Source: Anaerolineae bacterium (GTDB taxonomy: Bacteria; Chloroflexota; Anaerolineae; DRVO01). From it: a stretch of DNA of 64,000 nucleotides. The position numbers and the translations under genes were made by a program. Numbering within the stretch: the first letter of the stretch is position 1; each line of letters opens with the position of its first letter. The notes beneath the pieces were generated by a model. It saw only the letters and a program-made list of their open reading frames with translations, was not told where the DNA came from and made no database searches. The stretch spans positions 3,395 to 67,394 of the forward strand of contig JBMNTK010000002.1 in assembly GCA_050945695.1 (NCBI GenBank), in the 5' to 3' direction. This document shows, one piece after another, positions 1-64,000 of the stretch.

Positions 1-43
1 GAGATCGCCCTCGCTCCTTCATCCCTGCCTACTAACCTACAGC

Positions 44-685
44 CTAAGGAGAGATCCTGCCAGCTCGGGAGACTTCGAACACGCAGTGGTGGGCACCGCT
101 GTGGCAGCAGGCGATGGGTCGCACCCGCAGGCTCCGGCCTGAGACCATCTCTAGGGCGCCTCGCAAAGCTCCCACTGCCACCTCGCAGGCATGGCGGGAG
201 CCATCGGCCGCCCAACAGGCAGGCTGGCGCACGCTGACGAGGAGCATATCTCCGCTGTCCTGGAGCAATACCAGACGGCGATCTCGGACCGCGGTGCTCT
301 TGGCGAAGGCATCGAGGGCGATACCTAGGAGCTGCTTGCCGGTGATGCGACCGCCCTGCTCGGCCAGGCCTACGGCGTGCACCACCCCTCGGCGCACGTT
401 GGCCTTGCCCAGCTCCCGCAGGACGGCCACTGCACCCCGCTCGTCATAGTAGTCCCGAAGGCCCTGGATGAGAGCCAGGTAATCGGAACTCTTGATCTCA
501 GGCTGCATGTTGTTGGGGGGCAGACCCCGGAAGTAGTGCTCCACTCCCGCCAGATTCAGGATGCCACGCAACGCCTCCCTGCCGAGTTGACGCTCCAGGA
601 ACTGGAGCATGTCCCTCATTACGGAGTTGGGCAGGTAGGTGTCCCCTGGCTCCTTGGTTTCCACCGCACTGACGTAGCCGATCAA
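44..685 (-). CDS. Hypothetical protein, possibly V4R-type (Cys-containing C-terminal domain)
   Basis: 213-aa ORF. C-terminal region has paired Cys/His (ACW..HACE..ACCHSGAHHC) resembling V4R hydrocarbon-binding domains. No better-supported overlapping frame. Confidence 0.4.
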   Translation of the reverse strand: MIGYVSAVETKEPGDTYLPNSVMRDMLQFLERQLGREALRGILNLAGVEHYFRGLPPNNMQPEIKSSDYLALIQGLRDYYDERGAVAVLRELGKANVRRGVVHAVGLAEQGGRITGKQLLGIALDAFAKSTAVRDRRLVLLQDSGDMLLVSVRQPACWAADGSRHACEVAVGALRGALEMVSGRSLRVRPIACCHSGAHHCVFEVSRAGRISP

Positions 686-730
686 GGCTTGCTGCCTCAG
701 TTCATGGCGGGAGTGGCATACTCGCCCGCC

Positions 731-1120
731 CTAGTCAGGGGCGTGAACGTAGACCACTTTCACCGGTTCGGGCCCTGTGCGCCGGGTGGCATGGGGAACG
801 CCCTTTCCCACGTAGACCGCCCGCCCAGGGAAGATCTCGTATTCCTCGTCACCGACGCGGATGATGCCCCGCCCCGATACGCAGTAGACCGCTTCCTGGT
901 CGCCGTGTCTCTGCAACTCGCCGTACTCGGTGGAGGTGTATTCCGCCACGCCCAGCGACAGACCGGCATGCGCCGGCGTGTCACCCGGGCGAATCAGGTC
1001 GGTTGAGCGGCGGTCGGGATGCTGCTGCCAGGTGAGCTCATTTTCGTCCACGACTATCTTCACGTCAACACCTCCATGGAGATGGAATGCTGACCCGACG
1101 TCCGTCCGGGCAGTGTCCAC
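731..1120 (-). CDS. Cupin domain protein
   Basis: 129 aa with a cupin beta-barrel signature (G..H.H...E..Y.L.G, 'EEYEIFPGRAVYVGKGVPHA'). Confidence 0.65.
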   Translation of the reverse strand: MDTARTDVGSAFHLHGGVDVKIVVDENELTWQQHPDRRSTDLIRPGDTPAHAGLSLGVAEYTSTEYGELQRHGDQEAVYCVSGRGIIRVGDEEYEIFPGRAVYVGKGVPHATRRTGPEPVKVVYVHAPD

Positions 1121-1137
1121 GTAGCTGTGTCCCCGTT

Positions 1138-1746
1138 CTAGCCTCTGCGGGTGAGCAGGAATATGCCATTCTTGTACCGGGGGACGTGGAAGCCGCGCCG
1201 CGGGTCCCAGCCCGGCAGCTCCTGGGCCATCAGTTCGAGCCAGGCCTGAGCGCAGAGTTTGGTCCGGTGCGTGGGGTCCCGGTGAATGACGGTGCAGTCC
1301 TCAAGCACGGTGATCTCGTGATAGAGCCCCCGCCGGGCCACGCGGGCGCACTCACGCAGGGCCTGCCCTACGTCCTTGGGCTCCAGGTGCTCCATGACGT
1401 TCACGCTCACCACCGCGTCGAAGGCACCGTCGGGGAAGGGCAGGTCCACCAGGCTACCCTGCACGAAGCTGCGTCGCACCGGGTCAGGTGCCTGGGTGAT
1501 GGCGTAGCGGCTGATCTCTAGGCCTCGAGCCGCTTTTCCCCAGGACTGCAGGCGCTCCACCAGCAGCCCCATTCCCCCACCCACGTCCAGCACGGAGGCG
1601 GGTCGGATCTGCCACAGGATGTAGGCGGCCCGCCAGAGCGCGGCCAGGTGGAACTCCAGGCGCTCACGGTAGTTGTTGTTATTGGCGCGGTAATAGGACT
1701 CGTCGTACTCGGAGCCCAAGCCGACGTCGTGAGAAGCCAAGGCCAT
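1138..1746 (-). CDS. Class I SAM-dependent methyltransferase
   Basis: SAM-binding motif I 'VLDVGGGMGLL' and post-I acidic residue. Start chosen at Met26 (MALASHD), which overlaps the upstream gene stop as ATGA. Confidence 0.8.
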   Translation of the reverse strand: MALASHDVGLGSEYDESYYRANNNNYRERLEFHLAALWRAAYILWQIRPASVLDVGGGMGLLVERLQSWGKAARGLEISRYAITQAPDPVRRSFVQGSLVDLPFPDGAFDAVVSVNVMEHLEPKDVGQALRECARVARRGLYHEITVLEDCTVIHRDPTHRTKLCAQAWLELMAQELPGWDPRRGFHVPRYKNGIFLLTRRG

Positions 1747-2258
1747 CAGCCGGCCTCCACCACGATGCCTGGCGGGCAGACGTGGGGCGCCTCGCTCAGA
1801 GGGAACCCACAAACGGGGCACCGGGACCGCGCTTGCGACCGGGCGGCTTCTACCTGCTCGGCCAGGGCCAGCATCTGCTCGGGTGTGGCCCAGACCTGTA
1901 CCTCGTAGGGCATGCCCTCTGTCTCGCCCTCAGCCCGGATGTACATGAGCCGTCGGCAGGGGTCGCGACCGGCCTCCAGATGGACCACGGTAGCTTCGAG
2001 GTCAGTGGGGAGGCGCAGAATGGGGTCGTCGGGCGCCAGGGGCTTGGCACGGCCCAAGGCGAAGCGGCTGCCGGAGAACGATTCGGCCACGGCCAACAGG
2101 TCCCGCCGGAGCTGCTCGGCCTGGGCGTCTTGCAGCCGCAGCTCGACCGAGGCGGCTTCGCTGCGCGCCCGCAGGGAGAAGAGCCACTCGCCTGGGTGGT
2201 AGGTAATGCCGAATGCCACAGCCAGGGCCGGCTGCAGCCGGTATATGTACCGTGGCAT
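1746..2258 (-). CDS. DUF3090-like protein with C-terminal CPxCG...HxCP pair
   Basis: N-terminal ..HPGEWLFSLRAR and C-terminal CPVCGFPLSEAPHVCP fit DUF3090 as recalled. Internal ATG at 2258 is preceded by GGGAGGTG; the longer ORF begins at a TTG. Confidence 0.5.
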   Translation of the reverse strand: MPRYIYRLQPALAVAFGITYHPGEWLFSLRARSEAASVELRLQDAQAEQLRRDLLAVAESFSGSRFALGRAKPLAPDDPILRLPTDLEATVVHLEAGRDPCRRLMYIRAEGETEGMPYEVQVWATPEQMLALAEQVEAARSQARSRCPVCGFPLSEAPHVCPPGIVVEAG

Positions 2259-2362
2259 CGCACCTCCCAAGGCAAATGTGATCCCTATGCTAACATCCCC
2301 CGTCCGGTCAGACAACGCGGGTAGGGAACGCTGATCGCGGGTGAGCTAGCACCCGGAGCGTT

Positions 2363-3106
2363 CTAGACGTAGCTCTCAGGCACCAGCAGCTGGTCCAGCC
2401 GTGCCATGGCCGCTTCCAGGTGCCGGCGGCCCTCCCGCAGGGCGGGCATGGTGTGGCCAGGCAGGAACACCTCCACGTCCAAAGCGGCCAGGCGCCGGAC
2501 CGTGTCCAGGTGCGCCTGGAGGTCGCAGTCGGGAATGTTCTGCAGCAGGATGCGCCCCCCGGCGAAGACGTTATCACCGCCAAAGAGGTGTAGCTTGCCC
2601 TCGTGCCGGAAGGTGAAAGCGCAGTGGCCGGCGCAGTGACCAGGCGTCTCCAGCATGTGGAAGGTGATGTCTCCTACGGTCAGTGCCTCACCGTCGCTGA
2701 GGACGTGCTCCACCGGGCAAGCACGGAACACGTAGTCCGGCTCATACAGGCCGGCCTGCTTGGCGGCACCCAGGCTGATCATGTCCTCGTCCCCATTGCG
2801 CAGGGCCTGAGCTGTGTGGGCCGTGGTGACAACGGCGACGTCATGGCGGTCCCGGAGGTAAGCGGCCCCGCCGCTGTGGTCAGCGTGTTTGTGGGTAATC
2901 AGCAGATGGGTCAGTCGCTTGGGATCTAGCCCGTCAGCCCGTAGGTTGTCCAGGATGAGGTCGGTGCCTTCCTCGCCCACTCCGGCGTCCACCAGGACGA
3001 TGGGGCCGTTGCAGTCCACCGCGTAGACGGTGCAGTCACGTGGGTGGGATAGAAAGAAGCCGTTGGCGCCACTGCCCACCAGGTATACCCGATCGGTCAA
3101 GCGCAT
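2363..3106 (-). CDS. MBL-fold metallo-hydrolase
   Basis: HxHxDH motif 'ITHKHADHSGG'. ATG at 3104-3106 preceded by GGAGGCTCCC. Confidence 0.8.
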   Translation of the reverse strand: MRLTDRVYLVGSGANGFFLSHPRDCTVYAVDCNGPIVLVDAGVGEEGTDLILDNLRADGLDPKRLTHLLITHKHADHSGGAAYLRDRHDVAVVTTAHTAQALRNGDEDMISLGAAKQAGLYEPDYVFRACPVEHVLSDGEALTVGDITFHMLETPGHCAGHCAFTFRHEGKLHLFGGDNVFAGGRILLQNIPDCDLQAHLDTVRRLAALDVEVFLPGHTMPALREGRRHLEAAMARLDQLLVPESYV

Positions 3107-3170
3107 GGGAGCCTCCCCCGTGAATGGTGTGTGGGCATTATACAGAGGGGTCACCGCCGGAGGGGAGGCT

Positions 3171-3226
3171 TCACGCGAAGACGCCAAGCCGCTTGTCCTC
3201 CCGCCCTTGGCGTCTTCGCGTGAGCA
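3171..3226. repeat. REP-like hairpin (17-bp perfect inverted repeat cacgcgaagacgccaag / cttggcgtcttcgcgtg)
   Basis: Read directly. A second diverged copy lies at 3297-3370. Confidence 0.7.
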
Positions 3227-3296
3227 AACCCGCGTCCACGCGCGCCGGTAGGGGCGGACGACCCTGTCCGCCCTCCGGGTGTGCCCTCCTCGGCCG

Positions 3297-3370
3297 GAGC
3301 CTCACGCAAAGACGCGAAGACGCCAAGCCGCTTGTCCTTCTGCCCTCTGCGCCTTAGCGTCTTCGCGTGA
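3297..3370. repeat. Second copy of the REP-like hairpin element
   Basis: Shares cacgcgaagacgccaagccgcttgtcc with 3171-3226. Right arm is cttagcgtcttcgcgtg. Confidence 0.6.
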
Positions 3371-3530
3371 ACCCTCCCTTCTGGGACGACTTGGCGCCTC
3401 TAAGTATTCACGGTACAATAACGTCTACTGGTGCCTCGTTGCTGACTTCCAGGCGTGCCTGGTCGCCCTACCAGTACGGTCGACTCCGTCAGCCAGCCTC
3501 GCGCACAGAGCTCCATCCCGAGGGAATAGT

Positions 3531-4934
3531 GTGACGTCCGAAGCAGACGCAATCGCCCCAGCCCGGCCGGCACGCTCTGGCCGGTCCATTACCATTCCAC
3601 AGGACGATAAGTCCGTTGCCTCGGCGGTCAGGAAGCTGGCCTGGCCGATCATCCTGGAGAACCTCTTCCAGACCGCGCTGGGCACCACTAACATGGTGAT
3701 GGTGGCCCAGCTGGGAGCGGCCTCGGTGGCTGGCATCGGCACCGCCACCCAGCTGCTCATGATCCTGCAAGCGGGCTTTGGGGCGATCACTACCGGTACC
3801 ACTGTCCTCGTGGCCCGCGCTGTGGGTGCTGGGGACTCGCGCATGGCCAGCCGGGTGGCCAAGCAGTCGGTCTGCCTGGGGGCTCTGGTCTCGGTCTTCA
3901 TCGCCGTAGCCGGCAACTGGGGTTCCCATTGGGCTATATTGGCCCTGGGTACTGAACCCGAGGTAGCAGTGCTGGGCGGTGCCTACTTGCGGGTGGTCAC
4001 GGCCGCGGCGCTGGTGATGGTGACCATGTTCGTCGCCGGGGCTGCCCTGCGGGGCGCGGGGGACACGCGCACCCCGATGAAGGTGACCGGCCTCATCAAC
4101 CTGATCAACGTGGCCGTATCCTATGTCCTCATCTTCGGCCACTTTGGCTTCCCCGCCCTGGGCGTGGTGGGCTCCGCTTGGGGGGCGACGGTAGCCCGTA
4201 CGGTGGGGTCCATCATCCTGCTGGCCGTGCTCATCCGTGGCCGAGGCCCGGTGAGCATCCGGGGCCGGGAAGATTGGCGGCCGGACCTCCAGCTTGCCAC
4301 TCGGCTGTGGCGTCTGGGGTTCCCCACCATGGTTGAGCAGTTCCTGCTGCGCGGTGGTGCCCTGGCCTATGCCACCATCGCCATCAGCCTGGGCACAGTG
4401 GTCTATGCTACCCAGCGCATCACCTTCCAGGTGATCTCGTTCTCCTTCATGCCCGGCATGGGGTTTGCCCAGGCCGCCACCACCATGGTGGGCCAGTGCC
4501 TGGGCGCGGGCCGGGCCGATATGGCGGAGCGCTCCTCGTGGTATGCCGTGCGTCTGGCCGTGACCATCATGGTGATCGCTGGGATCACGGAGGCAGTGAT
4601 GGGCCGCCAGATCATGACCCTGTTCACCGACGACCCTGACATGATCCGGCTCGGCGCTCAGGCGCTCATGGTTATCGCCCTATCGGAGCCCTTCCAGGGG
4701 GTGGGGCAGGTGCTGGCGGGCAGCCTGCGGGGCGCCGGTGACACCCGGTTTCCCATGCTCGCCACCTTCACCGGCATTTGGCTCATCCGCCTGCCACTGG
4801 GCTATCTCTTCGGGGTGGTACTGGGCTGGGGCCTGCCCGGCATCTACATCTCCAACGTGCTGGACGCTGCCGGCCGGGCCACCGTGAATTACCTCCGGTA
4901 TCGCACCGGCCGCTGGCGCACCATCAAGGTCTGA
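3531..4934 (+). CDS. MATE family efflux transporter
   Basis: N-terminal 'AWPIILENLFQTALGTTNMVMVAQLG' and 12-TM organisation typical of MATE/NorM. Long ORF has no upstream ATG. In-frame GTG at ~3531 gives 467 aa. Confidence 0.75.
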   Translation: MTSEADAIAPARPARSGRSITIPQDDKSVASAVRKLAWPIILENLFQTALGTTNMVMVAQLGAASVAGIGTATQLLMILQAGFGAITTGTTVLVARAVGAGDSRMASRVAKQSVCLGALVSVFIAVAGNWGSHWAILALGTEPEVAVLGGAYLRVVTAAALVMVTMFVAGAALRGAGDTRTPMKVTGLINLINVAVSYVLIFGHFGFPALGVVGSAWGATVARTVGSIILLAVLIRGRGPVSIRGREDWRPDLQLATRLWRLGFPTMVEQFLLRGGALAYATIAISLGTVVYATQRITFQVISFSFMPGMGFAQAATTMVGQCLGAGRADMAERSSWYAVRLAVTIMVIAGITEAVMGRQIMTLFTDDPDMIRLGAQALMVIALSEPFQGVGQVLAGSLRGAGDTRFPMLATFTGIWLIRLPLGYLFGVVLGWGLPGIYISNVLDAAGRATVNYLRYRTGRWRTIKV

Positions 4935-4955
4935 TCATCCTGACCGCTGCCACAG

Positions 4956-5414
4956 GTGCTACCTGATATGAGCTGTTGTCACTACACCGTTGCCGTAGAG
5001 GGGGCTGTCTCCCACCGGGGCCGCTACCTGTTCATCGTGCGCTCCCCGAGTGACCCCCATCGCCCTGGCATCCTGACCCTGCCTGGGGGCACGGTGGAGA
5101 TCGAGCCGGAGAGTGAGTCCATCCTGGAGCGCAGCGTCCACCGGGAAGTGCGCGAGGAGACCGGGGTGGAGATTGAAGACCAGGTTCATTACGTCCAGAG
5201 CAAGACCTTCACCCTAGAGGATGGGCGGCTGATACTGGATGCCGTCTTCCTCTGCCGCTACCGGGCCGGCGAGGCCCGGCCCGACAACCAGGAGACGGTG
5301 GAGGTAGCGTGGCTGTCCCCGGAGGAGCTAGCCCAGCGGCCCGGCGTTTCCGACTGGCTCCTCCGCAGCGTGGCCCTGGCGGAGGCCAAGCGGCGGTCGC
5401 TGGGTTGGGAGTGA
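4956..5414 (+). CDS. NUDIX hydrolase
   Basis: Nudix box 'GGTVEIEPESESILERSVHREVREETGVEI' (GX5EX7REUXEEXGU). Confidence 0.8.
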   Translation: MLPDMSCCHYTVAVEGAVSHRGRYLFIVRSPSDPHRPGILTLPGGTVEIEPESESILERSVHREVREETGVEIEDQVHYVQSKTFTLEDGRLILDAVFLCRYRAGEARPDNQETVEVAWLSPEELAQRPGVSDWLLRSVALAEAKRRSLGWE

Positions 5415-5436
5415 CTGGTTCCCCGCCGGCCGAGGG

Positions 5437-5477
5437 GCGGTCCCACGCCATCGGGTAGAACCGGATGGCGTGGGACG
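5437..5477. terminator. Bidirectional terminator-like hairpin between convergent genes
   Basis: 11-bp stem cccacgccatc / gatggcgtggg with an 11-nt loop, between the NUDIX gene (+) and the DUF2892 gene (-). Confidence 0.45.
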
Positions 5478-5490
5478 GAGATGACCTATC

Positions 5491-5706
5491 TCAACTGCGG
5501 CGCTTGCTCCAGGAGGCCTTCTTCGGGGTCTCTGCCGTGCTCCACCCCAGGACCCGGTACAGCGGGCAGTACCCTATGGCACAGGTGATGATTGGTACCA
5601 GGCCGATCAGCCCCCACCAGGTCTGAGCTATCAGTCCTAGCACGAGCATAGCCGCGCCGACAGCCATGCGAACGTAACGATCAGTCTTACTCAAGTTGCT
5701 CTTCAT
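5491..5706 (-). CDS. DUF2892 (YgaP-like) small membrane protein
   Basis: 71 aa with two TM segments and a 'GYCPLY' motif. Strong RBS (AGGAGGCATCGGC-ATG). Confidence 0.6.
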   Translation of the reverse strand: MKSNLSKTDRYVRMAVGAAMLVLGLIAQTWWGLIGLVPIITCAIGYCPLYRVLGWSTAETPKKASWSKRRS

Positions 5707-5803
5707 GCCGATGCCTCCTGACCGACTCGGGCATCGCCCGACGCATTCAGTATAGCGGGCCGGCCGCCGGCATCAATGGGAGGGAACAGTCCCGCTTCCC
5801 CCT

Positions 5804-6883
5804 TTAGGCGCGATCAGCTCGCCCGTCCCACCAGTAAGTGCGGAAGTCCTCCAGGGCGCTGCAGACGGCATCCACGTTCTCGGGCGGCGTGGGCGGGTAG
5901 ATCCCGCAGATGAACTCCAGCCCGCCCGCAGGTGAGCCCAGCTTGCGCACCTCTTCCTCGATCAGCTCGTAGATCTCCTGCCGGGTGCCCCAGGGCACCA
6001 CCGTCTGGCGGTCTATGTCCAGCCGGATGCACATGCGTCCCTTGACCTCACGGGCCAGGTTGTCTATCCCGTTGAGCAGGTCCTGGGGGTTGATGATGTC
6101 CACCCCTGCCTTGGCGAACTCGTCCATGAACTCCATGATGTGCCCATCGCTGTGGAGAGCGACCAGCGCTCCTGCCTCATGGATGGCGTCAATGAGGGTC
6201 TTGTAGGCCGGGGTGACGTAGCGGCCGAACTTGGCCGGGCTGATGAGGGTGGCTTTCTGGGTGCCCAGGTCGTCGCCGAAGTGCATCACATCCACGCCCA
6301 GCTCCAGCCACTGGCGCAGGTAGCGCATGTTCTGCTCCAGGAGGATGTCGATCAGCCGCTGCAGCCTGGGGTCGTCGGTGGCCACGTCCATCATGAAGTT
6401 CTCGAAGCCGCGCAGGTAGTAGAGCCGCATGAAGAGGAAGCCGTGGGGCAAGCTGCCGGCGGCCACCCTTCCTGCTGCTCGAGCCTCCTCGAGCTGCCGC
6501 CGGGCGCCTTCCCAGTCTGCCGGGCCCCGGTCCCACTGAACCAGAGGATCGGGGGGCACGAACGTCTCCAGTGCCTCCCAGTCGGCTAGGGGCGCGTTGA
6601 CGACCACGCCCTCCAGGCCGTCTACCTCGGAATGCCAGATGCAGCCCCAGGCGTCGGTGAAGTACTCACTTGCTCGGTGAGCAGGGCCAAAGTCGTAGGT
6701 CGAGTAGTCAATCTGTCCGGGCACGAAGTTGGGGAAGAGGGTGGGGTGGCGGACCAGCACTTCTTCCAGCTCACGGCCCAGCTGGGCCCGGGAAGCACCG
6801 GAGATGGACACCACTGCCGGGATCCAATCTGGCCCTTGGAAGCGAGCATTGCGCAGGTAGTTTTCGCGTTCGGTGAGTGCCAC
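5804..6883 (-). CDS. Uroporphyrinogen decarboxylase (URO-D/MtaA) family protein, paralog 1
   Basis: N-terminal 'LTERENYLRNARFQGPDWIP' plus a TIM-barrel-length body typical of PF01208. GTG start at 6883 follows AAGGAGAG. Confidence 0.7.
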   Translation of the reverse strand: MALTERENYLRNARFQGPDWIPAVVSISGASRAQLGRELEEVLVRHPTLFPNFVPGQIDYSTYDFGPAHRASEYFTDAWGCIWHSEVDGLEGVVVNAPLADWEALETFVPPDPLVQWDRGPADWEGARRQLEEARAAGRVAAGSLPHGFLFMRLYYLRGFENFMMDVATDDPRLQRLIDILLEQNMRYLRQWLELGVDVMHFGDDLGTQKATLISPAKFGRYVTPAYKTLIDAIHEAGALVALHSDGHIMEFMDEFAKAGVDIINPQDLLNGIDNLAREVKGRMCIRLDIDRQTVVPWGTRQEIYELIEEEVRKLGSPAGGLEFICGIYPPTPPENVDAVCSALEDFRTYWWDGRADRA

Positions 6884-7021
6884 GTCACTCTCCTTATGTG
6901 CTTGCGGGGGTTGGGACCGATTGTCGCCGGCACTGCCGGGCCTGTCCAACCCGGCCTGATCGGTTCGCCAATGGCGCCCCCTGTGCTGTACTCTCAGGGA
7001 CAACCCATTCCAGGATGCTCT

Positions 7022-8290
7022 ATGGCGGACACGGGTACCCAGAAGCGGATCGTGTGGACACTGGCGGCCTGCACTGCGCTGGCGCTCTTCGGGGATACCA
7101 CCCTGTATGCGGTGCTGCCGGCGGAGTACGGCCTCCTGGCCATCAGCGCCGCGCAGGTGGGCTGGCTACTGAGCGTCAACCGCTTGGTCCGCATCCCGCT
7201 GAACTTGATGAGCGGCTGGCTGGCCGATCGGCTGGGGTGCCGGGCCCCGTATATCATCGGCATCGCTGTGGGTGCCCTGTCCACCGCTGCCTACGGCCTT
7301 CTGAGGGGCTTCTGGCCCCTGCTGATCTCCCGGGCGCTGTGGGGACTGGCTTGGTCCCTGCTGACGGTGGCCGCCTATGGGCTGATCCTGGACACCAGCC
7401 CCTCAGACAACCGGGGCCGAAACACCAGCATCTATGACTCCTACTCCTACTTCGGGGGATCCGTGGGCATGCTCCTGGGCGGCTTTTTGGTGGATTGGCT
7501 GAAGCTGCCCCGGGCGATGCTGGTGCTGAGCCTCTTCAGCGCCACCGGTGTCGTGATGGCGCTCACCCTGCCCCGCGTTCCATCACCTTCGGGACGGCCG
7601 GACAGGGCGCCCCGGGAGCGTCTCTCCCTCCGCACGGCCCTGAGAGCGACATGGCAGGGGATGGTCGGGGCCGACCTGCGCTTCTGGGTCATCGCCGCCC
7701 TCAACTTCGCCCATCGCTTTTTCTTTGCCGGCGTGTTCTACTCCACCTTCGGGTTCTACCTGCGTCAGGTGACAGGCGACGAGGCTCACCTGGGGGCATG
7801 GGTCATCGGGGTTGCCTCGCTTACCAGCCTGCTGCTGTTTGCCCGCAACGTCACCACTATCATCACCTCTCCGGCCCTGGGGCACTTGAGCGACCGTCTG
7901 GGCGACCGTGGTCACGTGCTGATCCTGGGTGAGGTGCTGGGGGTGGCCGGCCTGGCCGCCTTCGCGGGCAGCACCTCGCCCGCGTTGATCGGCGCCGGCG
8001 TGTTGCTGGCGGCTGTGGCCTATGGGGTGGTACCCCCAATGCTCGTGGCCTGGCTGGGAGACCTCACGAGCGCTGGGTCGCGGGGACGACACGTGGGCGG
8101 TTACCAGACCGCGGGCGACCTGGGGTCGGGCCTGGGGCCGCTGGTGGCCTATGCCCTGCTTCCAATGATGGGCATTCAGTGGGTGTACGGGCTGAGCGCG
8201 GCCTTCCTGGCCCTGACGGTCCCGCTCATCCTGTGGGCCCGGGCGAGGGCCCCCCGGAAGGGCAAGGCCCTGGCCTCAGAGCCGGCCTGA
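7022..8290 (+). CDS. MFS transporter
   Basis: 12-TM profile and a G-x-L-x-D-R-x-G-R-R-type loop ('SGWLADRLGCR'). ATG at 7022. Divergent from URO-D paralog 1. Confidence 0.75.
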   Translation: MADTGTQKRIVWTLAACTALALFGDTTLYAVLPAEYGLLAISAAQVGWLLSVNRLVRIPLNLMSGWLADRLGCRAPYIIGIAVGALSTAAYGLLRGFWPLLISRALWGLAWSLLTVAAYGLILDTSPSDNRGRNTSIYDSYSYFGGSVGMLLGGFLVDWLKLPRAMLVLSLFSATGVVMALTLPRVPSPSGRPDRAPRERLSLRTALRATWQGMVGADLRFWVIAALNFAHRFFFAGVFYSTFGFYLRQVTGDEAHLGAWVIGVASLTSLLLFARNVTTIITSPALGHLSDRLGDRGHVLILGEVLGVAGLAAFAGSTSPALIGAGVLLAAVAYGVVPPMLVAWLGDLTSAGSRGRHVGGYQTAGDLGSGLGPLVAYALLPMMGIQWVYGLSAAFLALTVPLILWARARAPRKGKALASEPA

Positions 8291-8320
8291 GGAGCCAGGG
8301 CCCTCCCCGGGGTGTCCGGG

Positions 8321-9709
8321 TCAGCTCTCCGGTCCCCACCACTCCGTGCGGGGCAGGAGCCGCTGGCCGTCACTGAAGCCGTCCCCGCGTTCCGCCAGGA
8401 CCTGTACCAGCCGCTGGCGCCACTGAGCCACTTCATCGGGCCGCTCCGCCGCCAGGTTACGGAGCTCCTGCCGGTCGGCCTCTAGGTCGAAGAACTGCTC
8501 CTCGTTCGTGGCCGGGAACCAGATGTACTTGCGCCTGCCGTCGGTCAGGTAGTGCATCCCCGGCTCCAGGGCGTAGCAGGGAGAGTGTTCACCGTGTAGG
8601 AACTCCCGCCAGGGCTCCCCGCGCGCGGCTGCCAGGACGCTTCGGCCCGTCATTCCGGATGGCGGCTCCACTCCGGCCACCTCCAGGATGGTGGGCATGA
8701 CATCCTGCAGGCCCACCACACGGTCGCAGATGCCCTTGGGCCCCTCGTAGCCCTGGGGATAGCCGATGACGAAGGGCACCCGCGCCGAGCCCTCATAGGC
8801 GTAGGTCTTGCGGTGAAGGTGATGGTCGCCCAGCATGTCGCCGTGGTCGGATGTATAGACGAAGAGCGTATCCTGGGCGAGGCGGTTTCGACGCAGTTCC
8901 TCCAGCATGTAGCCGAACTGGAAGTCCACGTGGGTGATCAGGCCCATGTAGCCGATGCGTGCCCTTCGGGTCTGCTCTGGGGTGAGCCGGCCGTACCAAG
9001 CCGTCACTGGCAGCCCGGGCCCGGCCACGTCGTACCGCTTGGCCCAGTCTCCCACCGGCACCGGGGGCTGCTCTCGGTCGGCGTACATGTCCCAGAGGGC
9101 CTGGGGCGGGTCGTAGGGCGAGTGGGGGGCGTGGTGAGAGATCCACAGGAAGAAGGGCCGGGTGGGGTCGCGGCGCCGGATCATGTCCATGGCCACATCA
9201 GAAATCCAGCTGGTGCGGTGGTAGAGCTCGTCCAGGTGCCAGGGGCGGGCCGTCCACCCGTTGGCGTCCACCCCGTGGGAGCGCTCGTGGGCCCAGGGGC
9301 CGAGGCGGGCCTTGAGCCACTCGCGATGGTCCAGTTCGCCCGGGGACACTTCGTGGAAGCCGTAGAGCTTGCGCGCCGGGTGCAGGTTCCGAAAGCCCAC
9401 GTTGAAGCAGTGGTAGCCGTTCTGGGCCAGCACCTGGGCCAGGGTGTTGGGCTCTTGCCATTCGGTGGCAGAGTAGCCGACCAGGCCGCAGTGGTAGCTG
9501 CCCTTGCCGGAGAGCATGACCCGCCGGGCTCCCGTCGTGGATGGGATCTCGGTGTAGGCGTTGGGGAAGTAGAGCCCGTTCTGGATCAGGCTATCGAGGT
9601 TCGGGGTCTCCACGAGCGGGTGCCCGGCCAGGCCGAGGAAGTCGCCTCGCTGCTGATCGGTGGTGAACAGAATGATGTTGGGCCTTGTGGTAGTCATAGG
9701 ATGGGTCAT
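8321..9709 (-). CDS. Sulfatase-family (alkaline-phosphatase superfamily) protein lacking the C/S-x-P-x-R formylglycine motif
   Basis: N-terminal 'PNIILFTTDQQRGD...TPNLDSL' matches the sulfatase fold. Nucleophile segment reads 'IPSTTGARRVMLSG' (TxGxR) instead of CxPxR. Confidence 0.7.
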   Translation of the reverse strand: MTHPMTTTRPNIILFTTDQQRGDFLGLAGHPLVETPNLDSLIQNGLYFPNAYTEIPSTTGARRVMLSGKGSYHCGLVGYSATEWQEPNTLAQVLAQNGYHCFNVGFRNLHPARKLYGFHEVSPGELDHREWLKARLGPWAHERSHGVDANGWTARPWHLDELYHRTSWISDVAMDMIRRRDPTRPFFLWISHHAPHSPYDPPQALWDMYADREQPPVPVGDWAKRYDVAGPGLPVTAWYGRLTPEQTRRARIGYMGLITHVDFQFGYMLEELRRNRLAQDTLFVYTSDHGDMLGDHHLHRKTYAYEGSARVPFVIGYPQGYEGPKGICDRVVGLQDVMPTILEVAGVEPPSGMTGRSVLAAARGEPWREFLHGEHSPCYALEPGMHYLTDGRRKYIWFPATNEEQFFDLEADRQELRNLAAERPDEVAQWRQRLVQVLAERGDGFSDGQRLLPRTEWWGPES

Positions 9710-9727
9710 CTCCTGGCGATCGGTCGT

Positions 9728-10522
9728 CTAGGACGCCCGCTTGGTGAGCAGGTCGAGCAGGTCGTCGGAGGTCACCACTACCGTGCGGCCGGATTGACCG
9801 TTCCCGGGCCGGTAGACGGTGACCATCTCATAGGGCGGCTCCAGCCAGAAGGGGCCGATCTCGTGCCGGCGCTCGATGCCCCGCCGGGCCGCCTCCTTGA
9901 TCCGGGCCCGGGCCACTTCGGGGCTAAGGTGAACGGCAGCGCCATTGAAGACTCGGGCCTCCTCCAGGGTGAGGCCGCTGGCGGAGCCTCGCTTGAGCCC
10001 CTCTTTCACCGCCGCCGTCTCGATGCCGGGCACCAGGGCCTTGGCCTCTTCGCAGACTGCTGCATCTCCGGTGACGGTGACCGTGGGCACGCCGAAGTAG
10101 GCGGCAAAGAGCATGTTCTTGCCCAGCTCGCCCACGCTGACCCCGTTGATGGTAAGGTTCTCGACGATGGAGGAGCCGGTGTGGCTGAGGTGGCCGCCGT
10201 CGGTGTTGGCCTTAGCGTGCTGGCTGATGTTCATGGCCACGTCGAACTCGCCTGAGCAGCCGAAGGGGTAGCCCAGGGGACGGCCGGCAAGCAGCCGTGC
10301 CGCCGGGTGGAGTAGGCGGATGTCAATGGTGCCCGATCCGTGGCCGTCCACGACCAGGATGTCGGTGGCCCCCGCCTCCAGGCAGCCCTCGATAGCGGCA
10401 TTGACCTCGGCGGTGACGAGTTCTCGGGCCACCTGGTAGTAGCGGCTGTCGGGGCCGCCGTAGTCGGCGTGGCTGATTACACCCGCCGCCCCTTCCTGAT
10501 CGGTCATCATGTAGACGCGCAT
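9728..10522 (-). CDS. Peptidase M55 D-aminopeptidase (DppA-like)
   Basis: 'MRVYMMTDQEGAAGV' matches the DppA N-terminal motif M+hY+s.D.EG..G. Chosen ATG at 10520-10522. Confidence 0.7.
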   Translation of the reverse strand: MRVYMMTDQEGAAGVISHADYGGPDSRYYQVARELVTAEVNAAIEGCLEAGATDILVVDGHGSGTIDIRLLHPAARLLAGRPLGYPFGCSGEFDVAMNISQHAKANTDGGHLSHTGSSIVENLTINGVSVGELGKNMLFAAYFGVPTVTVTGDAAVCEEAKALVPGIETAAVKEGLKRGSASGLTLEEARVFNGAAVHLSPEVARARIKEAARRGIERRHEIGPFWLEPPYEMVTVYRPGNGQSGRTVVVTSDDLLDLLTKRAS

Positions 10523-10535
10523 GGCCACCCCCTGA

Positions 10536-10620
10536 GACGTGATGCGTGACGAGTGACCCGTGACACGAGGTGCGTTGGATGCACCGGTCACGCATCACGC
10601 ATCACGGGTCACGCATACGG
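10536..10620. repeat. Heptamer-array palindrome (GYGTGAY x4 / RTCACRC x4-5 around a short hairpin core)
   Basis: Left arm cgtgat|gcgtgac|gagtgac|ccgtgac, right arm ggtcacg|catcacg|catcacg|ggtcacg|catacg. Central ggtgcgttggatgcacc hairpin. Confidence 0.7.
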
Positions 10621-10767
10621 CCAGCATAGCTGTAGCCGTACGGCTCATCAATGCCCGTTCCAGTGCGGGGGCGCCATTGTGGCCGTCAGCGCTGACGGAT
10701 ATAGTGGACTGACTTCGCTAGTGGGGAGATGGGTGCCCGCCAGGCCCGCAACCGGGGAGGACGCATC

Positions 10768-11556
10768 ATGACCGCGCAGGAACTGAACGCTTACCTCAAC
10801 TCGCTCGTCAGTGAGCTACCCGAGAAGTCGGTTGACCGGGTCATCTATGGCGATCCTGGCGCGGCCGTGAAGGGCATAGCGGTGGCCTGGATGCCCTACA
10901 GGCAGACGGTGGTCGCCGCTGCCCAGGCCGGGGCCAACGTCATGGTGGTACACGAGCCTACCTTCTACCAGCACTGGGACCTGGACGGCGAGCCGGCGGA
11001 TCAGGCTCAGGTGGAAGCCAAGAAGCGCCTGCTGGAGGAGCACGGCATCACCGTGATCCGCTGTCACGACGTGTGGGACGCCATGCCCGACATCGGCATC
11101 CCGTTCGCCTGGGGGGAGTTCCTGGGGCTGGGAGCGCCGGAGACCGCCGTTCGCCACTACAACATCTACCGGATCGCCCCCCGCCCGGCCGGGGAAGTGG
11201 CCGAGATGATCGCCGCCCGCACGTCCTCACTGGGCCAGAGCACGGTAGGGTTCTACGGGGACCCCGAGCGCCCGGTTGGCACTGTTGGCCTGGGCACCGG
11301 CTGTATCAGCGATCCCTTCACCATCTATGGGCTGGGGGCTGACCTGGCCATCTCGGTTGATGACGTGGTGCGATCCTGGATTGCAGGAGAGTGGTGCCAG
11401 GACACGGGCAAGCCCCTGGTGGTGGTCAACCACTGTGTGTCCGAGGAGCCAGGGATGGCCTCGCTGGCCCGCTTCCTGAGCGAGAAGCTGCCGGGCATCC
11501 CGGTGACCCACATCCGCCAGGGGCTCACCTACGCCGCTATCGGCGCGGCCGGGTAG
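10768..11556 (+). CDS. Nif3-like dinuclear metal centre protein (YqfO/GCH1-type 2 family)
   Basis: Motifs 'VVHEPTFY', 'RCHDVWD' and C-terminal 'NHCVSEEPGM' typical of NIF3. ATG at 10768 after GGAGGACGC. Confidence 0.7.
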   Translation: MTAQELNAYLNSLVSELPEKSVDRVIYGDPGAAVKGIAVAWMPYRQTVVAAAQAGANVMVVHEPTFYQHWDLDGEPADQAQVEAKKRLLEEHGITVIRCHDVWDAMPDIGIPFAWGEFLGLGAPETAVRHYNIYRIAPRPAGEVAEMIAARTSSLGQSTVGFYGDPERPVGTVGLGTGCISDPFTIYGLGADLAISVDDVVRSWIAGEWCQDTGKPLVVVNHCVSEEPGMASLARFLSEKLPGIPVTHIRQGLTYAAIGAAG

Positions 11557-11666
11557 GGCGGCTCAGGGCCGGGACGCGTCCAACCCGAGGATGCGCGCGG
11601 CATTCAGCTTCAGGCATCACCGAAGCAGACGTGGCGTCTCTGCCGTATCCGGTGAGCGCTCCCCTC

Positions 11667-13571
11667 TCACCTCACCCACACCGGGCTGGACCATGCCATC
11701 TGCCGGTCGGGCTGGCGCACCCGCACGTAGTAGTAGCTCACCGGCTCGGCGTTTCCCTCTCGCCCGCCGGTCGGGTCGCGGTCGTCCCACTCCAGTCGGT
11801 GCTCATACCCCCGGGCACTCTCCGAGTGGACGACGGAGCCGTTGCGGATGATGTCCACCTCGTAGTCGGGCACCGTCCCCACGACGTGAGCCGCCACCCG
11901 CACCTCATCGGCCTCAATCTCGCTGCCCATCGGTGCCCCGTTGACATCCACCCGCAGAAGGATGCGGGCCCCGGTGGTGGCATAGCAGCGCCGCTCGTAG
12001 AGGGCATCCCACAGTGCCTCTCGGGTGAGTGCGGTCACGTATACCCCCGCCAGCCCGCCCCCCTCGCCGAAGAAGTGCGGGGGACGACCAGGCTGGCCGA
12101 AGTGGGTGTCGGTACCGCCCACGAACCCCAGCCGATGACCCATCGCCAGCGCCGCTCGCACGCTGTGGGGACCTGAAGCCTCAGAGATGCCCCAGGCTGA
12201 GCATATCTCCACCAGGCGCTGGAACTTGTCGTTGCGGTAACTCCAGTCCGTGACTCCACAGAACTTGGGGTGGTGAGGGATGGTGATAGCCCGATACCCT
12301 TCTTCCTCCAGCTGTCGCCACACCTCATCCGGGGTGAGCCCAGCCTGACCGTAGATGTAGATGCCGCTATCTCCCCGGTAGTAGACGTTCTTGTGCCCGT
12401 AGCGCCCAAGTGCGCACTCAAACGACACCAGGGTGATGAACTCGCCTGGGGAGTAGTAGCGATTGCTCTTGGCCACGTCCTCGGGCCAAAGGGCATCGTG
12501 GGCCTCGTGGCGCTCCGTGTCCCAGTCCGGCACGTTGTCGAAGTCCATCCGGCCACCGTAATGATTAGCGGGAGCGCAGAAGTCCAGCCCCTGCACTTCC
12601 CTGGCCCAGATGTAGTACTCATCGAGGGTGCCGGTGCCGATGCTCACGTACATCTGGCCGTGAAGGTCGCCAAACACGATGCGCTCGTCGGGATCACAGA
12701 AGCCCACCCCGACCGGACTGCTGATCCCCGCCAGGGGCCACGTCCGATCGAAGGCGCGGATGAGGGCCACACCCGCCCCGCTCGCCTTGGCGCTGATCAG
12801 GGCCTGGGAGCCATCCTCCCGGGTCAAGTTGACGGCCTTCGGCAAGCCCGCCAGTGGCCCCGACGCCTCCAGCTCCACCCGTCCCTGATATCCTCGGGCC
12901 AGGTTGGCGTTGTACTGGTCTACTGCCTGCAGCCTCACCGCCACTTCCTCGCCCGGCTGAGCCGTGGCCGGGGCGAAGACTCGAAGACGGTCCGCCTGGG
13001 CCCCGGTGACGGTCACCGAAGGAGGGGGGACGACGGGCAGGTAGATGCCGTCTCCGCCCAGGTCCACCCCCATGGCCAGGGGCGACTCCTGGGCAAACCA
13101 AGGGCTGCGCAGCCGGGAACCGTCCTCCGTCCCGATGTAGATGCGCACTTGGTGGCCGGGAGGGACCTCGCCTTCGGTAAGCACCGCGTCTATCACCTGG
13201 AAGCGCGTACAGTCGGACACCCTGAGCTCGAACCGGGTTCCCGGGCCGGCTTCGACCCGGGTCCAGGCGGCGTAGCCGGGGTTGACGTCCCCCGCCGGCA
13301 CCAGGACCTGGCGCCCGCTGTGTAGGGGCCGGCCCAAGTGGGGGGTCCAGCCGGACGGTACCTCGATGGCGAGGTGACTGCCGGGGCGCAAGGGCTCCTC
13401 GCCGACCACGTACGTGACCACCCAGTGATGGCCGCTATACGCCTCGGCCTCCGACGGCTCGATGGAGGCCGAACCTGGCGCCGCTGGCGAGGTGCGCCAG
13501 AGGCTGTTCTGCACGTACCACTCGTTCATGGTCCAGGCGCGAGGCTGATGTTCCTCCGGTGCCACGCTCAT
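11667..13571 (-). CDS. DUF3604 family protein (putative metal-dependent phosphoesterase-like)
   Basis: 634 aa. 'FGDLHGQMYVS' and 'GGTDTHFGQPG' segments as in DUF3604/PHP-like proteins. Confidence 0.5.
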   Translation of the reverse strand: MSVAPEEHQPRAWTMNEWYVQNSLWRTSPAAPGSASIEPSEAEAYSGHHWVVTYVVGEEPLRPGSHLAIEVPSGWTPHLGRPLHSGRQVLVPAGDVNPGYAAWTRVEAGPGTRFELRVSDCTRFQVIDAVLTEGEVPPGHQVRIYIGTEDGSRLRSPWFAQESPLAMGVDLGGDGIYLPVVPPPSVTVTGAQADRLRVFAPATAQPGEEVAVRLQAVDQYNANLARGYQGRVELEASGPLAGLPKAVNLTREDGSQALISAKASGAGVALIRAFDRTWPLAGISSPVGVGFCDPDERIVFGDLHGQMYVSIGTGTLDEYYIWAREVQGLDFCAPANHYGGRMDFDNVPDWDTERHEAHDALWPEDVAKSNRYYSPGEFITLVSFECALGRYGHKNVYYRGDSGIYIYGQAGLTPDEVWRQLEEEGYRAITIPHHPKFCGVTDWSYRNDKFQRLVEICSAWGISEASGPHSVRAALAMGHRLGFVGGTDTHFGQPGRPPHFFGEGGGLAGVYVTALTREALWDALYERRCYATTGARILLRVDVNGAPMGSEIEADEVRVAAHVVGTVPDYEVDIIRNGSVVHSESARGYEHRLEWDDRDPTGGREGNAEPVSYYYVRVRQPDRQMAWSSPVWVR

Positions 13572-13717
13572 CCTCCCTGGCGGCGCCTATGGCTCGCAGA
13601 GTTGTACTGTCGTGCTCTTAATACTCTTGCCCTCGATCAGCGTCAATGGGCGGCGGATTGGGGGTTGCTGTGGTGACTTCGCCGGGGCCGAGGCCCCTGC
13701 TGCCTTGGCGGTCCCAA

Positions 13718-13772
13718 GCAGATGAGGAGTGCGCGCTACTAGGCGCACCAGTGTGCACCTAGTAGCACGCAC
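13718..13772. repeat. Long near-perfect palindrome (25-bp arms, 5-nt loop)
   Basis: gaggagtgcgcgctactaggcgcac-cagtg-gtgcacctagtagcacgcactcctc with 2 mismatches. Confidence 0.6.
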
Positions 13773-13916
13773 TCCTCAATGGTGCATGGCCGTGGGTCAC
13801 GTTTCACGCTTCACGCGTCACCTCTGCGCGCGGACTCCCCAATGGGCCACCCGAATCCCCCGATCCCCCTAGCCCCAAGCGAGACCGACCTGTAGAATGT
13901 CAACACTGGAGCGGAT

Positions 13917-15557
13917 GTGTCCAGGGCGGACACCCGTCCGTCTTTGCATCTGGTGAGCGCCATGAGTGCCGAGAGTCTTCCCGCCGAGGTCAGGCCCTGG
14001 ATCTGGCGTCCTAACCTGTTGGTCTTCCTCTCCAATGCCTGCGTGATGATCCTCGAGCTGGTGGCCGGTCGCATCATCGCCCCGTATGTAGGCGTCTCCC
14101 TCTACACCTGGACGAGTGTCATCGGGGTCATCCTGGCCGGCATCAGCTTGGGCAACTACCTGGGCGGCTGGCTGGCCGATCGCTGGGCCTCCCGGCGGCT
14201 TCTGGGCGGGGTGTACCTCCTGGGCGGCCTGTCCTCGTTCATCATCCTCACCGTGGACCTGATGGCTGATCGGTTGCCCTACCAGTGGTCCATCATCCTG
14301 CGGATCCTGGTCCTCACTGCCGCCCTCTTCTTCTTGCCCAGTGCCGTCCTAGGGTGCATCTCGCCCATCGTGGCCAAGCTTGCGGTACGGGATCTGGCCA
14401 GGACGGGGCGCACGGTGGGCATGATCTATGCCTCCGGCGCTGCTGGCAGCATCGTGGGCACCTTCGCTACCGGCTTCGTCCTCATCTCCTGGTTTGGCAC
14501 CTACGCCATCGTACTGGGGGTGGCGGTAGTGCTCATGAGCCTGGGCCTTGCCCTGTTGCTCGCCGGCCGGCCCCGGGTCCTGGCGGCGGCTTTCGTGGGC
14601 CCAGTAGCCCTGGCGGGGGTAGTGTGGTGGCCCACGCATGCCCTGTCTCCCTGCACCCTGGAGAGCGACTACTACTGCATCAAGGTCCGAGAGGAGAACC
14701 GCCACGGGGACATCGTGCGGGTGCTCGTCCTGGACCGGCTGGTGCACAGCTACTCTTCGCTCTCCAATCCCACCCGGCTGGTCTACGGGTACGAGCGGGT
14801 CTACGCCGACGCCACCCAATATCAGGCTCAGCGCCACCCTGACCTTAGCGCCCTGTTCATCGGGGGCGGTGGCTATACCTTCCCCCGCTACATGGAGCAC
14901 CTCTACCCTGGCAGCCGCCTGGACGTGATCGAGATAGATCCGGCTGTCACCCGAGTGGCCTACACCTACATGGGCCTGCCCGAGGACTCCACCATCCGGA
15001 GCTTCAACGAGGATGCTCGCATGTTCCTGGAACGGGAGCCCGACCACCGCTATCACCTGATCATGGGCGATGCCTTCAACGACTACTCGGTGCCCTATCA
15101 TCTGACCACACACGAGTTCAACCAGCGGGTGCGGGCCTGGCTGGATGACGACGGGTACTACCTGGTCAACGTCATTGATGGGGCGGGCGGGGGATTCCTT
15201 CGCTCCTACCTGCATACCCTTCGCCAGACCTTCGAGCACGTGTACGTGGTGCCTACCACCGAGGGCTGGCGCTGGTCGGTCCGCAGTACCTTTGTGCTGG
15301 TGGCGGGCCGCCGGCCCCTGGACCTGGAGGCCCTGCGGGCGGACGACACGCTCCTGGCTCACCGTGTCCTTAGCCCCGAGGAGGTGGAAGAGGTCCTTTC
15401 CGGTGGCCGAACCGTTACCCTAACCGACCGCTACGCGCCGGTGGATCAGCTTCTGTCGGCGGTAGTGCGCGATGAGTTGCCCGAGGGAGTGCAGCCTCCC
15501 GAGAGCACAGACAACCCGGCTGATGTGGCGTCTAGCCCGCCGATCGCCGGCTATTAG
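13917..15557 (+). CDS. Fused membrane-domain / spermidine-synthase-like (PABS fold) protein
   Basis: N-terminal ~220 aa has 6-7 TM segments. C-terminal half carries 'LFIGGGGYTF...VIEIDP...IMGDAF' class-I MTase/spermidine synthase motifs. Upstream has a TAGAAT -10-like box and GGAGCGG before the GTG. Confidence 0.7.
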   Translation: MSRADTRPSLHLVSAMSAESLPAEVRPWIWRPNLLVFLSNACVMILELVAGRIIAPYVGVSLYTWTSVIGVILAGISLGNYLGGWLADRWASRRLLGGVYLLGGLSSFIILTVDLMADRLPYQWSIILRILVLTAALFFLPSAVLGCISPIVAKLAVRDLARTGRTVGMIYASGAAGSIVGTFATGFVLISWFGTYAIVLGVAVVLMSLGLALLLAGRPRVLAAAFVGPVALAGVVWWPTHALSPCTLESDYYCIKVREENRHGDIVRVLVLDRLVHSYSSLSNPTRLVYGYERVYADATQYQAQRHPDLSALFIGGGGYTFPRYMEHLYPGSRLDVIEIDPAVTRVAYTYMGLPEDSTIRSFNEDARMFLEREPDHRYHLIMGDAFNDYSVPYHLTTHEFNQRVRAWLDDDGYYLVNVIDGAGGGFLRSYLHTLRQTFEHVYVVPTTEGWRWSVRSTFVLVAGRRPLDLEALRADDTLLAHRVLSPEEVEEVLSGGRTVTLTDRYAPVDQLLSAVVRDELPEGVQPPESTDNPADVASSPPIAGY

Positions 15558-15596
15558 CTATCCATCTGCGTTCCATCACTTGCGGAGGACCACACA

Positions 15597-16190
15597 GTGA
15601 GCGAGACCGATCCGCTCAAGACTTATCGAGAGAAGCGCGATTTCGCCCGCACCCCGGAGCCGGCGGGCGCGCCACGCCCCACTGAGGGCGCGCCCATCTT
15701 CGTTGTCCAGAAGCACGCCGCCTCCACCCTTCACTATGACTTCCGGCTCGAGGTGGGCGGTGTGCTCAAGTCCTGGGCCGTGCCCAAGGGGCCCTCGGCC
15801 AACCCCAAGGACAGGCGGTTGGCCGTGCCCACCGAAGATCACCCCATGGAGTATGCGGACTTCGAGGGCAACATCCCCAAGGGCGAGTATGGGGGCGGCG
15901 CTGTCATCGTGTGGGATACGGGCACCTACCGAAGCCTGGCCAGGGATGACGATGGCCAGCCCCTCAGCATGGAGGAGTCGCTCGATCGGGGGCGGGTGAC
16001 GGTCTGGCTGGAGGGACGGAAGCTGCGGGGCGGCTACGCCCTCATCCGGACCGGTAAGGGTGACGATGACCGGTGGCTGCTGATCAAGATGGACGACGAT
16101 GAGGCAGACCCGGGGGTCAACCTGGTTCGGGACCGGCCGGAGTCGGTCCTGAGTGGCCGGCGTGTGGAGGAAGTGGCGGCGGAGGCGTAG
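15597..16190 (+). CDS. Standalone DNA ligase D 3'-phosphoesterase (PE) domain protein
   Basis: 'FVVQKHAASTLHYDFRLEVGGVLKSWAVPKGPS' is the LigD_PE signature. GTG start after GGAGGACC. Confidence 0.75.
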   Translation: MSETDPLKTYREKRDFARTPEPAGAPRPTEGAPIFVVQKHAASTLHYDFRLEVGGVLKSWAVPKGPSANPKDRRLAVPTEDHPMEYADFEGNIPKGEYGGGAVIVWDTGTYRSLARDDDGQPLSMEESLDRGRVTVWLEGRKLRGGYALIRTGKGDDDRWLLIKMDDDEADPGVNLVRDRPESVLSGRRVEEVAAEA

Positions 16191-16200
16191 GGGCGGGACA

Positions 16201-16223
16201 CCCCTCCCCTCTCAGGGGAGGGG
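16201..16223. terminator. GC hairpin downstream of the LigD-PE gene
   Basis: cccctcccct-ctca-ggggagggg, a perfect 10-bp stem. Confidence 0.5.
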
Positions 16224-16426
16224 ACGGGGGAAGGGTTCTCCCTAGGGCCGCGGGCTGAACCCCCCGGCTACCTATGCGAAGCCGGCCCTTCGGCCGGCTG
16301 GGTATGAGCCCGCCGCAGGCACAGGAGGCACAGGTAGGTGTAGGGGCGGACGACCCTGACCGACCCTTTGGGGCAGGCGCGGTGGCCTGCCCCTACAGGA
16401 ATCCGCGCAGGTGGTGCCTGCCCCCG

Positions 16427-19135
16427 CTACGCCGGGCTCACTTCCAGCCGGCCCCGCTCCCCGCAGGGCAGGCTCACGGTGAAGGCCCCGTCGGTGATCT
16501 GCTTCACCGGGCAGGGCTGGCCGTTCCACGTCGCCCGGTAGCTCCCAGGCTGCAGGCAGGCCAGGACGCTCAGCTTGGAGCCGGACTGCCCAAAGGTGCG
16601 CAGCTCGGCCGCCAGCCCCGTGTTTCCTGGCGCCACCTCGAGCTCTTCCATCCAGACATCGAATCCCGTGGTCAGCCGGCCGGGGCGGAAGTAGGCCCCG
16701 TACCACGACAGGACAGGAGCGGACAGGGAGGTGAACTGGTGCCAGCCGGCTCCGCGGCCGGTGGCCACGATGAAGTGCTCGTAGCAGTTGTAGGAGGCGT
16801 CCACCTCTCGCTTCCACACGTTCAGGCCGGTGCGGGCGATCTGCCAGCCCAGGTCATCCTCGCCCAGGTCCAGGCAGGTCTTCCAGAAGAACCACTGGTG
16901 CGGCATCCACACGGCCCCGTTCCAGTAACCATCAATCAGGTAGTAGGGGGCGCTGCGGTCCACGGCGGTGATGCCGATGGGCGTCCAGAGCTCATTGGGG
17001 TTGGCCAGGTGGCCCAGGAGCCTTTCTCTCTGTTCCGGAGTGCAGATGCCGGCTTCTAGGGGGTAGACGCCGTCCAGCCCCTTGTTGAGGTTGACCCCGT
17101 TCTCATCCCGCAGGAAGCCTTGCGGGCGACCTTGGTCGTCGTGGACGACGTAGGAGAAGTAGCCGGCTTCTTCATCCCAGGCGTGCGTCTGAAGGGCCTC
17201 GGTGAACAGCCGGATGTCCTCGTCGTACGCGGGCAGGTCCTCTTCGCGACCCAGGGCCTGGGCGGCCATGCGCAGGATCTTGGCGGTGCGGATGGCATGG
17301 CAGGTGTTCGAGGCCGGCGCGACCCGGTCCGTGAGCTTGTGCTTGTGCACGTAGACCTGAGCGGCGTAGTCGTCCCAGCCGCCGGAGTTGTAGAAGTAGT
17401 CCCAGGTCTTGAGCAGGTTGGAAGGCAGGGAGCGGGTGGTGGAGCTGCCCAGCCGCCCGGCCATGAACTCGTGGTACTGTTTGAGCCGAGGGTAGAAGTG
17501 CGCTAGGAGCTCCCGGTCCTGGGTGCGGTTCCAGATGTCCAAGAACAGGTAGTGCTGGACCGGCACCGGGCTGCCGTGGTGGATGAAGGCGGCGTGCGGG
17601 TCACCGGGCTCGGTGAGGTAGGCATTGAGGTAGTCAATCGCCCCTTCCGGGTTGGTCTCCAACAGGCCCAGCCCCACGAAGCCGGCGTCCCAGGTGTAGA
17701 GGCAGTTCCACCAGCGCCCGTAGGTGTAGTGGCGCACGTGGGTGCCGCGCACGTAGAGGGGGTAGACCAGGTTGGTGAGGGTGGTGGCGGCCATACGGTC
17801 CTGGCTGAACTCGTAGGGCTTGCCGTCCGGGTTGCCGGCCGAGATGAAGCGGCGGGCACGGGCAGCGTTATAGGCGGCCTCGTGGGCCTCGTGGTCGCCG
17901 CCGAAGCTGGCCAGCCGCGCCTGGACGGAGGCGCTATCCCCGCAGCAGACGAGCCCGTAGAGCACCCGGCTCTCACCCGGCCCCAAGGGGATGGGGCGCA
18001 GGAAGGCATTGGTGAAGTGGCCGTCGGTCTTTCGGGGGTCCCACCAGTGGCGCAGGACGTTGGAGACGTGCTCGTGAACCAACCGCGGCAGGAAGTGGTC
18101 TAGCTCGTCGGTGAGGAACTCCCGGATCTGGAAGTGATCCCAGTCCCAGCCCAGGCCGTATTCCACCCCGGGGATGTCACGGTACTGCAGGCGCACGCTG
18201 CTGGGGGTGGGGCCGGGGAGGATCTCAGGCCGGTACTCCCAGGCGACCTCGCTGAAGCGCACTTCGGCGGTCCGGCCGGCCGGGCAGAGGACGAACCCAT
18301 CCAGCTCCACCGGGCTGCCGCCCTCGGCGGTGAGCACCAGCGACTGGGCTCCGGTGGGCAGGTTGGGCAAGGGGACCTCGGTCACCCACAGGCCCTCGGT
18401 GGGCATCAGGTTCACGGTGGTCTCAGCCAGCCCCGTCAGCTGCAGGCGACAGGGAGCAGAACCGGGAAGCCGGTAGCGGATGAGCAATGCCGCGTCGGAG
18501 AGCCCCTCGGGCACGTTCACGGTGTAGGTCAGCCGGTCGCCAGCGTCGGCCCCGAAGCGTTGACCCACGCCGCTTCCCCCCACGAAGCCGTGGTCACGGA
18601 TCTCGCCTCGATACATGCCGTCGGGCACGAGGTTATCGGTGGGGCGAGGGTGGGCCCAGGTGAGATCGTCGTAGGACAGGGCATCTATCCAAGTGGCTCC
18701 CTCCGGCAGGTGGACCTGACCCGGACGGACGACCTCGTCGCAGTTGGGGCGGAGCTGAGGGAAGTAGACGGCGGCCACGAAATGGAGGGCCAGGGCTTGG
18801 GGCAGGTCGGTGTTGTTGACCAGGTGGCAGCGGATGAGGCGGGTGTCATCGTCTAGCCGCACGTAGGAGATGTCGGCGTAGACCTGGTCCTTCCACTCCA
18901 GTTCGTGGCGGTAGGTGTAGTAGGACAGATCCGGCGCCGCCTCCCAGGGGTAGTGCATGGATTCCCACTTCACGTTGGGGACGGCCACCCGGCCCCGGTA
19001 GAACCCGGGGAATACGCTCAGGTCGAAGCGGATGCCGGAGGGAACATCAGGCACGTGGGAAATGCCCACGTAAGCTTTGGTGTAGGGGCCCCACTGGGGC
19101 AGGTTCAGATCGTGGTTGCTCTTGAGTGGTTGCAT
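16427..19135 (-). CDS. Large glycoside hydrolase-like protein ((alpha/alpha)6 six-hairpin superfamily, GH63/GDE-like)
   Basis: 902 aa. Segments 'WNCLYTWDAGFVGLGLLE', 'GGWDDYAAQVY' and 'YWNGAVWMPHQWFFW' resemble six-hairpin glycosidases. The most N-terminal region (C-terminal half of the protein) is beta-rich, with no specific family match recognised. Confidence 0.5.
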   Translation of the reverse strand: MQPLKSNHDLNLPQWGPYTKAYVGISHVPDVPSGIRFDLSVFPGFYRGRVAVPNVKWESMHYPWEAAPDLSYYTYRHELEWKDQVYADISYVRLDDDTRLIRCHLVNNTDLPQALALHFVAAVYFPQLRPNCDEVVRPGQVHLPEGATWIDALSYDDLTWAHPRPTDNLVPDGMYRGEIRDHGFVGGSGVGQRFGADAGDRLTYTVNVPEGLSDAALLIRYRLPGSAPCRLQLTGLAETTVNLMPTEGLWVTEVPLPNLPTGAQSLVLTAEGGSPVELDGFVLCPAGRTAEVRFSEVAWEYRPEILPGPTPSSVRLQYRDIPGVEYGLGWDWDHFQIREFLTDELDHFLPRLVHEHVSNVLRHWWDPRKTDGHFTNAFLRPIPLGPGESRVLYGLVCCGDSASVQARLASFGGDHEAHEAAYNAARARRFISAGNPDGKPYEFSQDRMAATTLTNLVYPLYVRGTHVRHYTYGRWWNCLYTWDAGFVGLGLLETNPEGAIDYLNAYLTEPGDPHAAFIHHGSPVPVQHYLFLDIWNRTQDRELLAHFYPRLKQYHEFMAGRLGSSTTRSLPSNLLKTWDYFYNSGGWDDYAAQVYVHKHKLTDRVAPASNTCHAIRTAKILRMAAQALGREEDLPAYDEDIRLFTEALQTHAWDEEAGYFSYVVHDDQGRPQGFLRDENGVNLNKGLDGVYPLEAGICTPEQRERLLGHLANPNELWTPIGITAVDRSAPYYLIDGYWNGAVWMPHQWFFWKTCLDLGEDDLGWQIARTGLNVWKREVDASYNCYEHFIVATGRGAGWHQFTSLSAPVLSWYGAYFRPGRLTTGFDVWMEELEVAPGNTGLAAELRTFGQSGSKLSVLACLQPGSYRATWNGQPCPVKQITDGAFTVSLPCGERGRLEVSPA

Positions 19136-19532
19136 CGGGTTCTCCCTGGTTGGATGGACCGGCTGGCGCGCGAGGTCAAGGTCCTGTGCTCACTGAGGCT
19201 GCGAGTATAGCCGGGGCCGGATGGCCCGGCCAGAAGTGAGGTGGAGCCCTCACCCCCCAGCCCCCTCTCCCACGCCATGGGAGAGGGGGGCGGGAGCTCC
19301 CCTCAGCCATCGCCCCCTAGCTTGCGCGCCCATAGCCCCGTGGTACACTTCCCCTACTTCGCCCGACCCCTGGGCAATGAAGGTGCACGAATGGTCAGAG
19401 CTTCCTCAGCGCAGTGACCGAGATCCCGCCATCTGAGGCGCCGTAGAGGCGTCTGTTCGGCGCGCGCTCCTCGTGTCGCTGCCGTGATCGTCCGCGTCTT
19501 GCCGGTTTTCACTCAGCGGACTCGAGGAAGCT

Positions 19533-21341
19533 ATGTACCCTACGAAACCATTCCCTGCCGACTCGTGGCAGCGCCAGGCCAGGCGCCTGCTGCAGCATTA
19601 CCTCTTTCCCCATCGTTCTGCTATGGCCCTTCTGGGCCTGCTCATCCTGGCCGGCACAGGCTTGGAGCTGCTTGGGCCCCAGGTGCTTCAGTGGGCTATT
19701 GACGCTGCCCTCTCTGGCACTACCTCCTCCTATCTTGGGCGCCTCGGCTTGCTCTACATGGCCACCATCCTCATGGTCCGAGCTGTTCAGGCGGGCACGG
19801 CCTACTTGGCCGCCGACCTGGGCTGGCGGGCCACTAACCGTCTGCGGGGAGACCTCGCCCGACACGTCCTAGCCCTGCCCCTGCACTTCCATGCCGAGCT
19901 GACGCCGGGCCGACTGGCCGAGCGCATTGACGGGGACGTGGGCGCCCTGGGTGGGCTGCTCTCGAGCTTCGTCCTCCGGCTCTTGGCCAATGGGGTGCTC
20001 CTCATTGGGGCCATCGTCGTCCTCTTCGCCAAGGACTGGCGGGTGGGACTGATCTTCCTGGCCTCGCTGGCGGTGACGGTGCTCGTGTACCGCCGGCTGG
20101 GGAGCGTGGCCGTGCCCGCGTCTCGCGCCGAGCGCCAGGCCCAGTCCGAACTGATGGGGGTGCTGGAGGAGGACCTGGCCGGGGCGGCAGATGCCCGGCC
20201 CCTGGGCGCGGAGCCCTACCTGCTCCGGCGCCTCTACCGGGCCGCCCGCGAGCACGTCCTCGCTTCTCGGCTGGCCTGGCCCTTGGGCGCCGTGCCCTTC
20301 GCCGCCACCCTGCTGATCATGGGGCTGAACGAGGCCCTGGGATTGGCTGTGGGGGTGCGGCTGGTGGAGACCGGCGTCCTTACGCTGGGCACCGTTTACC
20401 TCATTGCCCAGTACAACGAGCTCGTTGGCCAGCCGCTACGCGAGCTGTCCCGTCAGCTGGGCCAGCTCCAGGCCGCGGGTGCCAGCGTCCAGCGGGTCGA
20501 AGCCCTCTTAGCCCACCCGCCCGAACGCGATGCCGAGGAAGAGGGCGGGCCCGTGCTTCCTCCCGGCCCGCTAGGTGTCCGCTTCCGGGACGTGGACCTC
20601 GCCTACCCGGGTGGTCCGCCGGTGCTGCGGGGCTTGAGCTTCGCCCTCGCCCCCGGGCGCTGCCTGGGCGTGGTGGGCCGGACGGGGGGCGGCAAGTCCA
20701 GCCTGGCTCGGTTGCTCCTGCGGCTGTATGAGCCCACGGGAGGCTCCACCCTGATCGGCGCTGGCGACGAGTGGCACGACATCCGCCAGGTGCCGCTGGC
20801 GGAGCTACGCCGCCGGGTGGGGCTGGTGACTCAGGAGGTGCAGCTATTCCCGGCCAGCGTGCGCGACAACCTCACCCTCTTTGGTGCCCTGGCGGCCGAC
20901 GACGACCGGTTGACCTGGGCCCTGGAGGAGGTGGGGCTGGGAGCCTGGCTGCGGCGGCTTCCTCGTGGGCTAGATACCCTCGTCCTCTCCGGAGAGGGCG
21001 GCCTCTCTGCCGGCGAGGCCCAGTTGCTGGCCCTGGCGCGGGTCTTCCTACGCGACCCCGGGCTGGTGCTTCTGGACGAGGCCTCCTCCCGGCTGGACCC
21101 CTCCAGCGAGGCTCTGCTTCAGCGGGCAGTGGACCGGCTGCTTGCGGGCCGCACTGCCATCGTCATCGCCCACCGCCTGAGCACACTGGACCGCACCGAC
21201 GAGGTGCTGGTGATCGAGGCTGGGCAGGCGCGGGAGCACGGGCCGCGAGAGGCTCTCGCCGCTGACCCAGGCTCGCGCTTCCACCGTCTGCTGCAGGTTG
21301 GGCTGGACGGCTCGGACGGCGCGTCGGGTTCTGAGGAGTAG
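19533..21341 (+). CDS. ABC exporter, fused TMD-NBD (heterodimer partner 1)
   Basis: Walker A 'GRTGGGKSS', ABC signature 'LSGEGGLSAGEAQLLALAR' and 6 TM helices at the N-terminus. Confidence 0.85.
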   Translation: MYPTKPFPADSWQRQARRLLQHYLFPHRSAMALLGLLILAGTGLELLGPQVLQWAIDAALSGTTSSYLGRLGLLYMATILMVRAVQAGTAYLAADLGWRATNRLRGDLARHVLALPLHFHAELTPGRLAERIDGDVGALGGLLSSFVLRLLANGVLLIGAIVVLFAKDWRVGLIFLASLAVTVLVYRRLGSVAVPASRAERQAQSELMGVLEEDLAGAADARPLGAEPYLLRRLYRAAREHVLASRLAWPLGAVPFAATLLIMGLNEALGLAVGVRLVETGVLTLGTVYLIAQYNELVGQPLRELSRQLGQLQAAGASVQRVEALLAHPPERDAEEEGGPVLPPGPLGVRFRDVDLAYPGGPPVLRGLSFALAPGRCLGVVGRTGGGKSSLARLLLRLYEPTGGSTLIGAGDEWHDIRQVPLAELRRRVGLVTQEVQLFPASVRDNLTLFGALAADDDRLTWALEEVGLGAWLRRLPRGLDTLVLSGEGGLSAGEAQLLALARVFLRDPGLVLLDEASSRLDPSSEALLQRAVDRLLAGRTAIVIAHRLSTLDRTDEVLVIEAGQAREHGPREALAADPGSRFHRLLQVGLDGSDGASGSEE

Positions 21342-21344
21342 ATC

Positions 21345-23084
21345 GTGAAGTCCTGGAAAGCGTCACTCAAGCTGATTGCCTATTACCCGGGGTGGTACGC
21401 CGCCTCGGCCGGCGTTTGGGCTTTGGCCTTCTTCGTTCCCATCGGCACTGGGCTGGCCATGCGGGGGCTGCTCGACCGGTTGGCAGCCGGGCCGGCTACC
21501 CTGGCCAACGCCTGGAGCTGGATCGCGCTCATCCTGGCCATCCGGCTGGGCCGCTCGGTGCTCGACTTCCCGGCCGCCTGGGTATTCGCCCACCACCTGG
21601 GGCGCGTCCGCACCCTCCTGCGCGCCAACCTCCTTCGCGGCTACCTGCGCCGGCTGGGGACCCAGGAGGTGGCGGTGGACGGTGTGGGCGACGCCCTGAA
21701 CCGGTTGCGCGACGATGTGGAGCCCCTGGCCCACCTGGCCGCCGACGACGGGGTGGACGCGTTGGGGCGGGCGGTGCGGCTGGTGGTGATGTTAGGCATC
21801 CTCCTGGCGGTGAACCCGACCGTCACCTTGGCCGTGGTTCCGCCGCTGGTGGGCTGTGCCCTGCTGGCACAGGTGCTTTCGGCTCGGCTGGTCCGCTACC
21901 GCGAGGCCAGTCGGCGGGCGACGGGGGAGATGGCGAGCTACCTCAATGAGATGCTGGGCGGCGTGCAGGCGCTCAAGCTGGCCGGCGCCGAGGCCGCGGC
22001 TGCCGGTCAGTTCGAAGTCCGCTGCGAGGCCCGTCGGCGTGCCGGCCTCCGCGATACTCTGGCCAGTGAAACGGCGGAGCGGGGCCTGGACGGGCTGACC
22101 CAACTTGCCGGTGGGTTGGTGCTGCTCGTGGCTGCGCCCGCCCTGACGGCCGGGACCTTCAGCGCGGGAGACCTGGCGCTGTTCATCTCCTGCGCTGGGC
22201 AGGTGACCGACGTGGTTAGCTTCTTCACCCACATGCTGGTGGTCTACCGGCAGGCGGACGTGTCGGCTGCTCGGCTGGCCGCGTTGGTGCCGGAGGGGGA
22301 GTCGGGCACCATCGTGGAGCGGGGCCCGATCTACATGGATGGCCGCCTGCCCGAGATTCTCCGGCCCGAGCGTACGCCCGATGACCGGCTGCAGCGGCTG
22401 GAGGTGCGCGGGCTCACCTGCCGCCATGCCGGAAATGGCCACGGGATCGAGGACGTGAGCTTCAGCCTGGAGGCCGGCACCCTCACCGTCATCACCGGGC
22501 CGGTGGGCTCGGGCAAGAGCACACTGCTGCGGGCCCTCCTGGGGCTGCTACCCCTGGACGGCGGTGAGGCGCGCTGGAATGGGCAAGTGGTTGAGGACCT
22601 GGGAGGGTTTCTGCGGCCACCTCGGGCGGCGTACGTACCCCAGACGCCGGTGCTGTTCAGCGATACCCTGAAGGAGAATGTCCTGCTGGGGCTGGAGGTC
22701 TCGGACGAGGAGCTGGAGCAGGCGTTGCACGTGGCGGTGCTGGGGCCGGACGTGGAAGTGCTTTCGGAGGGGCTGGAGACGGTGATCGGGCCCCGGGGGG
22801 TGAAGCTCTCGGGAGGCCAGCAGCAGCGCGCGGCGGCGGCGCGGGCCTTGGTGCGCGAGCCGGAGTTGCTGGTGCTGGATGACTTGTCGAGTGCGCTGGA
22901 TGTGGAGACGGAGCGGCTCCTGTGGGAGAGGATTCTGGGTAGAGGGAGGACGGTGCTGGCGGTGTCGCACCGGCCGGAGGTGCTGCGGCGGGCGGATGAG
23001 GTGATCGTGCTCAGGGAGGGGCGAGTGGAGGCGGTGCATAGCGGGGGTATGCGTGAGCCATGGGGGAAGGGCGGACGCGGCTAG
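21345..23084 (+). CDS. ABC exporter, fused TMD-NBD (heterodimer partner 2)
   Basis: Walker A 'GPVGSGKST', signature '[15 protein letters not shown]'. GTG start 3 nt after the upstream stop, with GAGGAG RBS. Confidence 0.85.
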   Translation: MKSWKASLKLIAYYPGWYAASAGVWALAFFVPIGTGLAMRGLLDRLAAGPATLANAWSWIALILAIRLGRSVLDFPAAWVFAHHLGRVRTLLRANLLRGYLRRLGTQEVAVDGVGDALNRLRDDVEPLAHLAADDGVDALGRAVRLVVMLGILLAVNPTVTLAVVPPLVGCALLAQVLSARLVRYREASRRATGEMASYLNEMLGGVQALKLAGAEAAAAGQFEVRCEARRRAGLRDTLASETAERGLDGLTQLAGGLVLLVAAPALTAGTFSAGDLALFISCAGQVTDVVSFFTHMLVVYRQADVSAARLAALVPEGESGTIVERGPIYMDGRLPEILRPERTPDDRLQRLEVRGLTCRHAGNGHGIEDVSFSLEAGTLTVITGPVGSGKSTLLRALLGLLPLDGGEARWNGQVVEDLGGFLRPPRAAYVPQTPVLFSDTLKENVLLGLEVSDEELEQALHVAVLGPDVEVLSEGLETVIGPRGVKLSGGQQQRAAAARALVREPELLVLDDLSSALDVETERLLWERILGRGRTVLAVSHRPEVLRRADEVIVLREGRVEAVHSGGMREPWGKGGRG

Positions 23085-23529
23085 GGCCACAGCGGAGCTG
23101 TGGCTGCCGCCATGCCTAGCCCTGAGGGCCTACAGCCGAGGGTGGACAGCGTTCGATCACTCTACAGGGTGATCGAATGCTGTGGGTCCTCTCGGCGGGC
23201 AGCCAGCGGCCTACTGCGACTTGTTTGCCTTTTCCATCAGCCGGGAAGTAGTGGACCTAGGAAGTCTGTAGCTGCTGTTCACTTGCACTGCGAAGTGCTA
23301 TCATCCCGCCGCCGTTTCCGCAAGCAGTATTGGGATAGGGAGGATACTAGCGCCGGGCTGGAGGTGGCGCCGTGGTTCGTTGTGAACCCCCACCTGGGAG
23401 GGGCTTTCCAAGGAAGGGGCGGCGAAGAAGACCCTCGTCATCGTGCCCTGAGGCCGAGGGAAGGTCTGGGACGACGCTCCCGACCGGGGACGGGTGGTCG
23501 CGGGTAAGCCATACTGAGGAGGAGCCAAC

Positions 23530-24290
23530 ATGGTAGCATCGCCGGTGGTGGACTTGCTCGTCCGACGTGGTGAGGAGCTTCTGGCCCAGCCCAGGTCAGA
23601 GTCGCCGCTCTCAGACATCCCCCAGGTCAACGCGCTGGTGTCAGACATCGAGAACCAGCCTCACGCCTTCGTGCTGGGCTGCCTGATGCAGCGGCAGGTC
23701 CCTTTCGAGAAGGCCTGGCGCGTGCCACATGAGATCCGTGCCCGCCCAGGCAGCTTTGACTTCCCGCGGCTACTAGAACTCACGCCCCAAGCAGTTCAGG
23801 ACCTGTTCCGTAGACCTCCCGCACTGCACCGGTCAACGAAGCGATGGCCGAAGTCTTCTACCGGGGTGTGCACCAGATCGCTGACGAATACGCTGGGGAT
23901 GCCTCGCGCATATGGGCAGGAAGCCCCAGCTGCGATACGGTGCGGCGAAGGTTTCTGAGCGTTCACGGTGCCGGGCCGAAGATCGCATCAATGGCCGTGA
24001 ACATCCTGGTGCGCGACCTGAAGGTGCCCCTCACTGACCGGCGATCCCTCGACGTCGCCCTCGATGTCCACACCCGCCGCGTCCTCAAGCGAACCGGCCT
24101 CGTGCCTGCAGGAGCTGAGGACTCCGAGATGCTCCAGGCTGCCCGCCTGATCGGCCCTGACTACCCAGGGCTGCTTGACCTGCCGCTGTGGGAGATCGGG
24201 CGCGAGACTTGCCACGAGGTGGGGCCTGGTTGCCGGCGCTGCCGCCTGGGCAAGCACTGTCCGAGCGCAGGAAGACGTCGAGGAGGCTAG
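23530..24290 (+). pseudogene. HhH-GPD (endonuclease III-like) DNA glycosylase split by a frameshift near 23825-23845
   Basis: ORF 23530-23958 encodes the N-terminal helical part. ORF 23844-24290, in a different frame, encodes HhH 'VHGAGPKIA', catalytic 'LDVHTRRV..RTGL' and a C-x6-C-x2-C-x5-C [4Fe-4S] loop. Confidence 0.5.
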
Positions 24291-24293
24291 GGG

Positions 24294-25194
24294 GGTGTTC
24301 ACGATCGACGTCCCCCGGGCAAGGCAGGTAGCGGCCGATCTGCTGGCTGCCTATGGGGAGCAGGGGATCTTCGGCAGAAAGGATATGCCGGAGGACCTCT
24401 TGCCGGAGGGGGTGAGGCCGGGCTCGGAGGAGCACCGCCGCTTCGTCACCCTCACGGTGGCCATAGACTACATGCGAAACGCCGACGAGCTTTGGACGGC
24501 GGGCCGACGTACCTACGCGGATCCGCAGACACGCTGCCTCTACGACCCCCACGTGGTGGCCGACACGGGCCTGGCGAAGGTCATCGCCGACATGCAGCGC
24601 TATGGGCTGTCTAGAAAGCCCCAGCAGGATGCCACCACCTGGGCCACCGTCTGCACTACGCTGGCCACACGCTTTGGGGGCCGGGTGGGCGTGCTCCTGG
24701 AGACTGCCGGGACGGACGCGCCCAAGCTTCTCGAGCTGGTGCGCAAGCGCTACGGGGGCGGATTCCCCTTCCTCAAGGGCGCCAAGATTGGTCCCCTGTG
24801 GGTGAGGATGCTGCACGACAACTGCGGGGTCCCGCTCCAGCGCCTGGGCGACATAGCTCTGCCGGTGGACGTGCACACTGCTCAGGCCACGCTGCAGTTA
24901 GGCTGCGTGCGTCCGCTACGGGACAGAGGGCCGATGTCGGCGCTCACGGAGGCGGTGCAGCGGGTGTGGCGCGAGGCGCTGAAGGACAGCCCAGAGGGCG
25001 TCTATCCCCTGAAGCTGGATGAGCCGCTGTGGACGCTCAGTCGCCTGGGTTGCAGAGCCACGCAGACCTGGCCGTGTGGGACGCGTGGGCAGTGCCCGGT
25101 AGCGGCGTATTGCTTGCCGGAGAGGGTATGGCTGCAGGTGGCTGGGAACCCTGGATCCAGCAGGTCGGAGTGGCGTGTGACCACAGACAGGTAG
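24294..25194 (+). CDS. Second HhH-GPD-like putative DNA glycosylase with C-terminal Cys4 cluster
   Basis: 'FLKGAKIGPLWVRML' (HhH-like) and 'ALPVDVHTAQATLQLG' (PVDTHV-type Asp motif). C-terminal C-x7-C-x5-C-x5-C. GTG start after GAGGAGG. Confidence 0.45.
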
Positions 25195-25269
25195 CTAGGA
25201 AGCGAGAACCGCCGGCGTGACACCGGCGGTTCCCCTACCTTGGCTGCTCTGGGTTCAGCGGGCTCCGGC

Positions 25270-25839
25270 CTAGGGCCGACTCAGAATGTGGAGTGTGCTG
25301 TCCTCTTTCTCGATAGCCTCACGTGCCTCTGGTATCAACCGATAGCGCCAGATGCCGCCTACCTTGTCAGACTCCATCATGTGACCGGTGCCTGTCCTAC
25401 CCGGCCGGCCGGCGGTGTCGACTCCGGGAGTGGCCTCGATCCGCCTGCCGAGTGCCCCGAGGATACCCGACAGCTGCGAGTCGCTCAGGCCGAGCTTCTG
25501 GACGAGGTCACGGCGTAAGAGACCGGCATCACCGGCCTCGTACAGTGAAGCGAGGAGCTGCTTGTAGTTCTCTCCCAGCTCTCGTCTATTGAGCACATCC
25601 TGAAGGAATCTCACTAGAGCTGTGCTCCTGTCTGCACCCTTCTCCGCGACCTCATCAACCGGGTGTTGCTCTGCCTCACCACTCCGGGGCTGCCCCCGAA
25701 TCGCAAGAAACTGAGCGTACTCCTCCGGCGTGCCCTCGAACTCAACAACCTTCATGGCAACCTCCCTGGACTCCATTGCAGGTTCCTCCTGCATCCGACA
25801 AGTAACCTCCCGTGCTGCTGCTTCCGCATTACTCGGCAC
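25270..25839 (-). CDS. Hypothetical acidic cytoplasmic protein (low-GC island)
   Basis: 189-aa ORF. 3' part is high GC, 5' part low GC. No recognisable domain; possible wHTH-like segment 'LLRRDLVQKLGLSDSQLSGILGALGRR'. Confidence 0.35.
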   Translation of the reverse strand: MPSNAEAAAREVTCRMQEEPAMESREVAMKVVEFEGTPEEYAQFLAIRGQPRSGEAEQHPVDEVAEKGADRSTALVRFLQDVLNRRELGENYKQLLASLYEAGDAGLLRRDLVQKLGLSDSQLSGILGALGRRIEATPGVDTAGRPGRTGTGHMMESDKVGGIWRYRLIPEAREAIEKEDSTLHILSRP

Positions 25840-26258
25840 CTCCTCAACCTGACATCGCGGTGGCCCTTCGCCCCACTGCTGAAGACAGTTTAGATCATCG
25901 GTACGCGGTTGTCAAGAGGTTCTCACGAGTGCTTTAGCACCAAACGAGGCGCTGAGCAACCGGGGCTCTGCGGGAGGCAGGCCAGAACGGGGCTGAAGTC
26001 CGAGTCGGATGGGAGCCGGATGCGAACCTAGCCCAGGAGGGCAACTGCGTCCACTCTCCGGGCACGGTTCATGCGCGCATACAGAGGTCTAGGCACTAGT
26101 GCGCCTATGCGAGGAGGCGCCTGCGTGATCTCACACAGAAACGTAGGTGCCAGAGCCACTGAGGGCAGTGATTCCAATCACTCCAGAGCATTCGGCTGGC
26201 TAGGGATTTACTCAGCATCGCCCATCGCTGGCTCATATGGAGCTGGTAGGAGATCGGT

Positions 26259-26654
26259 GTGGTCGACCCGGTGGAGGGCTACAAGTTCATCACCTCTCGT
26301 ATCGCAAGCTTCGAGAACAGAATGGGCGAGAGCTTCAACTCCTACATACAGCTATCTTCAGCTGTAGTGGGAGGATACGTTTGGACTAGAACACAACTAC
26401 ATGACTCCCAACTGCTCGGCGTCATCCATGTTCTGGCTCCTGTCTTACTGGTGCTGATTGGGACCAGCACGGTGCTCTTGGTTGTCTTCGATGTTCGCAG
26501 TTGGTGCGGGTACAGAAAGGCCGAGTCGAACCTAACGGGGGGTGCGGCCCCTAACCCTCGATTCCCTGGTTCTATGCTCCAGGAATTGGTGATGATCACG
26601 TTCGTGGTGGTTACCACCGCCCTTGGTGCCTCCTACCTATGGCTGCAATCGTAG
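26259..26654 (+). CDS. Hypothetical small membrane protein (2 TM) in low-GC island
   Basis: 131 aa, with two clear hydrophobic helices. Local GC ~55% versus ~68% background. Confidence 0.3.
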   Translation: MVDPVEGYKFITSRIASFENRMGESFNSYIQLSSAVVGGYVWTRTQLHDSQLLGVIHVLAPVLLVLIGTSTVLLVVFDVRSWCGYRKAESNLTGGAAPNPRFPGSMLQELVMITFVVVTTALGASYLWLQS

Positions 26655-26875
26655 GGAAGAAGGCGCACAGTCGGCCCCGACAGAGGAAGGTCGAGCGGAC
26701 AAGCTAGAGGGCCGGCGGGACAGACGGTTGCGACTCGGCACGCGCTCATGCAGGCGCCTTCTCACAAGAGAGCGCTGGTGCCTAACCCCTGTACGAGCGT
26801 GTGCCGTGTCATAGCCGTCAGTAGCCAAATGTGCGGTGAGGACAAGATGACCTGCACTACAAGCCTCCTCCCCCC

Positions 26876-27649
26876 TCACGCCTCCCGCGTCAGGTCGAAC
26901 CCCTTGATCTGCCGGATGATCCGCACGCACTCGCGCACCGTCACTTCCACGATCCTGGCCCCCTTCTCCGGCGTGGCCAGGTGGGGCCTGCCCACGTACC
27001 CCTTGGGCACCTGGAGGATCCAGTCCACCTTGTACTGCACCTCGGGGATGGACTTCTCGAAGTAGGGCCCCTCCCCCTCGGGCAGAGGCTCCAGCCGGTC
27101 CAGGTGCACCAGCTCCGGCCGGAAGTAGGCCACATTAGACGTCTCGCCCTCGCCCCCGTGCCCCTCCCGCACCGGTGACTCCATGGCATCAGCCGCCAGG
27201 GGGCGGAACTGGCCGATGTTGAGGGCAAAGACGCTGTAGTCCTCCACCCGCTCGTGCTTGAGGGTGTGCAGCAGGAAGTCGAAGCCGGCGTTCACGCCCC
27301 CGTGAGCGACCAGCAGGACGATCTTCCTGAACCCGTTGCGGGCCGCCTCCGAGCACAGCTCGCGCAGGATGTTCACCACCAGGGCCGGTGACATGGCGAT
27401 GGTGCCGGGATAGGCCTTCATCTGGTCATTCATGTTCAGGTACAGCGTGGGCAGGATGATCACCGGCTCCTGCTCGGCGATGAGCTCCGCTGCTCCCTCG
27501 GCCCGGATAGCATCGGTGCCGGTGGGCAGGTGCGGCCCGTGCATCTCCACGCAGCCCATGGGCAGGACGGCCACATCCGTCTCCTGGGCCAGCTCAGCCA
27601 CCTCTGGCCCGGGCATCTCGTGCCACTTGTAGGTGCGACGCTTGGTCAC
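26876..27649 (-). CDS. Creatininase-family amidohydrolase
   Basis: 'VAVLPMGCVEMHGPHLPTGTD' is the creatinine amidohydrolase / MftE-family signature. Confidence 0.8.
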   Translation of the reverse strand: MTKRRTYKWHEMPGPEVAELAQETDVAVLPMGCVEMHGPHLPTGTDAIRAEGAAELIAEQEPVIILPTLYLNMNDQMKAYPGTIAMSPALVVNILRELCSEAARNGFRKIVLLVAHGGVNAGFDFLLHTLKHERVEDYSVFALNIGQFRPLAADAMESPVREGHGGEGETSNVAYFRPELVHLDRLEPLPEGEGPYFEKSIPEVQYKVDWILQVPKGYVGRPHLATPEKGARIVEVTVRECVRIIRQIKGFDLTREA

Positions 27650-27765
27650 CGATCCGCCTCCTCTGGTGGGTCAAGACGCCTTTGCCTCACGCCACGCCAC
27701 GAGGACGCGGCGCTTCCCTTCCTGTACTCAGCGCCTTTGCGTCTCTGCGTGAGGCTCTCCGTTCT

Positions 27766-28842
27766 CTACGCCGGGTTGAGCACCCCTTCCGATCGAGGCG
27801 CCCTCGCCACGACGGCGGCGATCACCCCAATCAGCAGCAAGTCCAGGACCACCAAGATCGCCAGTTCCGGAGCGACGGTAGCGAAGGTGCCGCCCTCCTG
27901 GGTGATCTCGATCAGCGGCCCGATCATGTAGTAGGTGGGGAAGACACGGCCGATCCACTGGGGGATCTCCGGGAACAGGTATACGATCACCGGCGCATAC
28001 AGGAGTAGGCCGGTCCCCTTGATCACGGTGAACAGGGTGTTGATGTCTTTGACGAAGGCGCCGAGCAGGATGCCGACGGCGGCGGCCATGATCGCTCCCA
28101 GCACCAGGGTGACAAATAGGAGCAAGGGCTCGCCGCCCCACGCCCGATTCAGGACGAGGGTGACGGAGACCATGACGATGCTGAGGATCACCCCCAGCAG
28201 CCCCTTGGCCAGGAACACCTCACCAAGCGAAGCCGGCGTGGTGGTAAGCGCCCGAAGGGTCCGCTTCTGCTTCTCTTCCACCAACAGGGCTGCCGGCACC
28301 ACGCCTCCCCCCAGAAACATTGCCATCATCAAGATGAAGGGCAGCAACCGACTCTCCCAGGGTACCGTTGCCCCCTCGCCCAGCGTGGTGGAGACGATCT
28401 CCACCGGCGCCTCTTGACCGGCCAGCTCTCGGATCAGCGTCGCTAGTGTCGAGCCCGTCACGGCCCGGTTACGGAGCGTGCTCTCGCCCCACAGGTAAGC
28501 GGTAAGGGTGGCGGTGTCACCACGCCTGATCTGCTCATCGAAGTCGGCCGGGAGGACGATGCCCATGTCTACCGCCCCAGCGGCGGTGGCTGACCGAAGC
28601 TCGGCGGCGGAAGCGTAGACCTTCACGTCCAGCGACTCCAGGGCCCGAGCCCGGGTCACCAGCTCCGAAGCCCCCTCGTCAGCCAGGCCCAGGCGGGCTC
28701 TGCCCGAGAACACCGTGCCGAAGAGCAGCGACACCACGACGGTGAGCACGATCGGCACTACTACTGCGAAGATGAACATGACGTTGCGCCATCCCTGGCT
28801 GATCTCCTTGCCCAGGAGCACGCCGATTCGCCGCAAGCTCAT
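27766..28842 (-). CDS. ABC-2 family exporter permease with extracellular domain
   Basis: N-terminal TM, ~180-aa extracytoplasmic segment, then a 5-TM ABC-2 domain. ATG overlaps the upstream stop (ATGA). Confidence 0.7.
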   Translation of the reverse strand: MSLRRIGVLLGKEISQGWRNVMFIFAVVVPIVLTVVVSLLFGTVFSGRARLGLADEGASELVTRARALESLDVKVYASAAELRSATAAGAVDMGIVLPADFDEQIRRGDTATLTAYLWGESTLRNRAVTGSTLATLIRELAGQEAPVEIVSTTLGEGATVPWESRLLPFILMMAMFLGGGVVPAALLVEEKQKRTLRALTTTPASLGEVFLAKGLLGVILSIVMVSVTLVLNRAWGGEPLLLFVTLVLGAIMAAAVGILLGAFVKDINTLFTVIKGTGLLLYAPVIVYLFPEIPQWIGRVFPTYYMIGPLIEITQEGGTFATVAPELAILVVLDLLLIGVIAAVVARAPRSEGVLNPA

Positions 28843-29900
28843 GCGAACCTCCTTCGCAGCGTCACCATGCCCAGCCCGACAAAGACGGCGGCGGATGCCG
28901 CTAGCAGGGCCAGCGATGATCCCACTTCCGCCCAGCCGGCACCGAAGTTCACCACCCGGTGCACCGTGTCCACCAGGTAGTGCGACGGCAGCAGGCGAAT
29001 CCATCCGGACACCAATCCGGGCAGGAGCACCGACAGGCCCGGGATGGCCAGCAGCACGATTGCCAGTATGCCCCACCCAACCACCGACATGAAGTCACGG
29101 GCTACCGATGCTATCAGGAACGCCAGCCCGGTCACCATCACCGACCCGATGAGCAGGGTGAGCAGAATCAGGAGCGGTTGCCGCATGAGGCCACCGGTAA
29201 TCGCCATCAGCAGTGCCGCTTGGGCGAAGGCTAGGCCGGTGCCGGTGATCAGCTTGCCCAGGAAGAGGCCAGGCACAGTCAACGGCGTGACCAGCAGGGC
29301 CCGTAAGGTGCCCGACTCCACTTCGCTGCTGATCAGGCTGGCCATCCCTAGGGTCTCCATCATGAGCACGAACACAGCCAGCAGAGGCAGCATCCGGTCG
29401 CGCGGTGGGATCTGCTGGCCCGCCAGGTCCGGCCCGAGCACTTCTTCCTGCGTTTCGATGTTGAGTGGTTCGCCACCGATGAGGAAGGCCAGTTCCCGCA
29501 CGAACATGACGTAGACGTCCTGGAACTCGGGGGGAAGGTCGCCGGTGAAGTAGAGCTGCACTGTGGGCCTCTGGCCGGCCGAGATCTGCTCTGTCATGTC
29601 GGGAGGCAACACCACGCCCACCTGATACTGGCCCCCTGCAACCGCCGTCCGTAGAGCCTCCTCTGAGGGCTCGCTCTCCAGGACTACCCCTTCCTCAGCC
29701 AGGGCTTCCACCAGCGCCGGGGGCATGACCGGGGCGTAGATGCCCATGGTGAGCTCTTCGTTGATGGTACGCGGCATGAGGAAGTAGGCCGCGATGTAGA
29801 ACACCATCCCCACCACCGTGATCAAGGCGAAGAAACGGTTGCGGAAGTATAGGTTCAGGTCCTTGGCGACGACGATGGCGACGACGCGGCCGTCGCTCAT
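28839..29900 (-). CDS. ABC-2 family exporter permease with extracellular domain
   Basis: Same architecture as its neighbour. Coupled to the ATPase stop. Confidence 0.7.
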   Translation of the reverse strand: MSDGRVVAIVVAKDLNLYFRNRFFALITVVGMVFYIAAYFLMPRTINEELTMGIYAPVMPPALVEALAEEGVVLESEPSEEALRTAVAGGQYQVGVVLPPDMTEQISAGQRPTVQLYFTGDLPPEFQDVYVMFVRELAFLIGGEPLNIETQEEVLGPDLAGQQIPPRDRMLPLLAVFVLMMETLGMASLISSEVESGTLRALLVTPLTVPGLFLGKLITGTGLAFAQAALLMAITGGLMRQPLLILLTLLIGSVMVTGLAFLIASVARDFMSVVGWGILAIVLLAIPGLSVLLPGLVSGWIRLLPSHYLVDTVHRVVNFGAGWAEVGSSLALLAASAAVFVGLGMVTLRRRFA

Positions 29901-30760
29901 GTGAGCCTCCGGCCGGTGATGGCAATGAAGATGTCTTCCAGGGTGGCCTCTTCGGTGTGGACGGTCACCACGCGCTCCTGGCGAAAGAGCGCCTCTACCT
30001 CGGCGGGCGTGTCGGGCCGATCCAGGACGATCTCCCGCACGGCCAATTCTCCATCATCCCGGGCCACCTCCGCCCGCAGGCGCCGCTGTCCGTAGCTCTG
30101 TTTCAGGGCGTGGGGGGTATCCAGGGCCACTATTCTCCCCTGGTTGATGAAGGCCACCCGGTCGGAGAGCCGGTCGGCTTCCATCATGTCGTGGGTGGTC
30201 AGGAACACCGTGGCTCCCCGTTCCCGTTCCTCCAGGATGATGTTGCGGATGGAGGCGGCCGAAGCAGGATCCAGCCCCTCGGTGGGCTCATCCAGGAATA
30301 GGATGCGCGGCCGGTTGACCAGGGCGCGCGCGACCATCAGCCGCTGCTTCATCCCCTTGGAGTAGGTCTCTACCCGATCGGTGCCCCGACTCTCCAACCC
30401 CACCCGGCGCAGCAGGGCGACGGGATCGAAGTCCTGGACCCCGAAGAGCTTGGCAAAGAGGGTGAGGTTGGCAATGCCGGACATCTGCTCGTAAAGGTTG
30501 GTCACCTCGAAGCAGACTCCGATCTGAGCCTGCACCCGCTTAGGGTGTCGCGCCACGTCTTCCCCCAGGAGGGTCGCTCGGCCCTCTTTGGGGCGCAGCT
30601 GCCCGGTGAGCATCTTGACGGTGGTAGATTTGCCTGCGCCGTTGGGGCCTAGGAAGCCGAAGATCTCCCCTTCGGCCACGCTGAAGCTGATGTGATCAAC
30701 GGCGGTGAGGTCACCGTAGCGGTAGGTGAGGTCCTCCGCCAGGATAGCTGGGGCGCCCAT
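29897..30760 (-). CDS. ABC transporter ATP-binding protein
   Basis: Walker A 'GPNGAGKST', signature 'YSKGMKQRL'. ATG at 30760 after GGAGGGACT. Confidence 0.85.
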   Translation of the reverse strand: MGAPAILAEDLTYRYGDLTAVDHISFSVAEGEIFGFLGPNGAGKSTTVKMLTGQLRPKEGRATLLGEDVARHPKRVQAQIGVCFEVTNLYEQMSGIANLTLFAKLFGVQDFDPVALLRRVGLESRGTDRVETYSKGMKQRLMVARALVNRPRILFLDEPTEGLDPASAASIRNIILEERERGATVFLTTHDMMEADRLSDRVAFINQGRIVALDTPHALKQSYGQRRLRAEVARDDGELAVREIVLDRPDTPAEVEALFRQERVVTVHTEEATLEDIFIAITGRRLT

Positions 30761-31031
30761 AGTCCCTCCGATGGTCAGATCGCGAATGACAACAGCGGCA
30801 GAAAGCGATAGACCCCGCAAGCACGTCCAGACGGGCATCACGACACCGACTGGACACACCACGGGGGCCTTCGCTCCTGTTTATACTACCTATCTTATCA
30901 CTTAGCCACTGCCCCCAAAAGCCAAGGAGGTCTGGGGGCCAGCCGTCGCTCCCGCCTTTCGATAGCGCTCCTTGCGAGCGGACCGCATTGGGGCTAGCCT
31001 TTCGGCGCATCTGACCAAGGGGGTAGTGGCG

Positions 31032-32138
31032 ATGTCATCCATGAGGGCAGCCGTTCCTGCGGAGCTGGACCTTTCGGAGGAACGCTTGGAGGTGGCAGGA
31101 CGCGTGCTGGAGCGGGCCGTGGAGCAAGGCACGGCGCCCGGCGTAGCGGCGGCCGTGCTCAGGAACGGCCGACTGGCGCGGCTCTGGGCATTCGGTCGCC
31201 GGTCGCCAGGGGAGGATGCCGCGCCGGTGGAGGCGGACACCATCTTCCTCGTGGCCTCCCTCACCAAGCCCGTGGTCTGTGCCGGGGCGATGCTTTTGGT
31301 GCAGGACGGGATCCTGGCGCTGGACCAGCAGGTGGCGGCCCTGGTGAAGGGGTTTGGCAAGAAGGGCAAGGACCGTATCACCGTGCGCCACCTCTTCACC
31401 CACACCTCCGGCCTGCCCGACCAACTGCCCAACAACGCCGAGCTGCGGCAGCGCCATGCCCCAATCGAGGAGTTCGTGCAGGAGGTCTTCCAGGTCGAGC
31501 CGCTGTTCCCGGCCGGCACCAAGATCAGCTACCAGAGCATGGGCATCCTCATCCTGGCCGAGATCGTCCAGCGCCTCACCGGCCAGCGCCTGCGCGACTT
31601 CCTGCGCGAGCGGCTCTTTGCCCCCCTGGGCATGACCAGCACCACCCTGGGCCTGCCTGACTCAGGCATGGAGCGCACCGCCCTGGTCGGCTCTCCCGAC
31701 GAGCCCCAGTACGGCACCTCCGAGGCCGACTGGGGCTGGAACTCCCCCTACTGGCGTGATTTCGGCGCTCCCTGGGGCGGGCTGCACTCCACCGCCTCCG
31801 ACCTGGCCCGGTTCCTGGCCCACATGCTGGGTGACCTGCCCGGGCCGCTGACCCCGGCGGCGCGGGAGGCGATGGTGCGAGATCAGACCTCCCCCATGCC
31901 GGGCATCTCGCCGGAAGACAAGCTCACCTACCGTTGGGGGCTGGGCTGGGCGCTGGGCCTCAATCAGTTCGGCGACCTGACCTCACCCGACACCTTCGGC
32001 CACATCGGCGCTACCGGCACCGTCTTCTGGGCCGACCCGGCCACGCACCTGGCCTGCGTCCTCCTCACCAACCAACCGGGCAGGAACGACTACCTCTTCC
32101 CCCGCTTCTCGAACGCGGTGGCCAGCACTACAGGGTAA
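31032..32138 (+). CDS. Beta-lactamase-family serine hydrolase
   Basis: SxxK 'ASLTKP' and a YxN-like region. 368 aa. Confidence 0.8.
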   Translation: MSSMRAAVPAELDLSEERLEVAGRVLERAVEQGTAPGVAAAVLRNGRLARLWAFGRRSPGEDAAPVEADTIFLVASLTKPVVCAGAMLLVQDGILALDQQVAALVKGFGKKGKDRITVRHLFTHTSGLPDQLPNNAELRQRHAPIEEFVQEVFQVEPLFPAGTKISYQSMGILILAEIVQRLTGQRLRDFLRERLFAPLGMTSTTLGLPDSGMERTALVGSPDEPQYGTSEADWGWNSPYWRDFGAPWGGLHSTASDLARFLAHMLGDLPGPLTPAAREAMVRDQTSPMPGISPEDKLTYRWGLGWALGLNQFGDLTSPDTFGHIGATGTVFWADPATHLACVLLTNQPGRNDYLFPRFSNAVASTTG

Positions 32139-32140
32139 AG

Positions 32141-32262
32141 GCCACAGAGGCACAGAGACACGGAGACGGATAGGTAAGCAACAGAGTGGCGATGTGGCTT
32201 GAGGTACGTGCGTATGGGGCCTCCATCACTCCCCATCCCCTCCGTGCCTCTGTGTCTCTGTA
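32141..32262. repeat. Long inverted repeat between convergent genes
   Basis: acagaggcacagagacacggag ... ctccgtgcctctgtgtctctgtag, ~22-bp arms separated by ~70 nt. Confidence 0.5.
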
Positions 32263-32263
32263 G

Positions 32264-33178
32264 CTAGACCGGGCGCAGGATCCTCAACAGGTTGTCGCCA
32301 AGGATGGCCTCCCGCTCCTCGCGGGTGAGGTCCAGGCCCTGGATCAGATCCAGGTGAGCGCGGTCTACACCGAAGGTGGTACCGGCGGGGCTGCTGGTGC
32401 AGGGGAAATCGGTGCCGAAGAGCAGTTGGCGCCAGTGTCGGCGGGCGAAGACCTGGGTGTACTCCAGGTCACGGCTTAGGGCCCGCAGACCCGAGCCGGC
32501 GGAGATGTCGGCGTAGAGGTTGGGGCACTCCGCCAGCATCTGGTCAGCGCGGCCCGGCTCCTCCACCGGCCCGGCCGGATAGGCCTGACCCTCGGGCGGA
32601 TTGGCCGCCATGTGCGCCCACCAGGCCGGCCCGTGAGCGATGAAGCGGGTCCCGGGGAAAGCCCGAACCATAGCCTCGAAGGCGTCTATGTCCCGGTTGA
32701 TGTTGTCATCCAGGTGCAAGAGCACCGGCAGCCCGGCCTCGCCACACAGACCGTAGACCTCCTGGACGCGGGGGTCGTCTGCCCGCACGGAGTTGGTCGG
32801 CGGGTTGGGCTTCCACTCCCCAAACCCCCGGCAGCCGGCCTCCACCAGACGCCTTATCTCGTCGGCGTAGGAGATGCCGGGCTGGCGCACATCGAAGACG
32901 CCGAAGGGGATGAACCGGTCCGGGTGCAGGCGTGCCTGCTCCAGGACGGTCTCCGTGGTGACGAAGGGGGGCACCTCGGCGCCCGGCGGCACCGGCAGGG
33001 GCAGGAGCACGGCCATGTCCACCCCGGCCGCGTCCAGATAGGCCAGATTGGCGATGTTGTTGACCGCATCGCGGCAGGAGTCCGCGAAGGCATAGGCGGG
33101 GAAGGGTGGCTTCTCCAGCCGCTCCATGGTCATGCCTATGGCAGCGGCGGTCAGGTGCGTGTGTACGTCTACGATCAT
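32264..33178 (-). CDS. Amidohydrolase-2 family metal-dependent hydrolase
   Basis: 'MIVDVHTHL' N-terminal metal-binding motif. TIM-barrel length. Confidence 0.7.
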   Translation of the reverse strand: MIVDVHTHLTAAAIGMTMERLEKPPFPAYAFADSCRDAVNNIANLAYLDAAGVDMAVLLPLPVPPGAEVPPFVTTETVLEQARLHPDRFIPFGVFDVRQPGISYADEIRRLVEAGCRGFGEWKPNPPTNSVRADDPRVQEVYGLCGEAGLPVLLHLDDNINRDIDAFEAMVRAFPGTRFIAHGPAWWAHMAANPPEGQAYPAGPVEEPGRADQMLAECPNLYADISAGSGLRALSRDLEYTQVFARRHWRQLLFGTDFPCTSSPAGTTFGVDRAHLDLIQGLDLTREEREAILGDNLLRILRPV

Positions 33179-33212
33179 CCTCTACCTCCAACACACCAGG
33201 CCCGCCCTCAGG

Positions 33213-34145
33213 CTAGGCCCTGGTGACGGTATCGAGCCAGAACCGGCTGAACTTATCCCCATCCACTCGGGTCACGACCCGCGTTGGCCGTCCCCCCTCT
33301 TCGATGCGCTCGTGGAGCAGCCCGTCCTCGAGGGTTAGCCTCAGCGGCAACTCGGCAACCTCGACGCCCTCCTCCCAGCCCAGGGCGATGGCAACGGCCA
33401 AAGGGTCGTGCAGGAAGTTGACGATGTCATCCGGCAGGCCTGGGCAGGTTCGCCCGAACCTCTCTGCCATCTGTTCCTCTTGGGCAAACGCCTCTGCCTG
33501 CTTGGCGATCAGCCGGGCCAGCGGCCCTGATCCCCGGAGGCGATCCAGGTCGGCCTGGCGGAGCCACGTCTCCACCGTGACCGACAGGGGGATGAGGGTT
33601 GGGTTCGAGCGCTGGAAGACGAAGAGGGCCGAATCAGGATCTGCCTGCACGTTCCAGTCCATCTCGTTCCCCCACTGAGGGAACCCCGCCCGGGGTGCGT
33701 AGACGTATCCGCCCATCAGGTACAGCTGGGCCTGGCGTAGTATGCCGGGCGAGCGTCTCTCCAGCAGGGCCAGGTTCGTGAACGGACCTACGGCGGCGAT
33801 GATCGCCCCCTGCTCGATGCTGCGCTCCAACAGCGACAGGGCATCGTCCAGCCTGCCGGGGGCGGGGGGCACGGGTTCCGGCCAGTAGGCAGCCTCATCG
33901 GGGAGGCCCGGGTGGAGGCGGTAGCAGCCCAGGGAGACGTCGGCGCCGGCGGCAACGGGGATATCGCCCCGGCCGGCCAGCTCCAGGGCATAGCGGGTAT
34001 AGCCGGCCCTCCGTCCGCCGTCGTCTGAGTTGGTGGTGACGGCGATCAGCTCGGCGCCCGGCCAGCCCAGCACTATGGCCAGGGCGCACAGGTCGTCTAT
34101 GTCGCCCCCAAGGTCGGTATCGAGGTGCAGCTTGAGCGCTGTCAT
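33213..34145 (-). CDS. Inosine-uridine-preferring nucleoside hydrolase family protein
   Basis: 'LHLDTDLGGDIDDLCALA' is the IU-NH aspartate cluster. ATG at 34145. Confidence 0.8.
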   Translation of the reverse strand: MTALKLHLDTDLGGDIDDLCALAIVLGWPGAELIAVTTNSDDGGRRAGYTRYALELAGRGDIPVAAGADVSLGCYRLHPGLPDEAAYWPEPVPPAPGRLDDALSLLERSIEQGAIIAAVGPFTNLALLERRSPGILRQAQLYLMGGYVYAPRAGFPQWGNEMDWNVQADPDSALFVFQRSNPTLIPLSVTVETWLRQADLDRLRGSGPLARLIAKQAEAFAQEEQMAERFGRTCPGLPDDIVNFLHDPLAVAIALGWEEGVEVAELPLRLTLEDGLLHERIEEGGRPTRVVTRVDGDKFSRFWLDTVTRA

Positions 34146-34321
34146 CGTCTCCCGTTGGGGCGCCCGATCCTGCTCTCGGCCAGGCGCCGCCTGTCGAGGA
34201 TAGCCGGTGTCGCCCCGGCAGTCGAGCCCGGCTCCGCCGACTGGCCGCAGAGGCCGGCCAACCTTGGGTGGTCCCAACCCTAAGATCAGCGTGGACAGCG
34301 TTTCACCGAGGCCCATCGGTC

Positions 34322-34352
34322 TTCATAGGAACTTCATATGTTTTTCATAAGA
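34322..34352. promoter_or_regulatory. Three direct TTCATA repeats at ~12-bp spacing upstream of the adaptor gene
   Basis: cTTCATAggaacTTCATAtgtttTTCATAag in an AT-rich stretch 50-80 bp upstream of the start at 34403. Confidence 0.3.
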
Positions 34353-34402
34353 ACCCAACGCCGCCCCACCATACTCACGTCAGCCTCTCTGCCGAGGGCG
34401 CA

Positions 34403-35938
34403 ATGAGACGCAGGAAGAAGAACCGCACCTACATCGTGGCCCTGGGCTTGGTGGCGGTGGCCGCCCTGGCTGTCGGCGCCTGGTACTACCGGGACGGAAA
34501 GACACCCGGTGCCGCCGCCACCGCACCCGCCATGCGCACTGCCCGCGCCCGTTTGGGCGACATGCGCATCTCCCTCACCGGTGCCGGCTCGTTGGTCGCC
34601 GGGGCCGAGATGGACATCGGCTTCGAGACCAGCGGCCGAGTGGCGGAGGTCCTGGTGCAGCTGGGCGATCGGGTAGAGGCAGGCCAGGTCCTGGCTCGGC
34701 TGGATCGGGCGGATGCCGAGGGGCAGGTGACGCAAGCTGAGCTGGCCCTCAGGCTGGCCGAGCTGAAACTGGCCCAACTGGACGAGGGGCCGGATGCCGA
34801 CGAGGTCGCCACCGCTCGGGCTAACCTGGCCACAGCGCAGGAGAACCTGGCCTCCCTGCAGGCGGGCCCCGCCGAGGAGGAGCTGGCCACGGCCCGGGCC
34901 GCTCTGGCCGCCGCCGAGGAGAAGTACCGGGAGTTGCAGGCCGGGCCGTCGCAGGAGAAGGTCCTCGCCGCCCAGGCCAGCCTGGAGAACGCCCGCCTGT
35001 CCCTGCAGCAAGCTCAGATAGACTACGCGGACGCAGCCCAGGACCCGGAGAGAAGCGCCGCTGCCCTCGCCGCCTATGAGAGAGCCCGGCGCGAGTACGA
35101 GGTGGCCCAGGCCAGCTACGACGCTGCCATGGAGGGTGCCAGCGAGTCCGAGCTGCAAAGCGCTCTGGCCCAGGTGACTCAGGCGCGCACCAACCTGGAG
35201 AAGCTCCTCGCCGGCCCGACAGCGGCCGAGATCGCCTCCGCCGAGGCCCAGGTGGCGTCCGCCCAGGCCAAACTGGACGCTCTCCTGGCCGGGCCGACGG
35301 ATCTGGAGAGGGAGAGCGCCGCCCTGGAGGTGGAGAAGGCGCGCTTCAGCCTGGAGCAGGCCAAGCGTCAGCTGGAGGCCACCGAACTCAAGGCGCCCAT
35401 CTCCGGCACCGTCACCGCGCTGGATCTGACCGTCGGGCAGACGGTGGGCACGGGCACCGTCGTCAGCCTGGCCGACCTCGACCACGTCCAGGTGCGCTTC
35501 TACATAGACGAGACCGAGATGAGCCTCCTGGCCCAGGGCCAGGAAGTGCAGGTCACCTTCGATGCCCTTCCCGACCAGCGCTTCACCGGCCAGGTGACCC
35601 GCATAGAGCCAGGCCTGAAGAACGTCTCCGGGGTGCCAGTGGTCACCGCCTGGGCCAGCCTGGAGGTTCCCGAGGACAGCCAAGTCAAGTTCATGGGGGA
35701 CATGAACGCCGCCGTGGAGGTCATCGCCGCCGAGCGTCAGGGAGCCGTGCTGGTGCCCATGGAGGCAGTGCGAGAGATGGGGGCCGGCCAGTACGCCGTG
35801 TTCGTGGTGAGGCCGGACGGCGAGCTGGAGCTGCGCCCGGTTCAGGTGGGCCTGAGCGATAACCTATACTATGAGGTTGTCAGTGGTCTTGAGCCCGGCG
35901 AGGTGGTCAGCACCGGCACAGTGGAGACAGGCCTCTGA
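34403..35938 (+). CDS. HlyD/MacA-family periplasmic adaptor with long coiled coil
   Basis: N-terminal TM, ~200-aa Ala/Glu/Leu-rich coiled coil, C-terminal beta-barrel/lipoyl-like segments ('ISGTVTALDLTVGQTV'). Confidence 0.75.
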   Translation: MRRRKKNRTYIVALGLVAVAALAVGAWYYRDGKTPGAAATAPAMRTARARLGDMRISLTGAGSLVAGAEMDIGFETSGRVAEVLVQLGDRVEAGQVLARLDRADAEGQVTQAELALRLAELKLAQLDEGPDADEVATARANLATAQENLASLQAGPAEEELATARAALAAAEEKYRELQAGPSQEKVLAAQASLENARLSLQQAQIDYADAAQDPERSAAALAAYERARREYEVAQASYDAAMEGASESELQSALAQVTQARTNLEKLLAGPTAAEIASAEAQVASAQAKLDALLAGPTDLERESAALEVEKARFSLEQAKRQLEATELKAPISGTVTALDLTVGQTVGTGTVVSLADLDHVQVRFYIDETEMSLLAQGQEVQVTFDALPDQRFTGQVTRIEPGLKNVSGVPVVTAWASLEVPEDSQVKFMGDMNAAVEVIAAERQGAVLVPMEAVREMGAGQYAVFVVRPDGELELRPVQVGLSDNLYYEVVSGLEPGEVVSTGTVETGL

Positions 35939-35987
35939 TCCCCTTGCCGATGCACAGGCCAACACCTTGGAGTGAGGAGAACAACGC

Positions 35988-37172
35988 ATGAAAGCCATCG
36001 GGCGATGGTTGCCGTCAATAGCATTGCTTATCGTGGCACTGGCACTCCGGCTTGAGCTGGCCCCGGAGTCAGGTGGATCCTCGGTGTCGTCGGCGCAAGG
36101 TGCCGTAGCTACCGCCACGCCAGTGCAGACCGCGGATCCTGTGCCCGAGTCCGAGGCAGCAAACGCTCTGGAGGCCCAGATAACCGCCGTCTACGAGCAG
36201 GCTGCCCCGGCTGTAGTCAACATAACCAGCCGGCGCATCGTCACCGACTTTTTCCTGCGGGCCATCCCCCAGGAGGGCAGCGGGTCCGGCTTTCTGTGGG
36301 ACGATGAGGGACACGTGGTCACCAACTACCACGTGGTGGGGAATGCCCAGGACATCCTGGTGACCTTCGCCGACGGGCGCACCTACGAGGCCGAGGTGGT
36401 AGGGGTGGATGCCACCAATGACCTGGCCGTCCTCAGGGTGGCGGCCGATGCCGACCTTCCCCAGCCACTGACCCTAGCCGACGCCTCCCAGTTGCGGGTG
36501 GGGCAGTTCGTCCTGGCCATCGGCAATCCCTATGGCCTCGACCACACCCTCACCGTGGGCGTCATCAGCGCCCTGGAGCGAGTGATCGAGAGCCCGGAGG
36601 AGTCTGGCTTCATCGGTGAGGCCATCCAGACCGATGCCGCCGTCAACCCGGGCAACTCGGGCGGACCCCTCCTGGACCTGCGCGGGCGCGTGGTGGGGGT
36701 CAACTCCCAGATCATCAGCCCCAGCGGCGCCTCGGCCGGCATCGGTTTCGCCGTGTCGGCCAACACCGTAGCCCGGGTCGTGCCCGCCCTGATCGAGCAG
36801 GGCTACTACGATCACCCCTGGCTGGGCATCGAGACGGTGGATCTGACCCCGTCTGTCATTCGCATCCTGCGGGAGGCGGGCATGGACGTGCCGGTGGACG
36901 CTGGGCTCATGGTGCTGGGCGTCTACCGGGGCTCCCCGGCAGGGCAGGCCGGTATCCAGGGGGCGCAGAGGCAGGTTCTGGTTGGCCGGTACCGCGTCCC
37001 GGTGGACGGGGACATCATCACCGCCGTCAACGGGGTGCCGGTCAAGAACGAGGAAGAGCTCACCGTCTACCTGGAGACCAAGACCGTTGTGGGCGACACC
37101 GTGGAGCTGACGGTGATCCGCAACGGGGCCGAGCAGCAGATCGCGGTGACGGTCGCCGCCAGTCCCCAGTGA
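35988..37172 (+). CDS. HtrA/DegP-family serine protease with one PDZ domain
   Basis: Catalytic His 'TNYHVV', Asp 'TNDLAVL', Ser 'GNSGGPL'. Signal/TM at the N-terminus. C-terminal PDZ-like region. Confidence 0.8.
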   Translation: MKAIGRWLPSIALLIVALALRLELAPESGGSSVSSAQGAVATATPVQTADPVPESEAANALEAQITAVYEQAAPAVVNITSRRIVTDFFLRAIPQEGSGSGFLWDDEGHVVTNYHVVGNAQDILVTFADGRTYEAEVVGVDATNDLAVLRVAADADLPQPLTLADASQLRVGQFVLAIGNPYGLDHTLTVGVISALERVIESPEESGFIGEAIQTDAAVNPGNSGGPLLDLRGRVVGVNSQIISPSGASAGIGFAVSANTVARVVPALIEQGYYDHPWLGIETVDLTPSVIRILREAGMDVPVDAGLMVLGVYRGSPAGQAGIQGAQRQVLVGRYRVPVDGDIITAVNGVPVKNEEELTVYLETKTVVGDTVELTVIRNGAEQQIAVTVAASPQ

Positions 37173-37224
37173 CTGAGCCCCGTGGCAGGGCAGGCGTCGC
37201 CCCAATCGCCGGTATGGATCGAAG

Positions 37225-38004
37225 ATGAAGCCGAAACCCAGTTCTCTCGACAACGAGGCAGTAGCCACCAGCAGCCTGGACGTGGGCGTGGTCTCCGACG
37301 ACCGGCTCTCCCCGGTCGTCGAGACCCGGGGCGTGAGCAAGGTGTACCGCATGGGTCCGGTGGAGGTCAGGGCTCTGCACAACATTGACCTCAGGATCGC
37401 CCGGGGCGACTTCGTGGCCGTGATGGGCGCCTCCGGGTCCGGCAAGTCCACTCTCATGAACATCCTTGGCTGTCTGGACCGCCCCACCGAGGGAACCTAC
37501 CTCCTGGAGGGGCAGGATGTGAGCGAGCTGGACCGGGACGAGCTGGCCCTGATCCGCAACGAGAAGATCGGCTTCGTCTTCCAGCGGTACAACCTCCTGC
37601 CGCGCCTGAGCGCCCTCAAGAACGTGGCCCTGCCCCTGCTCTACTCCCCTGACGGCCACGGAGAGGACGAGGAAGGCCCCGAGGAACGAGCCCAGCGAGC
37701 CCTGGAGGCGGTGGGACTGGGGGACCGCGCCCATCACCGGCCCAACGAGCTTTCCGGCGGGCAGCAGCAGCGGGTGGCCATAGCCAGAGCCCTGGTCAAT
37801 GACCCGGCCATCATCCTGGCCGACGAGCCCACCGGCAACCTGGATAGCCGCGCCGGCCACGAGATAATGGCCCTTCTGGAAGGGCTGAACCGGCAGGGGG
37901 TGACCCTCATCGTCGTCACCCACGAGGACGACATCGCGGCCTACGCCCGGCGGGTCGTGCGCCTGCACGATGGAGAGATCGTCGCCGACGAGGTGAGAGG
38001 ATGA
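37225..38004 (+). CDS. MacB-type ABC transporter ATP-binding protein
   Basis: Walker A 'GASGSGKST', signature '[15 protein letters not shown]'. Confidence 0.85.
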
Positions 38005-39248
38005 ACACCTGGCGGACCTTACAGACAGCCTGGGAGGGAGTGGCCGCCAACAAGATGCGCTCCTTCCTCACGGTGCTGGGGGTGGTCATCGGGGTGGCAG
38101 CCGTGATCCTGATGGTAGGGGTCAGCAAGGCCACCGAGGCTGCCATCGCGGACACCATCAACAGCCTCGGCTCCGATCTGATCATCGTCAGCTCCGCTCG
38201 CTTCGGTCCCATGTTGGTCACGCGAGGCGGGATGTACGGTGGCAGCAGGGCTGGCCTCACCTACGACGACGCTGTCGCCATCTCCCAGGAGGTGAGAGGA
38301 ATCGAAGGGGTCGCCCCGGAACAGATCATGCCCGGGCAGACCGTCCGCCATGACAGAGCCACCCTGACCACGCTCCTGGTGGGCACCACCGCCGACTACC
38401 CCATCGTGCGCGATGTGGAGGCGGACGAGGGCCGCTTCCTCACCGAGCAGGACTTGGAGCGCGCGAACAAGGTGGCCGTGCTGGGACACGCCGTGGCCGA
38501 AGAGCTCTTCCCTCAAGGCGACGCCGTTGGCCAGAGCATCACCGTGGGCCCGAATAACGTCAGGCTGACAGTGGTGGGAGTCATGGCCAGCAAGGGCACC
38601 GTGGCCGAAACGGACTACGACAACCGCATCTACGTCCCCATCACTCTGGTGTTCCAGAAGCTCATGCCCTCCCCCATGGCGGTCATGATCGGCAACCCCC
38701 TGAGCTCCCTCTACGTCAAGGCCGAGAGCCAGGAGACCATGGGTTCAGCCATCGCCCAGATAACCTCACTGCTGAACAAGCGCCACAACATCGTGGGTGA
38801 GCCTGATTTCCAGGTCCAAACCCAGGACGACATCATCAAGACGCGACAGGCGACCAGCTCCTCCTTTCGCAGCCTGCTGGCCTGGGTGGGGGCCGTGTCC
38901 CTGCTGGTGGGCGGGATCGGCATCATGAACATCATGCTGGTCTCGGTGACGGAGCGCACCCGCGAGATCGGCATCCGCCAGGCCATCGGCGCCCGGCCCG
39001 GAGACATCCGACGGCAGTTCCTGCTGGAGGCGCTCATCCTCAGCCTGGGCGGGGGGCTCATCGGACTGGCGGCCGCCTACGCCATTGCCAGTTACGCCGG
39101 CACCCTGGGCGGCATGCGGGTGCTGATCGTGCCGGACTCGGTGGCCCTGGCCTTCGGGGCGGCCTCGGCGGTGGGGATCTTCTTCGGGTTCTACCCGGCT
39201 AACCGCGCCGCCAACATGGACCCGATCGAGGCGCTTCGCTACGAGTGA
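38001..39248 (+). CDS. MacB-type ABC permease (FtsX domain with large periplasmic domain)
   Basis: TM1, ~230-aa periplasmic domain, then a C-terminal 3-TM FtsX module. Overlaps the ATPase stop. Confidence 0.8.
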   Translation: MNTWRTLQTAWEGVAANKMRSFLTVLGVVIGVAAVILMVGVSKATEAAIADTINSLGSDLIIVSSARFGPMLVTRGGMYGGSRAGLTYDDAVAISQEVRGIEGVAPEQIMPGQTVRHDRATLTTLLVGTTADYPIVRDVEADEGRFLTEQDLERANKVAVLGHAVAEELFPQGDAVGQSITVGPNNVRLTVVGVMASKGTVAETDYDNRIYVPITLVFQKLMPSPMAVMIGNPLSSLYVKAESQETMGSAIAQITSLLNKRHNIVGEPDFQVQTQDDIIKTRQATSSSFRSLLAWVGAVSLLVGGIGIMNIMLVSVTERTREIGIRQAIGARPGDIRRQFLLEALILSLGGGLIGLAAAYAIASYAGTLGGMRVLIVPDSVALAFGAASAVGIFFGFYPANRAANMDPIEALRYE

Positions 39249-39390
39249 TCAGGCCAGTCCCGTGCGCTTCCTCCTTCTGGGAAGAAGGGGAGACCCTCAA
39301 GCGGCCCTGCATCCGGGCAGGCGACTTCACATACGAGGGACGGGGAACTCATGAAAAGGACATACGTCATAGCAGCCGTTGCGCTGGTAG

Positions 39391-40383
39391 GTGCTGGGGG
39401 GCCGGCCGGTGGGGGCCATTATCCTGCGGCCGCCGGAGAACCCTGAGAACGGCAACCGCGAGAGCTCCTTTCTCAGCTCGGTGAACCGATCACTGCTGGT
39501 TTCGGTGGCAGTCACTGGATCGGCGGCGGTCCTGCTTGCCCTGGGGCTTTCTCGTCGCATCCTCCGGCCGGTAGAGGCGCTCACGCAGGCCGCCCGGGCC
39601 GTGGGCGCCGGGGACTTGAGCCGACGGGTGGGGGTGACCACCGACGACGAGATCGGCGAGCTGGCCCAAGCCTTCAACTCCATGGCCGAGAGCCTGGCCC
39701 GCCTGGAACAGCCCCGACGCAACCTGGTCACCGATGTTGCCCACGAACTCCGCACGCCCCTATCTAACGTGAGAGCCTACCTGGAGGGCATGTGCGACGG
39801 CGTCATCGAGCCCTCCCCAGAGGCCATCGCCTCCATCTACGAGGAAGCCCTCCTCCTGAGCAAGCTGGTGGACGATCTGCAGGAGCTCTCCCTGGCGGAG
39901 GCAGGCGCTATGAAGCTGCATCGTCGGCCTCTGGCCCTGCTGGAGACGGTCACCAAGGCCCTCGCCGCCGCCAAGGGCATCTCCCTGGCAACTGACCTCC
40001 CGCCGGACCTGCCCCTGGTGGATGCCGACCCGGATCGGGTGGGCCAGGTGCTGCGCAACCTCCTTAGCAACGCCGTGGCTCACACCGCCACGGGTGGTCA
40101 CGTCCTGGTGAGAGCGAGGCCGTCCGGCGCCGAGGTCCAGGTGACAGTGCAGGACGACGGGGAGGGCATCCCGGAAAAACACCTGCCTCACATCTTCGAC
40201 CGGTTCTACCGCGCCGACGACTCCCGGGCGCGAACCACCGGCGGCTCGGGGCTAGGCCTGGCCATTGCCCAGCAACTGGTACAGGCGCACGGCGGCCGCA
40301 TCTGGGCCGAGAGTACCGAAGGCGAGGGATCCCTGTTCCACTTCACCCTGCCGATTGCGCCGGGAGACGCGGAGGTGGAGTGA
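39391..40383 (+). CDS. Sensor histidine kinase (HAMP-HisKA-HATPase); N-terminus probably extends to ATG 39351 via a frameshift
   Basis: H-box 'VAHELRTPL', N/G boxes. Upstream ATG 39351 encodes a perfect TM1 (MKRTYVIAAVALVGAGG) in the +1 frame across a G6 run. Confidence 0.7.
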   Translation: MLGGRPVGAIILRPPENPENGNRESSFLSSVNRSLLVSVAVTGSAAVLLALGLSRRILRPVEALTQAARAVGAGDLSRRVGVTTDDEIGELAQAFNSMAESLARLEQPRRNLVTDVAHELRTPLSNVRAYLEGMCDGVIEPSPEAIASIYEEALLLSKLVDDLQELSLAEAGAMKLHRRPLALLETVTKALAAAKGISLATDLPPDLPLVDADPDRVGQVLRNLLSNAVAHTATGGHVLVRARPSGAEVQVTVQDDGEGIPEKHLPHIFDRFYRADDSRARTTGGSGLGLAIAQQLVQAHGGRIWAESTEGEGSLFHFTLPIAPGDAEVE

Positions 40384-40512
40384 GGGGGCGCCAGCGGTCG
40401 GCTGAGGCTTCGCACCGGGATCACCCTGCTTGCCCAGCCGCGGTCCAGCTCCTACATTGATATCTGTCGCTTATGTAACCGATCCGCTGGCATCCATCGC
40501 CGGAGGGGACTG

Positions 40513-41662
40513 ATGGAGCGCGATCCCCGGCGCTACCCAGACTTCGAGTTCAACCTGCGGGAGCTGGCCGGCTCCATGGGGGACTTCGGCACCCTCTTCC
40601 CCCTGGCCATCGGCCTCATCGCCGTCAACGGCATGGATCCCACCGGCCTCTTCGTCATGCTGGGGCTCACCAACATCGCCACCGGGCTTATCTACCGCCT
40701 GCCCATGCCGGTGGAGCCCAAGAAGGTGGTCTCGGCCGCCGCCATCGCCCAAGGGTGGCCCGCCTCGACCGTGGTGGCCTCCGGGCTGGGGCTGGGCCTG
40801 ATCTGGTTCGCCATCACCGCCACCGGGGCCGTGCGGCGGCTGGTGCGGGTGACGCCCGTCTACATCATCCGCGGCATCCAGCTGGCCTTGGGCGTGAGCC
40901 TGGCGCTGGGGGCGATAGAGATGTCAGTCCCCGAGCCCTGGCTCATGCTGGTTGCCCTGGCCATCATCTTTCTCTTCCGTCGCAGCCCTTACGCCCCCTC
41001 GGCGCTGGTGATCATGGCCCTGGGCGTGGGCATCATGGCCCTACGCGGCGACCTGGCCGGGCGGGTGGCGTTCTCGCTCTCCCTGCCGGCCTTCTCGGTC
41101 CCTACCCTAAGAGACGTCTGGAACGGGCTGCTCTGGGCCGGATTCGCCCAGATTCCCCTCACCCTCACCAACGCCGTCCTGGCCACCGCCACTATGATCC
41201 GGGACCTATTCCCGGAGAAGCCGGTCTCGGAGGAGCGGCTCATGGTGAACATGGGAGCCATGAACGTGGCCGCCTCCTTCTTCGGCGGGATGCCCATGTG
41301 CCACGGCTCCGGTGGCCTGGCGGGGCAGTACTACTTCGGGGCCCGCACCGGCGGCACCAACATCCTGGAGGGGCTGATCGAGGTTGCTCTGGGCGTCCTC
41401 CTGGGTCGGTCCCTCCTGGACCTGCTGAGCGCCTTCCCCATGCCCCTGGTGGGCGGGATGATGCTGGTGGTGGGCTTCCAATTCGCTCGGCCGGTGCTCA
41501 AGCTGCGAGGGGTGCCGCTGGCCCTATGCCTGCTGACGGCAGCCGTCTCCGTGGCCACGAACATGGCGGTGGGGTTCGCCGTCGGCCTGGGAGCGGCCCA
41601 CCTGCTGCCTCGCCTTGGGCTGCCTGCCCCGCAATCACCCTCACCTAAGGAAGCGCAGCCGC

Positions 41663-41676
<14 letters not shown>
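40513..41676 (+). CDS. MOT1/SulP-like anion (molybdate/sulfate) transporter family protein
   Basis: N-terminal 'FNLRELAGSMGDFGTLFPL' matches the MOT1-family motif. ~10 TM. Confidence 0.5.
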
Positions 41677-42642
<966 letters not shown>

Positions 42643-42646
<4 letters not shown>

Positions 42647-43386
42647 AGGCTCAACTGCTGCGCGCCTGGTACATCTGCCGCAAGGACCTGCGGGCCTATT
42701 ACCGCAAGCCGCCCCTCATCAGCTGGGGCCTGATGTTCCCCGCTGCCATGGTGCTGGCTTTCTACCTGCGCAATCCGGGCGACATCGGCCAGATGGTGCC
42801 TGGCCTTATCGGCATTACCCTTCTCTTCGGTGCCACTTCCATGGAAGTGGTGGCCATCGCCTTCGAGAAGCGCATCGGCGCTCTGGAGCGGCTGGCCATG
42901 GCCCCGGTGTCCGTGGCCACCATACTGCTGGGCAAGGTGGCGACCGGCGCCATCTTCGCCCTGGTCCTGGGAGCGGTGGTGACCCTGGTAGCACTGACCT
43001 TCACCGGGGTTCCGGCCCTCTCGGCTGGGCTCCTGCTGTCGCTGTCAGTGACCCTGATCCTTGGCTCAGTGGTCTTCTCGCTCCTCGGGGCCTTCGTGTC
43101 GGTGGCCGTCAAGGAAGTGTTCGACGCCATGACCCTGGCCAACTACTTCCGCTTCCCCATGCTCTTCCTCTCCGGCACCTTCGCGCCGCTGGCCGCCACG
43201 CCCGACCTGCTACGGTGGCTGGCGTATCTCATGCCCCTGACCTACGTGGTAGACGCCCTTCGCCACGCCCTCCGACTGCCGGCAGCCGTGCCCCTGGTGC
43301 TGGACTGGGCGGTGGTGTTAGGCTTCACCGTGCTGCTGGCCTTGGGCACCGGGCGGACCTTAGTCCGTCAGTTGGAGGAGCCATAG
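42643..43386 (+). CDS. ABC-2 family permease (DrrB-like)
   Basis: 6-TM ABC-2 profile. ATGA overlap with the ATPase. Confidence 0.75.
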
Positions 43387-45326
43387 TGAGAAGCCGTCCA
43401 CCAGCTCCATCACCGGGCTCGGCAGGAGCCGAGGGACCACCGGCCATTCGCTCGCCCGGTAGCGGAAGCGGCCCAGGGCGGACAGGCCAGCCCCAGCGCC
43501 CAGTCTGGCCCACCGCGCGCCGACTGCTGGGGTACATGCGACCCGAGGCCTGGCGCTTCGCTGGGATGCTCGTGGCCCTGCTGGCCTCTAGTGCTATCGA
43601 GCTGGCCCCGCCCTGGCTCACCCGCTACGCCATTGACACGGTCATCCCCGCCGGTGTGCCGCGGGATATCTGGCTGATCGCCTTGGCCATTGTAGGGGTC
43701 TCCCTGATCCAGGGTCTGGTGGACTTCGTACGGTTGTACCTTTCGGCCTACACCGGCCAGCGCATCATCTTTGGCATCCGCACTGCCCTCTTCGAGCACC
43801 TTAGCCGCCTCTCGTTCTCCTTCTACGACCAGGCTCGCACCGGCGACCTGATGTCACGGGTCACCGCTGACGTGGATGCGCTCAGCCGGTTCTTCACCCG
43901 GTCCAGCATCGTGGTAGTCACCAACGTTCTGACCATCCTGGGCATCCTAGTCGTGGTGCTCACCTGGGATCCACGGCTGGCACTCCTCTACCTGCTCATG
44001 ATCCCCTTTATGGCGCACGCCATGTGGGTCTACGCTCGCCGGGTACGCCCCGCGTTCACCCAGGCCCGTCAGCACCTAGCCGCTCTCAGTGCCACGTTGC
44101 GTGAGAGCCTGGTGGGCATACAGGTGGTGAAGCTCTTTGGGGCCGAGCAGTACGAGGCGGCCAAGGCCGCGGCCGAGAGCCACGCCTACCGCCAGGCCAA
44201 CGTGGAGGCCGCTCGGACCTCCTCGTTCTGGATGCCATATACCCAGGTTCTGGTGGCCGCTTTCACCGGAATCGTCCTCTGGTACGGGGGCTGGCAGGTG
44301 ATTCGGGGCTCCATCTCCCTGGGTATGCTGGTCGGTTTCAGCAGCTACCTGGCCATGCTCATCCGGCCCATCCGCCAGACGGGCATGATGCTGTCGTCCG
44401 TTCTCCAGGCCGTCGCCGCGGCGGAGCGGGTGTTTGAGGTGCTGGACACCGAGCCCCAGATCCAGGACGCACCTGGCGCCTACGACCTGCCCCGCCCGAC
44501 GGGATGGGTCCGCTTCGATGGTGTCAGTTTCGCTTACGCCGGGGACCAGCGGGTGCTGGACGGGGTCAGCTTCGAGGCCAAACCCGGGCAGATGGTCGCT
44601 CTCGTGGGGCCATCTGGCGCCGGCAAGACCACGGTGGTGCACCTGATCCCCCGCTTCTACGACGTGCAGGAAGGCGCTGTCACCATCGATGGCCACGACG
44701 TCCGCTCGGTCACCGTCAGGTCTCTGCGAGATGCGGTCGGGATAGCCATGCAGGACGCTTTCGTGTTCGACGCCTCTTTGGGCGAGAACATCGCCTACGG
44801 CAATCCCCATGCCACGCAGGACGAGATAGAGTCAGCCGCCCGTGCAGTGCAGCTCCATGACTTCATCGTCTCCCTGCCTGAGGGCTACGACACCCCGGTG
44901 GGTGAGCGGGGCGTGCAGCTATCCGGTGGCCAGCGTCAGCGCCTGGCCCTAGCTCGCGTACTGCTGAAGGACGCACCCATCCTGATCCTCGACGAGCCCA
45001 CCTCGAGCGTAGACGCCGCTACCGAGGTGCAGATGCAGCAGGCACTGGACCGGGTCCGCCAGGGCCGCACCACATTCGTCATCGCTCACCGGCTATGGAC
45101 GGTCCAGCGGGCCGACCAGATCCTGGTGCTGGCGGGAGGGCGCATCGTAGAGCGCGGCGAGAGCAGAGATGGCCGCTCTGCCCACGAGATGCTCGTGGCG
45201 GCCGGCGGGCTGTACAGCGACCTAGTTCGCCAACAGACTCGGGATCTAGCCACCGGAAGCATCACCGGGCAGGGGCAACCGCAGACAGCGGGGCCGGAAG
45301 GTGGCTCCGAGGAGGTGCGGCCATGA
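43386..45326 (+). CDS. ABC exporter, fused TMD-NBD, with ~45-aa Pro/Gly/Ser-rich N-terminal extension
   Basis: GTG overlapping the upstream TAG. Canonical 'ARRLLGYMRPEAWRF' then 6 TM. Walker A 'GPSGAGKTT', signature 'LSGGQRQRLALAR'. Confidence 0.8.
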   Translation: MRSRPPAPSPGSAGAEGPPAIRSPGSGSGPGRTGQPQRPVWPTARRLLGYMRPEAWRFAGMLVALLASSAIELAPPWLTRYAIDTVIPAGVPRDIWLIALAIVGVSLIQGLVDFVRLYLSAYTGQRIIFGIRTALFEHLSRLSFSFYDQARTGDLMSRVTADVDALSRFFTRSSIVVVTNVLTILGILVVVLTWDPRLALLYLLMIPFMAHAMWVYARRVRPAFTQARQHLAALSATLRESLVGIQVVKLFGAEQYEAAKAAAESHAYRQANVEAARTSSFWMPYTQVLVAAFTGIVLWYGGWQVIRGSISLGMLVGFSSYLAMLIRPIRQTGMMLSSVLQAVAAAERVFEVLDTEPQIQDAPGAYDLPRPTGWVRFDGVSFAYAGDQRVLDGVSFEAKPGQMVALVGPSGAGKTTVVHLIPRFYDVQEGAVTIDGHDVRSVTVRSLRDAVGIAMQDAFVFDASLGENIAYGNPHATQDEIESAARAVQLHDFIVSLPEGYDTPVGERGVQLSGGQRQRLALARVLLKDAPILILDEPTSSVDAATEVQMQQALDRVRQGRTTFVIAHRLWTVQRADQILVLAGGRIVERGESRDGRSAHEMLVAAGGLYSDLVRQQTRDLATGSITGQGQPQTAGPEGGSEEVRP

Positions 45327-47125
45327 GCATGCGCGGGGGATTCATGGGCCGGATGCGGGGCCAGGAGGAGAGCTACCGTCTCTCTCAGCTGGACCGGAGG
45401 GCCCTGGGGCTGTTGTGGGGGTACCTGCGTCCCTACCGTGCGAAGCTGCTGCTGGTCCTGGTGGCCCTGGCCGTTCTCACCGGTACCGGCTTGCTGGGCC
45501 CCTATCTGACCAAGGTAGCCATAGACTCCTACATCGCCGTGGGGGACTTGGCCGGGCTGAGCCTCATTTCCTTGCTCTACCTGCTGGTCGGAGGCCTTCA
45601 GTGGGGGGCCAGCTACTGGCAAGGCTACCTCTCCAGCCAGGTGGGCCAGGGCATCATCCACGATCTGCGATCTGACCTCTTCGATCGAGTGCTGCGCCAG
45701 TCAGTGCGCTTCCACCGCGAGGAGCAGGTCGGCCAGGTGATGTCCCGCCTGACTAACGACGTCAATACCCTAGCCGACGCGGCCACCAGCACGTTTCTGG
45801 GCCTGATCACCGACGTGCTGAGCCTAGGTGGCGTCGTGGTCGTCTTGCTGCTGCTCAACTGGCGCCTGGCCCTGGTGACGTTCGTGGTCATGCCCGTGGT
45901 CGTGCTGACCATGGCCCTTATGGGCAGGCGGATGCGGCACGCCTACCGGGATGTGCAGCAGGAACTGGCTGCCGTCAGCGCCGGGGTGGAGCAGGGCGTA
46001 TCGGGCATGCGGGTAACCCAGTCGCTCTCCGCGGAGTCCTACAGCGTGGAGCAGTTTGAGGACCTCAGCCTGCGCAACCTCCGCGCTAACCTGCGGGCCA
46101 GCCTGCTCACCGCTGCCCTGTCCCCTACCATGAGCATCACCGGCAGCCTGGGCACAGCCCTGGTGCTGGGCTACGGCGGGGTGCAGGTGGCGACGGGAGC
46201 CATCACCGTCGGCGTGCTCATGGCTGCCCTGGGTTACGTGCGTCGTTTCTTCGGCCCCTTGCGGGAACTCAGTCTGGTGTACAACACCTTGCAGGGAGCT
46301 GCCGCCTCTTTGGATCGGGTCTCTGACTACCTCGATCGGCCAGTGGAGGTGGAAGAACCGGAACATCCCCAGCGTCCGGCGGGCGGGTTTGTCGGCCGGG
46401 TGGATGTGGATCACGTCAGCTTCAGCTATGGCCGGGAGAAGGTCCTAGAGGACGTTTCCCTGACCATCGAGCCGGGTGAGGTGGCGGCGCTGGTGGGGCC
46501 GACGGGTGCCGGGAAGAGCACCCTCGTGAACCTTGTCACTCGCCTGTACGACGTGCAAGAGGGACGGGTGGCGTTGGACGGTGTGGATATCCGAGATATC
46601 GCCTTCGCTGACTTGCGGCGGCTCATAGCCGTGGTGCCGCAGGACACCTTCCTCTTCGACGGCAGCATTGGTGACAATATACGCTACGCCCGACGCGAGG
46701 CCACCGACGCCGAGGTCGAGGCGGCTGCCCGGCAGGCCCAGGCGCATGAGTTCATCTCCCGGCTGCCCCAGGGATATGAGACTCAGGTCGGTGAGGGTGG
46801 GGTGCGGCTCTCCGGAGGCCAGAAGCAACTGGTCGCCCTGGCCCGAGCCATGCTGGCCGACCCCACCATCCTCATCCTGGACGAGGCTACCTCTCACGTG
46901 GACGCCCACACCGAGGGTCTGATCCAGGCGGGCATGGAGGAGCTGCTGCGCGGGCGCACGGCTCTCATCATCGCCCACCGCTTCAGCACCCTGAAACGGG
47001 CGGATCGGATCTACGTCATGGAGGCGGGGCGAGTAGTCGCCCAGGGCACCCATGAGCAACTGCTGGAGATTAGCCCCACGTACCGCGACTTGGCTCAGAA
47101 GCAGTGGGTGGGGAGTGATACGTGA
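45323..47125 (+). CDS. ABC exporter, fused TMD-NBD (partner)
   Basis: ATG overlapping the upstream TGA, after GGAGGTG. Walker A 'GPTGAGKST', signature 'LSGGQKQLVALARAM'. Confidence 0.85.
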   Translation: MSMRGGFMGRMRGQEESYRLSQLDRRALGLLWGYLRPYRAKLLLVLVALAVLTGTGLLGPYLTKVAIDSYIAVGDLAGLSLISLLYLLVGGLQWGASYWQGYLSSQVGQGIIHDLRSDLFDRVLRQSVRFHREEQVGQVMSRLTNDVNTLADAATSTFLGLITDVLSLGGVVVVLLLLNWRLALVTFVVMPVVVLTMALMGRRMRHAYRDVQQELAAVSAGVEQGVSGMRVTQSLSAESYSVEQFEDLSLRNLRANLRASLLTAALSPTMSITGSLGTALVLGYGGVQVATGAITVGVLMAALGYVRRFFGPLRELSLVYNTLQGAAASLDRVSDYLDRPVEVEEPEHPQRPAGGFVGRVDVDHVSFSYGREKVLEDVSLTIEPGEVAALVGPTGAGKSTLVNLVTRLYDVQEGRVALDGVDIRDIAFADLRRLIAVVPQDTFLFDGSIGDNIRYARREATDAEVEAAARQAQAHEFISRLPQGYETQVGEGGVRLSGGQKQLVALARAMLADPTILILDEATSHVDAHTEGLIQAGMEELLRGRTALIIAHRFSTLKRADRIYVMEAGRVVAQGTHEQLLEISPTYRDLAQKQWVGSDT

Positions 47126-47172
47126 TACGTGACGCGTGAACCGGTCACGAGTCACGCATCACGTATCACGCG
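47117..47172. repeat. Perfectly symmetric heptamer-array palindrome (4x GTGAYRC + 4x complement)
   Basis: gtgatac|gtgatac|gtgacgc|gtgaacc|ggtcacg|agtcacg|catcacg|tatcacg. It overlaps the last codons and stop of the ABC exporter gene. Confidence 0.75.
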
Positions 47173-47242
47173 TTACCTTCTCGGATCTGCCGCGATATAG
47201 TTATTAGAGGGTGCACCCGCCGTGGCGCCGAGAGAGGTAGCG

Positions 47243-47818
47243 ATGCCGAGCCTGTCACTGGCCCATCAACTGACCGAAGCCTCCGAGCAGGAGGACGCCT
47301 CGCTGGTGCGGGCCGCCCAGCGCGACCGGGCTGCCTTTGCCCCTCTCTACGACCGCTACGTGACCCGGGTCTACCGCTACCTCTACTCCCGCATCGGGGA
47401 CGCCCACGCGGCCGAGGATGCTACCGCCCAGGTCTTCACCGAGGCCCTGGCCGGCCTGGGCGGCTACCGGGAGCAGGGCCGCTTCGCCCCCTGGCTCTTT
47501 AGCATCGCCCGCCGCCGGGCCGCCGACTACCACCGCCGCCGCGACCACGCCCCCCTGGAGGCGGCCCTGGCCCAGCCCGGCGAGCAAGACCCCTTGGCCA
47601 AGCTGGTGCGCGAGGAGGAGCTGCGGCGCCTGGCCGAGCTGGTGGGAGCGTTGGACGAAGAGGCGCGTGAGCTTCTGCGGCTGCGCTTTGCCGCCGGGCT
47701 CACCTATGGCGAGATCGGCGGGATGCTGGGCCGGAGCGAGGACGCCGTCAAGATGGCCGTGCACCGGCTGCTGCGCCGCCTGCAGCGATCTTGGGAGTTG
47801 ACCGATGGCCCCCAGTGA
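47243..47818 (+). CDS. ECF-type RNA polymerase sigma factor
   Basis: Sigma-70 region 2 ('YDRYVTRVYRYLYSRIG...AEDATAQVF') and region 4 ('LTYGEIGGMLGRSEDAVKMAVHR'). Confidence 0.8.
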   Translation: MPSLSLAHQLTEASEQEDASLVRAAQRDRAAFAPLYDRYVTRVYRYLYSRIGDAHAAEDATAQVFTEALAGLGGYREQGRFAPWLFSIARRRAADYHRRRDHAPLEAALAQPGEQDPLAKLVREEELRRLAELVGALDEEARELLRLRFAAGLTYGEIGGMLGRSEDAVKMAVHRLLRRLQRSWELTDGPQ

Positions 47819-50093
47819 GATAACCGATGGCGAAATACAGGCCACCGAAGGGGCCCTGGCGAGGTTGTTTGCCGCCCCTCAGCCCGATGAGCGGTTCGTG
47901 CGCGATCTCAGGGAACGTCTCCTGGCCTGCCCTGAGGCCGGGGCCGCGTCGCCGCGAAGGGGCCTGAGCCGACTTGGCGCCATCCTCAGGACCTCAACTA
48001 GGCGTCGCGCCTGGGCGGCGGCAGGGCTCGCCCTGGCCTTGGCCCTGGGCCTGGGAGTGGCCCTGGTGGGGCCGGCCCAGGTGCTGGCAGAGCTGGGCCG
48101 GCTGCGGGGCTACCTCTTCGGCGTGGGCTTTGTGGACCTGGAGGGGACCCGGGCTCTCCTGGCTCCCGTCTCCGTGACCCGCGAGGGCGTCACCCTTACC
48201 GTGGAGCAGCTGCTGGCCCAGCCAGACCGGACGGTCGCCCGTATCCGGGCCGAGGGGCTGCCCTTGGTGACCCATGAGCTGGGCTTCCAACTGCGCCTGC
48301 CCGATGGGCGCACCCTCGACCCCACCGGCTGGAGCGCTCGCCAGGGCGAGGCCACCGTTGACTTCCCACCCCTGCCGGAGGACGTCTACCGGGTGGACCT
48401 GCTTGTGGGACTGCCGGGCATGGCGCCAGAGACCTGGGAGGTCGCCCTAGGGCTGCATCCCACCACAGGAGAGATGATGGTTGCCGGATACACCACCCCC
48501 TACACCCCTGAGGACGCGAGTGATAGCCACCAGAGCCACACCCTGCGGCTGCTGGAGGTGGCGCAGGGTGCGGAGAGCACGGCTCTGAACCTGGAGATCA
48601 CCTGGCCCGATGCCGCGTGGCGCTTCCCCCGGCTGGACCGCGAAGGGCGCGTGGCCCTGCGGGATGACCTGGGACACGTCTACTACGAGGGGGTGCTGCC
48701 TTCAGCCGCCAGCCTGACGGCGAGCAGGCGGGTGGCGGTGGCCATTGAGAGCCACTTTGCCGACCCGACCGCCGCCCCCACTCCTGCCCCGGACGTGGCG
48801 CGCGAGCTGCGCACCATCACCTTTGGTCCAGTCTCACCCTCGGCGAGCCGTCTGACCCTCACCGTGGACGCCCTTACCTTCAGCGTCCCCGTTGATGCCC
48901 AGTTCACCTTGGACCTGGGAGAGGATCCGCAGTTGGGCCAGGAGTGGCCGCTGGATGTGTGGCTGGAGGTGGCCGGGCTGCCCCTGCACATCACCGGGGC
49001 CCGCCTGCAGACCAACGATTCCGAGGGCGAAGATGAGCCCCCCTTCGCCCTGGTGCTGAATACCGATCCCCTGCCCAGCCAGGATGGACGCAGCCTTTCC
49101 GGCCTGTCCTTCAGTGCCCTCGTCGAGGGGCACCGGGGATCCCGAGGCAGCTACGACCCGCGCACCCGGGCCCTGGAGACGGCTCTTCTCTTGGAGACCC
49201 TGCCTCGGGGCAGGATCGCCATCCAGGTGGGCGGGCCTGGGTACGGGGCGGACGTGAGCCTGCATGGTCCCTGGGTGATCACTTGGGAAGTGCCCGGTGG
49301 GCCGCCGGTGCCGGTGCCGCCGCTGTCGCTGCGCCCTGAGGCCTCGCAGACGCGTGATGGGCTGACGCTGCGCATAGAGCAAATGACGGTGACCGACCGG
49401 CTGAGCGCCGTTACCCTGGGCATGGAGCCGGGGCCGGACGGGGAGACGCTGGTGGGGGTGGGGGCCCGGCTGCCGGGTAGTGACCAGGCCGACCTCTACC
49501 ACCTCACCGACGAGCGCGGCAACCGCTACGATCCCGGGCTGACGCTGGGATGGGAGCCGGCCGAGAGCCCGGAGTTCAACCCTCACCGGCTGCTCTTCCC
49601 GCCGCTTCCACCCCTGGCGGGGCAGGTGAGCTTCCACGCCCCGGCCATCGTGGTCCTGCGGCCGGCGCCCGCCACGCTTGAGGTGACGGTGCCGCAGGGG
49701 GTGCGCGAGGGAGGGACCTGGCCGGTGGACGTGACTCTGTCTGTGGGGGGCCACGATGTTCATTTCACCGAGGCCCGGCTGCAGAACCAACTGGTGACAC
49801 TCAGCGCCGACGCGAGGGACCAGGCGGACCACGGGGGGCGGCTTCTGGCCGGCCTTTCCCTGAGCTCGGTGATCGGGCCGGATGGTGTGGAGCGTCCGCT
49901 GGCCACCAGCGCTCTCCTAATGGAGCAGTTCAGCCAGGTGGTCACCTTCCAGGGCCGGAAGCTCCTGTTGGTGGGCTTCAGTGCCGGGACCGGCGGCGGG
50001 CTCATACGCCCCGGCACCTACCGGGTGCAGGTGGCGGGGGTTAACGAGGCCGTGCCCGGGCCCTGGGAGCTGACCTGGCAGATGCCGCAGTAG
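47805..50093 (+). CDS. Putative anti-sigma factor: short cytoplasmic N-terminus, single TM, ~660-aa repetitive extracytoplasmic domain
   Basis: Start overlaps the sigma stop. TM 'WAAAGLALALALGLGVALVG'. Ectodomain shows repeated modules ('G.TL..EQ...DR', 'WP.DV.L.V.G....T.ARLQ'). Confidence 0.55.
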   Translation: MAPSEITDGEIQATEGALARLFAAPQPDERFVRDLRERLLACPEAGAASPRRGLSRLGAILRTSTRRRAWAAAGLALALALGLGVALVGPAQVLAELGRLRGYLFGVGFVDLEGTRALLAPVSVTREGVTLTVEQLLAQPDRTVARIRAEGLPLVTHELGFQLRLPDGRTLDPTGWSARQGEATVDFPPLPEDVYRVDLLVGLPGMAPETWEVALGLHPTTGEMMVAGYTTPYTPEDASDSHQSHTLRLLEVAQGAESTALNLEITWPDAAWRFPRLDREGRVALRDDLGHVYYEGVLPSAASLTASRRVAVAIESHFADPTAAPTPAPDVARELRTITFGPVSPSASRLTLTVDALTFSVPVDAQFTLDLGEDPQLGQEWPLDVWLEVAGLPLHITGARLQTNDSEGEDEPPFALVLNTDPLPSQDGRSLSGLSFSALVEGHRGSRGSYDPRTRALETALLLETLPRGRIAIQVGGPGYGADVSLHGPWVITWEVPGGPPVPVPPLSLRPEASQTRDGLTLRIEQMTVTDRLSAVTLGMEPGPDGETLVGVGARLPGSDQADLYHLTDERGNRYDPGLTLGWEPAESPEFNPHRLLFPPLPPLAGQVSFHAPAIVVLRPAPATLEVTVPQGVREGGTWPVDVTLSVGGHDVHFTEARLQNQLVTLSADARDQADHGGRLLAGLSLSSVIGPDGVERPLATSALLMEQFSQVVTFQGRKLLLVGFSAGTGGGLIRPGTYRVQVAGVNEAVPGPWELTWQMPQ

Positions 50094-50267
50094 GGGATCA
50101 ATCGAAGAGACCGCTGAGATCGCGGAGAATGGATCAACAATGAGCAGGGCCCGGCGGCTGAGCCAGGCCCTGCTTCTCTTTTCTGCGTCTGCTCTGCGCC
50201 CTCTGCGCTCTCTGCGGTTAGATAGCCCCGTGCGGGCTGGTCATGTGCAGGGCGAGGTAAGGTATAG

Positions 50268-51818
50268 CTAGCCCACCCGCTTCATGGTGACTGCCGAGCG
50301 CATCAGCTCCACGAACTCCACCACGTCGGGGTCATCGGGCAGGAGGGGAGCCACCCGACGGGCCTCCTCCAGGACCCCGGACAGGGTGCTATCCTGGGCC
50401 CAGTAGCTCTCGCGCAGGACCTCGGCGCACTCGGCCACCACTACATCCCACTGGAACCGGGGCGAGGCAGCATCGAAGGCGTCCTGCATCTCCTCGGTGG
50501 TGAAGTCCCGGCTGATCTCGGTGACCTCCTGGGTGTCTGGATCGGCCCAGCGCAGGTAGACGGTGGCGATCCTGCCTTCGGCGTCGGGGTGTAGCTTGAT
50601 CTCGTAGAGGGCGGTGACGTTGTGGCCGGCGCCGATCTCTCCGGCGTCCACGCTGTCGTCTCGGAACTTGTCGTCCTCGATGGCGCGGTTCTCGAACCCG
50701 ACCAGCCGGTAGCGCGAGACTACCTCGGGGCTGAAGTCCACCTGCACCTTGGCGTCCTGGGCGATGATCTGCAGGGTGCTGGTGAGGTTATCGAGGAACA
50801 GGCGCCGGGCCTCGTTGAAGGTGTCCACGTAGGCGTAGAAGCCGTCGCCCTTGTCGGCCAGTTGCTCCATGAGCACGTCGTTGTAGTTCTCCATGCCGAA
50901 GCCCACCGTGGTGAGGGTGATGCCCTCGGCGGCATACTCCTCGATCTCCGCCAGGATGGAATCAGCCCCAGTCTGGCCCACGTTGGCCACCCCATCGGAG
51001 CAGAGGATAACCCGGTGTATGCCCTCCTTGTGCATGGCCTCGGCGGCCATCTGGTAGCCCAGCCGCAGCCCCGCCTCGGCATTGGTGGCCCCTTCGGACT
51101 GGAGGCGCTGGATGGCTCTCGTGATGGTCTCTTTCTCCTCGCCGCTAGTTGGCTCCAGCACGACCCGGGCGTCGTCGCCGTACACCACGATGCTCACCGA
51201 GTCCGTGGGCCGAAGCTGATCCACCAGCAACTGCAGGGAGCGCTTGACCAGCCCCAGCCGGTCTTCCATGTCCATGGAGCCGGAGACGTCAATCACGAAG
51301 GTCAGGTGGACGTCTTGACGCTCGTCCGCGGGAACGGCATAGCCCTGGATCCCGATCCGAATCATCTGGTAGCGCTCGGTCTGGGAGAAGGGGACGGGGG
51401 CGCCGTCCACGTAGATGGCGAAGGCGTCGCCGGCGGCCGGGTAGTCGTAGTCCTGCCGGAAGTAGTTGACGAACTCCTCCACCCGGACCGCGTCCTTGGG
51501 CGGGAGGTTGCCCTGGTGGATGTAGGAGCGGGTTATGGTGTAGGAGCCGGTGTCCACGTCCAACGCGAAGGTGGAGAGGTGGTCATCCTCGGTGTCAATG
51601 GAGGGGTTGACGCCGTAGTTCTCGAAGAACGTGTCCGCGTAGGGCTTGTCATTCGGTGGTTGCAGGCCCCAGTCCCCTGCCTCTTGGGAGACGGGTGCCG
51701 GCTGACTGAGTGACCCCCGAAGTTGCCCGGTGACTCCGGGTGCTCCGGCGCAGGCCAAGAGTATCAACGCCAGCACCAGACTCAGTAAGGCGACCGTCCT
51801 GCGCGCGGATGTGGACAT
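50268..51818 (-). CDS. Secreted/lipoprotein von Willebrand factor A protein (YfbK-like)
   Basis: Lipobox 'LLAC'. N-terminal YfbK-type domain. VWA MIDAS 'DVSGSM' ... 'SDG'. ATG at 51818 after AAGGAGAAG. Confidence 0.7.
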   Translation of the reverse strand: MSTSARRTVALLSLVLALILLACAGAPGVTGQLRGSLSQPAPVSQEAGDWGLQPPNDKPYADTFFENYGVNPSIDTEDDHLSTFALDVDTGSYTITRSYIHQGNLPPKDAVRVEEFVNYFRQDYDYPAAGDAFAIYVDGAPVPFSQTERYQMIRIGIQGYAVPADERQDVHLTFVIDVSGSMDMEDRLGLVKRSLQLLVDQLRPTDSVSIVVYGDDARVVLEPTSGEEKETITRAIQRLQSEGATNAEAGLRLGYQMAAEAMHKEGIHRVILCSDGVANVGQTGADSILAEIEEYAAEGITLTTVGFGMENYNDVLMEQLADKGDGFYAYVDTFNEARRLFLDNLTSTLQIIAQDAKVQVDFSPEVVSRYRLVGFENRAIEDDKFRDDSVDAGEIGAGHNVTALYEIKLHPDAEGRIATVYLRWADPDTQEVTEISRDFTTEEMQDAFDAASPRFQWDVVVAECAEVLRESYWAQDSTLSGVLEEARRVAPLLPDDPDVVEFVELMRSAVTMKRVG

Positions 51819-52054
51819 AGCTTCTCTTCTCCTTGTCTGCCGGCTGCGGGGGACCCAGCTCACGATGTCGGACAGCTCTTTGGCTGATAGACGCAATCCC
51901 CCCGACGGGAGTTCCCCCCGTTCACCAGGTTACCATCAGGCAGGTCGGCTGCCTACCGCCCACATGGGCTATACGGGCCGTTGCCGAGATTTGGCAACGA
52001 GGCGAAGTCGTGCTATATTGAGATCATACATAGATGAGGAGGTGATATAGTAGA

Positions 52055-52474
52055 TTGCGCATGCATGAACACAGACACGGTCACGGTCGCCGCGGCCGGC
52101 TCCGTCCCGAAGGGAGGGTGCGCCGCTTTCTGCAGCCCTGGCTGCTGCTGCTCCTGGTAGAGAAGCCCAGCCACGGCTACGAGCTGATGGAACGCCTGGC
52201 GCAGGACCCGAACGCGCCCGAGGGAGACCCGGGCGTGCTCTACCCGTTGCTGCGCCGGATGGAAGCTGAGGGCCTGGTTCGATCGGCTTGGGATACGGAG
52301 AGCAAAGGACCAGCCCGACGCCTATACGAGGTCACCCCAGAAGGGGTGGAGTACCTGCACGCCTGGGCGGTGAGCATCCGCACCACCCGGGACCGATTGG
52401 ACGCATTTCTGAACGCCTATGCGTCGCACTTTGAAGAGGAAGAAAGGAGAGATGCAGATGCATCATTGGACTAA
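52055..52474 (+). CDS. PadR family transcriptional regulator
   Basis: 'LLLLLVEKPSHGYELMERL...GVLYPLLRRMEAEGLV' winged-HTH PadR signature. Confidence 0.8.
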   Translation: MRMHEHRHGHGRRGRLRPEGRVRRFLQPWLLLLLVEKPSHGYELMERLAQDPNAPEGDPGVLYPLLRRMEAEGLVRSAWDTESKGPARRLYEVTPEGVEYLHAWAVSIRTTRDRLDAFLNAYASHFEEEERRDADASLD

Positions 52475-52676
52475 TCGCGCACGAGGACACCACAGAGGCG
52501 AGTGCGGCCCCCGGCCGCACATGCACCCCGGGTTCGGGGGCAGAGGGCAGTGCTTCCGGCGCCGCATGCTGACCCGCCAGGAGCGGATCGAGCGGCTGGA
52601 GGCATACCTCAAGGACCTGCGGCTTGAGGCCCAGGCAGTGGAAGAGCGGCTAGCCGACCTGCGGGCCGCCGGCTAG
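52452..52676 (+). CDS. DUF5320-like small protein (Gly/Arg-rich N-terminus plus coiled coil)
   Basis: 'GPRPHMHPGFGGRGQCFRRR' then 'RIERLEAYLKDLRLEAQAVEERLADLRA'. AAAGGAGAG RBS. Overlaps the PadR 3' end in another frame. Confidence 0.45.
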   Translation: MQMHHWTNRARGHHRGECGPRPHMHPGFGGRGQCFRRRMLTRQERIERLEAYLKDLRLEAQAVEERLADLRAAG

Positions 52677-52698
52677 CCGACTCCGTAGGGGCGCCCCC

Positions 52699-53772
52699 CT
52701 AGAGCTCTAGGGGTGGCAGCCCGAAGAAATCGCGGTAAGCTTCGATCACCGCCAGGTAGTTGCGCATGGGCACACTGGCGGTGATGGCGTTACTGGCACA
52801 GAGGATGTGCCCGCCGTTGCCCATCCCCTTCTCCAGGCATTCCCGGGTGTGCTGCCGCACCTCGTCGGGGGTGGCGAAGCTCAGGGTATTGCCCGGGTCC
52901 AGGTTGCCGTAGAAGGTGATCCGGTCGCCGTAGGCCTCCTTGAGCCGGCCCAGGTCCATGCCCGCATGTAGGTCTATCTCCAGGTAGCCGTCCACCTCGC
53001 AGCCCACCAGGAAGTCCTCGATCACCGGCCACAGGTCGCCGTCACTGGCGTTGACGGCCCAACCGCCCAGCTCGTGGACCCGGCGGGAGACGGTGCGCAC
53101 CTCGGGCATGATGAACTCGTGGTAAGCCCGGGGAGAGATGAGGGGTCGGGTGCCGGCCATGTCTCCCCCCACCCCAAACTGATCTATGCCCAACTGGGCG
53201 TAGCGCTCAACCAGGGCCAGCGCCCGGCGAGTGGCCAGGGCAAAGTGCCTGTGGGCCACCTCCGGGTCCAGGAGCATCGTCTGCATGAGGTCAACGTCCG
53301 TCCAGACCCCGTGGGCGTAGGCTGGGGCCAGGATGGGCAAGTCCAGCCCCCGCCGATCCATCTCCTCCTTGATGTAGACGTAGATGAGGAACTGATCATC
53401 GCTGGGTGGCGGTGCCTGCTCGGCGGCCTCGTTGCGCAGCCGGACGCGCTCCACCGGGTCTTCCGGCGGCTCCGGCTGGGAGGCTTGCGGAGCCGGGTCC
53501 AGGGCGTTGCGGGAGCCGGTGGAGTAGACGTAGAGCATGTCGTGGCCCAGGAGCTGGGCCAGGTCCAACCGGTCGGTCGCGACCCGGCGCACCGCCCCTT
53601 CCCAGCCCAGCTCGCGCAGCAGGCTGGTCCAGTTGGCGGAATCACCGCCGTAGGTTCTGCCCAGGAACTGGTCGGCCAAGGGGGAAAGCAAGACGTACTC
53701 GAAGATCGGGGTGCGGTCGGGCTCGCGGTGAGTTAGGGCGGCCTCAACCCGCTCGCGGGATGTCATCGTCAT
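52699..53772 (-). CDS. URO-D/MtaA family protein, paralog 2
   Basis: 'MTSRERVEAALTHREPDRTPI' N-terminus typical of URO-D-like methyltransferase/decarboxylase fold proteins. Last gene of the Opp-like operon. Confidence 0.7.
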   Translation of the reverse strand: MTMTSRERVEAALTHREPDRTPIFEYVLLSPLADQFLGRTYGGDSANWTSLLRELGWEGAVRRVATDRLDLAQLLGHDMLYVYSTGSRNALDPAPQASQPEPPEDPVERVRLRNEAAEQAPPPSDDQFLIYVYIKEEMDRRGLDLPILAPAYAHGVWTDVDLMQTMLLDPEVAHRHFALATRRALALVERYAQLGIDQFGVGGDMAGTRPLISPRAYHEFIMPEVRTVSRRVHELGGWAVNASDGDLWPVIEDFLVGCEVDGYLEIDLHAGMDLGRLKEAYGDRITFYGNLDPGNTLSFATPDEVRQHTRECLEKGMGNGGHILCASNAITASVPMRNYLAVIEAYRDFFGLPPLEL

Positions 53773-53903
53773 GGAGTGTGCTCCTGAGTGCTGCCTGGAT
53801 GCGGCGCCATTAGGGCCGATAGGATAGCAACAGAGATCGCTTGGTGCCCAACGCTGGGCTGCCCCGCAGAGAAGCCGAAGGACGTAGGGCCTGGTGCATG
53901 CCG

Positions 53904-54464
53904 CTAGCGCTGTGGGTTGCGCAGCAGCCCGGTCAGCTCGGCGATAATCGCCTCGTCAGTTACATCGTAGGTACCGGAGGCCGTGAAGACACGCGTGCCC
54001 GCGGGGAGGCTCTCTCCATCCAGCAGTCCCGGCCAGAATCCATCCCCCTGCCAGGTTGCCCCGACGACGACGGCCACGAGCTTGCCCGCCCGGAACACCC
54101 CGGTGAAGGAGCTCAGGTAGTCGTCGTAGTAGCGGTTCTGGTTGTGGAGGTGGACGTAGGGCGGGGCGAGGCGGCGTTCGACGCTGTCGGGCAGGAAGGG
54201 GATGTCGGCTTTGGCGTTGATGGCCGTCATCAGGCTGGAGAAGCGCTCGCCGTTGTCCCCCTTGGCCAAGTCGGCGAAGACCACTCGATCCCCTAGCCCC
54301 GCCTCCTCCAGATCGGCCAGCACCTGCTGGACTGCCGGCTCATCGGCGAAGCCGTAGACCCACAGCTCATACCCGGTCGGCCGGCCCCATCGCGAGGCCA
54401 GCACGGCCAGCAAGGCAATGCCCACGATGGCGGCGGCGATCCCTCTAGCGCGCCACGTTCGCAC
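53904..54464 (-). CDS. Hypothetical membrane-anchored protein
   Basis: 186 aa with an N-terminal TM (IAAAIVGIALLAVLAS). No recognised domain. Overlaps the OppF-like stop. Confidence 0.4.
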   Translation of the reverse strand: MRTWRARGIAAAIVGIALLAVLASRWGRPTGYELWVYGFADEPAVQQVLADLEEAGLGDRVVFADLAKGDNGERFSSLMTAINAKADIPFLPDSVERRLAPPYVHLHNQNRYYDDYLSSFTGVFRAGKLVAVVVGATWQGDGFWPGLLDGESLPAGTRVFTASGTYDVTDEAIIAELTGLLRNPQR

Positions 54465-55440
54465 CGTTGAGCACCCTCTGGCAAGCAGCGAAATGGTCCG
54501 GCTCGACCTCTACAATCTCGGGCGCCTGGCTCTGGCACTCCGGAAGCGGGTTGGGGCACCGTTCGGCGAAGACACAGCCGGTGGTGCGCCCGAAGCTCTC
54601 CGGTGCCGCGCCCATCCTGGTCTCCTGCTTCCAGCGATTGCGGGGATTGGGCAGCGGGATAGAGCGCAGGAGCTCCTGGGCATAGGGGTGTACGGGATTC
54701 TGGATCACCTTGCCCACGTCGCCCATCTCCACGATGCGCCCCCGGTTGAGCAGGATGATCCGGTCGCTAAGGTAGTAGGCTACCGACAGGTCGTGGGTGA
54801 CGAAGACGATGGACATGCCAAAGTCTTCCTTGAGCCTGAGGAGCACGTTGAGGATGCCCGCCCGGAGCGACATGTCCACCATGGAGACCGGCTCGTCGGC
54901 GATCAGCAGGCGCGGCTTGAGCAGCAACGCCCGGGCTATGGCGACGCGTTGGGCCTCCCCGCCGCTCAACTGGTGGGGGTAGCGACCCCGGACCCGTTCC
55001 GATGAGAGCCCCACCGCTTCCAGGGCCTCGTTGATCAGCCGGCGGGCCCCTGCCTCCGAGTCCGCCAGGCGGAACTTGCGGATGGGCATCTCCAGGAAGC
55101 GGTCTATGGTGTAGAAGGGGTTGTAGACCTGGTAAGGGTCCTGAAAGACGGCCTGCACCCGGCGGAAGTAGGCGCGTTTGTCGCCGGCCATGATCTCAGC
55201 CAGGGACCGGCCCTCGAACATGATCTCACCCGACGTGGGGCCCATCAGCCCGAGAATGAGCCGGGAGATGGTGGTCTTGCCGCTTCCACTTTCCCCGGCC
55301 AGGGTCAGGATGGTCGGTTCCTCGCCGGGGATCGTGAACGACACATCATCAACCGCGTACAGGTACCGCTTCTTGATGATGCCTCCCATGGGAAAGACCT
55401 TGGTGAGGTTGCGTACCTCAAGCAACGGTGTGGAACTCAT
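54445..55440 (-). CDS. Oligopeptide/dipeptide ABC transporter ATP-binding protein (OppF/DppF-like)
   Basis: Walker A 'GESGSGKTT', signature '[15 protein letters not shown]'. Confidence 0.85.
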
Positions 55441-55441
55441 C

Positions 55442-56449
55442 CTACTCCCCCAAGGAACTGGCGAGCTGGCCACTCGTACTGGCCGGGCCGGCGGTGTCCA
55501 TCAGCAGGCATGCCACCCAGCGTCCGGCCGCTATCTCGCGTAGCACCGGCTCCGTATGGGTGCACTCCGGCATGACCTTGGGGCAGCGCGGAGCAAAGCG
55601 GCACCCGGGAGGGGGTTGGAGCAGGTTGGGTGGCTGACCGGCCAGGCCCTTGATCTCTCGCCGCTCCTCGACCGAGGGTATGGCGGCTACCAGCACCTGG
55701 CTATAGGGATGCAACGGATCCTCGAACAGGTCGAAGACACTGCCGATCTCGACGACCTTGCCGGCATACATGACCAGCAGCCGATCCACCACTTCCGCGT
55801 GCACGGCCAGGTCGTGCGAGATGAGCACTACCGACGTGCCCTGCTGATCGCGGATGTCGGCCAGCGCCTGCATGATGCCCCGCTGCGTCACCACGTCCAG
55901 GGCCGTCGTTGGCTCATCAGCCACAAGCAGGCGCGGCCCCAGGGCGATGGAGATGGCGATCACGCAGCGCTGTTTCATGCCTCCACTTAGCTCGTGCGGA
56001 AACATGCGGCCGGCACGGGGCGGCAGCCCGACCGTCGCCAACAGCTCCGCAGCCTTCTCCCGCATGGCGTCCGTGGACATCCGCTGGTGGGCGGAGATGG
56101 CGTCCACGATCTGGTCGCGTATGCGCATCACCGGGTTGAGGGCATTCATGGAAGCCTGCGGGATGTAGGCGAACGCACTCCCCCGCAGCCGGCGCATCTC
56201 CTCTTCGCCCAGCCCGGTGATGTCCGTGCCGTTCAGGCGGATGCTGCCTCCGGCGATGTAGGCGGGAGGCTTGTGGAGCCTCAGCATGGCCTTGGCCAGC
56301 GTGGACTTGCCGCAGCCCGACTCTCCCGCGATGCCGAAGATCTCCCCTGGCTTCACGTCGAGGCTCACCCCGTCCACCGCTCGCACGGGGCCCCTCATGC
56401 TCCGGTAGTAGGCCTGCAGGTCCCGCACTTCCAGGAGGGGCGCGGTCAT
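55442..56449 (-). CDS. Oligopeptide/dipeptide ABC transporter ATP-binding protein (OppD/DppD-like)
   Basis: Walker A 'GESGCGKST', signature '[15 protein letters not shown]'. Confidence 0.85.
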
Positions 56450-57303
56450 GACTTCCTCATCCTTGGATTGGATACCTCATCGAAGCCCATGATGATCAGA
56501 TATAGGGACACGAAGATGAGCACGAGCACCACGATGGGCGGGACGGCCCACCACCACCATCCTTTCACCGTGGCCGCGTACTGCTGGGCCCAGTAGAGCA
56601 TCAGCCCGATGGAGGTCGCCCCTGGGGGCCCCAGCCCAATAACCTCCAGCGACACCTCGGCCAGGATGGCCCCCGTCACCGACATCACGAAGCCGGCCAT
56701 GACGAAGGGGATCATGTTCGGGAAGATCTCGGTGAAGATGATCTCGGGGGTGCGCATGCCCGACAGGTGGGCGATGCTGATGAACTCCCGCTCCTTCAGG
56801 GTCATGGCCTGCGCCCGGATGGTGCGCGCCGAGCCCTGCCAGCTGAAGGCAGCCAACAGCACGGCCATCAGCGGTATGGTGAAGGACTTCACCGAGGCCG
56901 AGATCAGGATGAGGATCGGCCACAGGGGAATCACGAGGAAGATGTCAATCAGGCTGCGCAGCAGGTCATCAACCATTCCCCCCTTGTAGCCTCCCACCAG
57001 CCCCACCACGAGGCCAAGTAGGGTGCCGAAGGTCCCTGCCAGGAAGCCTATGTAGAGGGAGGTCTGCACGCTGTAGAGCAGGACCACCAGCAGGTCGCGC
57101 CCTAGGCCATCTGTCCCTAGAGGGAACTCGGGCGATGGCTTCCGAAAGGACGGCGCGGAGCCGAACTTGGGGTAGGGGATGTCGAGCAGGTTGGGCAGGA
57201 ACCCGGTGATGACGATCACCACCAGGAGCACGAACCCCAGGACGAACTTCCAGTTTCGGAAGAGCACCCGCAAGGTCGAGAAGAGCGGTGCCGCACGACC
57301 CAT
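56446..57303 (-). CDS. ABC importer permease (OppC/DppC-like)
   Basis: Binding-protein-dependent inner-membrane component. EAA-like loop. Confidence 0.8.
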   Translation of the reverse strand: MGRAAPLFSTLRVLFRNWKFVLGFVLLVVIVITGFLPNLLDIPYPKFGSAPSFRKPSPEFPLGTDGLGRDLLVVLLYSVQTSLYIGFLAGTFGTLLGLVVGLVGGYKGGMVDDLLRSLIDIFLVIPLWPILILISASVKSFTIPLMAVLLAAFSWQGSARTIRAQAMTLKEREFISIAHLSGMRTPEIIFTEIFPNMIPFVMAGFVMSVTGAILAEVSLEVIGLGPPGATSIGLMLYWAQQYAATVKGWWWWAVPPIVVLVLIFVSLYLIIMGFDEVSNPRMRKS

Positions 57304-57305
57304 GC

Positions 57306-58310
57306 CTATTTCTCTCCGTAGCGTATGCGCGGGTCAATCAGCGGATAGATCAGGTCTATCACCAAGTTGGCGGTGAGTACCGTGAATATGATGAGCAGGG
57401 TCATGCCCTGGATGAGGTTGTAGTCGTTTAGCCCTAGAGCCGTGATGTAGAGGTTGCCCAGGCCTGGGTAGGCAAAGATCGCCTCGGTAAGGAGGGATCC
57501 GCTCACGATGTAGCCCAGGGACAGGGCGAGGCCGGTTACCTGCGGCAGCATGGCGTTACGGGCAGCGTAGCGGGTCATGATGGTTCGGGGCTTTAGCCCT
57601 TTGGCCTCGGCGAAGAGTATGTAGTCCTCGCCCTGGATGTTGATCATCAGGCTACGCATGCCGATCACCCACCCGCCCAGCGAGGCCAGGATGATGGATA
57701 GCGCCGGCAGGGTGGCGTGGTAGAGCAGGTCGGCGATGAAGCTGAAGCTCAGTGACGGCACCGCTCCCATGCTCATGGCGCCGGTAGAGGGGAAGATAGG
57801 GATAAGTGAAGCAAAGACGAGAATGAGCACCACGGCGAGCACGTAGTATGGGATTCGGCTGAGCACCAGGCTGATGCCGGCGATCACGGAGTTGACCTTC
57901 GAGTCCTTGAACCAGCCGATCAGGGCCCCGATGAGATTGCCCAGGATCCAGCTCAGGATCACCGTCACCGACAGCAGGCCTATGGTCCAGGGCAGTGCCC
58001 GCTTGATGAGCATCATCACGGGAGAGGGGAAGAAGGCGAGGGAGAGGCCCAGGTTACCGCGCAGGGCCTGGGTGATGTAGCTCACGTACTGGTCCCACAG
58101 CGACCCGTTGAGGCCGAACATCTCTCGGTAGGCCTCAACTAGCTTGTCGGCGTCCGGGATCTGCTGACCGCGGAGCGACATCTGCTGCAAGATGGCTCCG
58201 ATGGGATCCCCTGGTGCCAAGTGCGTTATCAGGAAGATGACCGTGAACGCCGCTAAGAGAGTGATGAGATAGCTAGCGATGCGTTTGAGCACATAGCCGA
58301 TCGGGATCAT
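57306..58310 (-). CDS. ABC importer permease (OppB/DppB-like)
   Basis: 'MIPIGYVLKRIASYLITLL' N-terminus typical of DppB/OppB. Confidence 0.8.
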   Translation of the reverse strand: MIPIGYVLKRIASYLITLLAAFTVIFLITHLAPGDPIGAILQQMSLRGQQIPDADKLVEAYREMFGLNGSLWDQYVSYITQALRGNLGLSLAFFPSPVMMLIKRALPWTIGLLSVTVILSWILGNLIGALIGWFKDSKVNSVIAGISLVLSRIPYYVLAVVLILVFASLIPIFPSTGAMSMGAVPSLSFSFIADLLYHATLPALSIILASLGGWVIGMRSLMINIQGEDYILFAEAKGLKPRTIMTRYAARNAMLPQVTGLALSLGYIVSGSLLTEAIFAYPGLGNLYITALGLNDYNLIQGMTLLIIFTVLTANLVIDLIYPLIDPRIRYGEK

Positions 58311-58443
58311 GCAACCCCCCGTCTAGACGTAGCGGACTCGAGCACCCCGCGGCCCCCCTGCCTAGGAGCCTGGCTTCCGAGGCCCTAGGGCAGCGGCTAC
58401 CGGCCATCGCCGGCGACCGCTGCCCTGAGGCTTTGGCCAAAGG

Positions 58444-60273
58444 CTACGCGTTGCCGGAGGGCCGGATCTTCAGCAAGTTGAAGATGAAGATGGGTACCCA
58501 CGTCCCGGGCACGCCGTATGGATCATCGGCCGTGGCCCAACCGGTCCAGTAGTAGGTATCCTCGGCGATGGTGAACATGGACTGGCTGATGGGGATCACC
58601 ACCGTATCCCGGACCAGGATCTCCATCGCATCGTGATAGAGCTGCCTCGTGGTCTCGTCTGTCAGGTCGTACGGGCGCGAGGCCAACTGGTCTACGATCG
58701 CGTCCAGCTCGGGGTTGGCATACCCAGCGTCGTTGGAGCCGGTGATGTCTCCCTCTGGCACGGCGTACTTGCTGTGGTACTTCTCGAACATGAAGTACGG
58801 GTCGTACCAGGTCTGGCACATCCAGCCGGTGAGCGCCTCGAACGTCTTCTGGGACCACGGATCGTTGAAGGCGGCACCCTCTTGAGGCTTGGTCGTGGTC
58901 TCGATGCCTATCTCGTTCCAGCCGTCCGCCGTCACCTGGCCGATACGCAGGAGCTCCGGCACCCACGAGCCGCTGATGAGGGTGATGGACGCCCGAGTGT
59001 CACCCTTGGTCCAGACGCCGTCTGCGCCCTTGGTGAAGCCGGCCTCCTCCATCAGCGCCTCGGCCTCGGCCGGGTCGTACTTGGTGGGCTGGTAGGTCTC
59101 GAGGACGTCGGCCACGGCATCCATGAAGGGCTGGTGGGTGGCGTATAGAGGCACCATCAGATCGTTGGTGAGGCCATATCCCTCGTAGGCCACGTTGATG
59201 ATCTTCTCGCGATCAATGGCCCGGGACAGGGCGCGCCGGACTAGCGGATCGTCCCACGGAGCCTTGCGGTGGTTGAGGACGACGTAGCGGGGGCAAGGGT
59301 CAATCCACTGGTACGGTGGCTCGTCGAACCAGGCGATCGCGTATGGGTTGCGCTCCTGGACGGTCAGGAAGTCCGTCGGCCCACCCAGGTAGGCGGCGTC
59401 GAGCCGGTGCTCGCTCATCTCGATGATGCGCGTCTCTGGGGCCAGGTAGCGCCAGATCACGTACTTGGGCGCCGGCTGCCCGAATACGTCATTGCCCCAC
59501 CAGTCATCTATGCGCTCGAAGACCTCTTCTTCCACATCGGCCTTGATGATCTTGTAAGGGCCAGTGTGCACCGGCTCCCAGTTGGTGAAGGCCAGTGGGT
59601 CCTGGTCGGCCCAGATGTGCTCAGGCACCATGCTGATGCCCCAGGTGGAGGCGATGTTGAGGTCGAAGCGAGGGTTTACGTCCTTGAAGGCCAGGTGGAC
59701 GGTGTAGTCGTCTACCTTCTCGATGGCCGTCACCCACTCGGCGATGGTGGCGCCATAGGACATGGTGGGGTTCTTGGAGATCATGTCCAGGGTGAAGACG
59801 ACGTCGTCGGCGGTGAAGTCCTCGCCGTCGCTCCACTTGACGCCCTCGCGCAACGAAATCGTCATGCCCGTGTAGCCTTCGTCGTACTCGAAGCCCGTAG
59901 CCAGCCACCACTCGGTCCGGCCAGCATCGCTGTTGACGAACCATAGCTGGTTGGACCCGCCGAGGCTGCTGTGCCAGGCATAGGCATTGTTAGGCACGAA
60001 CATGTTCATCTGCTGCGGGTTGGGGTTGCGGTTGTGCATGTAGAGGATGAGGGTTTCGGCCCGAGGATACTCGCCAGGCCTGGACTCGGCCGCGGGCGCG
60101 GCTGTCGTTGCCTCGGCGGCGGGCTCTTCTGTGGCCCCCTCTGGGGTGGCCTGTGCAGGCTGCGGTACCGGAGACGCGGGGGCGCAGGCTGCCAATGCAG
60201 TCATACCTGCCCACGCTGCGCTGAAACGAAGGAACGCCCTGCGGCTTAGCGGATGCTCACCGGAACTGGCCAT
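58444..60273 (-). CDS. Family-5 extracellular solute-binding protein (peptide/nickel/oligosaccharide type), Tat-lipoprotein
   Basis: Tat motif 'SRRAFLRF', lipobox 'LAAC'. 609 aa SBP_bac_5. Confidence 0.85.
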   Translation of the reverse strand: MASSGEHPLSRRAFLRFSAAWAGMTALAACAPASPVPQPAQATPEGATEEPAAEATTAAPAAESRPGEYPRAETLILYMHNRNPNPQQMNMFVPNNAYAWHSSLGGSNQLWFVNSDAGRTEWWLATGFEYDEGYTGMTISLREGVKWSDGEDFTADDVVFTLDMISKNPTMSYGATIAEWVTAIEKVDDYTVHLAFKDVNPRFDLNIASTWGISMVPEHIWADQDPLAFTNWEPVHTGPYKIIKADVEEEVFERIDDWWGNDVFGQPAPKYVIWRYLAPETRIIEMSEHRLDAAYLGGPTDFLTVQERNPYAIAWFDEPPYQWIDPCPRYVVLNHRKAPWDDPLVRRALSRAIDREKIINVAYEGYGLTNDLMVPLYATHQPFMDAVADVLETYQPTKYDPAEAEALMEEAGFTKGADGVWTKGDTRASITLISGSWVPELLRIGQVTADGWNEIGIETTTKPQEGAAFNDPWSQKTFEALTGWMCQTWYDPYFMFEKYHSKYAVPEGDITGSNDAGYANPELDAIVDQLASRPYDLTDETTRQLYHDAMEILVRDTVVIPISQSMFTIAEDTYYWTGWATADDPYGVPGTWVPIFIFNLLKIRPSGNA

Positions 60274-60529
60274 GACCCTCCCTCCTAGGTTGGATATGGA
60301 GCAGCGGTTAGTTCAGCTAATAGCAGCTCTGGACTTGGCGGGCTGCCTCCCTCGCTCCGACGCCACTCAGCAGCGAAGACGAGCCGGTCCTATTCACTTC
60401 GCCAGTGGGTGGGGCCGAAGACCACAAAGACCCGGTAGATGGCGGTATGTTTGACGTGCACGAACATGATAGAAAGCGCGGGACGAATAGTCAACAGTTG
60501 CAGTTAGGTTTTGCTCCCCCATCACCGAA

Positions 60530-60566
60530 CCAGGCTGGCAGCGAACTGTTCGCTGCCAGCCTGGTC
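60530..60566. terminator. Strong GC hairpin downstream of URO-D paralog 3
   Basis: ccaggctggcagcgaac-tg-ttcgctgccagcctgg, a ~16-bp perfect stem. Confidence 0.5.
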
Positions 60567-60577
60567 AATGCCGGGAA

Positions 60578-61594
60578 CTACTGCCGCCGCCGCCACCACT
60601 GCTGCAGCATGGTCAGGTAGTGGGGCAGGGGGATGAACTTGGCGACGCTGTTGCCGGTGCCCAGGGCGTAGCCGCCCCCGGCCCCGCAGGTATCCATGAG
60701 CATGTCGGCATGTTCGCGGATCTCCTCCTCGCTGCTGCGGCAGAGGCGGTCCACGTCGAACCCGCCCAGCAGGGCGATGCGGTCACCGTAGAGCCGCTTG
60801 GCCTCGGTGACGGGCAGGATGGAGTCCTCGAACGAGTGCTTAGCGTCTATCCGCACGTCGTTGATGATATCGGGCATGATGGTGGCCAGCTGGCCGCAGG
60901 AGTGGAGGATGCAGGGCTTGCCCTCCCGATGGGCGATCTCGGCCAGCCGCTTGTGCCAGGGCAGGACGAACTCGCGCATGTCATTGGGGGAGACGAGCGT
61001 CTGGGTCTTGAAGCCCAGGTCGTCGCTGATGACCACGGCTCCCACTTCCGGAATGGAGGCCATGCCGGAATACATGGCGACGTAGAGCTCGCCCAGGCGG
61101 TCGAAGATGGCGTGCACCAGTTCGCGGTCGTCAGCGAGCAGGAGGCACAGCCCAGCGTAGCCGCACAGCCCCTCTGCTGCCTCGAAGATGCCCCCGGTCT
61201 GGGCGATGATGCGCATGCCATCGGGGAGGCGCGGGGCTACCGCCTCGTACTCGGCGAAGCTGATGTCCGCAGTGGAAGGCCAGTCGTAGCTCTCGAAGGT
61301 CTGCCAGTCGCTGATGGGGTAGCCCTTGCGGGTATCCTTGAGGTCACCCAGCTTCAGCGGCAGCCCCGGCCAAACGGGGACGTAGTCGTACCCGGCCCGG
61401 TAGTAGAACTCGATGGTCGCTGTCCGGTCGGGCAAGGGATGGCCGACGAGCGCCTCCTGCACGGGCATATCGGCGAAGAGCTCGTAGAGGGGGATGTACT
61501 CGGGCGTACCGTCCCGCCGCAGGGCACGCTCCAGCTGGGTGAAGTCGGGCCGGGGCTGGATGCCCGTTTCCTCTAGGGTGGTCGGCATGGTCAT
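60578..61594 (-). CDS. URO-D/MtaA family protein, paralog 3
   Basis: 338 aa. N-terminal 'TPEYIPLYELFAD' and body similar to paralogs 1 and 2. Confidence 0.7.
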   Translation of the reverse strand: MTMPTTLEETGIQPRPDFTQLERALRRDGTPEYIPLYELFADMPVQEALVGHPLPDRTATIEFYYRAGYDYVPVWPGLPLKLGDLKDTRKGYPISDWQTFESYDWPSTADISFAEYEAVAPRLPDGMRIIAQTGGIFEAAEGLCGYAGLCLLLADDRELVHAIFDRLGELYVAMYSGMASIPEVGAVVISDDLGFKTQTLVSPNDMREFVLPWHKRLAEIAHREGKPCILHSCGQLATIMPDIINDVRIDAKHSFEDSILPVTEAKRLYGDRIALLGGFDVDRLCRSSEEEIREHADMLMDTCGAGGGYALGTGNSVAKFIPLPHYLTMLQQWWRRRQ

Positions 61595-61874
61595 GTAGCG
61601 ACACTCCTTCCTTGGCCTCAGTGGGCGCCTTGGCCCATCCGGAACGTCCCAACGGTCCGGGCGGGTAAGGGCTATGCCAGGGGCGATAAACCATTTGGCA
61701 GGTATGAGTCTACTCTCTAGCGGACGGACAGGCTACCCTGGGTGAGGGCTCTGGCCCCCGGCGGGGCGCGCTGCCAGTTGGCATTTGCCGCCCGCTGGGT
61801 TTAGGCTTGCATGAGCCCCGGGGTGCCGCGGGGCGCTAAGGAGCCTCACTTCCTAGCCCGTGAAGGAGGTCAGC

Positions 61875-63125
61875 GTGTCAGAGAAAACGGCTGCAGTGGG
61901 CGCGATGCAGGAACAAAACCGGTGGTTGGTAGCCGTCGCCGGCGTGGCCATGCAGATCATTCTGGGCACGGTGTATGCCTGGAGTGTGTTCAAGACCCCG
62001 CTGATGACGGCGCACGGTTGGTCCAATACTGAGGTGGGCCTGGCCTTCACCTTGGTCATCCTCTTCATCGGCGTCTCAGCGGCCTTCGGGGGTCGGTTCG
62101 TGGACAAGGCCGGGGCGCGTCGGGTAGCTACGATAGCGGCCGTCCTCTTTGGGGTCGGCACTCTCCTGGCCGGGGTAGCGGCCGGGGTGGGCAGCAAGTG
62201 GCTTCTTTGGTTGGGCTACGGCATCATCGGCGGCACCGGCAACGGCCTGGGTTACATCACCCCGGTGGCGGTGCTGGTGCGCTGGTTCCCGGACAAGCGC
62301 GGGTTCATCACCGGCCTGGCCGTCATGGGGTTTGGGTTCGGCGCCGCCATCATGGGGCAGATCGCGCCCCTCATCATCCCGGCGATCGGGCTGGCCAACA
62401 CCTTCTACCTCTTCGGCGCCCTGTTCCTGCTGGTCCTGTTGGTGGCAGCCCAGAAGATGGTCAACCCGCCTACGGACTGGAAGCCGCCCATGCCCCCGCG
62501 CACGGCTAGCGAGGCGGTCACCGACGCTCCCTCGTGCGACCTGAACCAGGCCCTGAGGATGCCCCAGTTCTACATCCTCTGGGGGCTCCTGTTCATCAAC
62601 GTGACCGCCGGCATCGCCATCATCAGCAACCTCTCTCCCATGGCCCAGGCGCAGGTAGGCCTGACCGCCGTCGCCGCCGGTACCCTGGTGTTCGTGACCT
62701 CCATCTTCAACGGACTGGGACGCATCTTCTGGGCCTCTCTGTCTGATCGCGTTGGCCGCCGGACGGTGTTCCTGACCTTGTTAGCCACCCAGATCCCCAT
62801 CTTCCTGCTTCTGCCCAGCATCAGCAGCCCCCTGCTCTTCGGGGTACTCTGCTGCTACGTGCTCCTTTGCTATGGGGGCGGCTTCTCCACCATGCCCGCG
62901 TTTGCCGCCGATACCTTCGGCACCGCCTGCATGGGGGACATCTACGGCAAGATCCTGCTGGCTTGGGGCGCGGCTGGCGTGGTGGGGCCGATGCTCATGG
63001 AGTTCGTGCAAAATCGGTCGGGCAGCTTCTCGGCTGCCCTGTATATCGGCGCCGGCCTGCTGGCAGTCGGGCTGGTGTTGGCTCTGTCCTACCGTAAGCC
63101 GGCGGTGGTCCTGAAGCCGCGCTGA
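61875..63125 (+). CDS. MFS transporter, oxalate/formate antiporter (OFA) family
   Basis: 'WLVAVAGVAMQIILGTVYAWSVF' OFA-type N-terminus. AAGGAGG RBS 5 nt before GTG 61875. Confidence 0.75.
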   Translation: MSEKTAAVGAMQEQNRWLVAVAGVAMQIILGTVYAWSVFKTPLMTAHGWSNTEVGLAFTLVILFIGVSAAFGGRFVDKAGARRVATIAAVLFGVGTLLAGVAAGVGSKWLLWLGYGIIGGTGNGLGYITPVAVLVRWFPDKRGFITGLAVMGFGFGAAIMGQIAPLIIPAIGLANTFYLFGALFLLVLLVAAQKMVNPPTDWKPPMPPRTASEAVTDAPSCDLNQALRMPQFYILWGLLFINVTAGIAIISNLSPMAQAQVGLTAVAAGTLVFVTSIFNGLGRIFWASLSDRVGRRTVFLTLLATQIPIFLLLPSISSPLLFGVLCCYVLLCYGGGFSTMPAFAADTFGTACMGDIYGKILLAWGAAGVVGPMLMEFVQNRSGSFSAALYIGAGLLAVGLVLALSYRKPAVVLKPR

Positions 63126-63196
63126 TCCCGAAAGGACATAGCGTAAGACGGCACGGGGTAGGCGTGCTTTGGCGTTTCAACCAATAGGAGGCTCGT

Positions 63197-64000
63197 ATGA
63201 CCAAAATGCAGCAGCTGGCCGAACTGGGTCAGTCCATCTGGTTAGACTACATTCACAGGTCGCTCATCACCTCGGGCGAACTGCAGCAGCTCATTGACCG
63301 GGGCCTGCGGGGTATGACCTCAAACCCCAGCATCTTCGCCAAAGCCATCGGTGGCAGTAACGACTACGATGAGCAGCTCCGCGGCTTGGCCAGCACCGAT
63401 ATGCCGCTCATGGACCTCTATGAGGCCCTCGCCATCCAGGACATCCGGGCCGCGGCCGACCTCTTCCGTCCCCTCTACGACCGGACGGAGGGACGAGATG
63501 GCTTCGTTAGCCTCGAAGTGGATCCCCGTCTGGCCGACGACACCGAGGGCACCCTCAAAGAGGCGCGCCACCTGGTGGCCACGGTGAACCGGCCCAACGT
63601 CATGATCAAGGTGCCCGCCACCCCGGCCGGGATTCCCGCCATCCGCACCCTGGTCAGCGAAGGGCTCAACATCAACGTGACCCTCATGTTCTCCCTGGCC
63701 GACTATGATGCCGTGGCCGAGGCTTTCCTGTCTGGGATGGAGGACCGGGCGCAGAAGGGCGGGGACCTCTCCCGAGTGGCCTCCGTGGCCTCGATCTTCG
63801 TCAGCCGGGTGGACACGGCCGTGGACCAAGAGCTGGAGAAAGCCGGCAACACGGACCTGCAGGGCAAGATCGCTGTAGCCAACGCCAAGCAGATCTACGC
63901 CCGCTTCCAGGAGGTCTTCGCCGGTCCGCGTTGGGAGAAGCTGGCGGCCCGTGGGGCCAGGGTACAGCGGCCACTGTGGGGAAGCACCGGCACCAAGAAC
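63197..64000 (+). CDS. tal: Transaldolase (3'-partial at window edge)
   Basis: 'GMTSNPSIF', 'SLEVDPRLA', 'NVMIKVPAT' (Schiff-base Lys) and 'INVTLMFS' motifs. AGGAGG RBS. No stop before the window end. Confidence 0.85.
   Translation, partial: MTKMQQLAELGQSIWLDYIHRSLITSGELQQLIDRGLRGMTSNPSIFAKAIGGSNDYDEQLRGLASTDMPLMDLYEALAIQDIRAAADLFRPLYDRTEGRDGFVSLEVDPRLADDTEGTLKEARHLVATVNRPNVMIKVPATPAGIPAIRTLVSEGLNINVTLMFSLADYDAVAEAFLSGMEDRAQKGGDLSRVASVASIFVSRVDTAVDQELEKAGNTDLQGKIAVANAKQIYARFQEVFAGPRWEKLAARGARVQRPLWGSTGTKN

What the first reader, a model, noticed from the sequence alone, without database searches (positions are those of the whole stretch)
10536..10620. Family of intergenic palindromes built from tandem heptamers (GTGAYRC / ..TCACG)
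Three loci carry arrays of 4-5 heptamers with a TCACG core: 10536-10620, 47117-47172 and 13790-13830. The first two are organised as 4 direct units followed by 4 inverted units. At 47117-47172 the symmetry is exact with no spacer, and the array overlaps the stop codon of an ABC exporter gene immediately upstream of the ECF sigma promoter. All copies are intergenic, in divergent-promoter or operon-junction positions. The heptad periodicity is unusual for REP elements. It would suit an iteron-like protein-binding array or a structured attenuator/terminator.
Basis: seen in the sequence. Interest (0 to 1): 0.55.

Follow-up and report, generated by a model that had tools for sequence, protein, structure and literature searches.

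The report
Stop-codon-hugging hairpins built from heptamers
The flagged sequences are real: they are long hairpin-forming repeats whose two arms are strings of 7-base units each carrying a TGA stop codon. They belong to a large class of gene-end palindromic repeats found in many bacterial phyla, which I could not find described in the searchable literature. They most resemble REP elements rather than protein-binding iterons.

Summary
Heptad arrays with a GTGA/TCAC core lie at 10539-10612 (4+4 units), 47115-47169 (4+4) and 13797-13821 (4 units, one arm only), against about 0.02-0.3 expected by chance.

The claim of exact symmetry at the second locus is wrong. It has 2 mismatches in 25 pairs and a 5-nt centre.

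The window comes from an Anaerolineae (Chloroflexota) metagenome-assembled genome. Pattern scans hit the 120-locus limit in both genomes and metagenomes. The same architecture occurs in Acidobacteriota, Chloroflexota, Bacteroidota and other phyla, with lineage-specific unit sequences.

- Position: of 237 gene ends facing such a hairpin, 79% have their stop codon within -18 to +12 nt of the array. 48% use an in-phase TGA of the array or of the degenerate unit just before it.
- Context: 75% of hairpins lie between co-directional genes, leaving about 20 nt of other spacer.
- Arms: they co-vary within a locus. There is no sense/antisense G·U asymmetry and rarely a U-tract. No neighbouring gene family is enriched, and no transposase was seen.
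- Relatives show presence/absence and unit-number variation. Those lacking an array carry plain hairpins in the same spacers.

Best reading: REP/REPIN-like gene-end hairpin elements whose stems grow in 7-nt steps. The GTGA type provides stops in all three frames on both strands. An iteron or operator reading is not supported. This is a new variant of a known kind.

The parts
10539..10566 (.). Locus 1, left arm: four direct heptads (GTGATGC GTGACGA GTGACCC GTGACAC). TGA falls in all three + strand frames.
10567..10584 (.). Locus 1, centre, with its own small stem GGTGC(10569-73)/GCACC(10581-85).
10585..10612 (.). Locus 1, right arm: four inverted heptads (TCAC at 10588/95/602/609). TGA falls in all three - strand frames.
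10520..10522 (-). Start codon of the Peptidase_M55 gene (9728-10522, minus strand). The array begins 16 nt upstream of it. In the 88%-identical orthologue (L241) a 6+6 heptad hairpin sits at the same place and shares its first 30 nt.
47115..47139 (.). Locus 2, left arm: GTGATAC GTGATAC GTGACGC GTGA.
47123..47125 (+). TGA stop of ABC exporter ORF 45095-47125. It is the TGA of heptad unit 2. The orthologue in L368 ends ...KQWVGPGT* against ...KQWVGSDT* here.
47140..47144 (.). Locus 2, 5-nt centre (ACCGG).
47145..47169 (.). Locus 2, right arm: TCAC GAGTCAC GCATCAC GTATCAC. It is 92% complementary to the left arm.
47170..47199 (+). Promoter-like boxes conserved upstream of the ECF sigma gene: GCGTTACCTT (47170-79) and CGATATA (47193-99). 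They are present in L367, L368 and L369, which lack the array. The array ends exactly at the first box.
   Evidence: promoter function is inferred, and the consensus scan found no sigma-70 match
13797..13821 (.). Locus 3: solitary arm of four TCAC heptads (TCACGTT TCACGCT TCACGCG TCAC). It has no partner arm and no hairpin, and is probably a half-element remnant.

Best explanation
**What it is**
The three loci are copies (two complete, one half) of a dispersed, REP/REPIN-like palindromic repeat of an Anaerolineae genome. Each complete copy is an inverted pair of 4-unit heptad arrays, with unit (C)GTGAYRC. It can form a hairpin of about 25-30 bp as RNA or as single-stranded DNA.

**Where the class sits (shown)**
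- It lies directly at the stop codon of the upstream gene, often supplying that stop.
- It usually lies in a short junction between co-directional genes.

**Why the stop codons matter (shown)**
- Each unit holds TGA, and 7 is not a multiple of 3. Three units therefore put a stop in every reading frame.
- The inverted arm does the same on the other strand.
- The element can therefore touch or overlap a gene's 3' end from either side without extending the protein.

**Origin and maintenance (inferred)**
- The stems grow and shrink by 7-nt slippage.
- The two arms are kept complementary by a DNA-level process, namely arm-to-arm templated correction of a quasi-palindrome.
- Whole elements are occasionally copied to new gene ends.

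**Effect (inferred, by analogy with REPs)**
- The transcript carries a very stable hairpin right after the stop codon. It would act as a 3'-end barrier or partial terminator and as an insulator between neighbouring units.
- At 47115-47169 it fills the whole space between the ABC exporter stop and the conserved promoter-like boxes of the ECF sigma gene.
- At 10539-10612 it now lies just upstream of the M55 peptidase start, after a rearrangement removed the upstream gene seen in the relative.
For: - **Real and non-random:**
- **Source lineage:** an Anaerolineae metagenome-assembled genome.
- **Same architecture in many phyla, at the row limit:** (pattern expected about 0.004 times by my arithmetic).
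- **Position:**
  - Co-directional 161, convergent 30, divergent 23. The background is 447/150/150 (chi-square p = 1.6e-4).
  - 188 of 237 facing gene ends have the stop within -18..+12 nt.
  - 113 of 237 use a TGA in phase with the array, counting the degenerate unit just upstream. TGA use is 70% against a 52% background.
  - Medians are 3 nt from stop to array, 15 nt from array to next start, and 20 nt of residual spacer.
- **All-frame TGA on both strands in the window arrays:**
- **Arms co-vary within loci:** 76% against 50% when arms are swapped between loci.
- **Dynamics:**
  - The orthologous M55 site has 6+6 units in L241 and none in L245 or L243.
  - The ABC-sigma junction of L368 has no array.
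  - L314 and L350 differ in unit number at what looks like one locus from the shared flanks.
  - Similar loops occur at different loci and in different genomes.
  - L253 carries two arrays with similar loops and different flanks.
  - Hairpins are nested in the loops of other hairpins.
- **Same place as plain hairpins:** relatives lacking the array have a plain hairpin in the same spacer. Other gene-end hairpins of the window also lack U-tracts.
- **REP precedent:** REPs within 15 nt of a stop codon affect translation, and REPINs are inverted REP pairs (PMC12306157; PMC3116915 and PMC3337134).
Against: - **No function shown.** There is no transcript or 3'-end data.
- **No sense-strand bias in hairpin quality.** Sense is better in 77 cases and antisense in 81, and G·U pairs number 242 against 289. 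Selection on the RNA is therefore not detectable, and the element may be neutral or selfish.
- **A barrier or terminator inside tight operon junctions would be polar.** Convergent gaps are not enriched.
- **Two of the three window copies lie between divergent genes,** which is the minority context for the class.
- **No REP-associated transposase, end tag or target duplication was found**.
- **The survey has limits.** The gene calls behind the statistics come from a crude GC3-based caller.
Confidence: 0.55

Rival explanations
1. The arrays are a purely mutational or selfish by-product. They are heptanucleotide simple-sequence arrays that expand by polymerase slippage and are mirrored by template switching. 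They have no host function and persist only where they do least harm, just after stop codons.
For: - There is no sense/antisense asymmetry in hairpin quality.
- Period 7 dominates all tandem repeats in carrier loci: 802 arrays against 94 or fewer for any other period. Many unrelated unit sequences occur.
- Unit number is polymorphic, and arrays are present or absent among relatives.
- No gene class is enriched.
- Heptanucleotide repeats were reported as the commonest long simple repeats in prokaryotes (Mrazek 2007, as summarised in PMC4679880).
Against: - The first 30 nt of the array are identical between two genomes whose M55 proteins are only 88% identical, while the flanks are unalignable.
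- Placement at the stop codon is extremely tight even for units without stops.
- The arrays occupy the position taken by plain hairpins in relatives.
- Neutral junk would be expected more often in long divergent spacers, yet these are depleted.
Confidence: 0.25
2. The arrays are binding sites for a dedicated protein. This could be an iteron- or operator-like array on DNA. It could instead be single-stranded RNA sites for an oligomeric RNA-binding protein controlling translation of the downstream gene, as proposed for TAACTGA repeats.
For: - The core is regular, at 7-nt spacing.
- The arrays lie close to the next start codon, at a median of 15 nt.
- Published proposals exist for TAACTGA repeats (PMC4679880) and for Nostoc heptamer repeats (bioRxiv 10.1101/2022.06.06.494920).
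- The array abuts the promoter-like boxes of the ECF sigma gene.
Against: - Most arrays are paired into hairpins: 403 of 522 GTGA-type arrays have an inverted partner. The units would therefore not be single-stranded.
- Many unrelated unit sequences coexist in one genome.
- The anchor is the upstream stop codon, not the promoter or start.
- Neighbouring genes show no common function.
- A 7-bp spacing puts successive sites on different faces of B-DNA (established geometry).
Confidence: 0.08
3. The arrays are classical intrinsic (Rho-independent) terminators or attenuators, selected at the RNA level for the upstream gene.
For: - A stable GC-rich hairpin lies right after a stop codon.
- About 30% of copies in Acidobacteriota have T-rich tails.
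- Locus 2 lies between an operon end and the next promoter-like boxes.
Against: - The consensus scan finds no terminator at any of the three loci.
- Only 4 of 67 copies of this unit type have 6 or more T in the 12 nt after the stem, and T-richness is higher on the antisense side.
- Most copies sit in junctions with about 20 nt of other spacer and no room for a new promoter.
- There is no sense-strand G·U bias.
- Convergent gaps are not enriched.
Confidence: 0.1
4. The arrays are non-autonomous transposable elements (MITE or REPIN in the strict sense) moved in trans by a RAYT/IS200-type or other transposase that recognises the hairpin.
For: - The repeats are multi-copy and dispersed, with whole-element similarity including loops at unrelated loci.
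- L253 carries two arrays with similar loops and different flanks.
- Hairpins are inserted in the loops of other hairpins.
- REPIN-like geometry is described in the literature (PMC3116915).
Against: - No transposase was found among about 50 window ORFs or among 290 genes next to hairpins.
- There is no unpaired GTAG/CGTC end tag as defined for REP superfamilies (PMC3733652; sequence).
- By eye, no target-site duplication flanks the two window hairpins.
- Loops are mostly unrelated between copies.
- One recognising enzyme would not explain dozens of unit sequences per genome.
Confidence: 0.15

Closest known systems
REP elements and REPINs (repetitive extragenic palindromes; inverted REP doublets that form hairpins)
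   Same: - Both are short, multi-copy, lineage-specific palindromes confined to intergenic DNA.
- Both concentrate at gene 3' ends and between co-transcribed genes.
- Many copies lie within 15 nt of the stop codon.
- The inverted-pair geometry gives a long hairpin.
- Both are present or absent between relatives.
(PMC3116915, PMC3337134, PMC12306157.)
   Different: - The arms here are tandem arrays of 7-nt units, not a single 20-40-nt palindrome.
- There is no unpaired GTAG/CGTC tag.
- No RAYT was seen.
- Unit number varies by slippage.
- Many unit sequences coexist in one genome.
- The GTGA type carries stop codons in all frames and often supplies the gene's stop.
TAACTGA heptamer direct repeats of Beggiatoaceae, Cyanobacteria and Bacteroidetes (MacGregor 2015, PMC4679880)
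   Same: - Both are intergenic tandem heptamers carrying stop codons, so they can overlap a coding end by only a few units.
- Both lie within a few nt of start codons.
- Neither shows a common function among neighbouring genes.
- Both have a patchy distribution across phyla.
- The reverse complement, AGTTATC, differs by one base from the AGTGATC units seen in metagenomic contigs.
   Different: TAACTGA sets are direct repeats: 169 direct sets and one indirect set. They are predicted not to fold on their own, and they are read as ribosome- or protein-binding sites. Here nearly every array has an inverted partner, and the anchor is the upstream stop codon.
Cyanobacterial STRR heptamers and long simple-sequence repeats of 5-11 nt (Mrazek 2007)
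   Same: Both are heptanucleotide tandem arrays in non-coding DNA, with several unit sequences per genome. A period of 7 is the favoured slippage step (for Mrazek; STRR is from my own knowledge: Mazel et al. 1990).
   Different: Those are described as simple tandem arrays. They are not described as paired inverted arrays forming hairpins that abut stop codons.
Intrinsic terminators and hairpins without a U-tract in high-GC bacteria
   Same: Both are stable GC-rich stem-loops just downstream of stop codons. The window's ordinary gene-end hairpins also lack U-tracts.
   Different: - Stems here are 25-45 bp, far longer than terminator stems.
- They have a repeat-unit construction.
- They are symmetrical on both strands.
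- They mostly lie inside tight operon junctions.

Membership tests
REP / REPIN | High-copy, lineage-specific imperfect palindrome confined to intergenic DNA | tested here: met
   There are three copies in 64 kb, all intergenic or overlapping only the last codons. Both collection scans returned the maximum of 120 loci.
REP / REPIN | Preference for gene 3' ends and for co-directional or convergent junctions | tested here: inconclusive
   The preference for 3' ends and co-directional junctions is met: 79% of stops lie within -18..+12 nt, and 75% of contexts are co-directional against a 60% background. Convergent gaps are not enriched (14% against 20%). Two of the three window copies lie between divergent genes.
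REP / REPIN | Two REP units in inverted orientation around a spacer, forming a hairpin (REPIN) | tested here: met
   Inverted arms of 25-30 nt surround 5-24 nt, with hairpins of -44 to -51 kcal/mol. However, each arm is a heptad array rather than itself a small palindrome.
REP / REPIN | Unpaired GTAG or CGTC tetranucleotide tag at one end (PMC3733652) | tested here: not met
   The flanks are GGGGA|GTGATAC..GTATCAC|GCGTT and GAGAC|GTGATGC..GGTCAC|GCATA. Neither carries a terminal unpaired tag.
REP / REPIN | Cognate single-copy RAYT (Y1 transposase) flanked by the repeats | not testable with these tools
   Only 64 kb of the genome is available. No transposase was found among about 50 window ORFs or 290 hairpin-adjacent genes.
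TAACTGA-type heptamer direct repeats | Tandem direct heptamers, unstructured, immediately upstream of start codons in forward orientation | tested here: not met
   The arrays are paired into hairpins. They are closer to the upstream stop (median 3 nt) than to the next start (median 15 nt).
Intrinsic terminator | Short GC-rich stem followed by a U-tract on the transcribed strand | tested here: not met
   The consensus scan found no terminator-like sites at the three loci. T-rich tails occur in 4 of 67 copies of this unit type.
Iteron / operator array | Repeats bound by one specific protein, located at an origin or promoter, with a conserved sequence within the genome | tested here: inconclusive
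   Binding is not testable. Position at gene ends, many unit sequences per genome and unrelated neighbouring genes all argue against it.
Known structured RNA family (Rfam 15) | Match to a curated covariance model at its gathering score | tested here: not met
   There were no matches in the window or in 11 carrier loci.

The most novel reading that the evidence does not exclude
Heptad-arm hairpins may be a distinct, undescribed class of bacterial genome element spanning several phyla. They would be gene-end palindromes whose stems are assembled from 7-nt tandem units of essentially arbitrary sequence, with the period conserved rather than the sequence. They would be kept symmetrical by a DNA-level arm-to-arm copying process. 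In the TGA-bearing types they would work as a cassette giving stops in every frame on both strands plus a hairpin, which lets them colonise or replace gene ends and operon junctions. That would imply a specific 7-nt copying mechanism in these lineages: either a polymerase property or a dedicated enzyme.
Probability: 0.3. Interest if true: 0.7.

Novelty: new variant of a known kind. Interest (0 to 1): 0.55.

Why it matters
If the class is as general as the capped scans suggest, a large share of the intergenic DNA in abundant soil and freshwater lineages is made of these elements. The lineages include Pyrinomonadaceae and Blastocatellia, Anaerolineae and Saprospiraceae.

- **Annotation:** the arrays supply many real stop codons and alter C-termini.
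- **Assembly:** they are repeat- and hairpin-rich.
- **Operon biology:** each places a very stable hairpin between a stop codon and the next ribosome-binding site.
- **Repeat evolution:** they give a concrete case for asking why 7 nt is the favoured repeat step in prokaryotes and how palindromes stay symmetrical.
- **This window:** they mark the boundary between an ABC exporter operon and an ECF sigma promoter-like region. They also mark a site that sits at a synteny change next to the M55 peptidase gene.

Tried and rejected
1. **Exact-product lookup of the ABC exporter:** it was not on record. The source was identified later through the anti-sigma-like protein.
2. **Rfam:** no family matched in the window or in carrier loci.
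3. **Consensus promoter/terminator scans at the three loci:** nothing found. I therefore do not claim my hand-read TTGATG-N17-TATGCT upstream of the M55 array as a promoter.
4. **Sense-strand G·U excess as a sign of RNA-level selection:** absent.
5. **Sense-strand U-tract:** absent, and slightly stronger on the antisense side.
6. **Shared CCAAC loop motif** (suggested by the window and L241): not enriched, 5 loops against 4 expected.
7. **Preferential placement after solute-binding-protein genes,** as for malE-REP (suggested by L241): rejected. No family exceeds 4 of 145 upstream genes, and the same holds downstream.
8. **Transposase or RAYT in the window:** none found.
9. **Full-text search for the array sequences:** no papers. 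Keyword searches found only the TAACTGA, Nostoc heptamer, G-quadruplex heptamer and REP literature.
10. **First gene caller:** it scored GC3+GC1-2*GC2 and picked antisense ORFs over Pfam-verified genes. I replaced it with 2*GC3-GC1-GC2.
11. **Stop-codon content of non-GTGA heptads:** 62% carry a stop on at least one strand. This is only modestly above a rough random expectation, so the all-frame-stop property is a feature of this unit type and not of the whole class.

Full report
**1. The observation**

Reading the three loci and chaining core motifs at exact 7-nt spacing gives the following:
- Locus 1: four GTGA units at 10539-10563, then four inverted TCAC units at 10588-10612. The 24 nt between them contain a small stem of their own, GGTGC..GCACC.
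- Locus 2: four GTGA units at 47115-47139 and four TCAC units at 47145-47169, with 5 nt between them.
- Locus 3: four TCAC units at 13797-13821, with no partner arm.

A three-unit pattern matches 9 times against 0.02 expected. A looser one matches 16 times against 0.28. No shuffle out of 100 reaches either count.

Loci 1 and 2 fold into long hairpins. Locus 1 gives -50.9 kcal/mol on the minus strand and -46.2 on the plus strand (z about -3). Locus 2 gives -46.0 and -43.7 kcal/mol (z -6.3 and -7.5). Locus 3 does not fold.

The arms are 25 nt and 92% complementary, with a 5-nt centre.

**2. Gene context in the window**

Pfam identifies the flanking genes:
- Locus 1 lies between a Peptidase_M55 gene (9728-10522, minus strand) and a NIF3-family gene (10729-11556, plus strand). 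The array begins 16 nt upstream of the M55 ATG.
- Locus 3 lies between a DUF3604 gene (minus strand) and a gene with a weak MFS_1 match below Pfam's cut-off (plus strand).
- Locus 2 follows an ABC exporter (45095-47125) and precedes an ECF sigma gene (47222-47818). The exporter's stop codon is the TGA of heptad unit 2.

**3. Source organism**

The closest M55 homologues are from Anaerolineae MAGs. A 762-aa product of the window is 100% identical to a protein of an "Anaerolineae bacterium" MAG, on a 67.7-kb contig.

**4. The same architecture elsewhere**

I scanned one genome per species with a palindromic pattern: three GTGAY-spaced units, a gap of 5-35 nt, then three inverted units. By my arithmetic this is expected about 0.004 times by chance. 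It stopped at the 120-locus limit.

Carriers include many Pyrinomonadaceae and Blastocatellia (Acidobacteriota), and Anaerolineae, Ca. Aquidulcis and Oscillochloris (Chloroflexota). They also include Saprospiraceae and Bacteroidales, Verrucomicrobiota, Burkholderiales, Nitrospirales, Armatimonadetes and Gemmatimonadaceae.

All show 3-5 direct units, a loop of 5-35 nt, and 3-5 inverted units. The variable unit positions are lineage-specific:
- AGTGAYRAG in Acidobacteriota.
- GGTGAYTR in Saprospiraceae.
- CGTGAYRC in Chloroflexota, which is the window's type.

A metagenome scan restricted to the CGTGA type also hit the limit. So did a one-arm scan of viral contigs.

**5. Position relative to genes**

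I used a crude GC3-based gene caller, checked against Pfam-verified window genes. Over 214 hairpins with both flanks called:
- 161 lie between co-directional genes, 30 between convergent genes and 23 between divergent genes.
- The background of gaps of at least 50 nt is 447/150/150 (chi-square p = 1.6e-4).

Of 237 gene ends that face a hairpin:
- 188 (79%) have the stop codon between -18 and +12 nt of the first GTGA.
- 113 (48%) use a TGA in phase with the array, at offsets +3, -4, -11 or -18. The +3 cases use the degenerate unit just upstream of the first GTGA.
- TGA is the stop in 70%, against 52% for all called genes.

In co-directional junctions the medians are 3 nt from stop to array and 15 nt from array to the next start. 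Only 20 nt of non-element spacer remain. Removing the element would leave an ordinary operon-type junction.

**6. Why heptads with TGA matter**

Each unit holds one TGA, and 7 mod 3 is 1. Three successive units therefore place a stop in all three frames. The inverted arm does the same on the other strand. I verified this for all window arrays.

MacGregor noted the analogous limit for TAACTGA repeats.

This property belongs to the GTGA type and not to the whole class:
- In 1.6 Mb of carrier loci, period 7 dominates tandem repeats, with 802 arrays against 94 or fewer for any other period.
- 280 of the period-7 arrays lack GTGA/TCAC, and 124 of these are paired with an inverted partner.
- The other unit sequences are unrelated to each other (GGATTGC, GGTAAAT, AGTTCAA, AGGGATG, AGAGGTC, AGTCCCA and others). 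Several can occur within one 8-kb locus.
- These other hairpins keep the same placement: 41 co-directional, 12 convergent and 5 divergent, with 47 of 65 stops within -25..+12 nt. This holds even when the unit has no stop codon (20 of 32).

What is conserved across the class is therefore the 7-nt period, the inverted pairing and the stop-proximal position. The sequence is not conserved.

**7. RNA level or DNA level?**

Within a locus the two arms agree at the variable unit positions 76% of the time. When arms are swapped between loci the figure is 50% (maximum 53% in 200 shuffles). Symmetry is therefore actively kept.

In 161 co-directional cases the sense-strand hairpin is no better than the antisense one. 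Sense is better in 77 cases and antisense in 81, and G·U pairs number 242 against 289. Selection on the sense RNA should tolerate G·U and purge A·C, and that signature is absent. This points to a DNA-level symmetrising process, or to elements young enough that mismatches are unfiltered.

T-rich tails are rare in the CGTGA type: 4 of 67 copies have at least 6 T in the 12 nt after the stem. T-richness is slightly higher on the antisense side. The consensus scan finds no terminator or sigma-70 promoter at the three loci. No Rfam family matches.

**8. Evolutionary dynamics**

*M55 locus.*
- The 88%-identical orthologue (L241, L242) has a 6+6 hairpin at the same place (-72 kcal/mol).
- Its first 30 nt are identical to the window's array. 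The loop and both flanks differ.
- There the array follows the TAA stop of an upstream, co-directional 685-aa gene. That gene's counterpart in L245 is an SBP_bac_5 solute-binding protein. The array in L241 precedes the M55 ATG by 20 nt.
- The 83% (L245) and 80% (L243) orthologues have no array.
- In the window the upstream gene has been replaced by a divergent NIF3 gene, with homology starting at the array edge.

*ABC-sigma locus.*
- L368 keeps the ABC-to-sigma synteny, with a spacer of about 270 nt and no array.
- Its exporter ends ...KQWVGPGT* (CCGGGGACGTAG). The window's ends ...KQWVGSDT* (AGTGATACGTGA), so the array overlies the last three codons.
- L367 and L369 have a different upstream gene and no array.
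- All four share GCGTTACCTT, a 13-nt spacer, then CGATATA upstream of the sigma gene. In the window the array ends exactly at the first box.

*Plain hairpins in the same place.*
- L368 and L245 carry a plain 9-10-bp hairpin in the same spacer. It lies about 20 nt after the stop in L368 and about 30 nt after it in L245.
- The window's other gene-end hairpins (58377-58436, 60529-60565, 5440-5476) are equally stable and also lack U-tracts.

*Signs of copying and slippage.*
- L314 and L350 share their flanks and so look like one locus. They differ by two units.
- L253 and L144 each carry two copies with similar loops but different flanks.
- Pyrinomonadaceae loops recur at unrelated loci and in different genomes.
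- Some hairpins sit inside the loop of another hairpin.

**9. Neighbouring genes**

I scanned 145 genes that end at a hairpin and 145 that start after one. They fall into more than 210 Pfam families each, and no family exceeds 4 members. There are no transposases, and solute-binding proteins are not enriched. About 50 window ORFs include no transposase.

This argues against a regulon or a specific regulator. It gives no support to a strict MITE/RAYT model, although a single-copy transposase elsewhere in the genome cannot be excluded.

**10. Interpretation**

The best-supported reading is a REP/REPIN-like gene-end palindromic repeat with heptad-built arms.

*Shown:*
- The architecture, the placement, the all-frame stops, arm co-variation, turnover between relatives and the breadth of distribution.

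*Inferred:*
- Growth by 7-nt slippage with arm-to-arm templated correction.
- Occasional copying to new gene ends.
- An RNA-level effect as a post-stop hairpin (3'-end barrier, partial terminator or insulator). This is by analogy with REPs, for which hairpins within 15 nt of a stop codon were reported to stall ribosomes (PMC12306157).

The main rival is that the arrays are functionless products of slippage and template switching, tolerated only at gene ends. The protein-binding (iteron, operator or RNA-binding protein) reading and the classical-terminator reading are each contradicted by several tests above.

**11. Novelty**

- Keyword and sequence searches of the paper library found TAACTGA direct repeats, Nostoc heptamer repeats, a G-quadruplex heptamer and the REP/REPIN literature.
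- They found no description of paired heptad arrays at stop codons.
- The library is incomplete, so I rate this a new variant of a known kind and not a new category.

**Caveats**
- The gene calls are heuristic.
- Collection scans were capped and biased towards GTGA.
- No expression data exist.
- Only three copies lie in the window, and two of them are in the minority (divergent) context.

Noticed in passing
window 32143-32167 and 32239-32261: A hairpin whose arms are tandem 8-nt units: CACAGAGG CACAGAGA CACGGAGA, paired with CCTCCGTG CCTCTGTG TCTCTG. It has a loop of about 70 nt and folds at -63.6 kcal/mol (z -3.9). It fills a convergent gap and abuts both stop codons: TAA at 32136-38, and the stop of the minus-strand amidohydrolase gene at 32264. 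The design is the same as the heptad hairpins, but with a period of 8 and no stop codons in the unit.
   Followed up: partly
window 3170-3224 and 3302-3370: Two similar copies of another palindromic repeat with 8-nt units (ACGCNAAG): TCACGCGAAGACGCCAAGCCGCTTGTCCT...CTTGGCGTCTTCGCGTGA. They lie in the divergent region between a metallo-beta-lactamase-fold gene (2363-3187, minus strand) and a MatE gene (3279-4934, plus strand).
   Followed up: no
window 13723-13778: A 26-nt-arm palindrome next to the solitary heptad arm. On the minus strand every mismatch becomes a G·U pair, giving an uninterrupted 26-bp stem (-56.3 kcal/mol, z -10, against -48.1 on the plus strand). It lies about 150 nt upstream of the DUF3604 gene start, so an RNA read on the minus strand is possible.
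   Followed up: partly
window 47170-47199; L367, L368, L369 upstream of the sigma gene: A conserved pair of boxes, GCGTTACCTT-N13-CGATATA(G/A), lies upstream of the ECF sigma gene in four Anaerolineae genomes, followed by a conserved GGCGCCGAGAG(G/A)GG before the ATG. It is probably the autoregulated ECF promoter and leader. A similar GATATAGT lies at 10698 upstream of the NIF3 gene.
   Followed up: partly
window 58377-58436, 60529-60565, 5440-5476: These are ordinary, non-repetitive but very stable hairpins 8-26 nt after stop codons. None has a U-tract. One sits between an SBP_bac_5 gene and its permease genes, the classical REP position. Gene-end hairpins without U-tracts look like the norm in this genome.
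   Followed up: partly
L142 (2-151), L147 (3390-3532), L218 (2544-): Nested heptad hairpins: a hairpin of one unit sequence sits inside the loop of a hairpin of another. This suggests that loops are preferred sites for new elements.
   Followed up: no
window 23500-28500: A stretch of slightly lower GC (0.64) holds five ORFs with no Pfam match (23530-23958, 24175-25194, 25270-25839, 26259-26654, 27935-28417) around a creatininase-family gene.
   Followed up: no
viral contigs L001-L120 (for example L019, L029, L078, L112): GTGAY heptad arrays, many in the same direct-loop-inverted layout and right next to start or stop codons, are also common in IMG/VR contigs. The scan stopped at 120 loci. They therefore occur in phage or prophage DNA, or in host fragments binned as viral.
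   Followed up: partly

Follow-up and report, generated by a model that had tools for sequence, protein, structure and literature searches.

The locus lies in a 64,000-nucleotide stretch of Anaerolineae DNA (hereafter, the window) and consists of a low-GC patch at positions 25200-26900 with two divergent genes, orfA on the minus strand (25270..25755) and orfB on the plus strand (26259..26654). The GC content of the patch is 0.599 versus 0.663 for the whole window, which makes it the second lowest among 1246 windows of 1.7 kb and places it ~3 SD under their mean; the minimum, measured in 300-nt windows, is 0.53 at 26150-26600. The original prediction, made from the letters of this DNA, had described a drop to ~55% against a background of ~68%. 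The drop is real, but the contrast is 60% versus 66%, and a value near 55% holds for orfB only (54.5%). Both open reading frames are present where they had been placed, and codon usage is indeed atypical, with a GC3 of 0.67 in orfA and 0.66 in orfB versus a mean of 0.823 (SD 0.065) across the 59 called genes. Neither protein has a significant match in Pfam, NCBIfam, PADLOC or PHROGs, in keeping with the earlier statement that no domain was recognized.

The start of orfA is most likely the ATG at 25755, which gives a protein of 161 aa (the coding sequence including its stop codon), rather than the GTG at 25839, from which 189 aa had been counted. We prefer this start because a GGGAGG ribosome-binding site lies 5 nt upstream of the ATG and because MK(V/I)xxFEG is likewise the N-terminus of more than 50 homologues. 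The 28 in-frame codons further upstream (25756..25839, minus strand) are conserved in no homologue, the protein P0002 and family members beginning with MK(V/I), and this stretch is probably the 5' UTR of orfA. The gap between the two divergent genes, given previously as ~420 bp, thereby becomes 503 bp. A sigma-70-like promoter match (TTGACA, 17 nt, TAAACT; 25887..25915, minus strand) is found ~130 nt upstream of the orfA start and is a match to the consensus only, with one site observed versus 0.5 expected. On the other side, between orfA and a convergent AGOG-like gene, there is a terminator-like, GC-rich stem of 10 perfect base pairs with a 7-nt loop (25206..25232), which has no T run and a fold z-score of -2.8 on the minus strand. 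The gene is real and under purifying selection, since its dN/dS against two homologues of ~60% identity is about 0.2, and not the ~1 of a non-coding frame. Its product, described as acidic, is no more than mildly so (pI 5.5), and the winged helix-turn-helix (wHTH) domain, with a pI of 6.6, is not basic.

The second gene, orfB, encodes 131 aa from a GTG start and looks coding because its frame is 3-periodic (chi2 = 24.6, p = 4e-4, exceeding all 1000 shuffles) and is preceded by an AGGAG ribosome-binding site. The flanking intergenic DNA, unlike the orfB frame, shows no significant 3-periodicity. The AGGAG (26248..26252, plus strand) lies 6 nt upstream of the GTG; a Shine-Dalgarno motif is present at 21 of 27 surveyed gene starts, a list that includes orfA and orfB. 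Hydropathy analysis places hydrophobic segments at residues 52-77 and 109-129, which agrees with the two-helix membrane protein proposed earlier, and orfB is the only one of the 166 window ORFs of 100-200 aa with at least two TM-like segments. It is also an ORFan: among 5.8 billion proteins we found only identical copies, and searches of phages and plasmids gave no match.

An alternative reading of this segment is that orfB is non-functional and that 26080-26794 is what remains of a MITE-like or REP-like insertion, which lowers the local GC and contains an open frame by chance. The gene lies between the arms of an imperfect inverted repeat (39-49 nt); the 39-nt arms (26090..26128 and 26746..26784) are complementary at 30 of 39 positions and close the predicted RNA fold. 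The GC minimum falls within the bracketed segment, the one SNP observed in orfB changes an amino acid (N27K), and by our own estimate chance alone would yield ~0.5 ORFs of 131 codons or more in ~1.1 kb at this GC, all of which, together with the ORFan status, would suit a non-functional frame. However, the repeat score of 21 versus 13.1 +/- 1.2 in shuffles is obtained with +1/-1 scoring and is not significant with +1/-2. The right arm, moreover, sits at the apex of a local hairpin, an imperfect palindrome of ~100 nt (26720..26822) between the convergent orfB and creatininase genes, which is itself terminator-like or REP-like (inverted-repeat score 19; -67.4 kcal/mol, z = -3.6, with 0 of 200 shuffles folding as well). 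No target-site duplication or direct repeat flanks 26080-26794, and neither the window nor metagenome contigs yielded a second copy of the inverted repeat. Given the periodic frame, the correctly spaced AGGAG and two clean TM helices without parallel among the comparable ORFs, we consider a decayed insertion distinctly unlikely.

Of the usual attributes of a genomic island, the patch displays atypical composition; there is no tRNA gene in the window, no direct repeats flank the patch, no integrase was found at it, and no recombinase is among the annotated neighbors within ~8 kb. The flanking repeats or integrase remnants that had been envisaged were thus not encountered. Contigs from at least nine samples, with identities of 99.9% or more, contain the patch without exception; as every sampled copy of the organism has it, recent acquisition is not demonstrated. 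Several contigs stop near 26819-26836 or begin near 25874-25957, but the set of only ~10 is too small to read this as a hint of strain heterogeneity. A scan of metagenome contigs with the creatininase protein returned no relatives by synteny, and searches for exact matches to the proteins of both flanking genes retrieved the same strain only. None of the eight alternative-frame ORFs of the patch matched Pfam, so that the patch contains no hidden pseudogene, and a search of 22500-28000 against Rfam (E <= 1) gave chance-level matches only.

The N-terminal motif of OrfA, MKVVEFEGTPEEY (residues 1-21), is followed by an acidic linker of low complexity (~22-43) and then by a MarR/ArsR-like winged helix (~44-155). 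An AlphaFold model built from 2 sequences was poor (pLDDT 54.6); repeated with 83 sequences, the AF2 model, that of a monomer, reached a pLDDT of 88.8, with helices at 62-77, 81-88 and 92-107 and a wing at 127-140. The helix at 92-107 is the recognition helix and carries the invariant residues G97, G100, G103, R104 and R105. The best Foldseek matches were MarR, HlyU, NolR and SmtB, with MarR proteins at the top (E about 1e-3) and a TM of 0.6 on target for HlyU and NolR, and a profile search identified the MarR-type YetL in the PDB (E = 2e-3). The wHTH-like segment suspected in the original prediction is therefore confirmed both by a confident model and by Foldseek.

Searches for relatives of OrfA yielded 331 cluster representatives, for which there is no Pfam model and from which we defined the FEGT-wHTH family: an N-terminus of the form MKxxxFEGTPEE, a variable acidic linker, and a wHTH with an invariant GxxGxxGRR and a WxYR (WxY) wing. 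OrfA has all of these features and scores 165 bits (E = 3.6e-50) against the family profile. Judging from these sequence comparisons, FEGT-wHTH appears to be an undescribed protein family, with OrfA as a stand-alone member. The best structural and profile matches are MarR and ArsR/SmtB regulators (NadR 5aip, MepR 4lll, HlyU 4ooi, NolR 4omz, YetL 7wze), with which OrfA shares the order of helix, helix-turn-helix, beta-hairpin wing and C-terminal helix as well as the format of a small stand-alone protein of ~150 aa. It differs from them in the glycine-rich invariant recognition helix, in an insert of ~20 residues between this helix and the wing, in the extra N-terminal FEGTPEE element with its acidic linker, in the absence of a conserved adjacent target gene, and in sequence scores far under the family thresholds. 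Although the wHTH, recognition helix and beta-hairpin wing of the MarR family (PF01047 / PF12802) are all present in the fold, MarR_2 scores 13.3 bits for OrfA versus a cutoff of 27, and a MarR match occurs in 4 of 50 FEGT-wHTH members (best E = 1.8e-3). For the ArsR/SmtB family (PF01022 / HTH_20), HTH_20 matches in 5 of 50 members are sub-threshold (best E = 0.0097), and the resemblance of the OrfA model to these proteins is structural only.

With such a fold, OrfA might be an ordinary MarR-type repressor acting locally, on orfB or on the creatininase/ABC-2 transporter operon. Its divergence from orfB over a long intergenic region is the classic layout of a regulator and its target, and an Anaerolineae homologue (L012) is likewise divergent from an ABC-2 operon. 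However, the ABC-2 operons of the window and of L012 are not orthologous, their ATPases being 39% identical and their permeases essentially unrelated, and for this reason we rejected OrfA as a regulator of the ABC-2 operon. No neighbor is kept across the family, the upstream regions of the three closest OrfA homologues have no common motif that could be a shared operator, and the Pfam MarR score is far sub-threshold. The recognition helix is also invariant family-wide, unlike that of operator-specific regulators. A local repressor is, in our judgment, unlikely.

The wider family suggests a possible link to defense and mobile elements. In Chloroflexota, an OrfA-type winged helix is found at the C-terminus of HEPN RNases (Ymh, DUF4145) as well as of GmrSD type IV restriction nucleases; a domain without a database model thus recurs as the last module in two unrelated classes of defense nuclease. 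To our knowledge, the defense biology of this phylum is almost unstudied. The fusion partners comprise GmrSD_N with GmrSD_C, Hypoth_Ymh, DUF4145, DUF7669, CBS, DUF4268, DUF5655 and HNH; Hypoth_Ymh is present in 9 of 32 long FEGT-wHTH members, and GmrSD fusions in Chloroflexota are found in L022, L023, L030 and P0038. Ymh and DUF4145 are HEPN families that occur in R-M and Abi contexts (PMC3710099). The Ymh partners given by Anantharaman et al. 2013 (PMC3710099) are pMORC, AbiJ-NTD1 and AbiTii and not the OrfA-type wHTH, which we find fused to Ymh (PF09509) or DUF4145 in many Chloroflexota proteins; OrfA itself, unlike these conflict proteins, has no HEPN domain. GmrSD enzymes are known with extra C-terminal DNA-binding domains (PMC4619093), and in GmrSD-type (DUF262/DUF1524) type IV enzyme homologues of Chloroflexota the OrfA-type wHTH takes the same C-terminal place as DNA_binding_1 (PMC4619093). 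It belongs, however, to a different wHTH family that lacks a model, and the copy in the window stands alone, without a nuclease domain.

Plasmids of another phylum also encode the same domain as a free-standing protein, with stand-alone members on both mobilizable and conjugative plasmids of Alphaproteobacteria. One adjoins ArdC on Paracoccus pBM151, one lies downstream of the TraA relaxase in Sphingomonas STP2, and one adjoins a resolvase in Sphingobium. Such positions are shared with plasmid establishment-region genes (e.g., those adjacent to ArdC), whereas orfA of the window is chromosomal and has no plasmid genes nearby. We know of no anti-defense activity for the FEGT-wHTH family. A phage origin found no support in INPHARED phages, which gave no match, or in IMG/VR, where two motif patterns had no hits. 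Among the close homologues, L011 (~60% identical) lies among a ParA-like gene, a PIN/MazE and a convergent HEPN_Cthe2314-like gene, and L001 is beside an excisionase-like HTH, an M41-like peptidase and an endonuclease. Many other members lie among ordinary housekeeping genes. Family loci were sought with a degenerate DNA pattern, and the bias toward Chloroflexota is partly an artifact of that pattern.

These neighborhoods bear directly on the claim that the patch is a toxin/immunity, abortive-infection or small defense pair. In its full form, this reading takes orfA and orfB as one horizontally acquired two-gene system, with the membrane protein as effector and the wHTH protein as regulator or antitoxin. 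The divergent arrangement, the similarly low GC3 (0.66-0.67) within one low-GC patch and the tie of the OrfA domain to defense effectors elsewhere are all compatible with it, and many Abi effectors are small membrane proteins. However, orfB has no homologue of any kind, and no small membrane protein recurs at the ~60%-identical homologues of OrfA or at the family loci: orfB is absent beside the L011 homologue, the contig of L001 breaks off on the upstream side, and ~20 further loci show no conserved neighbor. The lack of homologues of orfB and its absence beside OrfA homologues leave the toxin/immunity or defense-pair interpretation unsupported; the reading of the low-GC divergent pair as a two-gene defense module fails on the neighborhood comparison. 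As to a defense or toxin identity for either protein, neither matches a toxin domain or a PADLOC model (PADLOC-DB v2, E <= 1). By the definition of a type II toxin-antitoxin system, we observe no co-occurring pair, no toxin domain, and divergent genes 503 bp apart; the gap and the opposite strands also imply separate transcription units. We thus hold a single two-gene system to be very improbable. From its distribution, orfB appears to be a lineage-specific two-TM protein and not a conserved partner of OrfA, although it could be a functional partner peculiar to its own lineage.

We consider it rather probable that the patch represents a short segment of flexible-genome DNA with two unrelated genes: orfA, from an undescribed, plasmid-carried and defense-fused wHTH family and acting as a monocistronic regulator or a sensor/adaptor, and a lineage-specific orfB. 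Taken alone, the locus is unremarkable, with an orphan regulator-like gene next to an ORFan. We infer that OrfA binds nucleic acid, which it would do through the recognition helix and the wing. Since that helix does not vary within the family, the target would be some shared feature and not an operator specific to one gene. Its regulatory or sensor/adaptor role would then lie in the traffic between mobile elements and host defense. Against nucleic-acid binding, the wHTH domain is not basic, and the glycine-rich, invariant "recognition" helix could just as well serve for contacts between proteins.

A more specific proposal is that stand-alone FEGT-wHTH proteins act in trans to modulate those HEPN and GmrSD effectors in which the same wHTH is present, either as plasmid decoys or heterodimerizing inhibitors or as effector-recruiting sensor subunits, with GxxGxxGRR reading an invader-specific nucleic-acid feature or a partner domain. 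We regard this as quite improbable; if true, it would add a new defense or anti-defense domain common to Chloroflexota chromosomes and alphaproteobacterial plasmids. Should the domain be the target-recognition or regulatory module of the effectors, it would offer a handle on what they sense, and would suggest that plasmids keep a free copy for their own purposes.

Of the original prediction of horizontal acquisition, the part that stands is the atypical composition, joined now by the presence of the orfA family on plasmids; the two-gene module is the part that is unsupported. A horizontal origin, like a link to defense or mobile elements, is plausible for orfA only. Family genes are likewise GC3-poor versus their own neighbors at L001, L011 and L012.

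The segment 25200-26900 holds two divergent ORFs at the originally predicted positions, orfA (minus strand, 25270-25839, with the start revised to 25755 below) and orfB (plus strand, 26259-26654), and it is compositionally atypical. Its GC content is 0.599 versus 0.663 for the whole window, the second lowest out of 1246 overlapping windows of equal length (mean 0.664, sd 0.021; the lowest starts at 25151), with a trough of 0.53 at 26150-26600 in 300-nt windows. The dip is real, though smaller than the 55% versus 68% that had been proposed: it amounts to 60% versus 66%, and values near 55% are reached only in orfB (54.5%). Atypical codon use is borne out, with GC3 of 0.67 for orfA and 0.66 for orfB, about 2.4 sd below the mean of 59 window genes from a crude gene call (0.823 +/- 0.065); the flanking creatininase and AGOG-like genes have GC3 of 0.92 and 0.82. 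Flanking direct repeats and integrase remnants, the proposed marks of acquisition, did not turn up, as a search around the patch found no direct repeats and its annotated neighbours include no recombinase. The window contains no tRNA. At lower coordinates, ORFs at 23530-23958 and 23844-24290 overlap in different frames and align with successive stretches of a single HhH-GPD base-excision family (TIGR03252 positions 6-78 and 88-141), which points to a frameshifted gene. The presence of this sequence in independent assemblies (L002, L007) rules out a read error; a pseudogene and a programmed shift are both possible. The GC3 of these ORFs (0.71-0.75) is also under the window mean.

Judged by its sequence, orfA is a real gene. 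Its only close relatives are the proteins P0002 (59% identity) and P0004 (63%), plus identical same-organism copies that carry the NCBI name 'MAG: Anaerolineae bacterium'. Compared with both relatives, pN is ~0.25-0.26, pS ~0.65-0.80 and dN/dS ~0.2, with dS saturated, and the sole orfA SNP among strain contigs is synonymous. Since homologues start with MKV(F/T)xF(D/E)GTPEEY, matching ATG 25755, and GGGAGG lies 5 nt upstream of this ATG, the protein has 161 residues rather than the 189 first assigned. Upstream of orfA there is a single promoter-like match, and in one strain contig (L003) its -35 hexamer has a T>G SNP at 25910.

The locus itself is modest, and a useful by-product of its analysis is the domain family of OrfA, which is undescribed. 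A profile of OrfA and P0002 searched against 1.84 billion representatives matched 331 proteins at E <= 1e-3 and 80 at E <= 1e-10, and the family has no significant model match in Pfam, NCBIfam, PADLOC or PHROGs. Members, mostly of 140-180 aa, consist of an N-terminal MKxxxFEGTPEE(Y/F), a variable acidic or low-complexity linker and a domain of ~110 residues; across 83 aligned members G97, G100, G103, R104 and R105 are invariant, and G8, E12, L55, R57 and T109 nearly so. The AlphaFold2 model from this alignment (pLDDT 88.8) has helices at residues 33-56, 62-77, 81-88, 92-107 and 142-155 and a beta hairpin at 127-140. In Foldseek it groups with MarR (NadR, MepR, AbsC) and ArsR/SmtB (HlyU, NolR, SmtB) regulators at E ~1e-3 to 1e-2, and the family profile matches MarR-type YetL in the PDB (E = 2e-3); together with the model, these matches confirm the winged helix (wHTH) that had been suspected. 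The invariant GxxGxxGRR sits in the helix equivalent to the recognition helix, and such invariance, unusual for operator-specific regulators, suggests that all members share a target.

The same domain recurs in fusion proteins. Scanning representative genomes of 185,579 species (GTDB) with a degenerate DNA pattern for GVLGALGRRIxxTxG gave 18 loci, 17 of them true family members and all 17 from Chloroflexota, toward whose motif form the pattern is biased. At 10 of the pattern-found loci the OrfA-type domain is C-terminal in a larger protein, following GmrSD_N and GmrSD_C of a type IV restriction nuclease (L022, L023, L030), DUF7669 and Hypoth_Ymh (L016, L021), Hypoth_Ymh alone (L020; L025, assigned from an RNPPMH motif read by eye), DUF4145 (L026), or CBS with an RNxxxH motif (L032). 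Hypoth_Ymh is present in 9 of 32 long family members, among which GmrSD_N/C, DUF4268, DUF5655, HNH and CBS also occur. HEPN RNases of the Ymh and DUF4145 families occur in restriction-modification and abortive-infection contexts (PMC3710099), and variable C-terminal accessory domains, DNA-binding wHTH included, are known in GmrSD enzymes (PMC4619093). The order DUF7669, coiled coil, Hypoth_Ymh (HEPN), OrfA-type wHTH recurs in Chloroflexota (L016, 5254-6462; L021, 5909-7072) and is absent from the Ymh architectures given in PMC3710099.

Stand-alone members have no conserved neighbour across the loci compared. The family gene lies near an M41-like HEAGH peptidase, an excisionase-like HTH and an endonuclease-bearing helicase fragment in L001; near a ParA-like ATPase, a PIN/MazE pair and a convergent HEPN_Cthe2314-like gene in L011; and among assorted housekeeping genes in L035-L037. 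In L012 it diverges from an ABC-2 operon, which is not orthologous to the window's (ATPases 39% identical, permeases unrelated). In L013 the OrfA homologue P0011 is directly followed by a gene (1125-2261) for a 378-aa protein that matches nothing in Pfam; L012, with the same P0011 and the same called genes further downstream, has no called gene there. Tandem paralogues occur in one subgroup (L014, 5446-6459; L017, 3-855; L029, 6598-7726; L034, 4502-5459), where the upstream copy lacks the FEGT N-terminus, has a divergent recognition helix (GRMLARLAQRVRRTPG) and in L029 is apparently frameshifted.

By tblastn, four alphaproteobacterial plasmids carry full-length members, and there were no matches in phage genomes or IMG/VR. 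On Paracoccus tegillarcae pBM151 the gene belongs to a cluster (L041, 5762-9731) with ArdC (ArdcN + MPTase-PolyVal), DUF1403/HTH_13, a second small HTH protein and several tiny hypothetical genes; beside it are a Phd/VapC pair, an integrase and repABC, and the arrangement looks like an establishment or anti-restriction region. Two Sphingobium plasmids carry a member, adjoining a resolvase in the one examined (NZ_CP047223), and in Sphingomonas taxi STP2 it lies directly downstream of the TraA relaxase. L001, L011 and L012 likewise show lower GC3 in the family gene than in its neighbours. Taken together, the contexts, plasmid copies and low GC3 place the family in a mobile, conflict-associated gene pool and make a horizontal origin of orfA plausible. 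The best-supported reading, from fold, fusions and context, is that OrfA would bind nucleic acid through its invariant recognition helix and wing and serve as a regulatory or sensory module in the traffic of mobile elements and defence; that free copies modulate effectors bearing the same domain is improbable.

The intuition of a defence or mobile locus in the original prediction thus holds for the composition and for orfA, a member of a mobile, defence-associated family, and fails for the two-gene module: the pairing of orfA with orfB is not conserved, and known toxin, immunity and defence components match neither of them. A coding orfB is nevertheless favoured by its sequence. AGGAG lies 6 nt upstream of its GTG start, a kind of site that precedes 21 of the 27 gene starts surveyed, those of orfA and orfB among them; its 3-periodicity (chi2 = 24.6, p = 4e-4) exceeds 1000/1000 shuffles and is absent from the flanking intergenic DNA; and it encodes two clean hydrophobic helices, being the only one of 166 window ORFs of 100-200 aa with at least two hydrophobic segments. 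Against coding stand the lack of homologues beyond identical copies among 5.8 billion clustered proteins, and of any in phages or plasmids, the lack of a recurrent analogous small membrane gene beside family members, and a single SNP that is non-synonymous.

orfB lies between the arms of an imperfect inverted repeat of 39 nt (26090-26128 and 26746-26784, 30/39 positions). Under +1/-1 scoring this repeat reaches 21 versus 13.1 +/- 1.2, above 100/100 shuffles; under +1/-2 scoring not all shuffles are exceeded. In the RNA fold predicted for 26080-26795 (z = -5.6), the repeat closes the structure. A MITE-like origin of this element is possible but unsupported; no target-site duplication was seen and no further copy found. 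The right arm of the repeat lies at the apex of a strong ~100-nt hairpin (26720-26822, -67 kcal/mol, z = -3.6) between the convergent orfB and creatininase genes, and this hairpin is more simply a terminator-like or REP-like element. Contig starts or ends of several independent same-strain assemblies (~10 contigs) fall just outside orfB and the repeats, at 25874-25957 and 26819-26836, a pattern that chance or low coverage may explain. In the gap between orfA and the convergent AGOG-like gene lies a perfectly paired 10-bp GC stem with a 7-nt loop (25206-25232, GAACCGCCGG ... CCGGCGGTTC); it has no T run and matches Rfam only at chance level. Among the inverted repeats of the 64 kb, the one bracketing orfB ranks fourth, and none of the three ahead of it has arms more than ~230 nt apart, as this one does. 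Those three are 3157-3384 (score 26), which spans ~230 nt, and the local hairpins 13723-13778 (22) and 47115-47169 (21).

Follow-up and report, generated by a model that had tools for sequence, protein, structure and literature searches.

Thirteen genes lie on one strand between positions 34403 and 50093 of the 64,000-nucleotide stretch of DNA from an uncultured Anaerolineae bacterium analysed here (the 64-kb window), and the question raised by this locus is whether they form one export system or several. An initial annotation had read the run as a single supercluster under one ECF sigma/anti-sigma pair. Here it was found that the 15.7-kb same-strand run is three separate ordinary modules and a deletion scar, not one secretion or immunity system.

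Results

Layout of the array

The thirteen + strand ORFs were recovered, with Pfam families matching the labels first given to the adaptor, HtrA, MacB, MOT1-like, DrrAB-like, ABC pair and ECF sigma genes (Table 1). The coupled starts reported earlier were also seen, start and stop codons overlapping at MacB ATPase/permease, MOT1/DrrA, DrrA/DrrB, DrrB/ABC1, ABC1/ABC2 and sigma/anti-sigma. Co-directionality is nevertheless weak evidence for a single system because the 13 genes reduce to about three transcription units, for which the chance of a shared strand is approximately 0.25. Judged from the sequence, read-through across the intergenic gaps of 102-142 nt is possible, and folding gave no significant structure in the gaps at 39249-39390 and 40384-40512. 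The 64-kb window is generally rich in transporters.

Table 1. Features of the array and its right flank (window coordinates).
Unit	Feature	Position	Strand	Remarks
1	Three TTCATA hexamers (motif)	34322..34349	+	11 bp spacing; 55-80 nt 5' of adaptor gene
1	Membrane-fusion adaptor (HlyD/MacA/YknX-type)	34403..35938	+	511 aa; Pfam HlyD_D23, HlyD_3
1	HtrA/DegP-type serine protease, membrane-anchored	35988..37172	+	394 aa; Pfam Trypsin_2, PDZ_2
1	MacB-type ABC ATPase	37225..38004	+	Pfam ABC_tran; best NCBIfam match, MacB N-terminal half
1	MacB-type permease	38001..39248	+	MacB_PCD + FtsX; start overlaps ATPase stop by 4 nt
1	Deletion scar	39249..39390	+	Replaces ~1.9 kb of L172
1	5'-truncated histidine kinase remnant	39391..40383	+	Second TM helix, HAMP, HisKA, HATPase
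2	MOT1/SulP-like anion transporter	40513..41676	+	Pfam MFS_MOT1, 172 bits
2	DrrA-like ABC-2 ATPase	41663..42646	+	ABC_tran; overlaps MOT1 gene by 14 nt
2	DrrB-like ABC-2 permease	42643..43386	+	Pfam ABC2_membrane
2	ABC exporter subunit 1 (ABC1)	43386..45326	+	ABC_membrane + ABC_tran; no peptidase domain
2	ABC exporter subunit 2 (ABC2)	45323..47125	+	ABC_membrane + ABC_tran
	Long hairpin across ABC2 stop codon, GTGAYRC heptamers	47106..47178	+	-50 kcal/mol, z = -6.1
3	Promoter-like motif GCGTTACCTT-N13-CCGATATA	47170..47199	+	5' of ECF sigma gene
3	ECF sigma factor	47243..47818	+	Pfam Sigma70_r2, r4_2; start ATG 47243 conserved
3	Single-pass anti-sigma (predicted)	47805..50093	+	762 aa; paired with ECF sigma gene
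3	GC-rich hairpin then UCUCUUUUCU (terminator)	50143..50174	+ (reading)	Between convergent anti-sigma and vWA genes; z = -3.1
	Secreted or lipoprotein vWA/YfbK-like protein	50268..51818	-	Convergent to anti-sigma
	PadR regulator (52055-52474) and conserved 85-aa coiled-coil ORF (52419-52676)	52055..52676	+

A putative envelope quality-control operon

Unit 1 (34322-40383) combines adaptor, HtrA, MacB ATPase and MacB permease in what would be an envelope quality-control operon. The adaptor scored 160 bits with NCBIfam RND_mfp (cut-off 95), was 90% identical in amino acids to its L172 counterpart, and had YknX-type barrel domains among its precomputed Pfam matches. The HtrA protein, in whose sequence the motifs TNYH, DLAV and GNSGGP were read, is encoded between adaptor and MacB ATPase in L172, L175 and L178 as well; in more distant relatives its gene adjoins the pump instead of sitting inside the pump genes. 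Adaptor, MacB and HtrA genes with a two-component system form a recurrent neighbourhood in Anaerolineae, to which the first four genes and the kinase belong, and regulator, kinase and HtrA genes are adjacent in L100, L114, L162 and L163. Given this recurrence, the envelope-stress module proposed for the array is plausible for the first four genes and the kinase, but not for the array as a whole.

In the closest relative (L172), the order adaptor-HtrA-MacB-MacB is continued by genes for lipoprotein X, a response regulator of the OmpR type and a kinase of full length (452 aa), with an unrelated gene after them. The TTCATA triplet, for which 0.02 matches are expected by chance in the window, is kept in L172, and similar triplets precede the L100 regulator gene and the L151 adaptor gene; the repeats may be bound by a response regulator of the OmpR family. 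In the relatives, the kinase would respond to stress in the envelope or in secretion, and the regulator, once phosphorylated, would bind the repeats and switch on pump and protease. The MacB pump would drive material off the outer face of the membrane via the adaptor, and HtrA would break down misfolded exported proteins.

The kinase gene is a deletion remnant

The kinase of the window had been described as a BceS/LiaS-style intramembrane sensor. This reading did not hold, as the gene is the 3' remnant of a 1.9-kb deletion relative to L172 (blastn breakpoints 39248/39391, L172 5409/7327) that removed most of X, the entire response regulator and kinase codons 1-116 (116 codons). What is left spans the equivalent of residues 117-450 in the L172 kinase (452 aa), is 88% identical to the full-length orthologue, keeps every kinase motif and aligns to the BaeS model only from model position 136 on. 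A 31-codon ORF from 39351 (MKRTYVIAAVALVGAGG...) is the leftover of the start of X, which in L172 begins MKRSYWIAGG, and its ATG is out of frame with the kinase ORF at 39391. The two-helix topology was rejected, since it would join two reading frames, its first helix being the start of X.

It is extremely improbable that the deletion and frameshift arose from faulty assembly or sequencing, with the X-regulator-kinase stretch intact in the true genome. Although the junction sits in an error-prone G-rich run (GCTGGGGGGCCGG), the sequence of the scar region was identical in five independent assemblies (the window and four contigs; four different samples and assemblers), and the missing stretch is 1.9 kb, not one base. 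A homologue search found no regulator, X or ArsR homologue anywhere in the 64-kb window, in agreement with the earlier remark that a response regulator is lacking; the regulator was removed by the deletion. Loss of X, regulator and kinase sensor would leave the unit 1 operon without its stress signal, and the remnant may still work to some extent with a regulator whose gene lies elsewhere.

A transporter operon that recurs without the other units

Unit 2 (40513-47125) would be one five-gene operon, a permuted, repressor-less copy of a widespread ArsR-ABC1-ABC2-MOT1-DrrA-DrrB unit. Homologues of the MOT1-like protein number in the thousands, and the top 120 are 62-91% identical to it. DrrA-DrrB lay directly 3' of MOT1 in 23 of 67 testable loci and ABC1-ABC2 directly 5' of it in 12 of 52, and an ArsR gene stood ahead of arrays of this type in about 25 loci. 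Orthologues of ABC1 (59-66% identity) adjoin MOT1 in other Anaerolineae. Units of this type recur across Anaerolineae, mostly behind ArsR, and occur beside unit 1 or unit 3 only in one small clade; in L173, what remains of ArsR and of the 3' end of DrrB lies 5' of ABC1. The DrrA-like ATPase scored 299 bits with the drrA subfamily model, just below the cut-off of 312. ABC1 probably starts at the GTG at 43386, which overlaps the DrrB stop and has GGAGGA 6 nt 5' of it. Canonical Walker B-Glu and signature motifs were read in both ABC subunits, neither of which has a degenerate site. Repressor-controlled efflux or detoxification would be the function of this type of unit.

A probably autonomous sigma/anti-sigma cassette

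The hairpin at 47106-47178 belongs to a dispersed palindromic repeat, of which further copies lie at 10532-10612 and 13797-13823, and is likely a transcription-unit boundary between ABC2 and the sigma gene. The GCGTTACCTT-N13-CCGATATA motif was invariant across five orthologous loci with differing upstream genes, and precedes the sigma gene in L011, L092, L173 and L177. It occurred once in the 64-kb window by exact-pattern search, which could miss degenerate ECF sigma targets. From its motif character, it would serve as the promoter of the sigma gene.

The 762-aa protein, which is probably a single-pass anti-sigma factor, had no Pfam match. It has a short helical N-terminus, a TM helix at approximately residues 66-88 and an ectodomain that is all-beta and consists of a two-domain unit present twice. 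The repetitive nature of the ectodomain, noticed earlier, was confirmed by an internal hhalign match of residues 328-505 with 600-762 (probability 99.6%, E = 2e-24). The AlphaFold2 model had a pLDDT of 76 and a pTM of 0.67. The best PDB match was 3fbq (E = 4.6e-5). Only 21 homologues (protein clusters) were found, and in every case an ECF sigma gene accompanied them; those with source names were Anaerolineae, and one (P0006) carries PF18705. In L011 and L177 (69-70% identical), as in L007-L010, the genes flanking the pair are unrelated. Unit 3 (47170-50174) carries a promoter-like motif and a terminator of its own and would be a self-regulating cassette.

Right flank

The vWA gene is a stable right-hand anchor: its counterparts in L173, L175 and L176 are 82% identical, and the genes to their left differ from one locus to the next. 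Its convergent orientation and the divergent PadR gene were as first described; the DUF5320 label was not supported by Pfam, as neither of the small ORFs adjoining PadR matched any Pfam family at E <= 0.001. A sigma-70-like site lies ahead of PadR at 51991-52019, and the same pair of PadR and coiled-coil ORF is found 5' of ABC1-ABC2 in L173/L092.

Gene order in relatives

About 180 related loci were compared, including 80 around MOT1 homologues; the neighbourhoods of MOT1 and HtrA homologues comprised 160 loci. None of the 80 MOT1-homologue loci carried an adaptor, HtrA, ECF sigma, anti-sigma or vWA gene, and the order of the whole array was not found in the 160 MOT1/HtrA-centred loci, a small clade excepted. 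The comparison that the initial annotation had itself put forward as a check thus showed that the order of the array as a whole is not conserved, and its supercluster under one ECF sigma/anti-sigma pair is contradicted by this result and by the autonomy of the sigma pair. In the closest of the relatives sampled (L172 and L176), unit 1 stands apart from MOT1 and vWA, L176 having ArsR-MOT1 followed by vWA. The juxtaposition recurs partly within the small clade: L175 has unit 1, X and ArsR-DrrAB-ABC1-ABC2 (most of unit 2), then vWA, without the sigma pair, and L173 has HtrA, PadR, ABC1-ABC2, the sigma pair (unit 3) and then vWA.

These findings indicate that the array is probably three autonomous units placed in tandem where the genome is locally variable, their adjacency reflecting modular gain and loss rather than shared function; such gain and loss would have taken place between HtrA and vWA within one small clade. 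A single system formed by all 13 genes, dedicated to peptide or toxin export/immunity or to envelope stress, with sensing by an intramembrane kinase and the ECF sigma/anti-sigma pair and a substrate encoded elsewhere, is very unlikely. The co-directional genes with several overlapping starts and stops, the protease inside the MacB operon and the partial recurrence of the adjacency in L175 and L173 fit such a system, but the whole-array order is missing, the small clade aside, from the 160 loci, the sigma pair is an autonomous unit with a mobility of its own, the kinase is a remnant whose regulator was deleted, a C39 peptidase domain is lacking from the ABC exporters, and the window has no precursor gene or modification enzyme. 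Less improbable, though still unlikely, is a clade-specific envelope island in which independent modules are kept between HtrA and vWA, clustering aids co-inheritance or coordinated expression, and genomes lose pieces. HtrA, ABC1-ABC2 and vWA are indeed a backbone common to the window, L173/L092 and L175, and the ArsR/DrrB remnants of L173 and the scar of the window indicate loss from a larger ancestral array. In contrast, the closest relative separates unit 1 from MOT1/vWA, every module is dispensable in some clade member, the modules are unlinked outside the clade, and transporters abound throughout the window. Under the preferred reading of three autonomous units, clustering might still bring some selective or regulatory benefit.

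Substrate

No precursor peptide gene was found in the 64-kb window, as had been reported, no modification enzyme was found among its Pfam-screened genes, and none of its transporters, ABC exporters included, has a C39 peptidase domain. The absent substrate gene needs no special account, because the modules are generic efflux and quality-control modules without a C39 peptidase or modification enzymes. The 22-codon leader ORF was present (34339-34407), but its ATG reads ACG in an 87%-identical relative.

Discussion

The systems of the array belong to already known kinds. Two-component envelope-stress systems tied to HtrA or efflux include BaeSR, CpxAR-DegP, CssRS-HtrA and MprAB-PepD. Like these, the relatives have an OmpR-type regulator and an external-sensor HAMP kinase adjoining HtrA and pump, and direct repeats at 11-bp spacing lie 5' of the unit 1 operon. 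Unlike in these, regulator and sensor domain are deleted in the window genome, and the kinase is no BaeS orthologue (best NCBIfam match BaeS, 261 bits against a cut-off of 500). Its likeness to BceS/LiaS kinases is superficial, limited to the short stretch ahead of HAMP; the supposed first helix belongs to gene X in another frame, the external domain of the orthologues has approximately 125 aa, and neither a BceAB-type permease nor an adjacent regulator accompanies it.

DrrAB-type ABC-2 exporters are well known, as are heterodimeric ABC exporters controlled by a repressor of the PadR or ArsR family (LmrR-LmrCD, for example). Unit 2 shares the ABC_tran and ABC2_membrane pair with the former and two ABC_membrane + ABC_tran half-transporters with LmrCD, and as in LmrR-LmrCD a PadR gene is found 5' of ABC1-ABC2 in L173, L092, L031 and L032 (ArsR in many loci). 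Unlike DrrAB and LmrCD, its pump genes are joined through overlapping starts and stops to that of a MOT1/SulP-like anion transporter, and the operon in the window has no repressor gene, PadR being 5 kb off.

ECF sigma factors with a single-pass anti-sigma bearing a beta-sandwich ectodomain are represented by the Firmicute DUF4179/DUF5643 and RsiV-type systems (PMC6066255, PMC7826278). As in these, the unit 3 sigma has regions 2 and 4 only, its gene overlaps the downstream one, and the anti-sigma is predicted to have a cytoplasmic helical part, one TM helix and a large all-beta ectodomain; its best PDB match is from B. anthracis. Unlike these, it matches no Pfam family and lacks the zinc-binding HxxxCxxC motif, and its two-domain ectodomain is duplicated.

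MacAB-type pumps with a membrane-fusion adaptor include E. coli MacAB-TolC, B. subtilis YknXYZ and S. pneumoniae Spr0693-0695 (PMC5985334, PMC8277102). Unit 1 has the same HlyD/MacA-type adaptor, MacB-type ATPase and MacB_PCD + FtsX permease, and no equivalog-level NCBIfam model reached its cut-off for this pump. In contrast to MacAB-type pumps, ATPase and permease are separate genes, relatives add lipoprotein X, and, unlike in MacAB-TolC, no TolC-like gene was seen in the 64-kb window. The HtrA gene between adaptor and ATPase is a further difference; a MacB operon with HtrA inside it, and the ArsR-ABC-MOT1-DrrAB unit, are two minor leads.

Composition of the gene array

When the plus-strand genes between 34403 and 50093 were searched against Pfam, the thirteen ORFs and the domain content described in the initial annotation were recovered, and so were the vWA/YfbK gene convergent with the array and the PadR regulator gene divergent from vWA. 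Coupled starts were found for part of the array. Stop and start codons overlap at six gene pairs, namely MacB ATPase/permease, MOT1/DrrA, DrrA/DrrB, DrrB/ABC1 (ABC1 start GTG at 43386, with GGAGGA ahead), ABC1/ABC2 and sigma/anti-sigma, whereas the MacB permease/kinase, kinase/MOT1 and ABC2/sigma junctions are separated by 102-142 nt. Given approximately three transcription units, a shared strand would be expected by chance about 1 time in 4.

The array had been read as one unified export/immunity system. The inventory was right but the unifying reading was wrong: comparison of gene neighborhoods with homologous loci from related genomes and metagenomes (L numbers) reduced the array to ordinary modules and a deletion scar. 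These are a MacB/HtrA envelope operon whose two-component regulator is lost (unit 1), an ArsR-type efflux unit (unit 2) and an ECF cassette (unit 3), all three belonging to already known kinds. The main value of this result is corrective, in that transporter and regulator genes pointing one way over a long stretch of a high-GC MAG from an uncultured Anaerolineae bacterium (G+C of the window, 63-72%) imitated a dedicated secretion/immunity system lacking its substrate. An Rfam scan of the whole window found no RNA family above threshold, and a scan for sigma-70 promoters and terminators gave weak, near-chance matches except for sites near PadR and after the anti-sigma gene.

Coordinates of features in the window and in homologous loci
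Feature	Window	Strand	Homologous loci	Remark
TTCATA-N5-TTCATA-N5-TTCATA	34322-34349		L172 190-217; L100 7559-7586; L151 3745-3772	direct repeat
Unit 1: HlyD-type adaptor; Trypsin_2+PDZ (HtrA); ABC_tran; MacB_PCD+FtsX	34403-39248	+		Pfam
X (lipoprotein gene)	39249-39390		L172 5469-6161; L175 13442-14161; L100 16049-16855; L130 7237-7974	deleted in window
Kinase remnant: HAMP-HisKA-HATPase	39391-40383	+		Pfam
Alignment block left of scar	34285-39248		L172 153-5409	blastn
Alignment block right of scar	39391-40388		L172 7327-8342	blastn
Unit 2: MFS_MOT1; ABC_tran; ABC2_membrane; two ABC_membrane+ABC_tran proteins	40513-47125	+		Pfam
Unit 3: ECF sigma factor	47243-47818	+		Pfam
Unit 3: putative anti-sigma, 762 aa	47805-50093	+		no Pfam match
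vWA	50268-51818	-
106-aa ORF	51730-52050			looks spurious
PadR	52055-52474	+
ORF overlapping PadR gene end	52419-52676		L173 6709-6936	conserved
ArsR and DrrB remnants			L173 ~6930-7660
ABC1-ABC2-like region			L175 16618-20245
MATE pump	3279-4934	+
Second ABC_membrane+ABC_tran pair	19533-23084	+
Second ABC-2 pair	28839-30862	-
URO-D-family paralogues	52699-53772; 60578-61594	-
Oligopeptide-type ABC importer	54445-60273
GTGAYRC palindromic element	10532-10612; 13797-13823; 47106-47178			intergenic

The histidine kinase as a deletion scar

The closest relative found, L172 (approximately 87% nucleotide identity to the window), has the order adaptor-HtrA-MacB ATPase-MacB permease-X-OmpR-type regulator-kinase, where X encodes 230 aa without a Pfam match and the kinase is 452 aa. 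The blastn alignment blocks therefore show that approximately 1.9 kb is missing from the window. This segment carried most of X, the entire regulator and kinase codons 1-116. The 142 nt left at the scar open in the X frame (MKRTYVIAAV... compared to MKRSYWIAGG... in L172). An intramembrane-sensing kinase with two helices and a short loop had been proposed here, but its first helix is the start of X in another frame, since the ATG at 39351 is out of frame with the kinase ORF starting at 39391.

BceS/LiaS kinases have two in-frame TM helices with an external loop under approximately 25 aa, and an adjacent response regulator and BceAB-type transporter. In contrast, the orthologous kinases of L100, L114, L162 and L163 carry an external domain of approximately 125 aa between two helices, and the window has a MacB-type permease with a single FtsX domain. 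As first noted, no response regulator was found in the 64 kb, and the regulator, X, ArsR and the kinase N-terminus were likewise not found elsewhere in it. The kinase also falls below the BaeS equivalog cut-off (261 vs 500 bits), aligning only from model position 136. An assembly error was rejected because four other contigs, each of a different sample, carry the same scar sequence, and a programmed frameshift because 1.9 kb is absent rather than one base. Folding of the gaps 39245-39392 and 40375-40515 gave no structure beyond shuffled controls. The remnant keeps every kinase motif and 88% identity to L172, so that either little time has passed since the loss or selection still constrains what is left.

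The MacB pump and HtrA module

Among 80 metagenome loci, HtrA homologues were often found near adaptor-MacB-MacB and a regulator-kinase pair in varying order (regulator-kinase-HtrA-adaptor-adaptor-MacB-MacB-X in L100; adaptor-MacB-MacB-X...HtrA in L130 and others), and a same-strand MacB or kinase was present in 9 of the 21 HtrA loci with flanks of 5 kb or more on each side. Unit 1 is thus a real and recurrent module. A CssRS/MprAB-like layout, with regulator and kinase beside HtrA, is present in L100, L114, L162, L163 and L172, whereas the window keeps the kinase remnant only. The protease does lie between the MacA-like adaptor and MacB as annotated; among the loci compared, this insertion was found only in the window, L172 (HtrA 88% identical), L178 (75%) and L175 (70%).

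The window permease conforms to the MacAB type, a four-TM-helix permease with a MacB periplasmic core and an FtsX domain (Pfam MacB_PCD, 155 bits; FtsX, 79 bits). The adaptor expected in the same operon matches HlyD_D23 and RND_mfp above cut-offs, and this gene order is repeated in L172, L175 and L178. Orthology to Escherichia coli MacA and MacB, as NCBIfam equivalogs, was not reached (MacA 130 vs 342 bits; MacB 278 and 229 vs 966 bits). No TolC-family exit duct was found among the window genes screened. Chloroflexota are generally held to be single-membrane bacteria.

In at least 11 loci from Anaerolineae the gene after the MacB permease is X, a possible pump accessory that had gone unrecognised. 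Its products are 230-270 aa without a Pfam match, with a lipoprotein or TM N-terminus and the motif LALGTxxLE..AVTPEQAAxLLPLWQ. Ahead of the adaptor gene, at a distance of 55-80 nt, stand three TTCATA hexamers spaced 11 bp apart (chance expectation 0.02). They are kept in L172, and similar triplets precede the regulator gene in L100 and the adaptor gene in L151; the window retains the triple repeat despite its deleted regulator gene. By analogy with OmpR-family direct-repeat sites, we infer that the repeats are a candidate regulator-binding site. A leader peptide encoded by the 22-codon ORF was ruled out on account of the nonconserved start codon. A literature search returned nothing on MacB and HtrA operons. 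The recurrent neighborhood of MacB pump, HtrA, X and two-component genes with its candidate regulator box may be a modest lead for Chloroflexota biology, HtrA and X being possible components of the pump.

The MOT1, DrrAB and ABC exporter unit

A tblastn search with all window proteins covered 80 loci from GTDB genomes, each holding a MOT1 homologue (50-76% identical). Of 67 testable loci, 23 had DrrA-DrrB immediately after MOT1; of 52, 12 had ABC1-ABC2, the two exporter subunits, immediately before it (>50% identity); and 8 of 45 had both. In approximately 25 loci the unit is preceded by an ArsR-family gene, and a PadR gene is near in 9. The adaptor, HtrA, ECF sigma, anti-sigma and vWA were found in none of the 80 loci, and neither was the gene order of the supercluster proposed to join these genes with MacAB and ECF. 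The commonest order is ArsR-ABC1-ABC2-MOT1-DrrA-DrrB, compared to MOT1-DrrA-DrrB-ABC1-ABC2 without ArsR in the window. These neighborhoods argue that unit 2 is a widespread module distinct from unit 1, probably a generic ArsR-type efflux unit whose repressor gene was lost. The six-gene unit was seen in Anaerolineae loci L024, L040, L042, L047, L051, L054, L070, L072, L073 and others; MOT1 and DrrAB also occur in proximity in some loci from Deltaproteobacteria (L076 and L077).

The MOT1 protein belongs to PF16983 (MFS_MOT1, 172 bits vs a gathering score of 30), a family whose prokaryotic members are assigned to molybdate transport solely through their resemblance to the plant MOT1 protein (PMC5840216). 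The DrrAB-like pair shares the general ABC-2 fold but falls below the NCBIfam subfamily cut-offs (drrA 299.5 vs 312.45 bits; drrB 78 vs 223), and no NCBIfam equivalog model reached its cut-off for the unit 2 exporters. A literature search returned nothing on bacterial MOT1 clusters. A further modest lead is the ArsR-ABC-MOT1-DrrAB unit, which is conserved and centers on a bacterial transporter of the MOT1 family. A more ambitious proposal, which we consider unlikely, has two separate parts. In one clade of Anaerolineae, with a probably single-membrane host, HtrA (and X in relatives) would be a working part of a MacB-type pump under two-component control, which would extract and degrade envelope proteins that are misfolded or toxic. 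The widespread ArsR-ABC1-ABC2-MOT1-DrrAB unit would, for its part, be a new kind of efflux system linked to oxyanions or metal(loid)s.

The ECF sigma and putative anti-sigma cassette

The putative anti-sigma protein is identical to the NCBI MAG protein ACOYEW_00555 and has only 21 homologues in a collection of 5.8 billion proteins, those with source names being from Anaerolineae. An ECF sigma gene accompanies each homologue that was inspected, but what lies beside the pair varies. In L011 (70% identical) the neighbors are genes for a sugar ABC importer and sulfatase, in L177 (69% identical) there is a GNAT acetyltransferase, and L007-L010 have other ECF pairs. A putative promoter motif, GCGTTACCTT-N13-CCGATATA, lies 45-75 nt ahead of the sigma gene in five orthologous loci and is invariant, together with the 5' leader, although the upstream genes differ. 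It was found once in the 64-kb window, and in L173 and L092 only ahead of the sigma gene. The claim that three exporter types stand under one ECF/anti-sigma is not supported by these findings.

The left border of the unit is marked by a -50 kcal/mol hairpin (z = -6.1) spanning the ABC2 stop codon and the right border by a hairpin and U-rich run after the anti-sigma gene. In the comparison with L175, the sigma pair stands out as an indel of 3.1 kb placed precisely at the junction of ABC2 and vWA. Unit 3 is, from these comparisons, a putatively autonomous, self-contained sigma/anti-sigma cassette. The sigma factor (191 aa) has only regions 2 and 4 (Sigma70_r2 and r4_2), as ECF factors do. The anti-sigma gene overlaps it by 14 nt in a conserved pairing. 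An AlphaFold2 model of the protein (pLDDT 76, pTM 0.67) has two N-terminal helices, a single TM helix and an all-beta ectodomain; the N-terminal helices were modelled at low pLDDT (~57-66) and matched no anti-sigma Pfam domain. The ectodomain is repetitive, as first described, residues 328-505 matching 600-762 with 99.6% probability by profile comparison, whereas BLASTP self-comparison revealed no repeats. The best PDB match of the model was 3fbq (E = 4.6e-5), the remainder being generic, uninformative Ig-like folds; the protein profile matched no PDB sequence. A literature search returned nothing on DUF5643 anti-sigma factors in Chloroflexota.

Modular variation among close relatives

In close relatives the variable region lies between transaldolase-MFS genes, a left anchor absent from the window, and vWA. 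L173 and L092 carry HtrA, PadR, a small ORF, (an ArsR remnant), (a DrrB 3' remnant), ABC1-ABC2, the sigma pair and vWA; L175 carries unit 1, X, ArsR-DrrA-DrrB-ABC1-ABC2 and vWA; L172 carries unit 1, X, regulator-kinase and then an unrelated gene; and L176, a contig of the same sample as L172, carries ArsR-MOT1, vWA, an fn3 protein and DrrA. Each module is dispensable in some genome of the clade. The L173 remnants, a frameshifted ArsR and a DrrB 3' end directly upstream of ABC1, together with the window scar, indicate repeated deletions. In L175, a region with 72% nucleotide identity to ABC1-ABC2 has only small ORFs called, and represents either pseudogenes or assembly indels.

Peptide export and the remainder of the window

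A dedicated peptide or toxin export-immunity role had been suggested. The array gaps (49-149 nt) hold no apparent precursor-peptide ORF, as first observed, the small ORFs being the nonconserved 22-codon leader ORF and a 31-codon X remnant. RiPP and bacteriocin clusters have an ABC exporter with an N-terminal C39 peptidase, or modification enzymes in the vicinity, whereas ABC1 and ABC2 match ABC_membrane and ABC_tran only. No peptide-modification genes were found among the Pfam-screened window genes, which are transporters and hydrolases. These results argue against such a role.

The rest of the window is also transporter-rich, with a MATE pump, a second ABC half-transporter pair, a second ABC-2 pair, an Opp importer flanked by two URO-D-family paralogues, an MFS transporter and several hydrolases. 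A dispersed palindromic element built of 7-nt GTGAYRC units has 11 pattern matches compared to 0.06 expected; its third copy is the ABC2-stop hairpin, which L173 and L092 lack at that site. Of the annotated PadR/DUF5320 pair, PadR is present but the partner ORF matches nothing in Pfam at E <= 0.001. This 75-85-aa ORF carries a C-terminal coiled-coil motif, ERIxxLExYLxxLRLEAQAVEERLAxLR.
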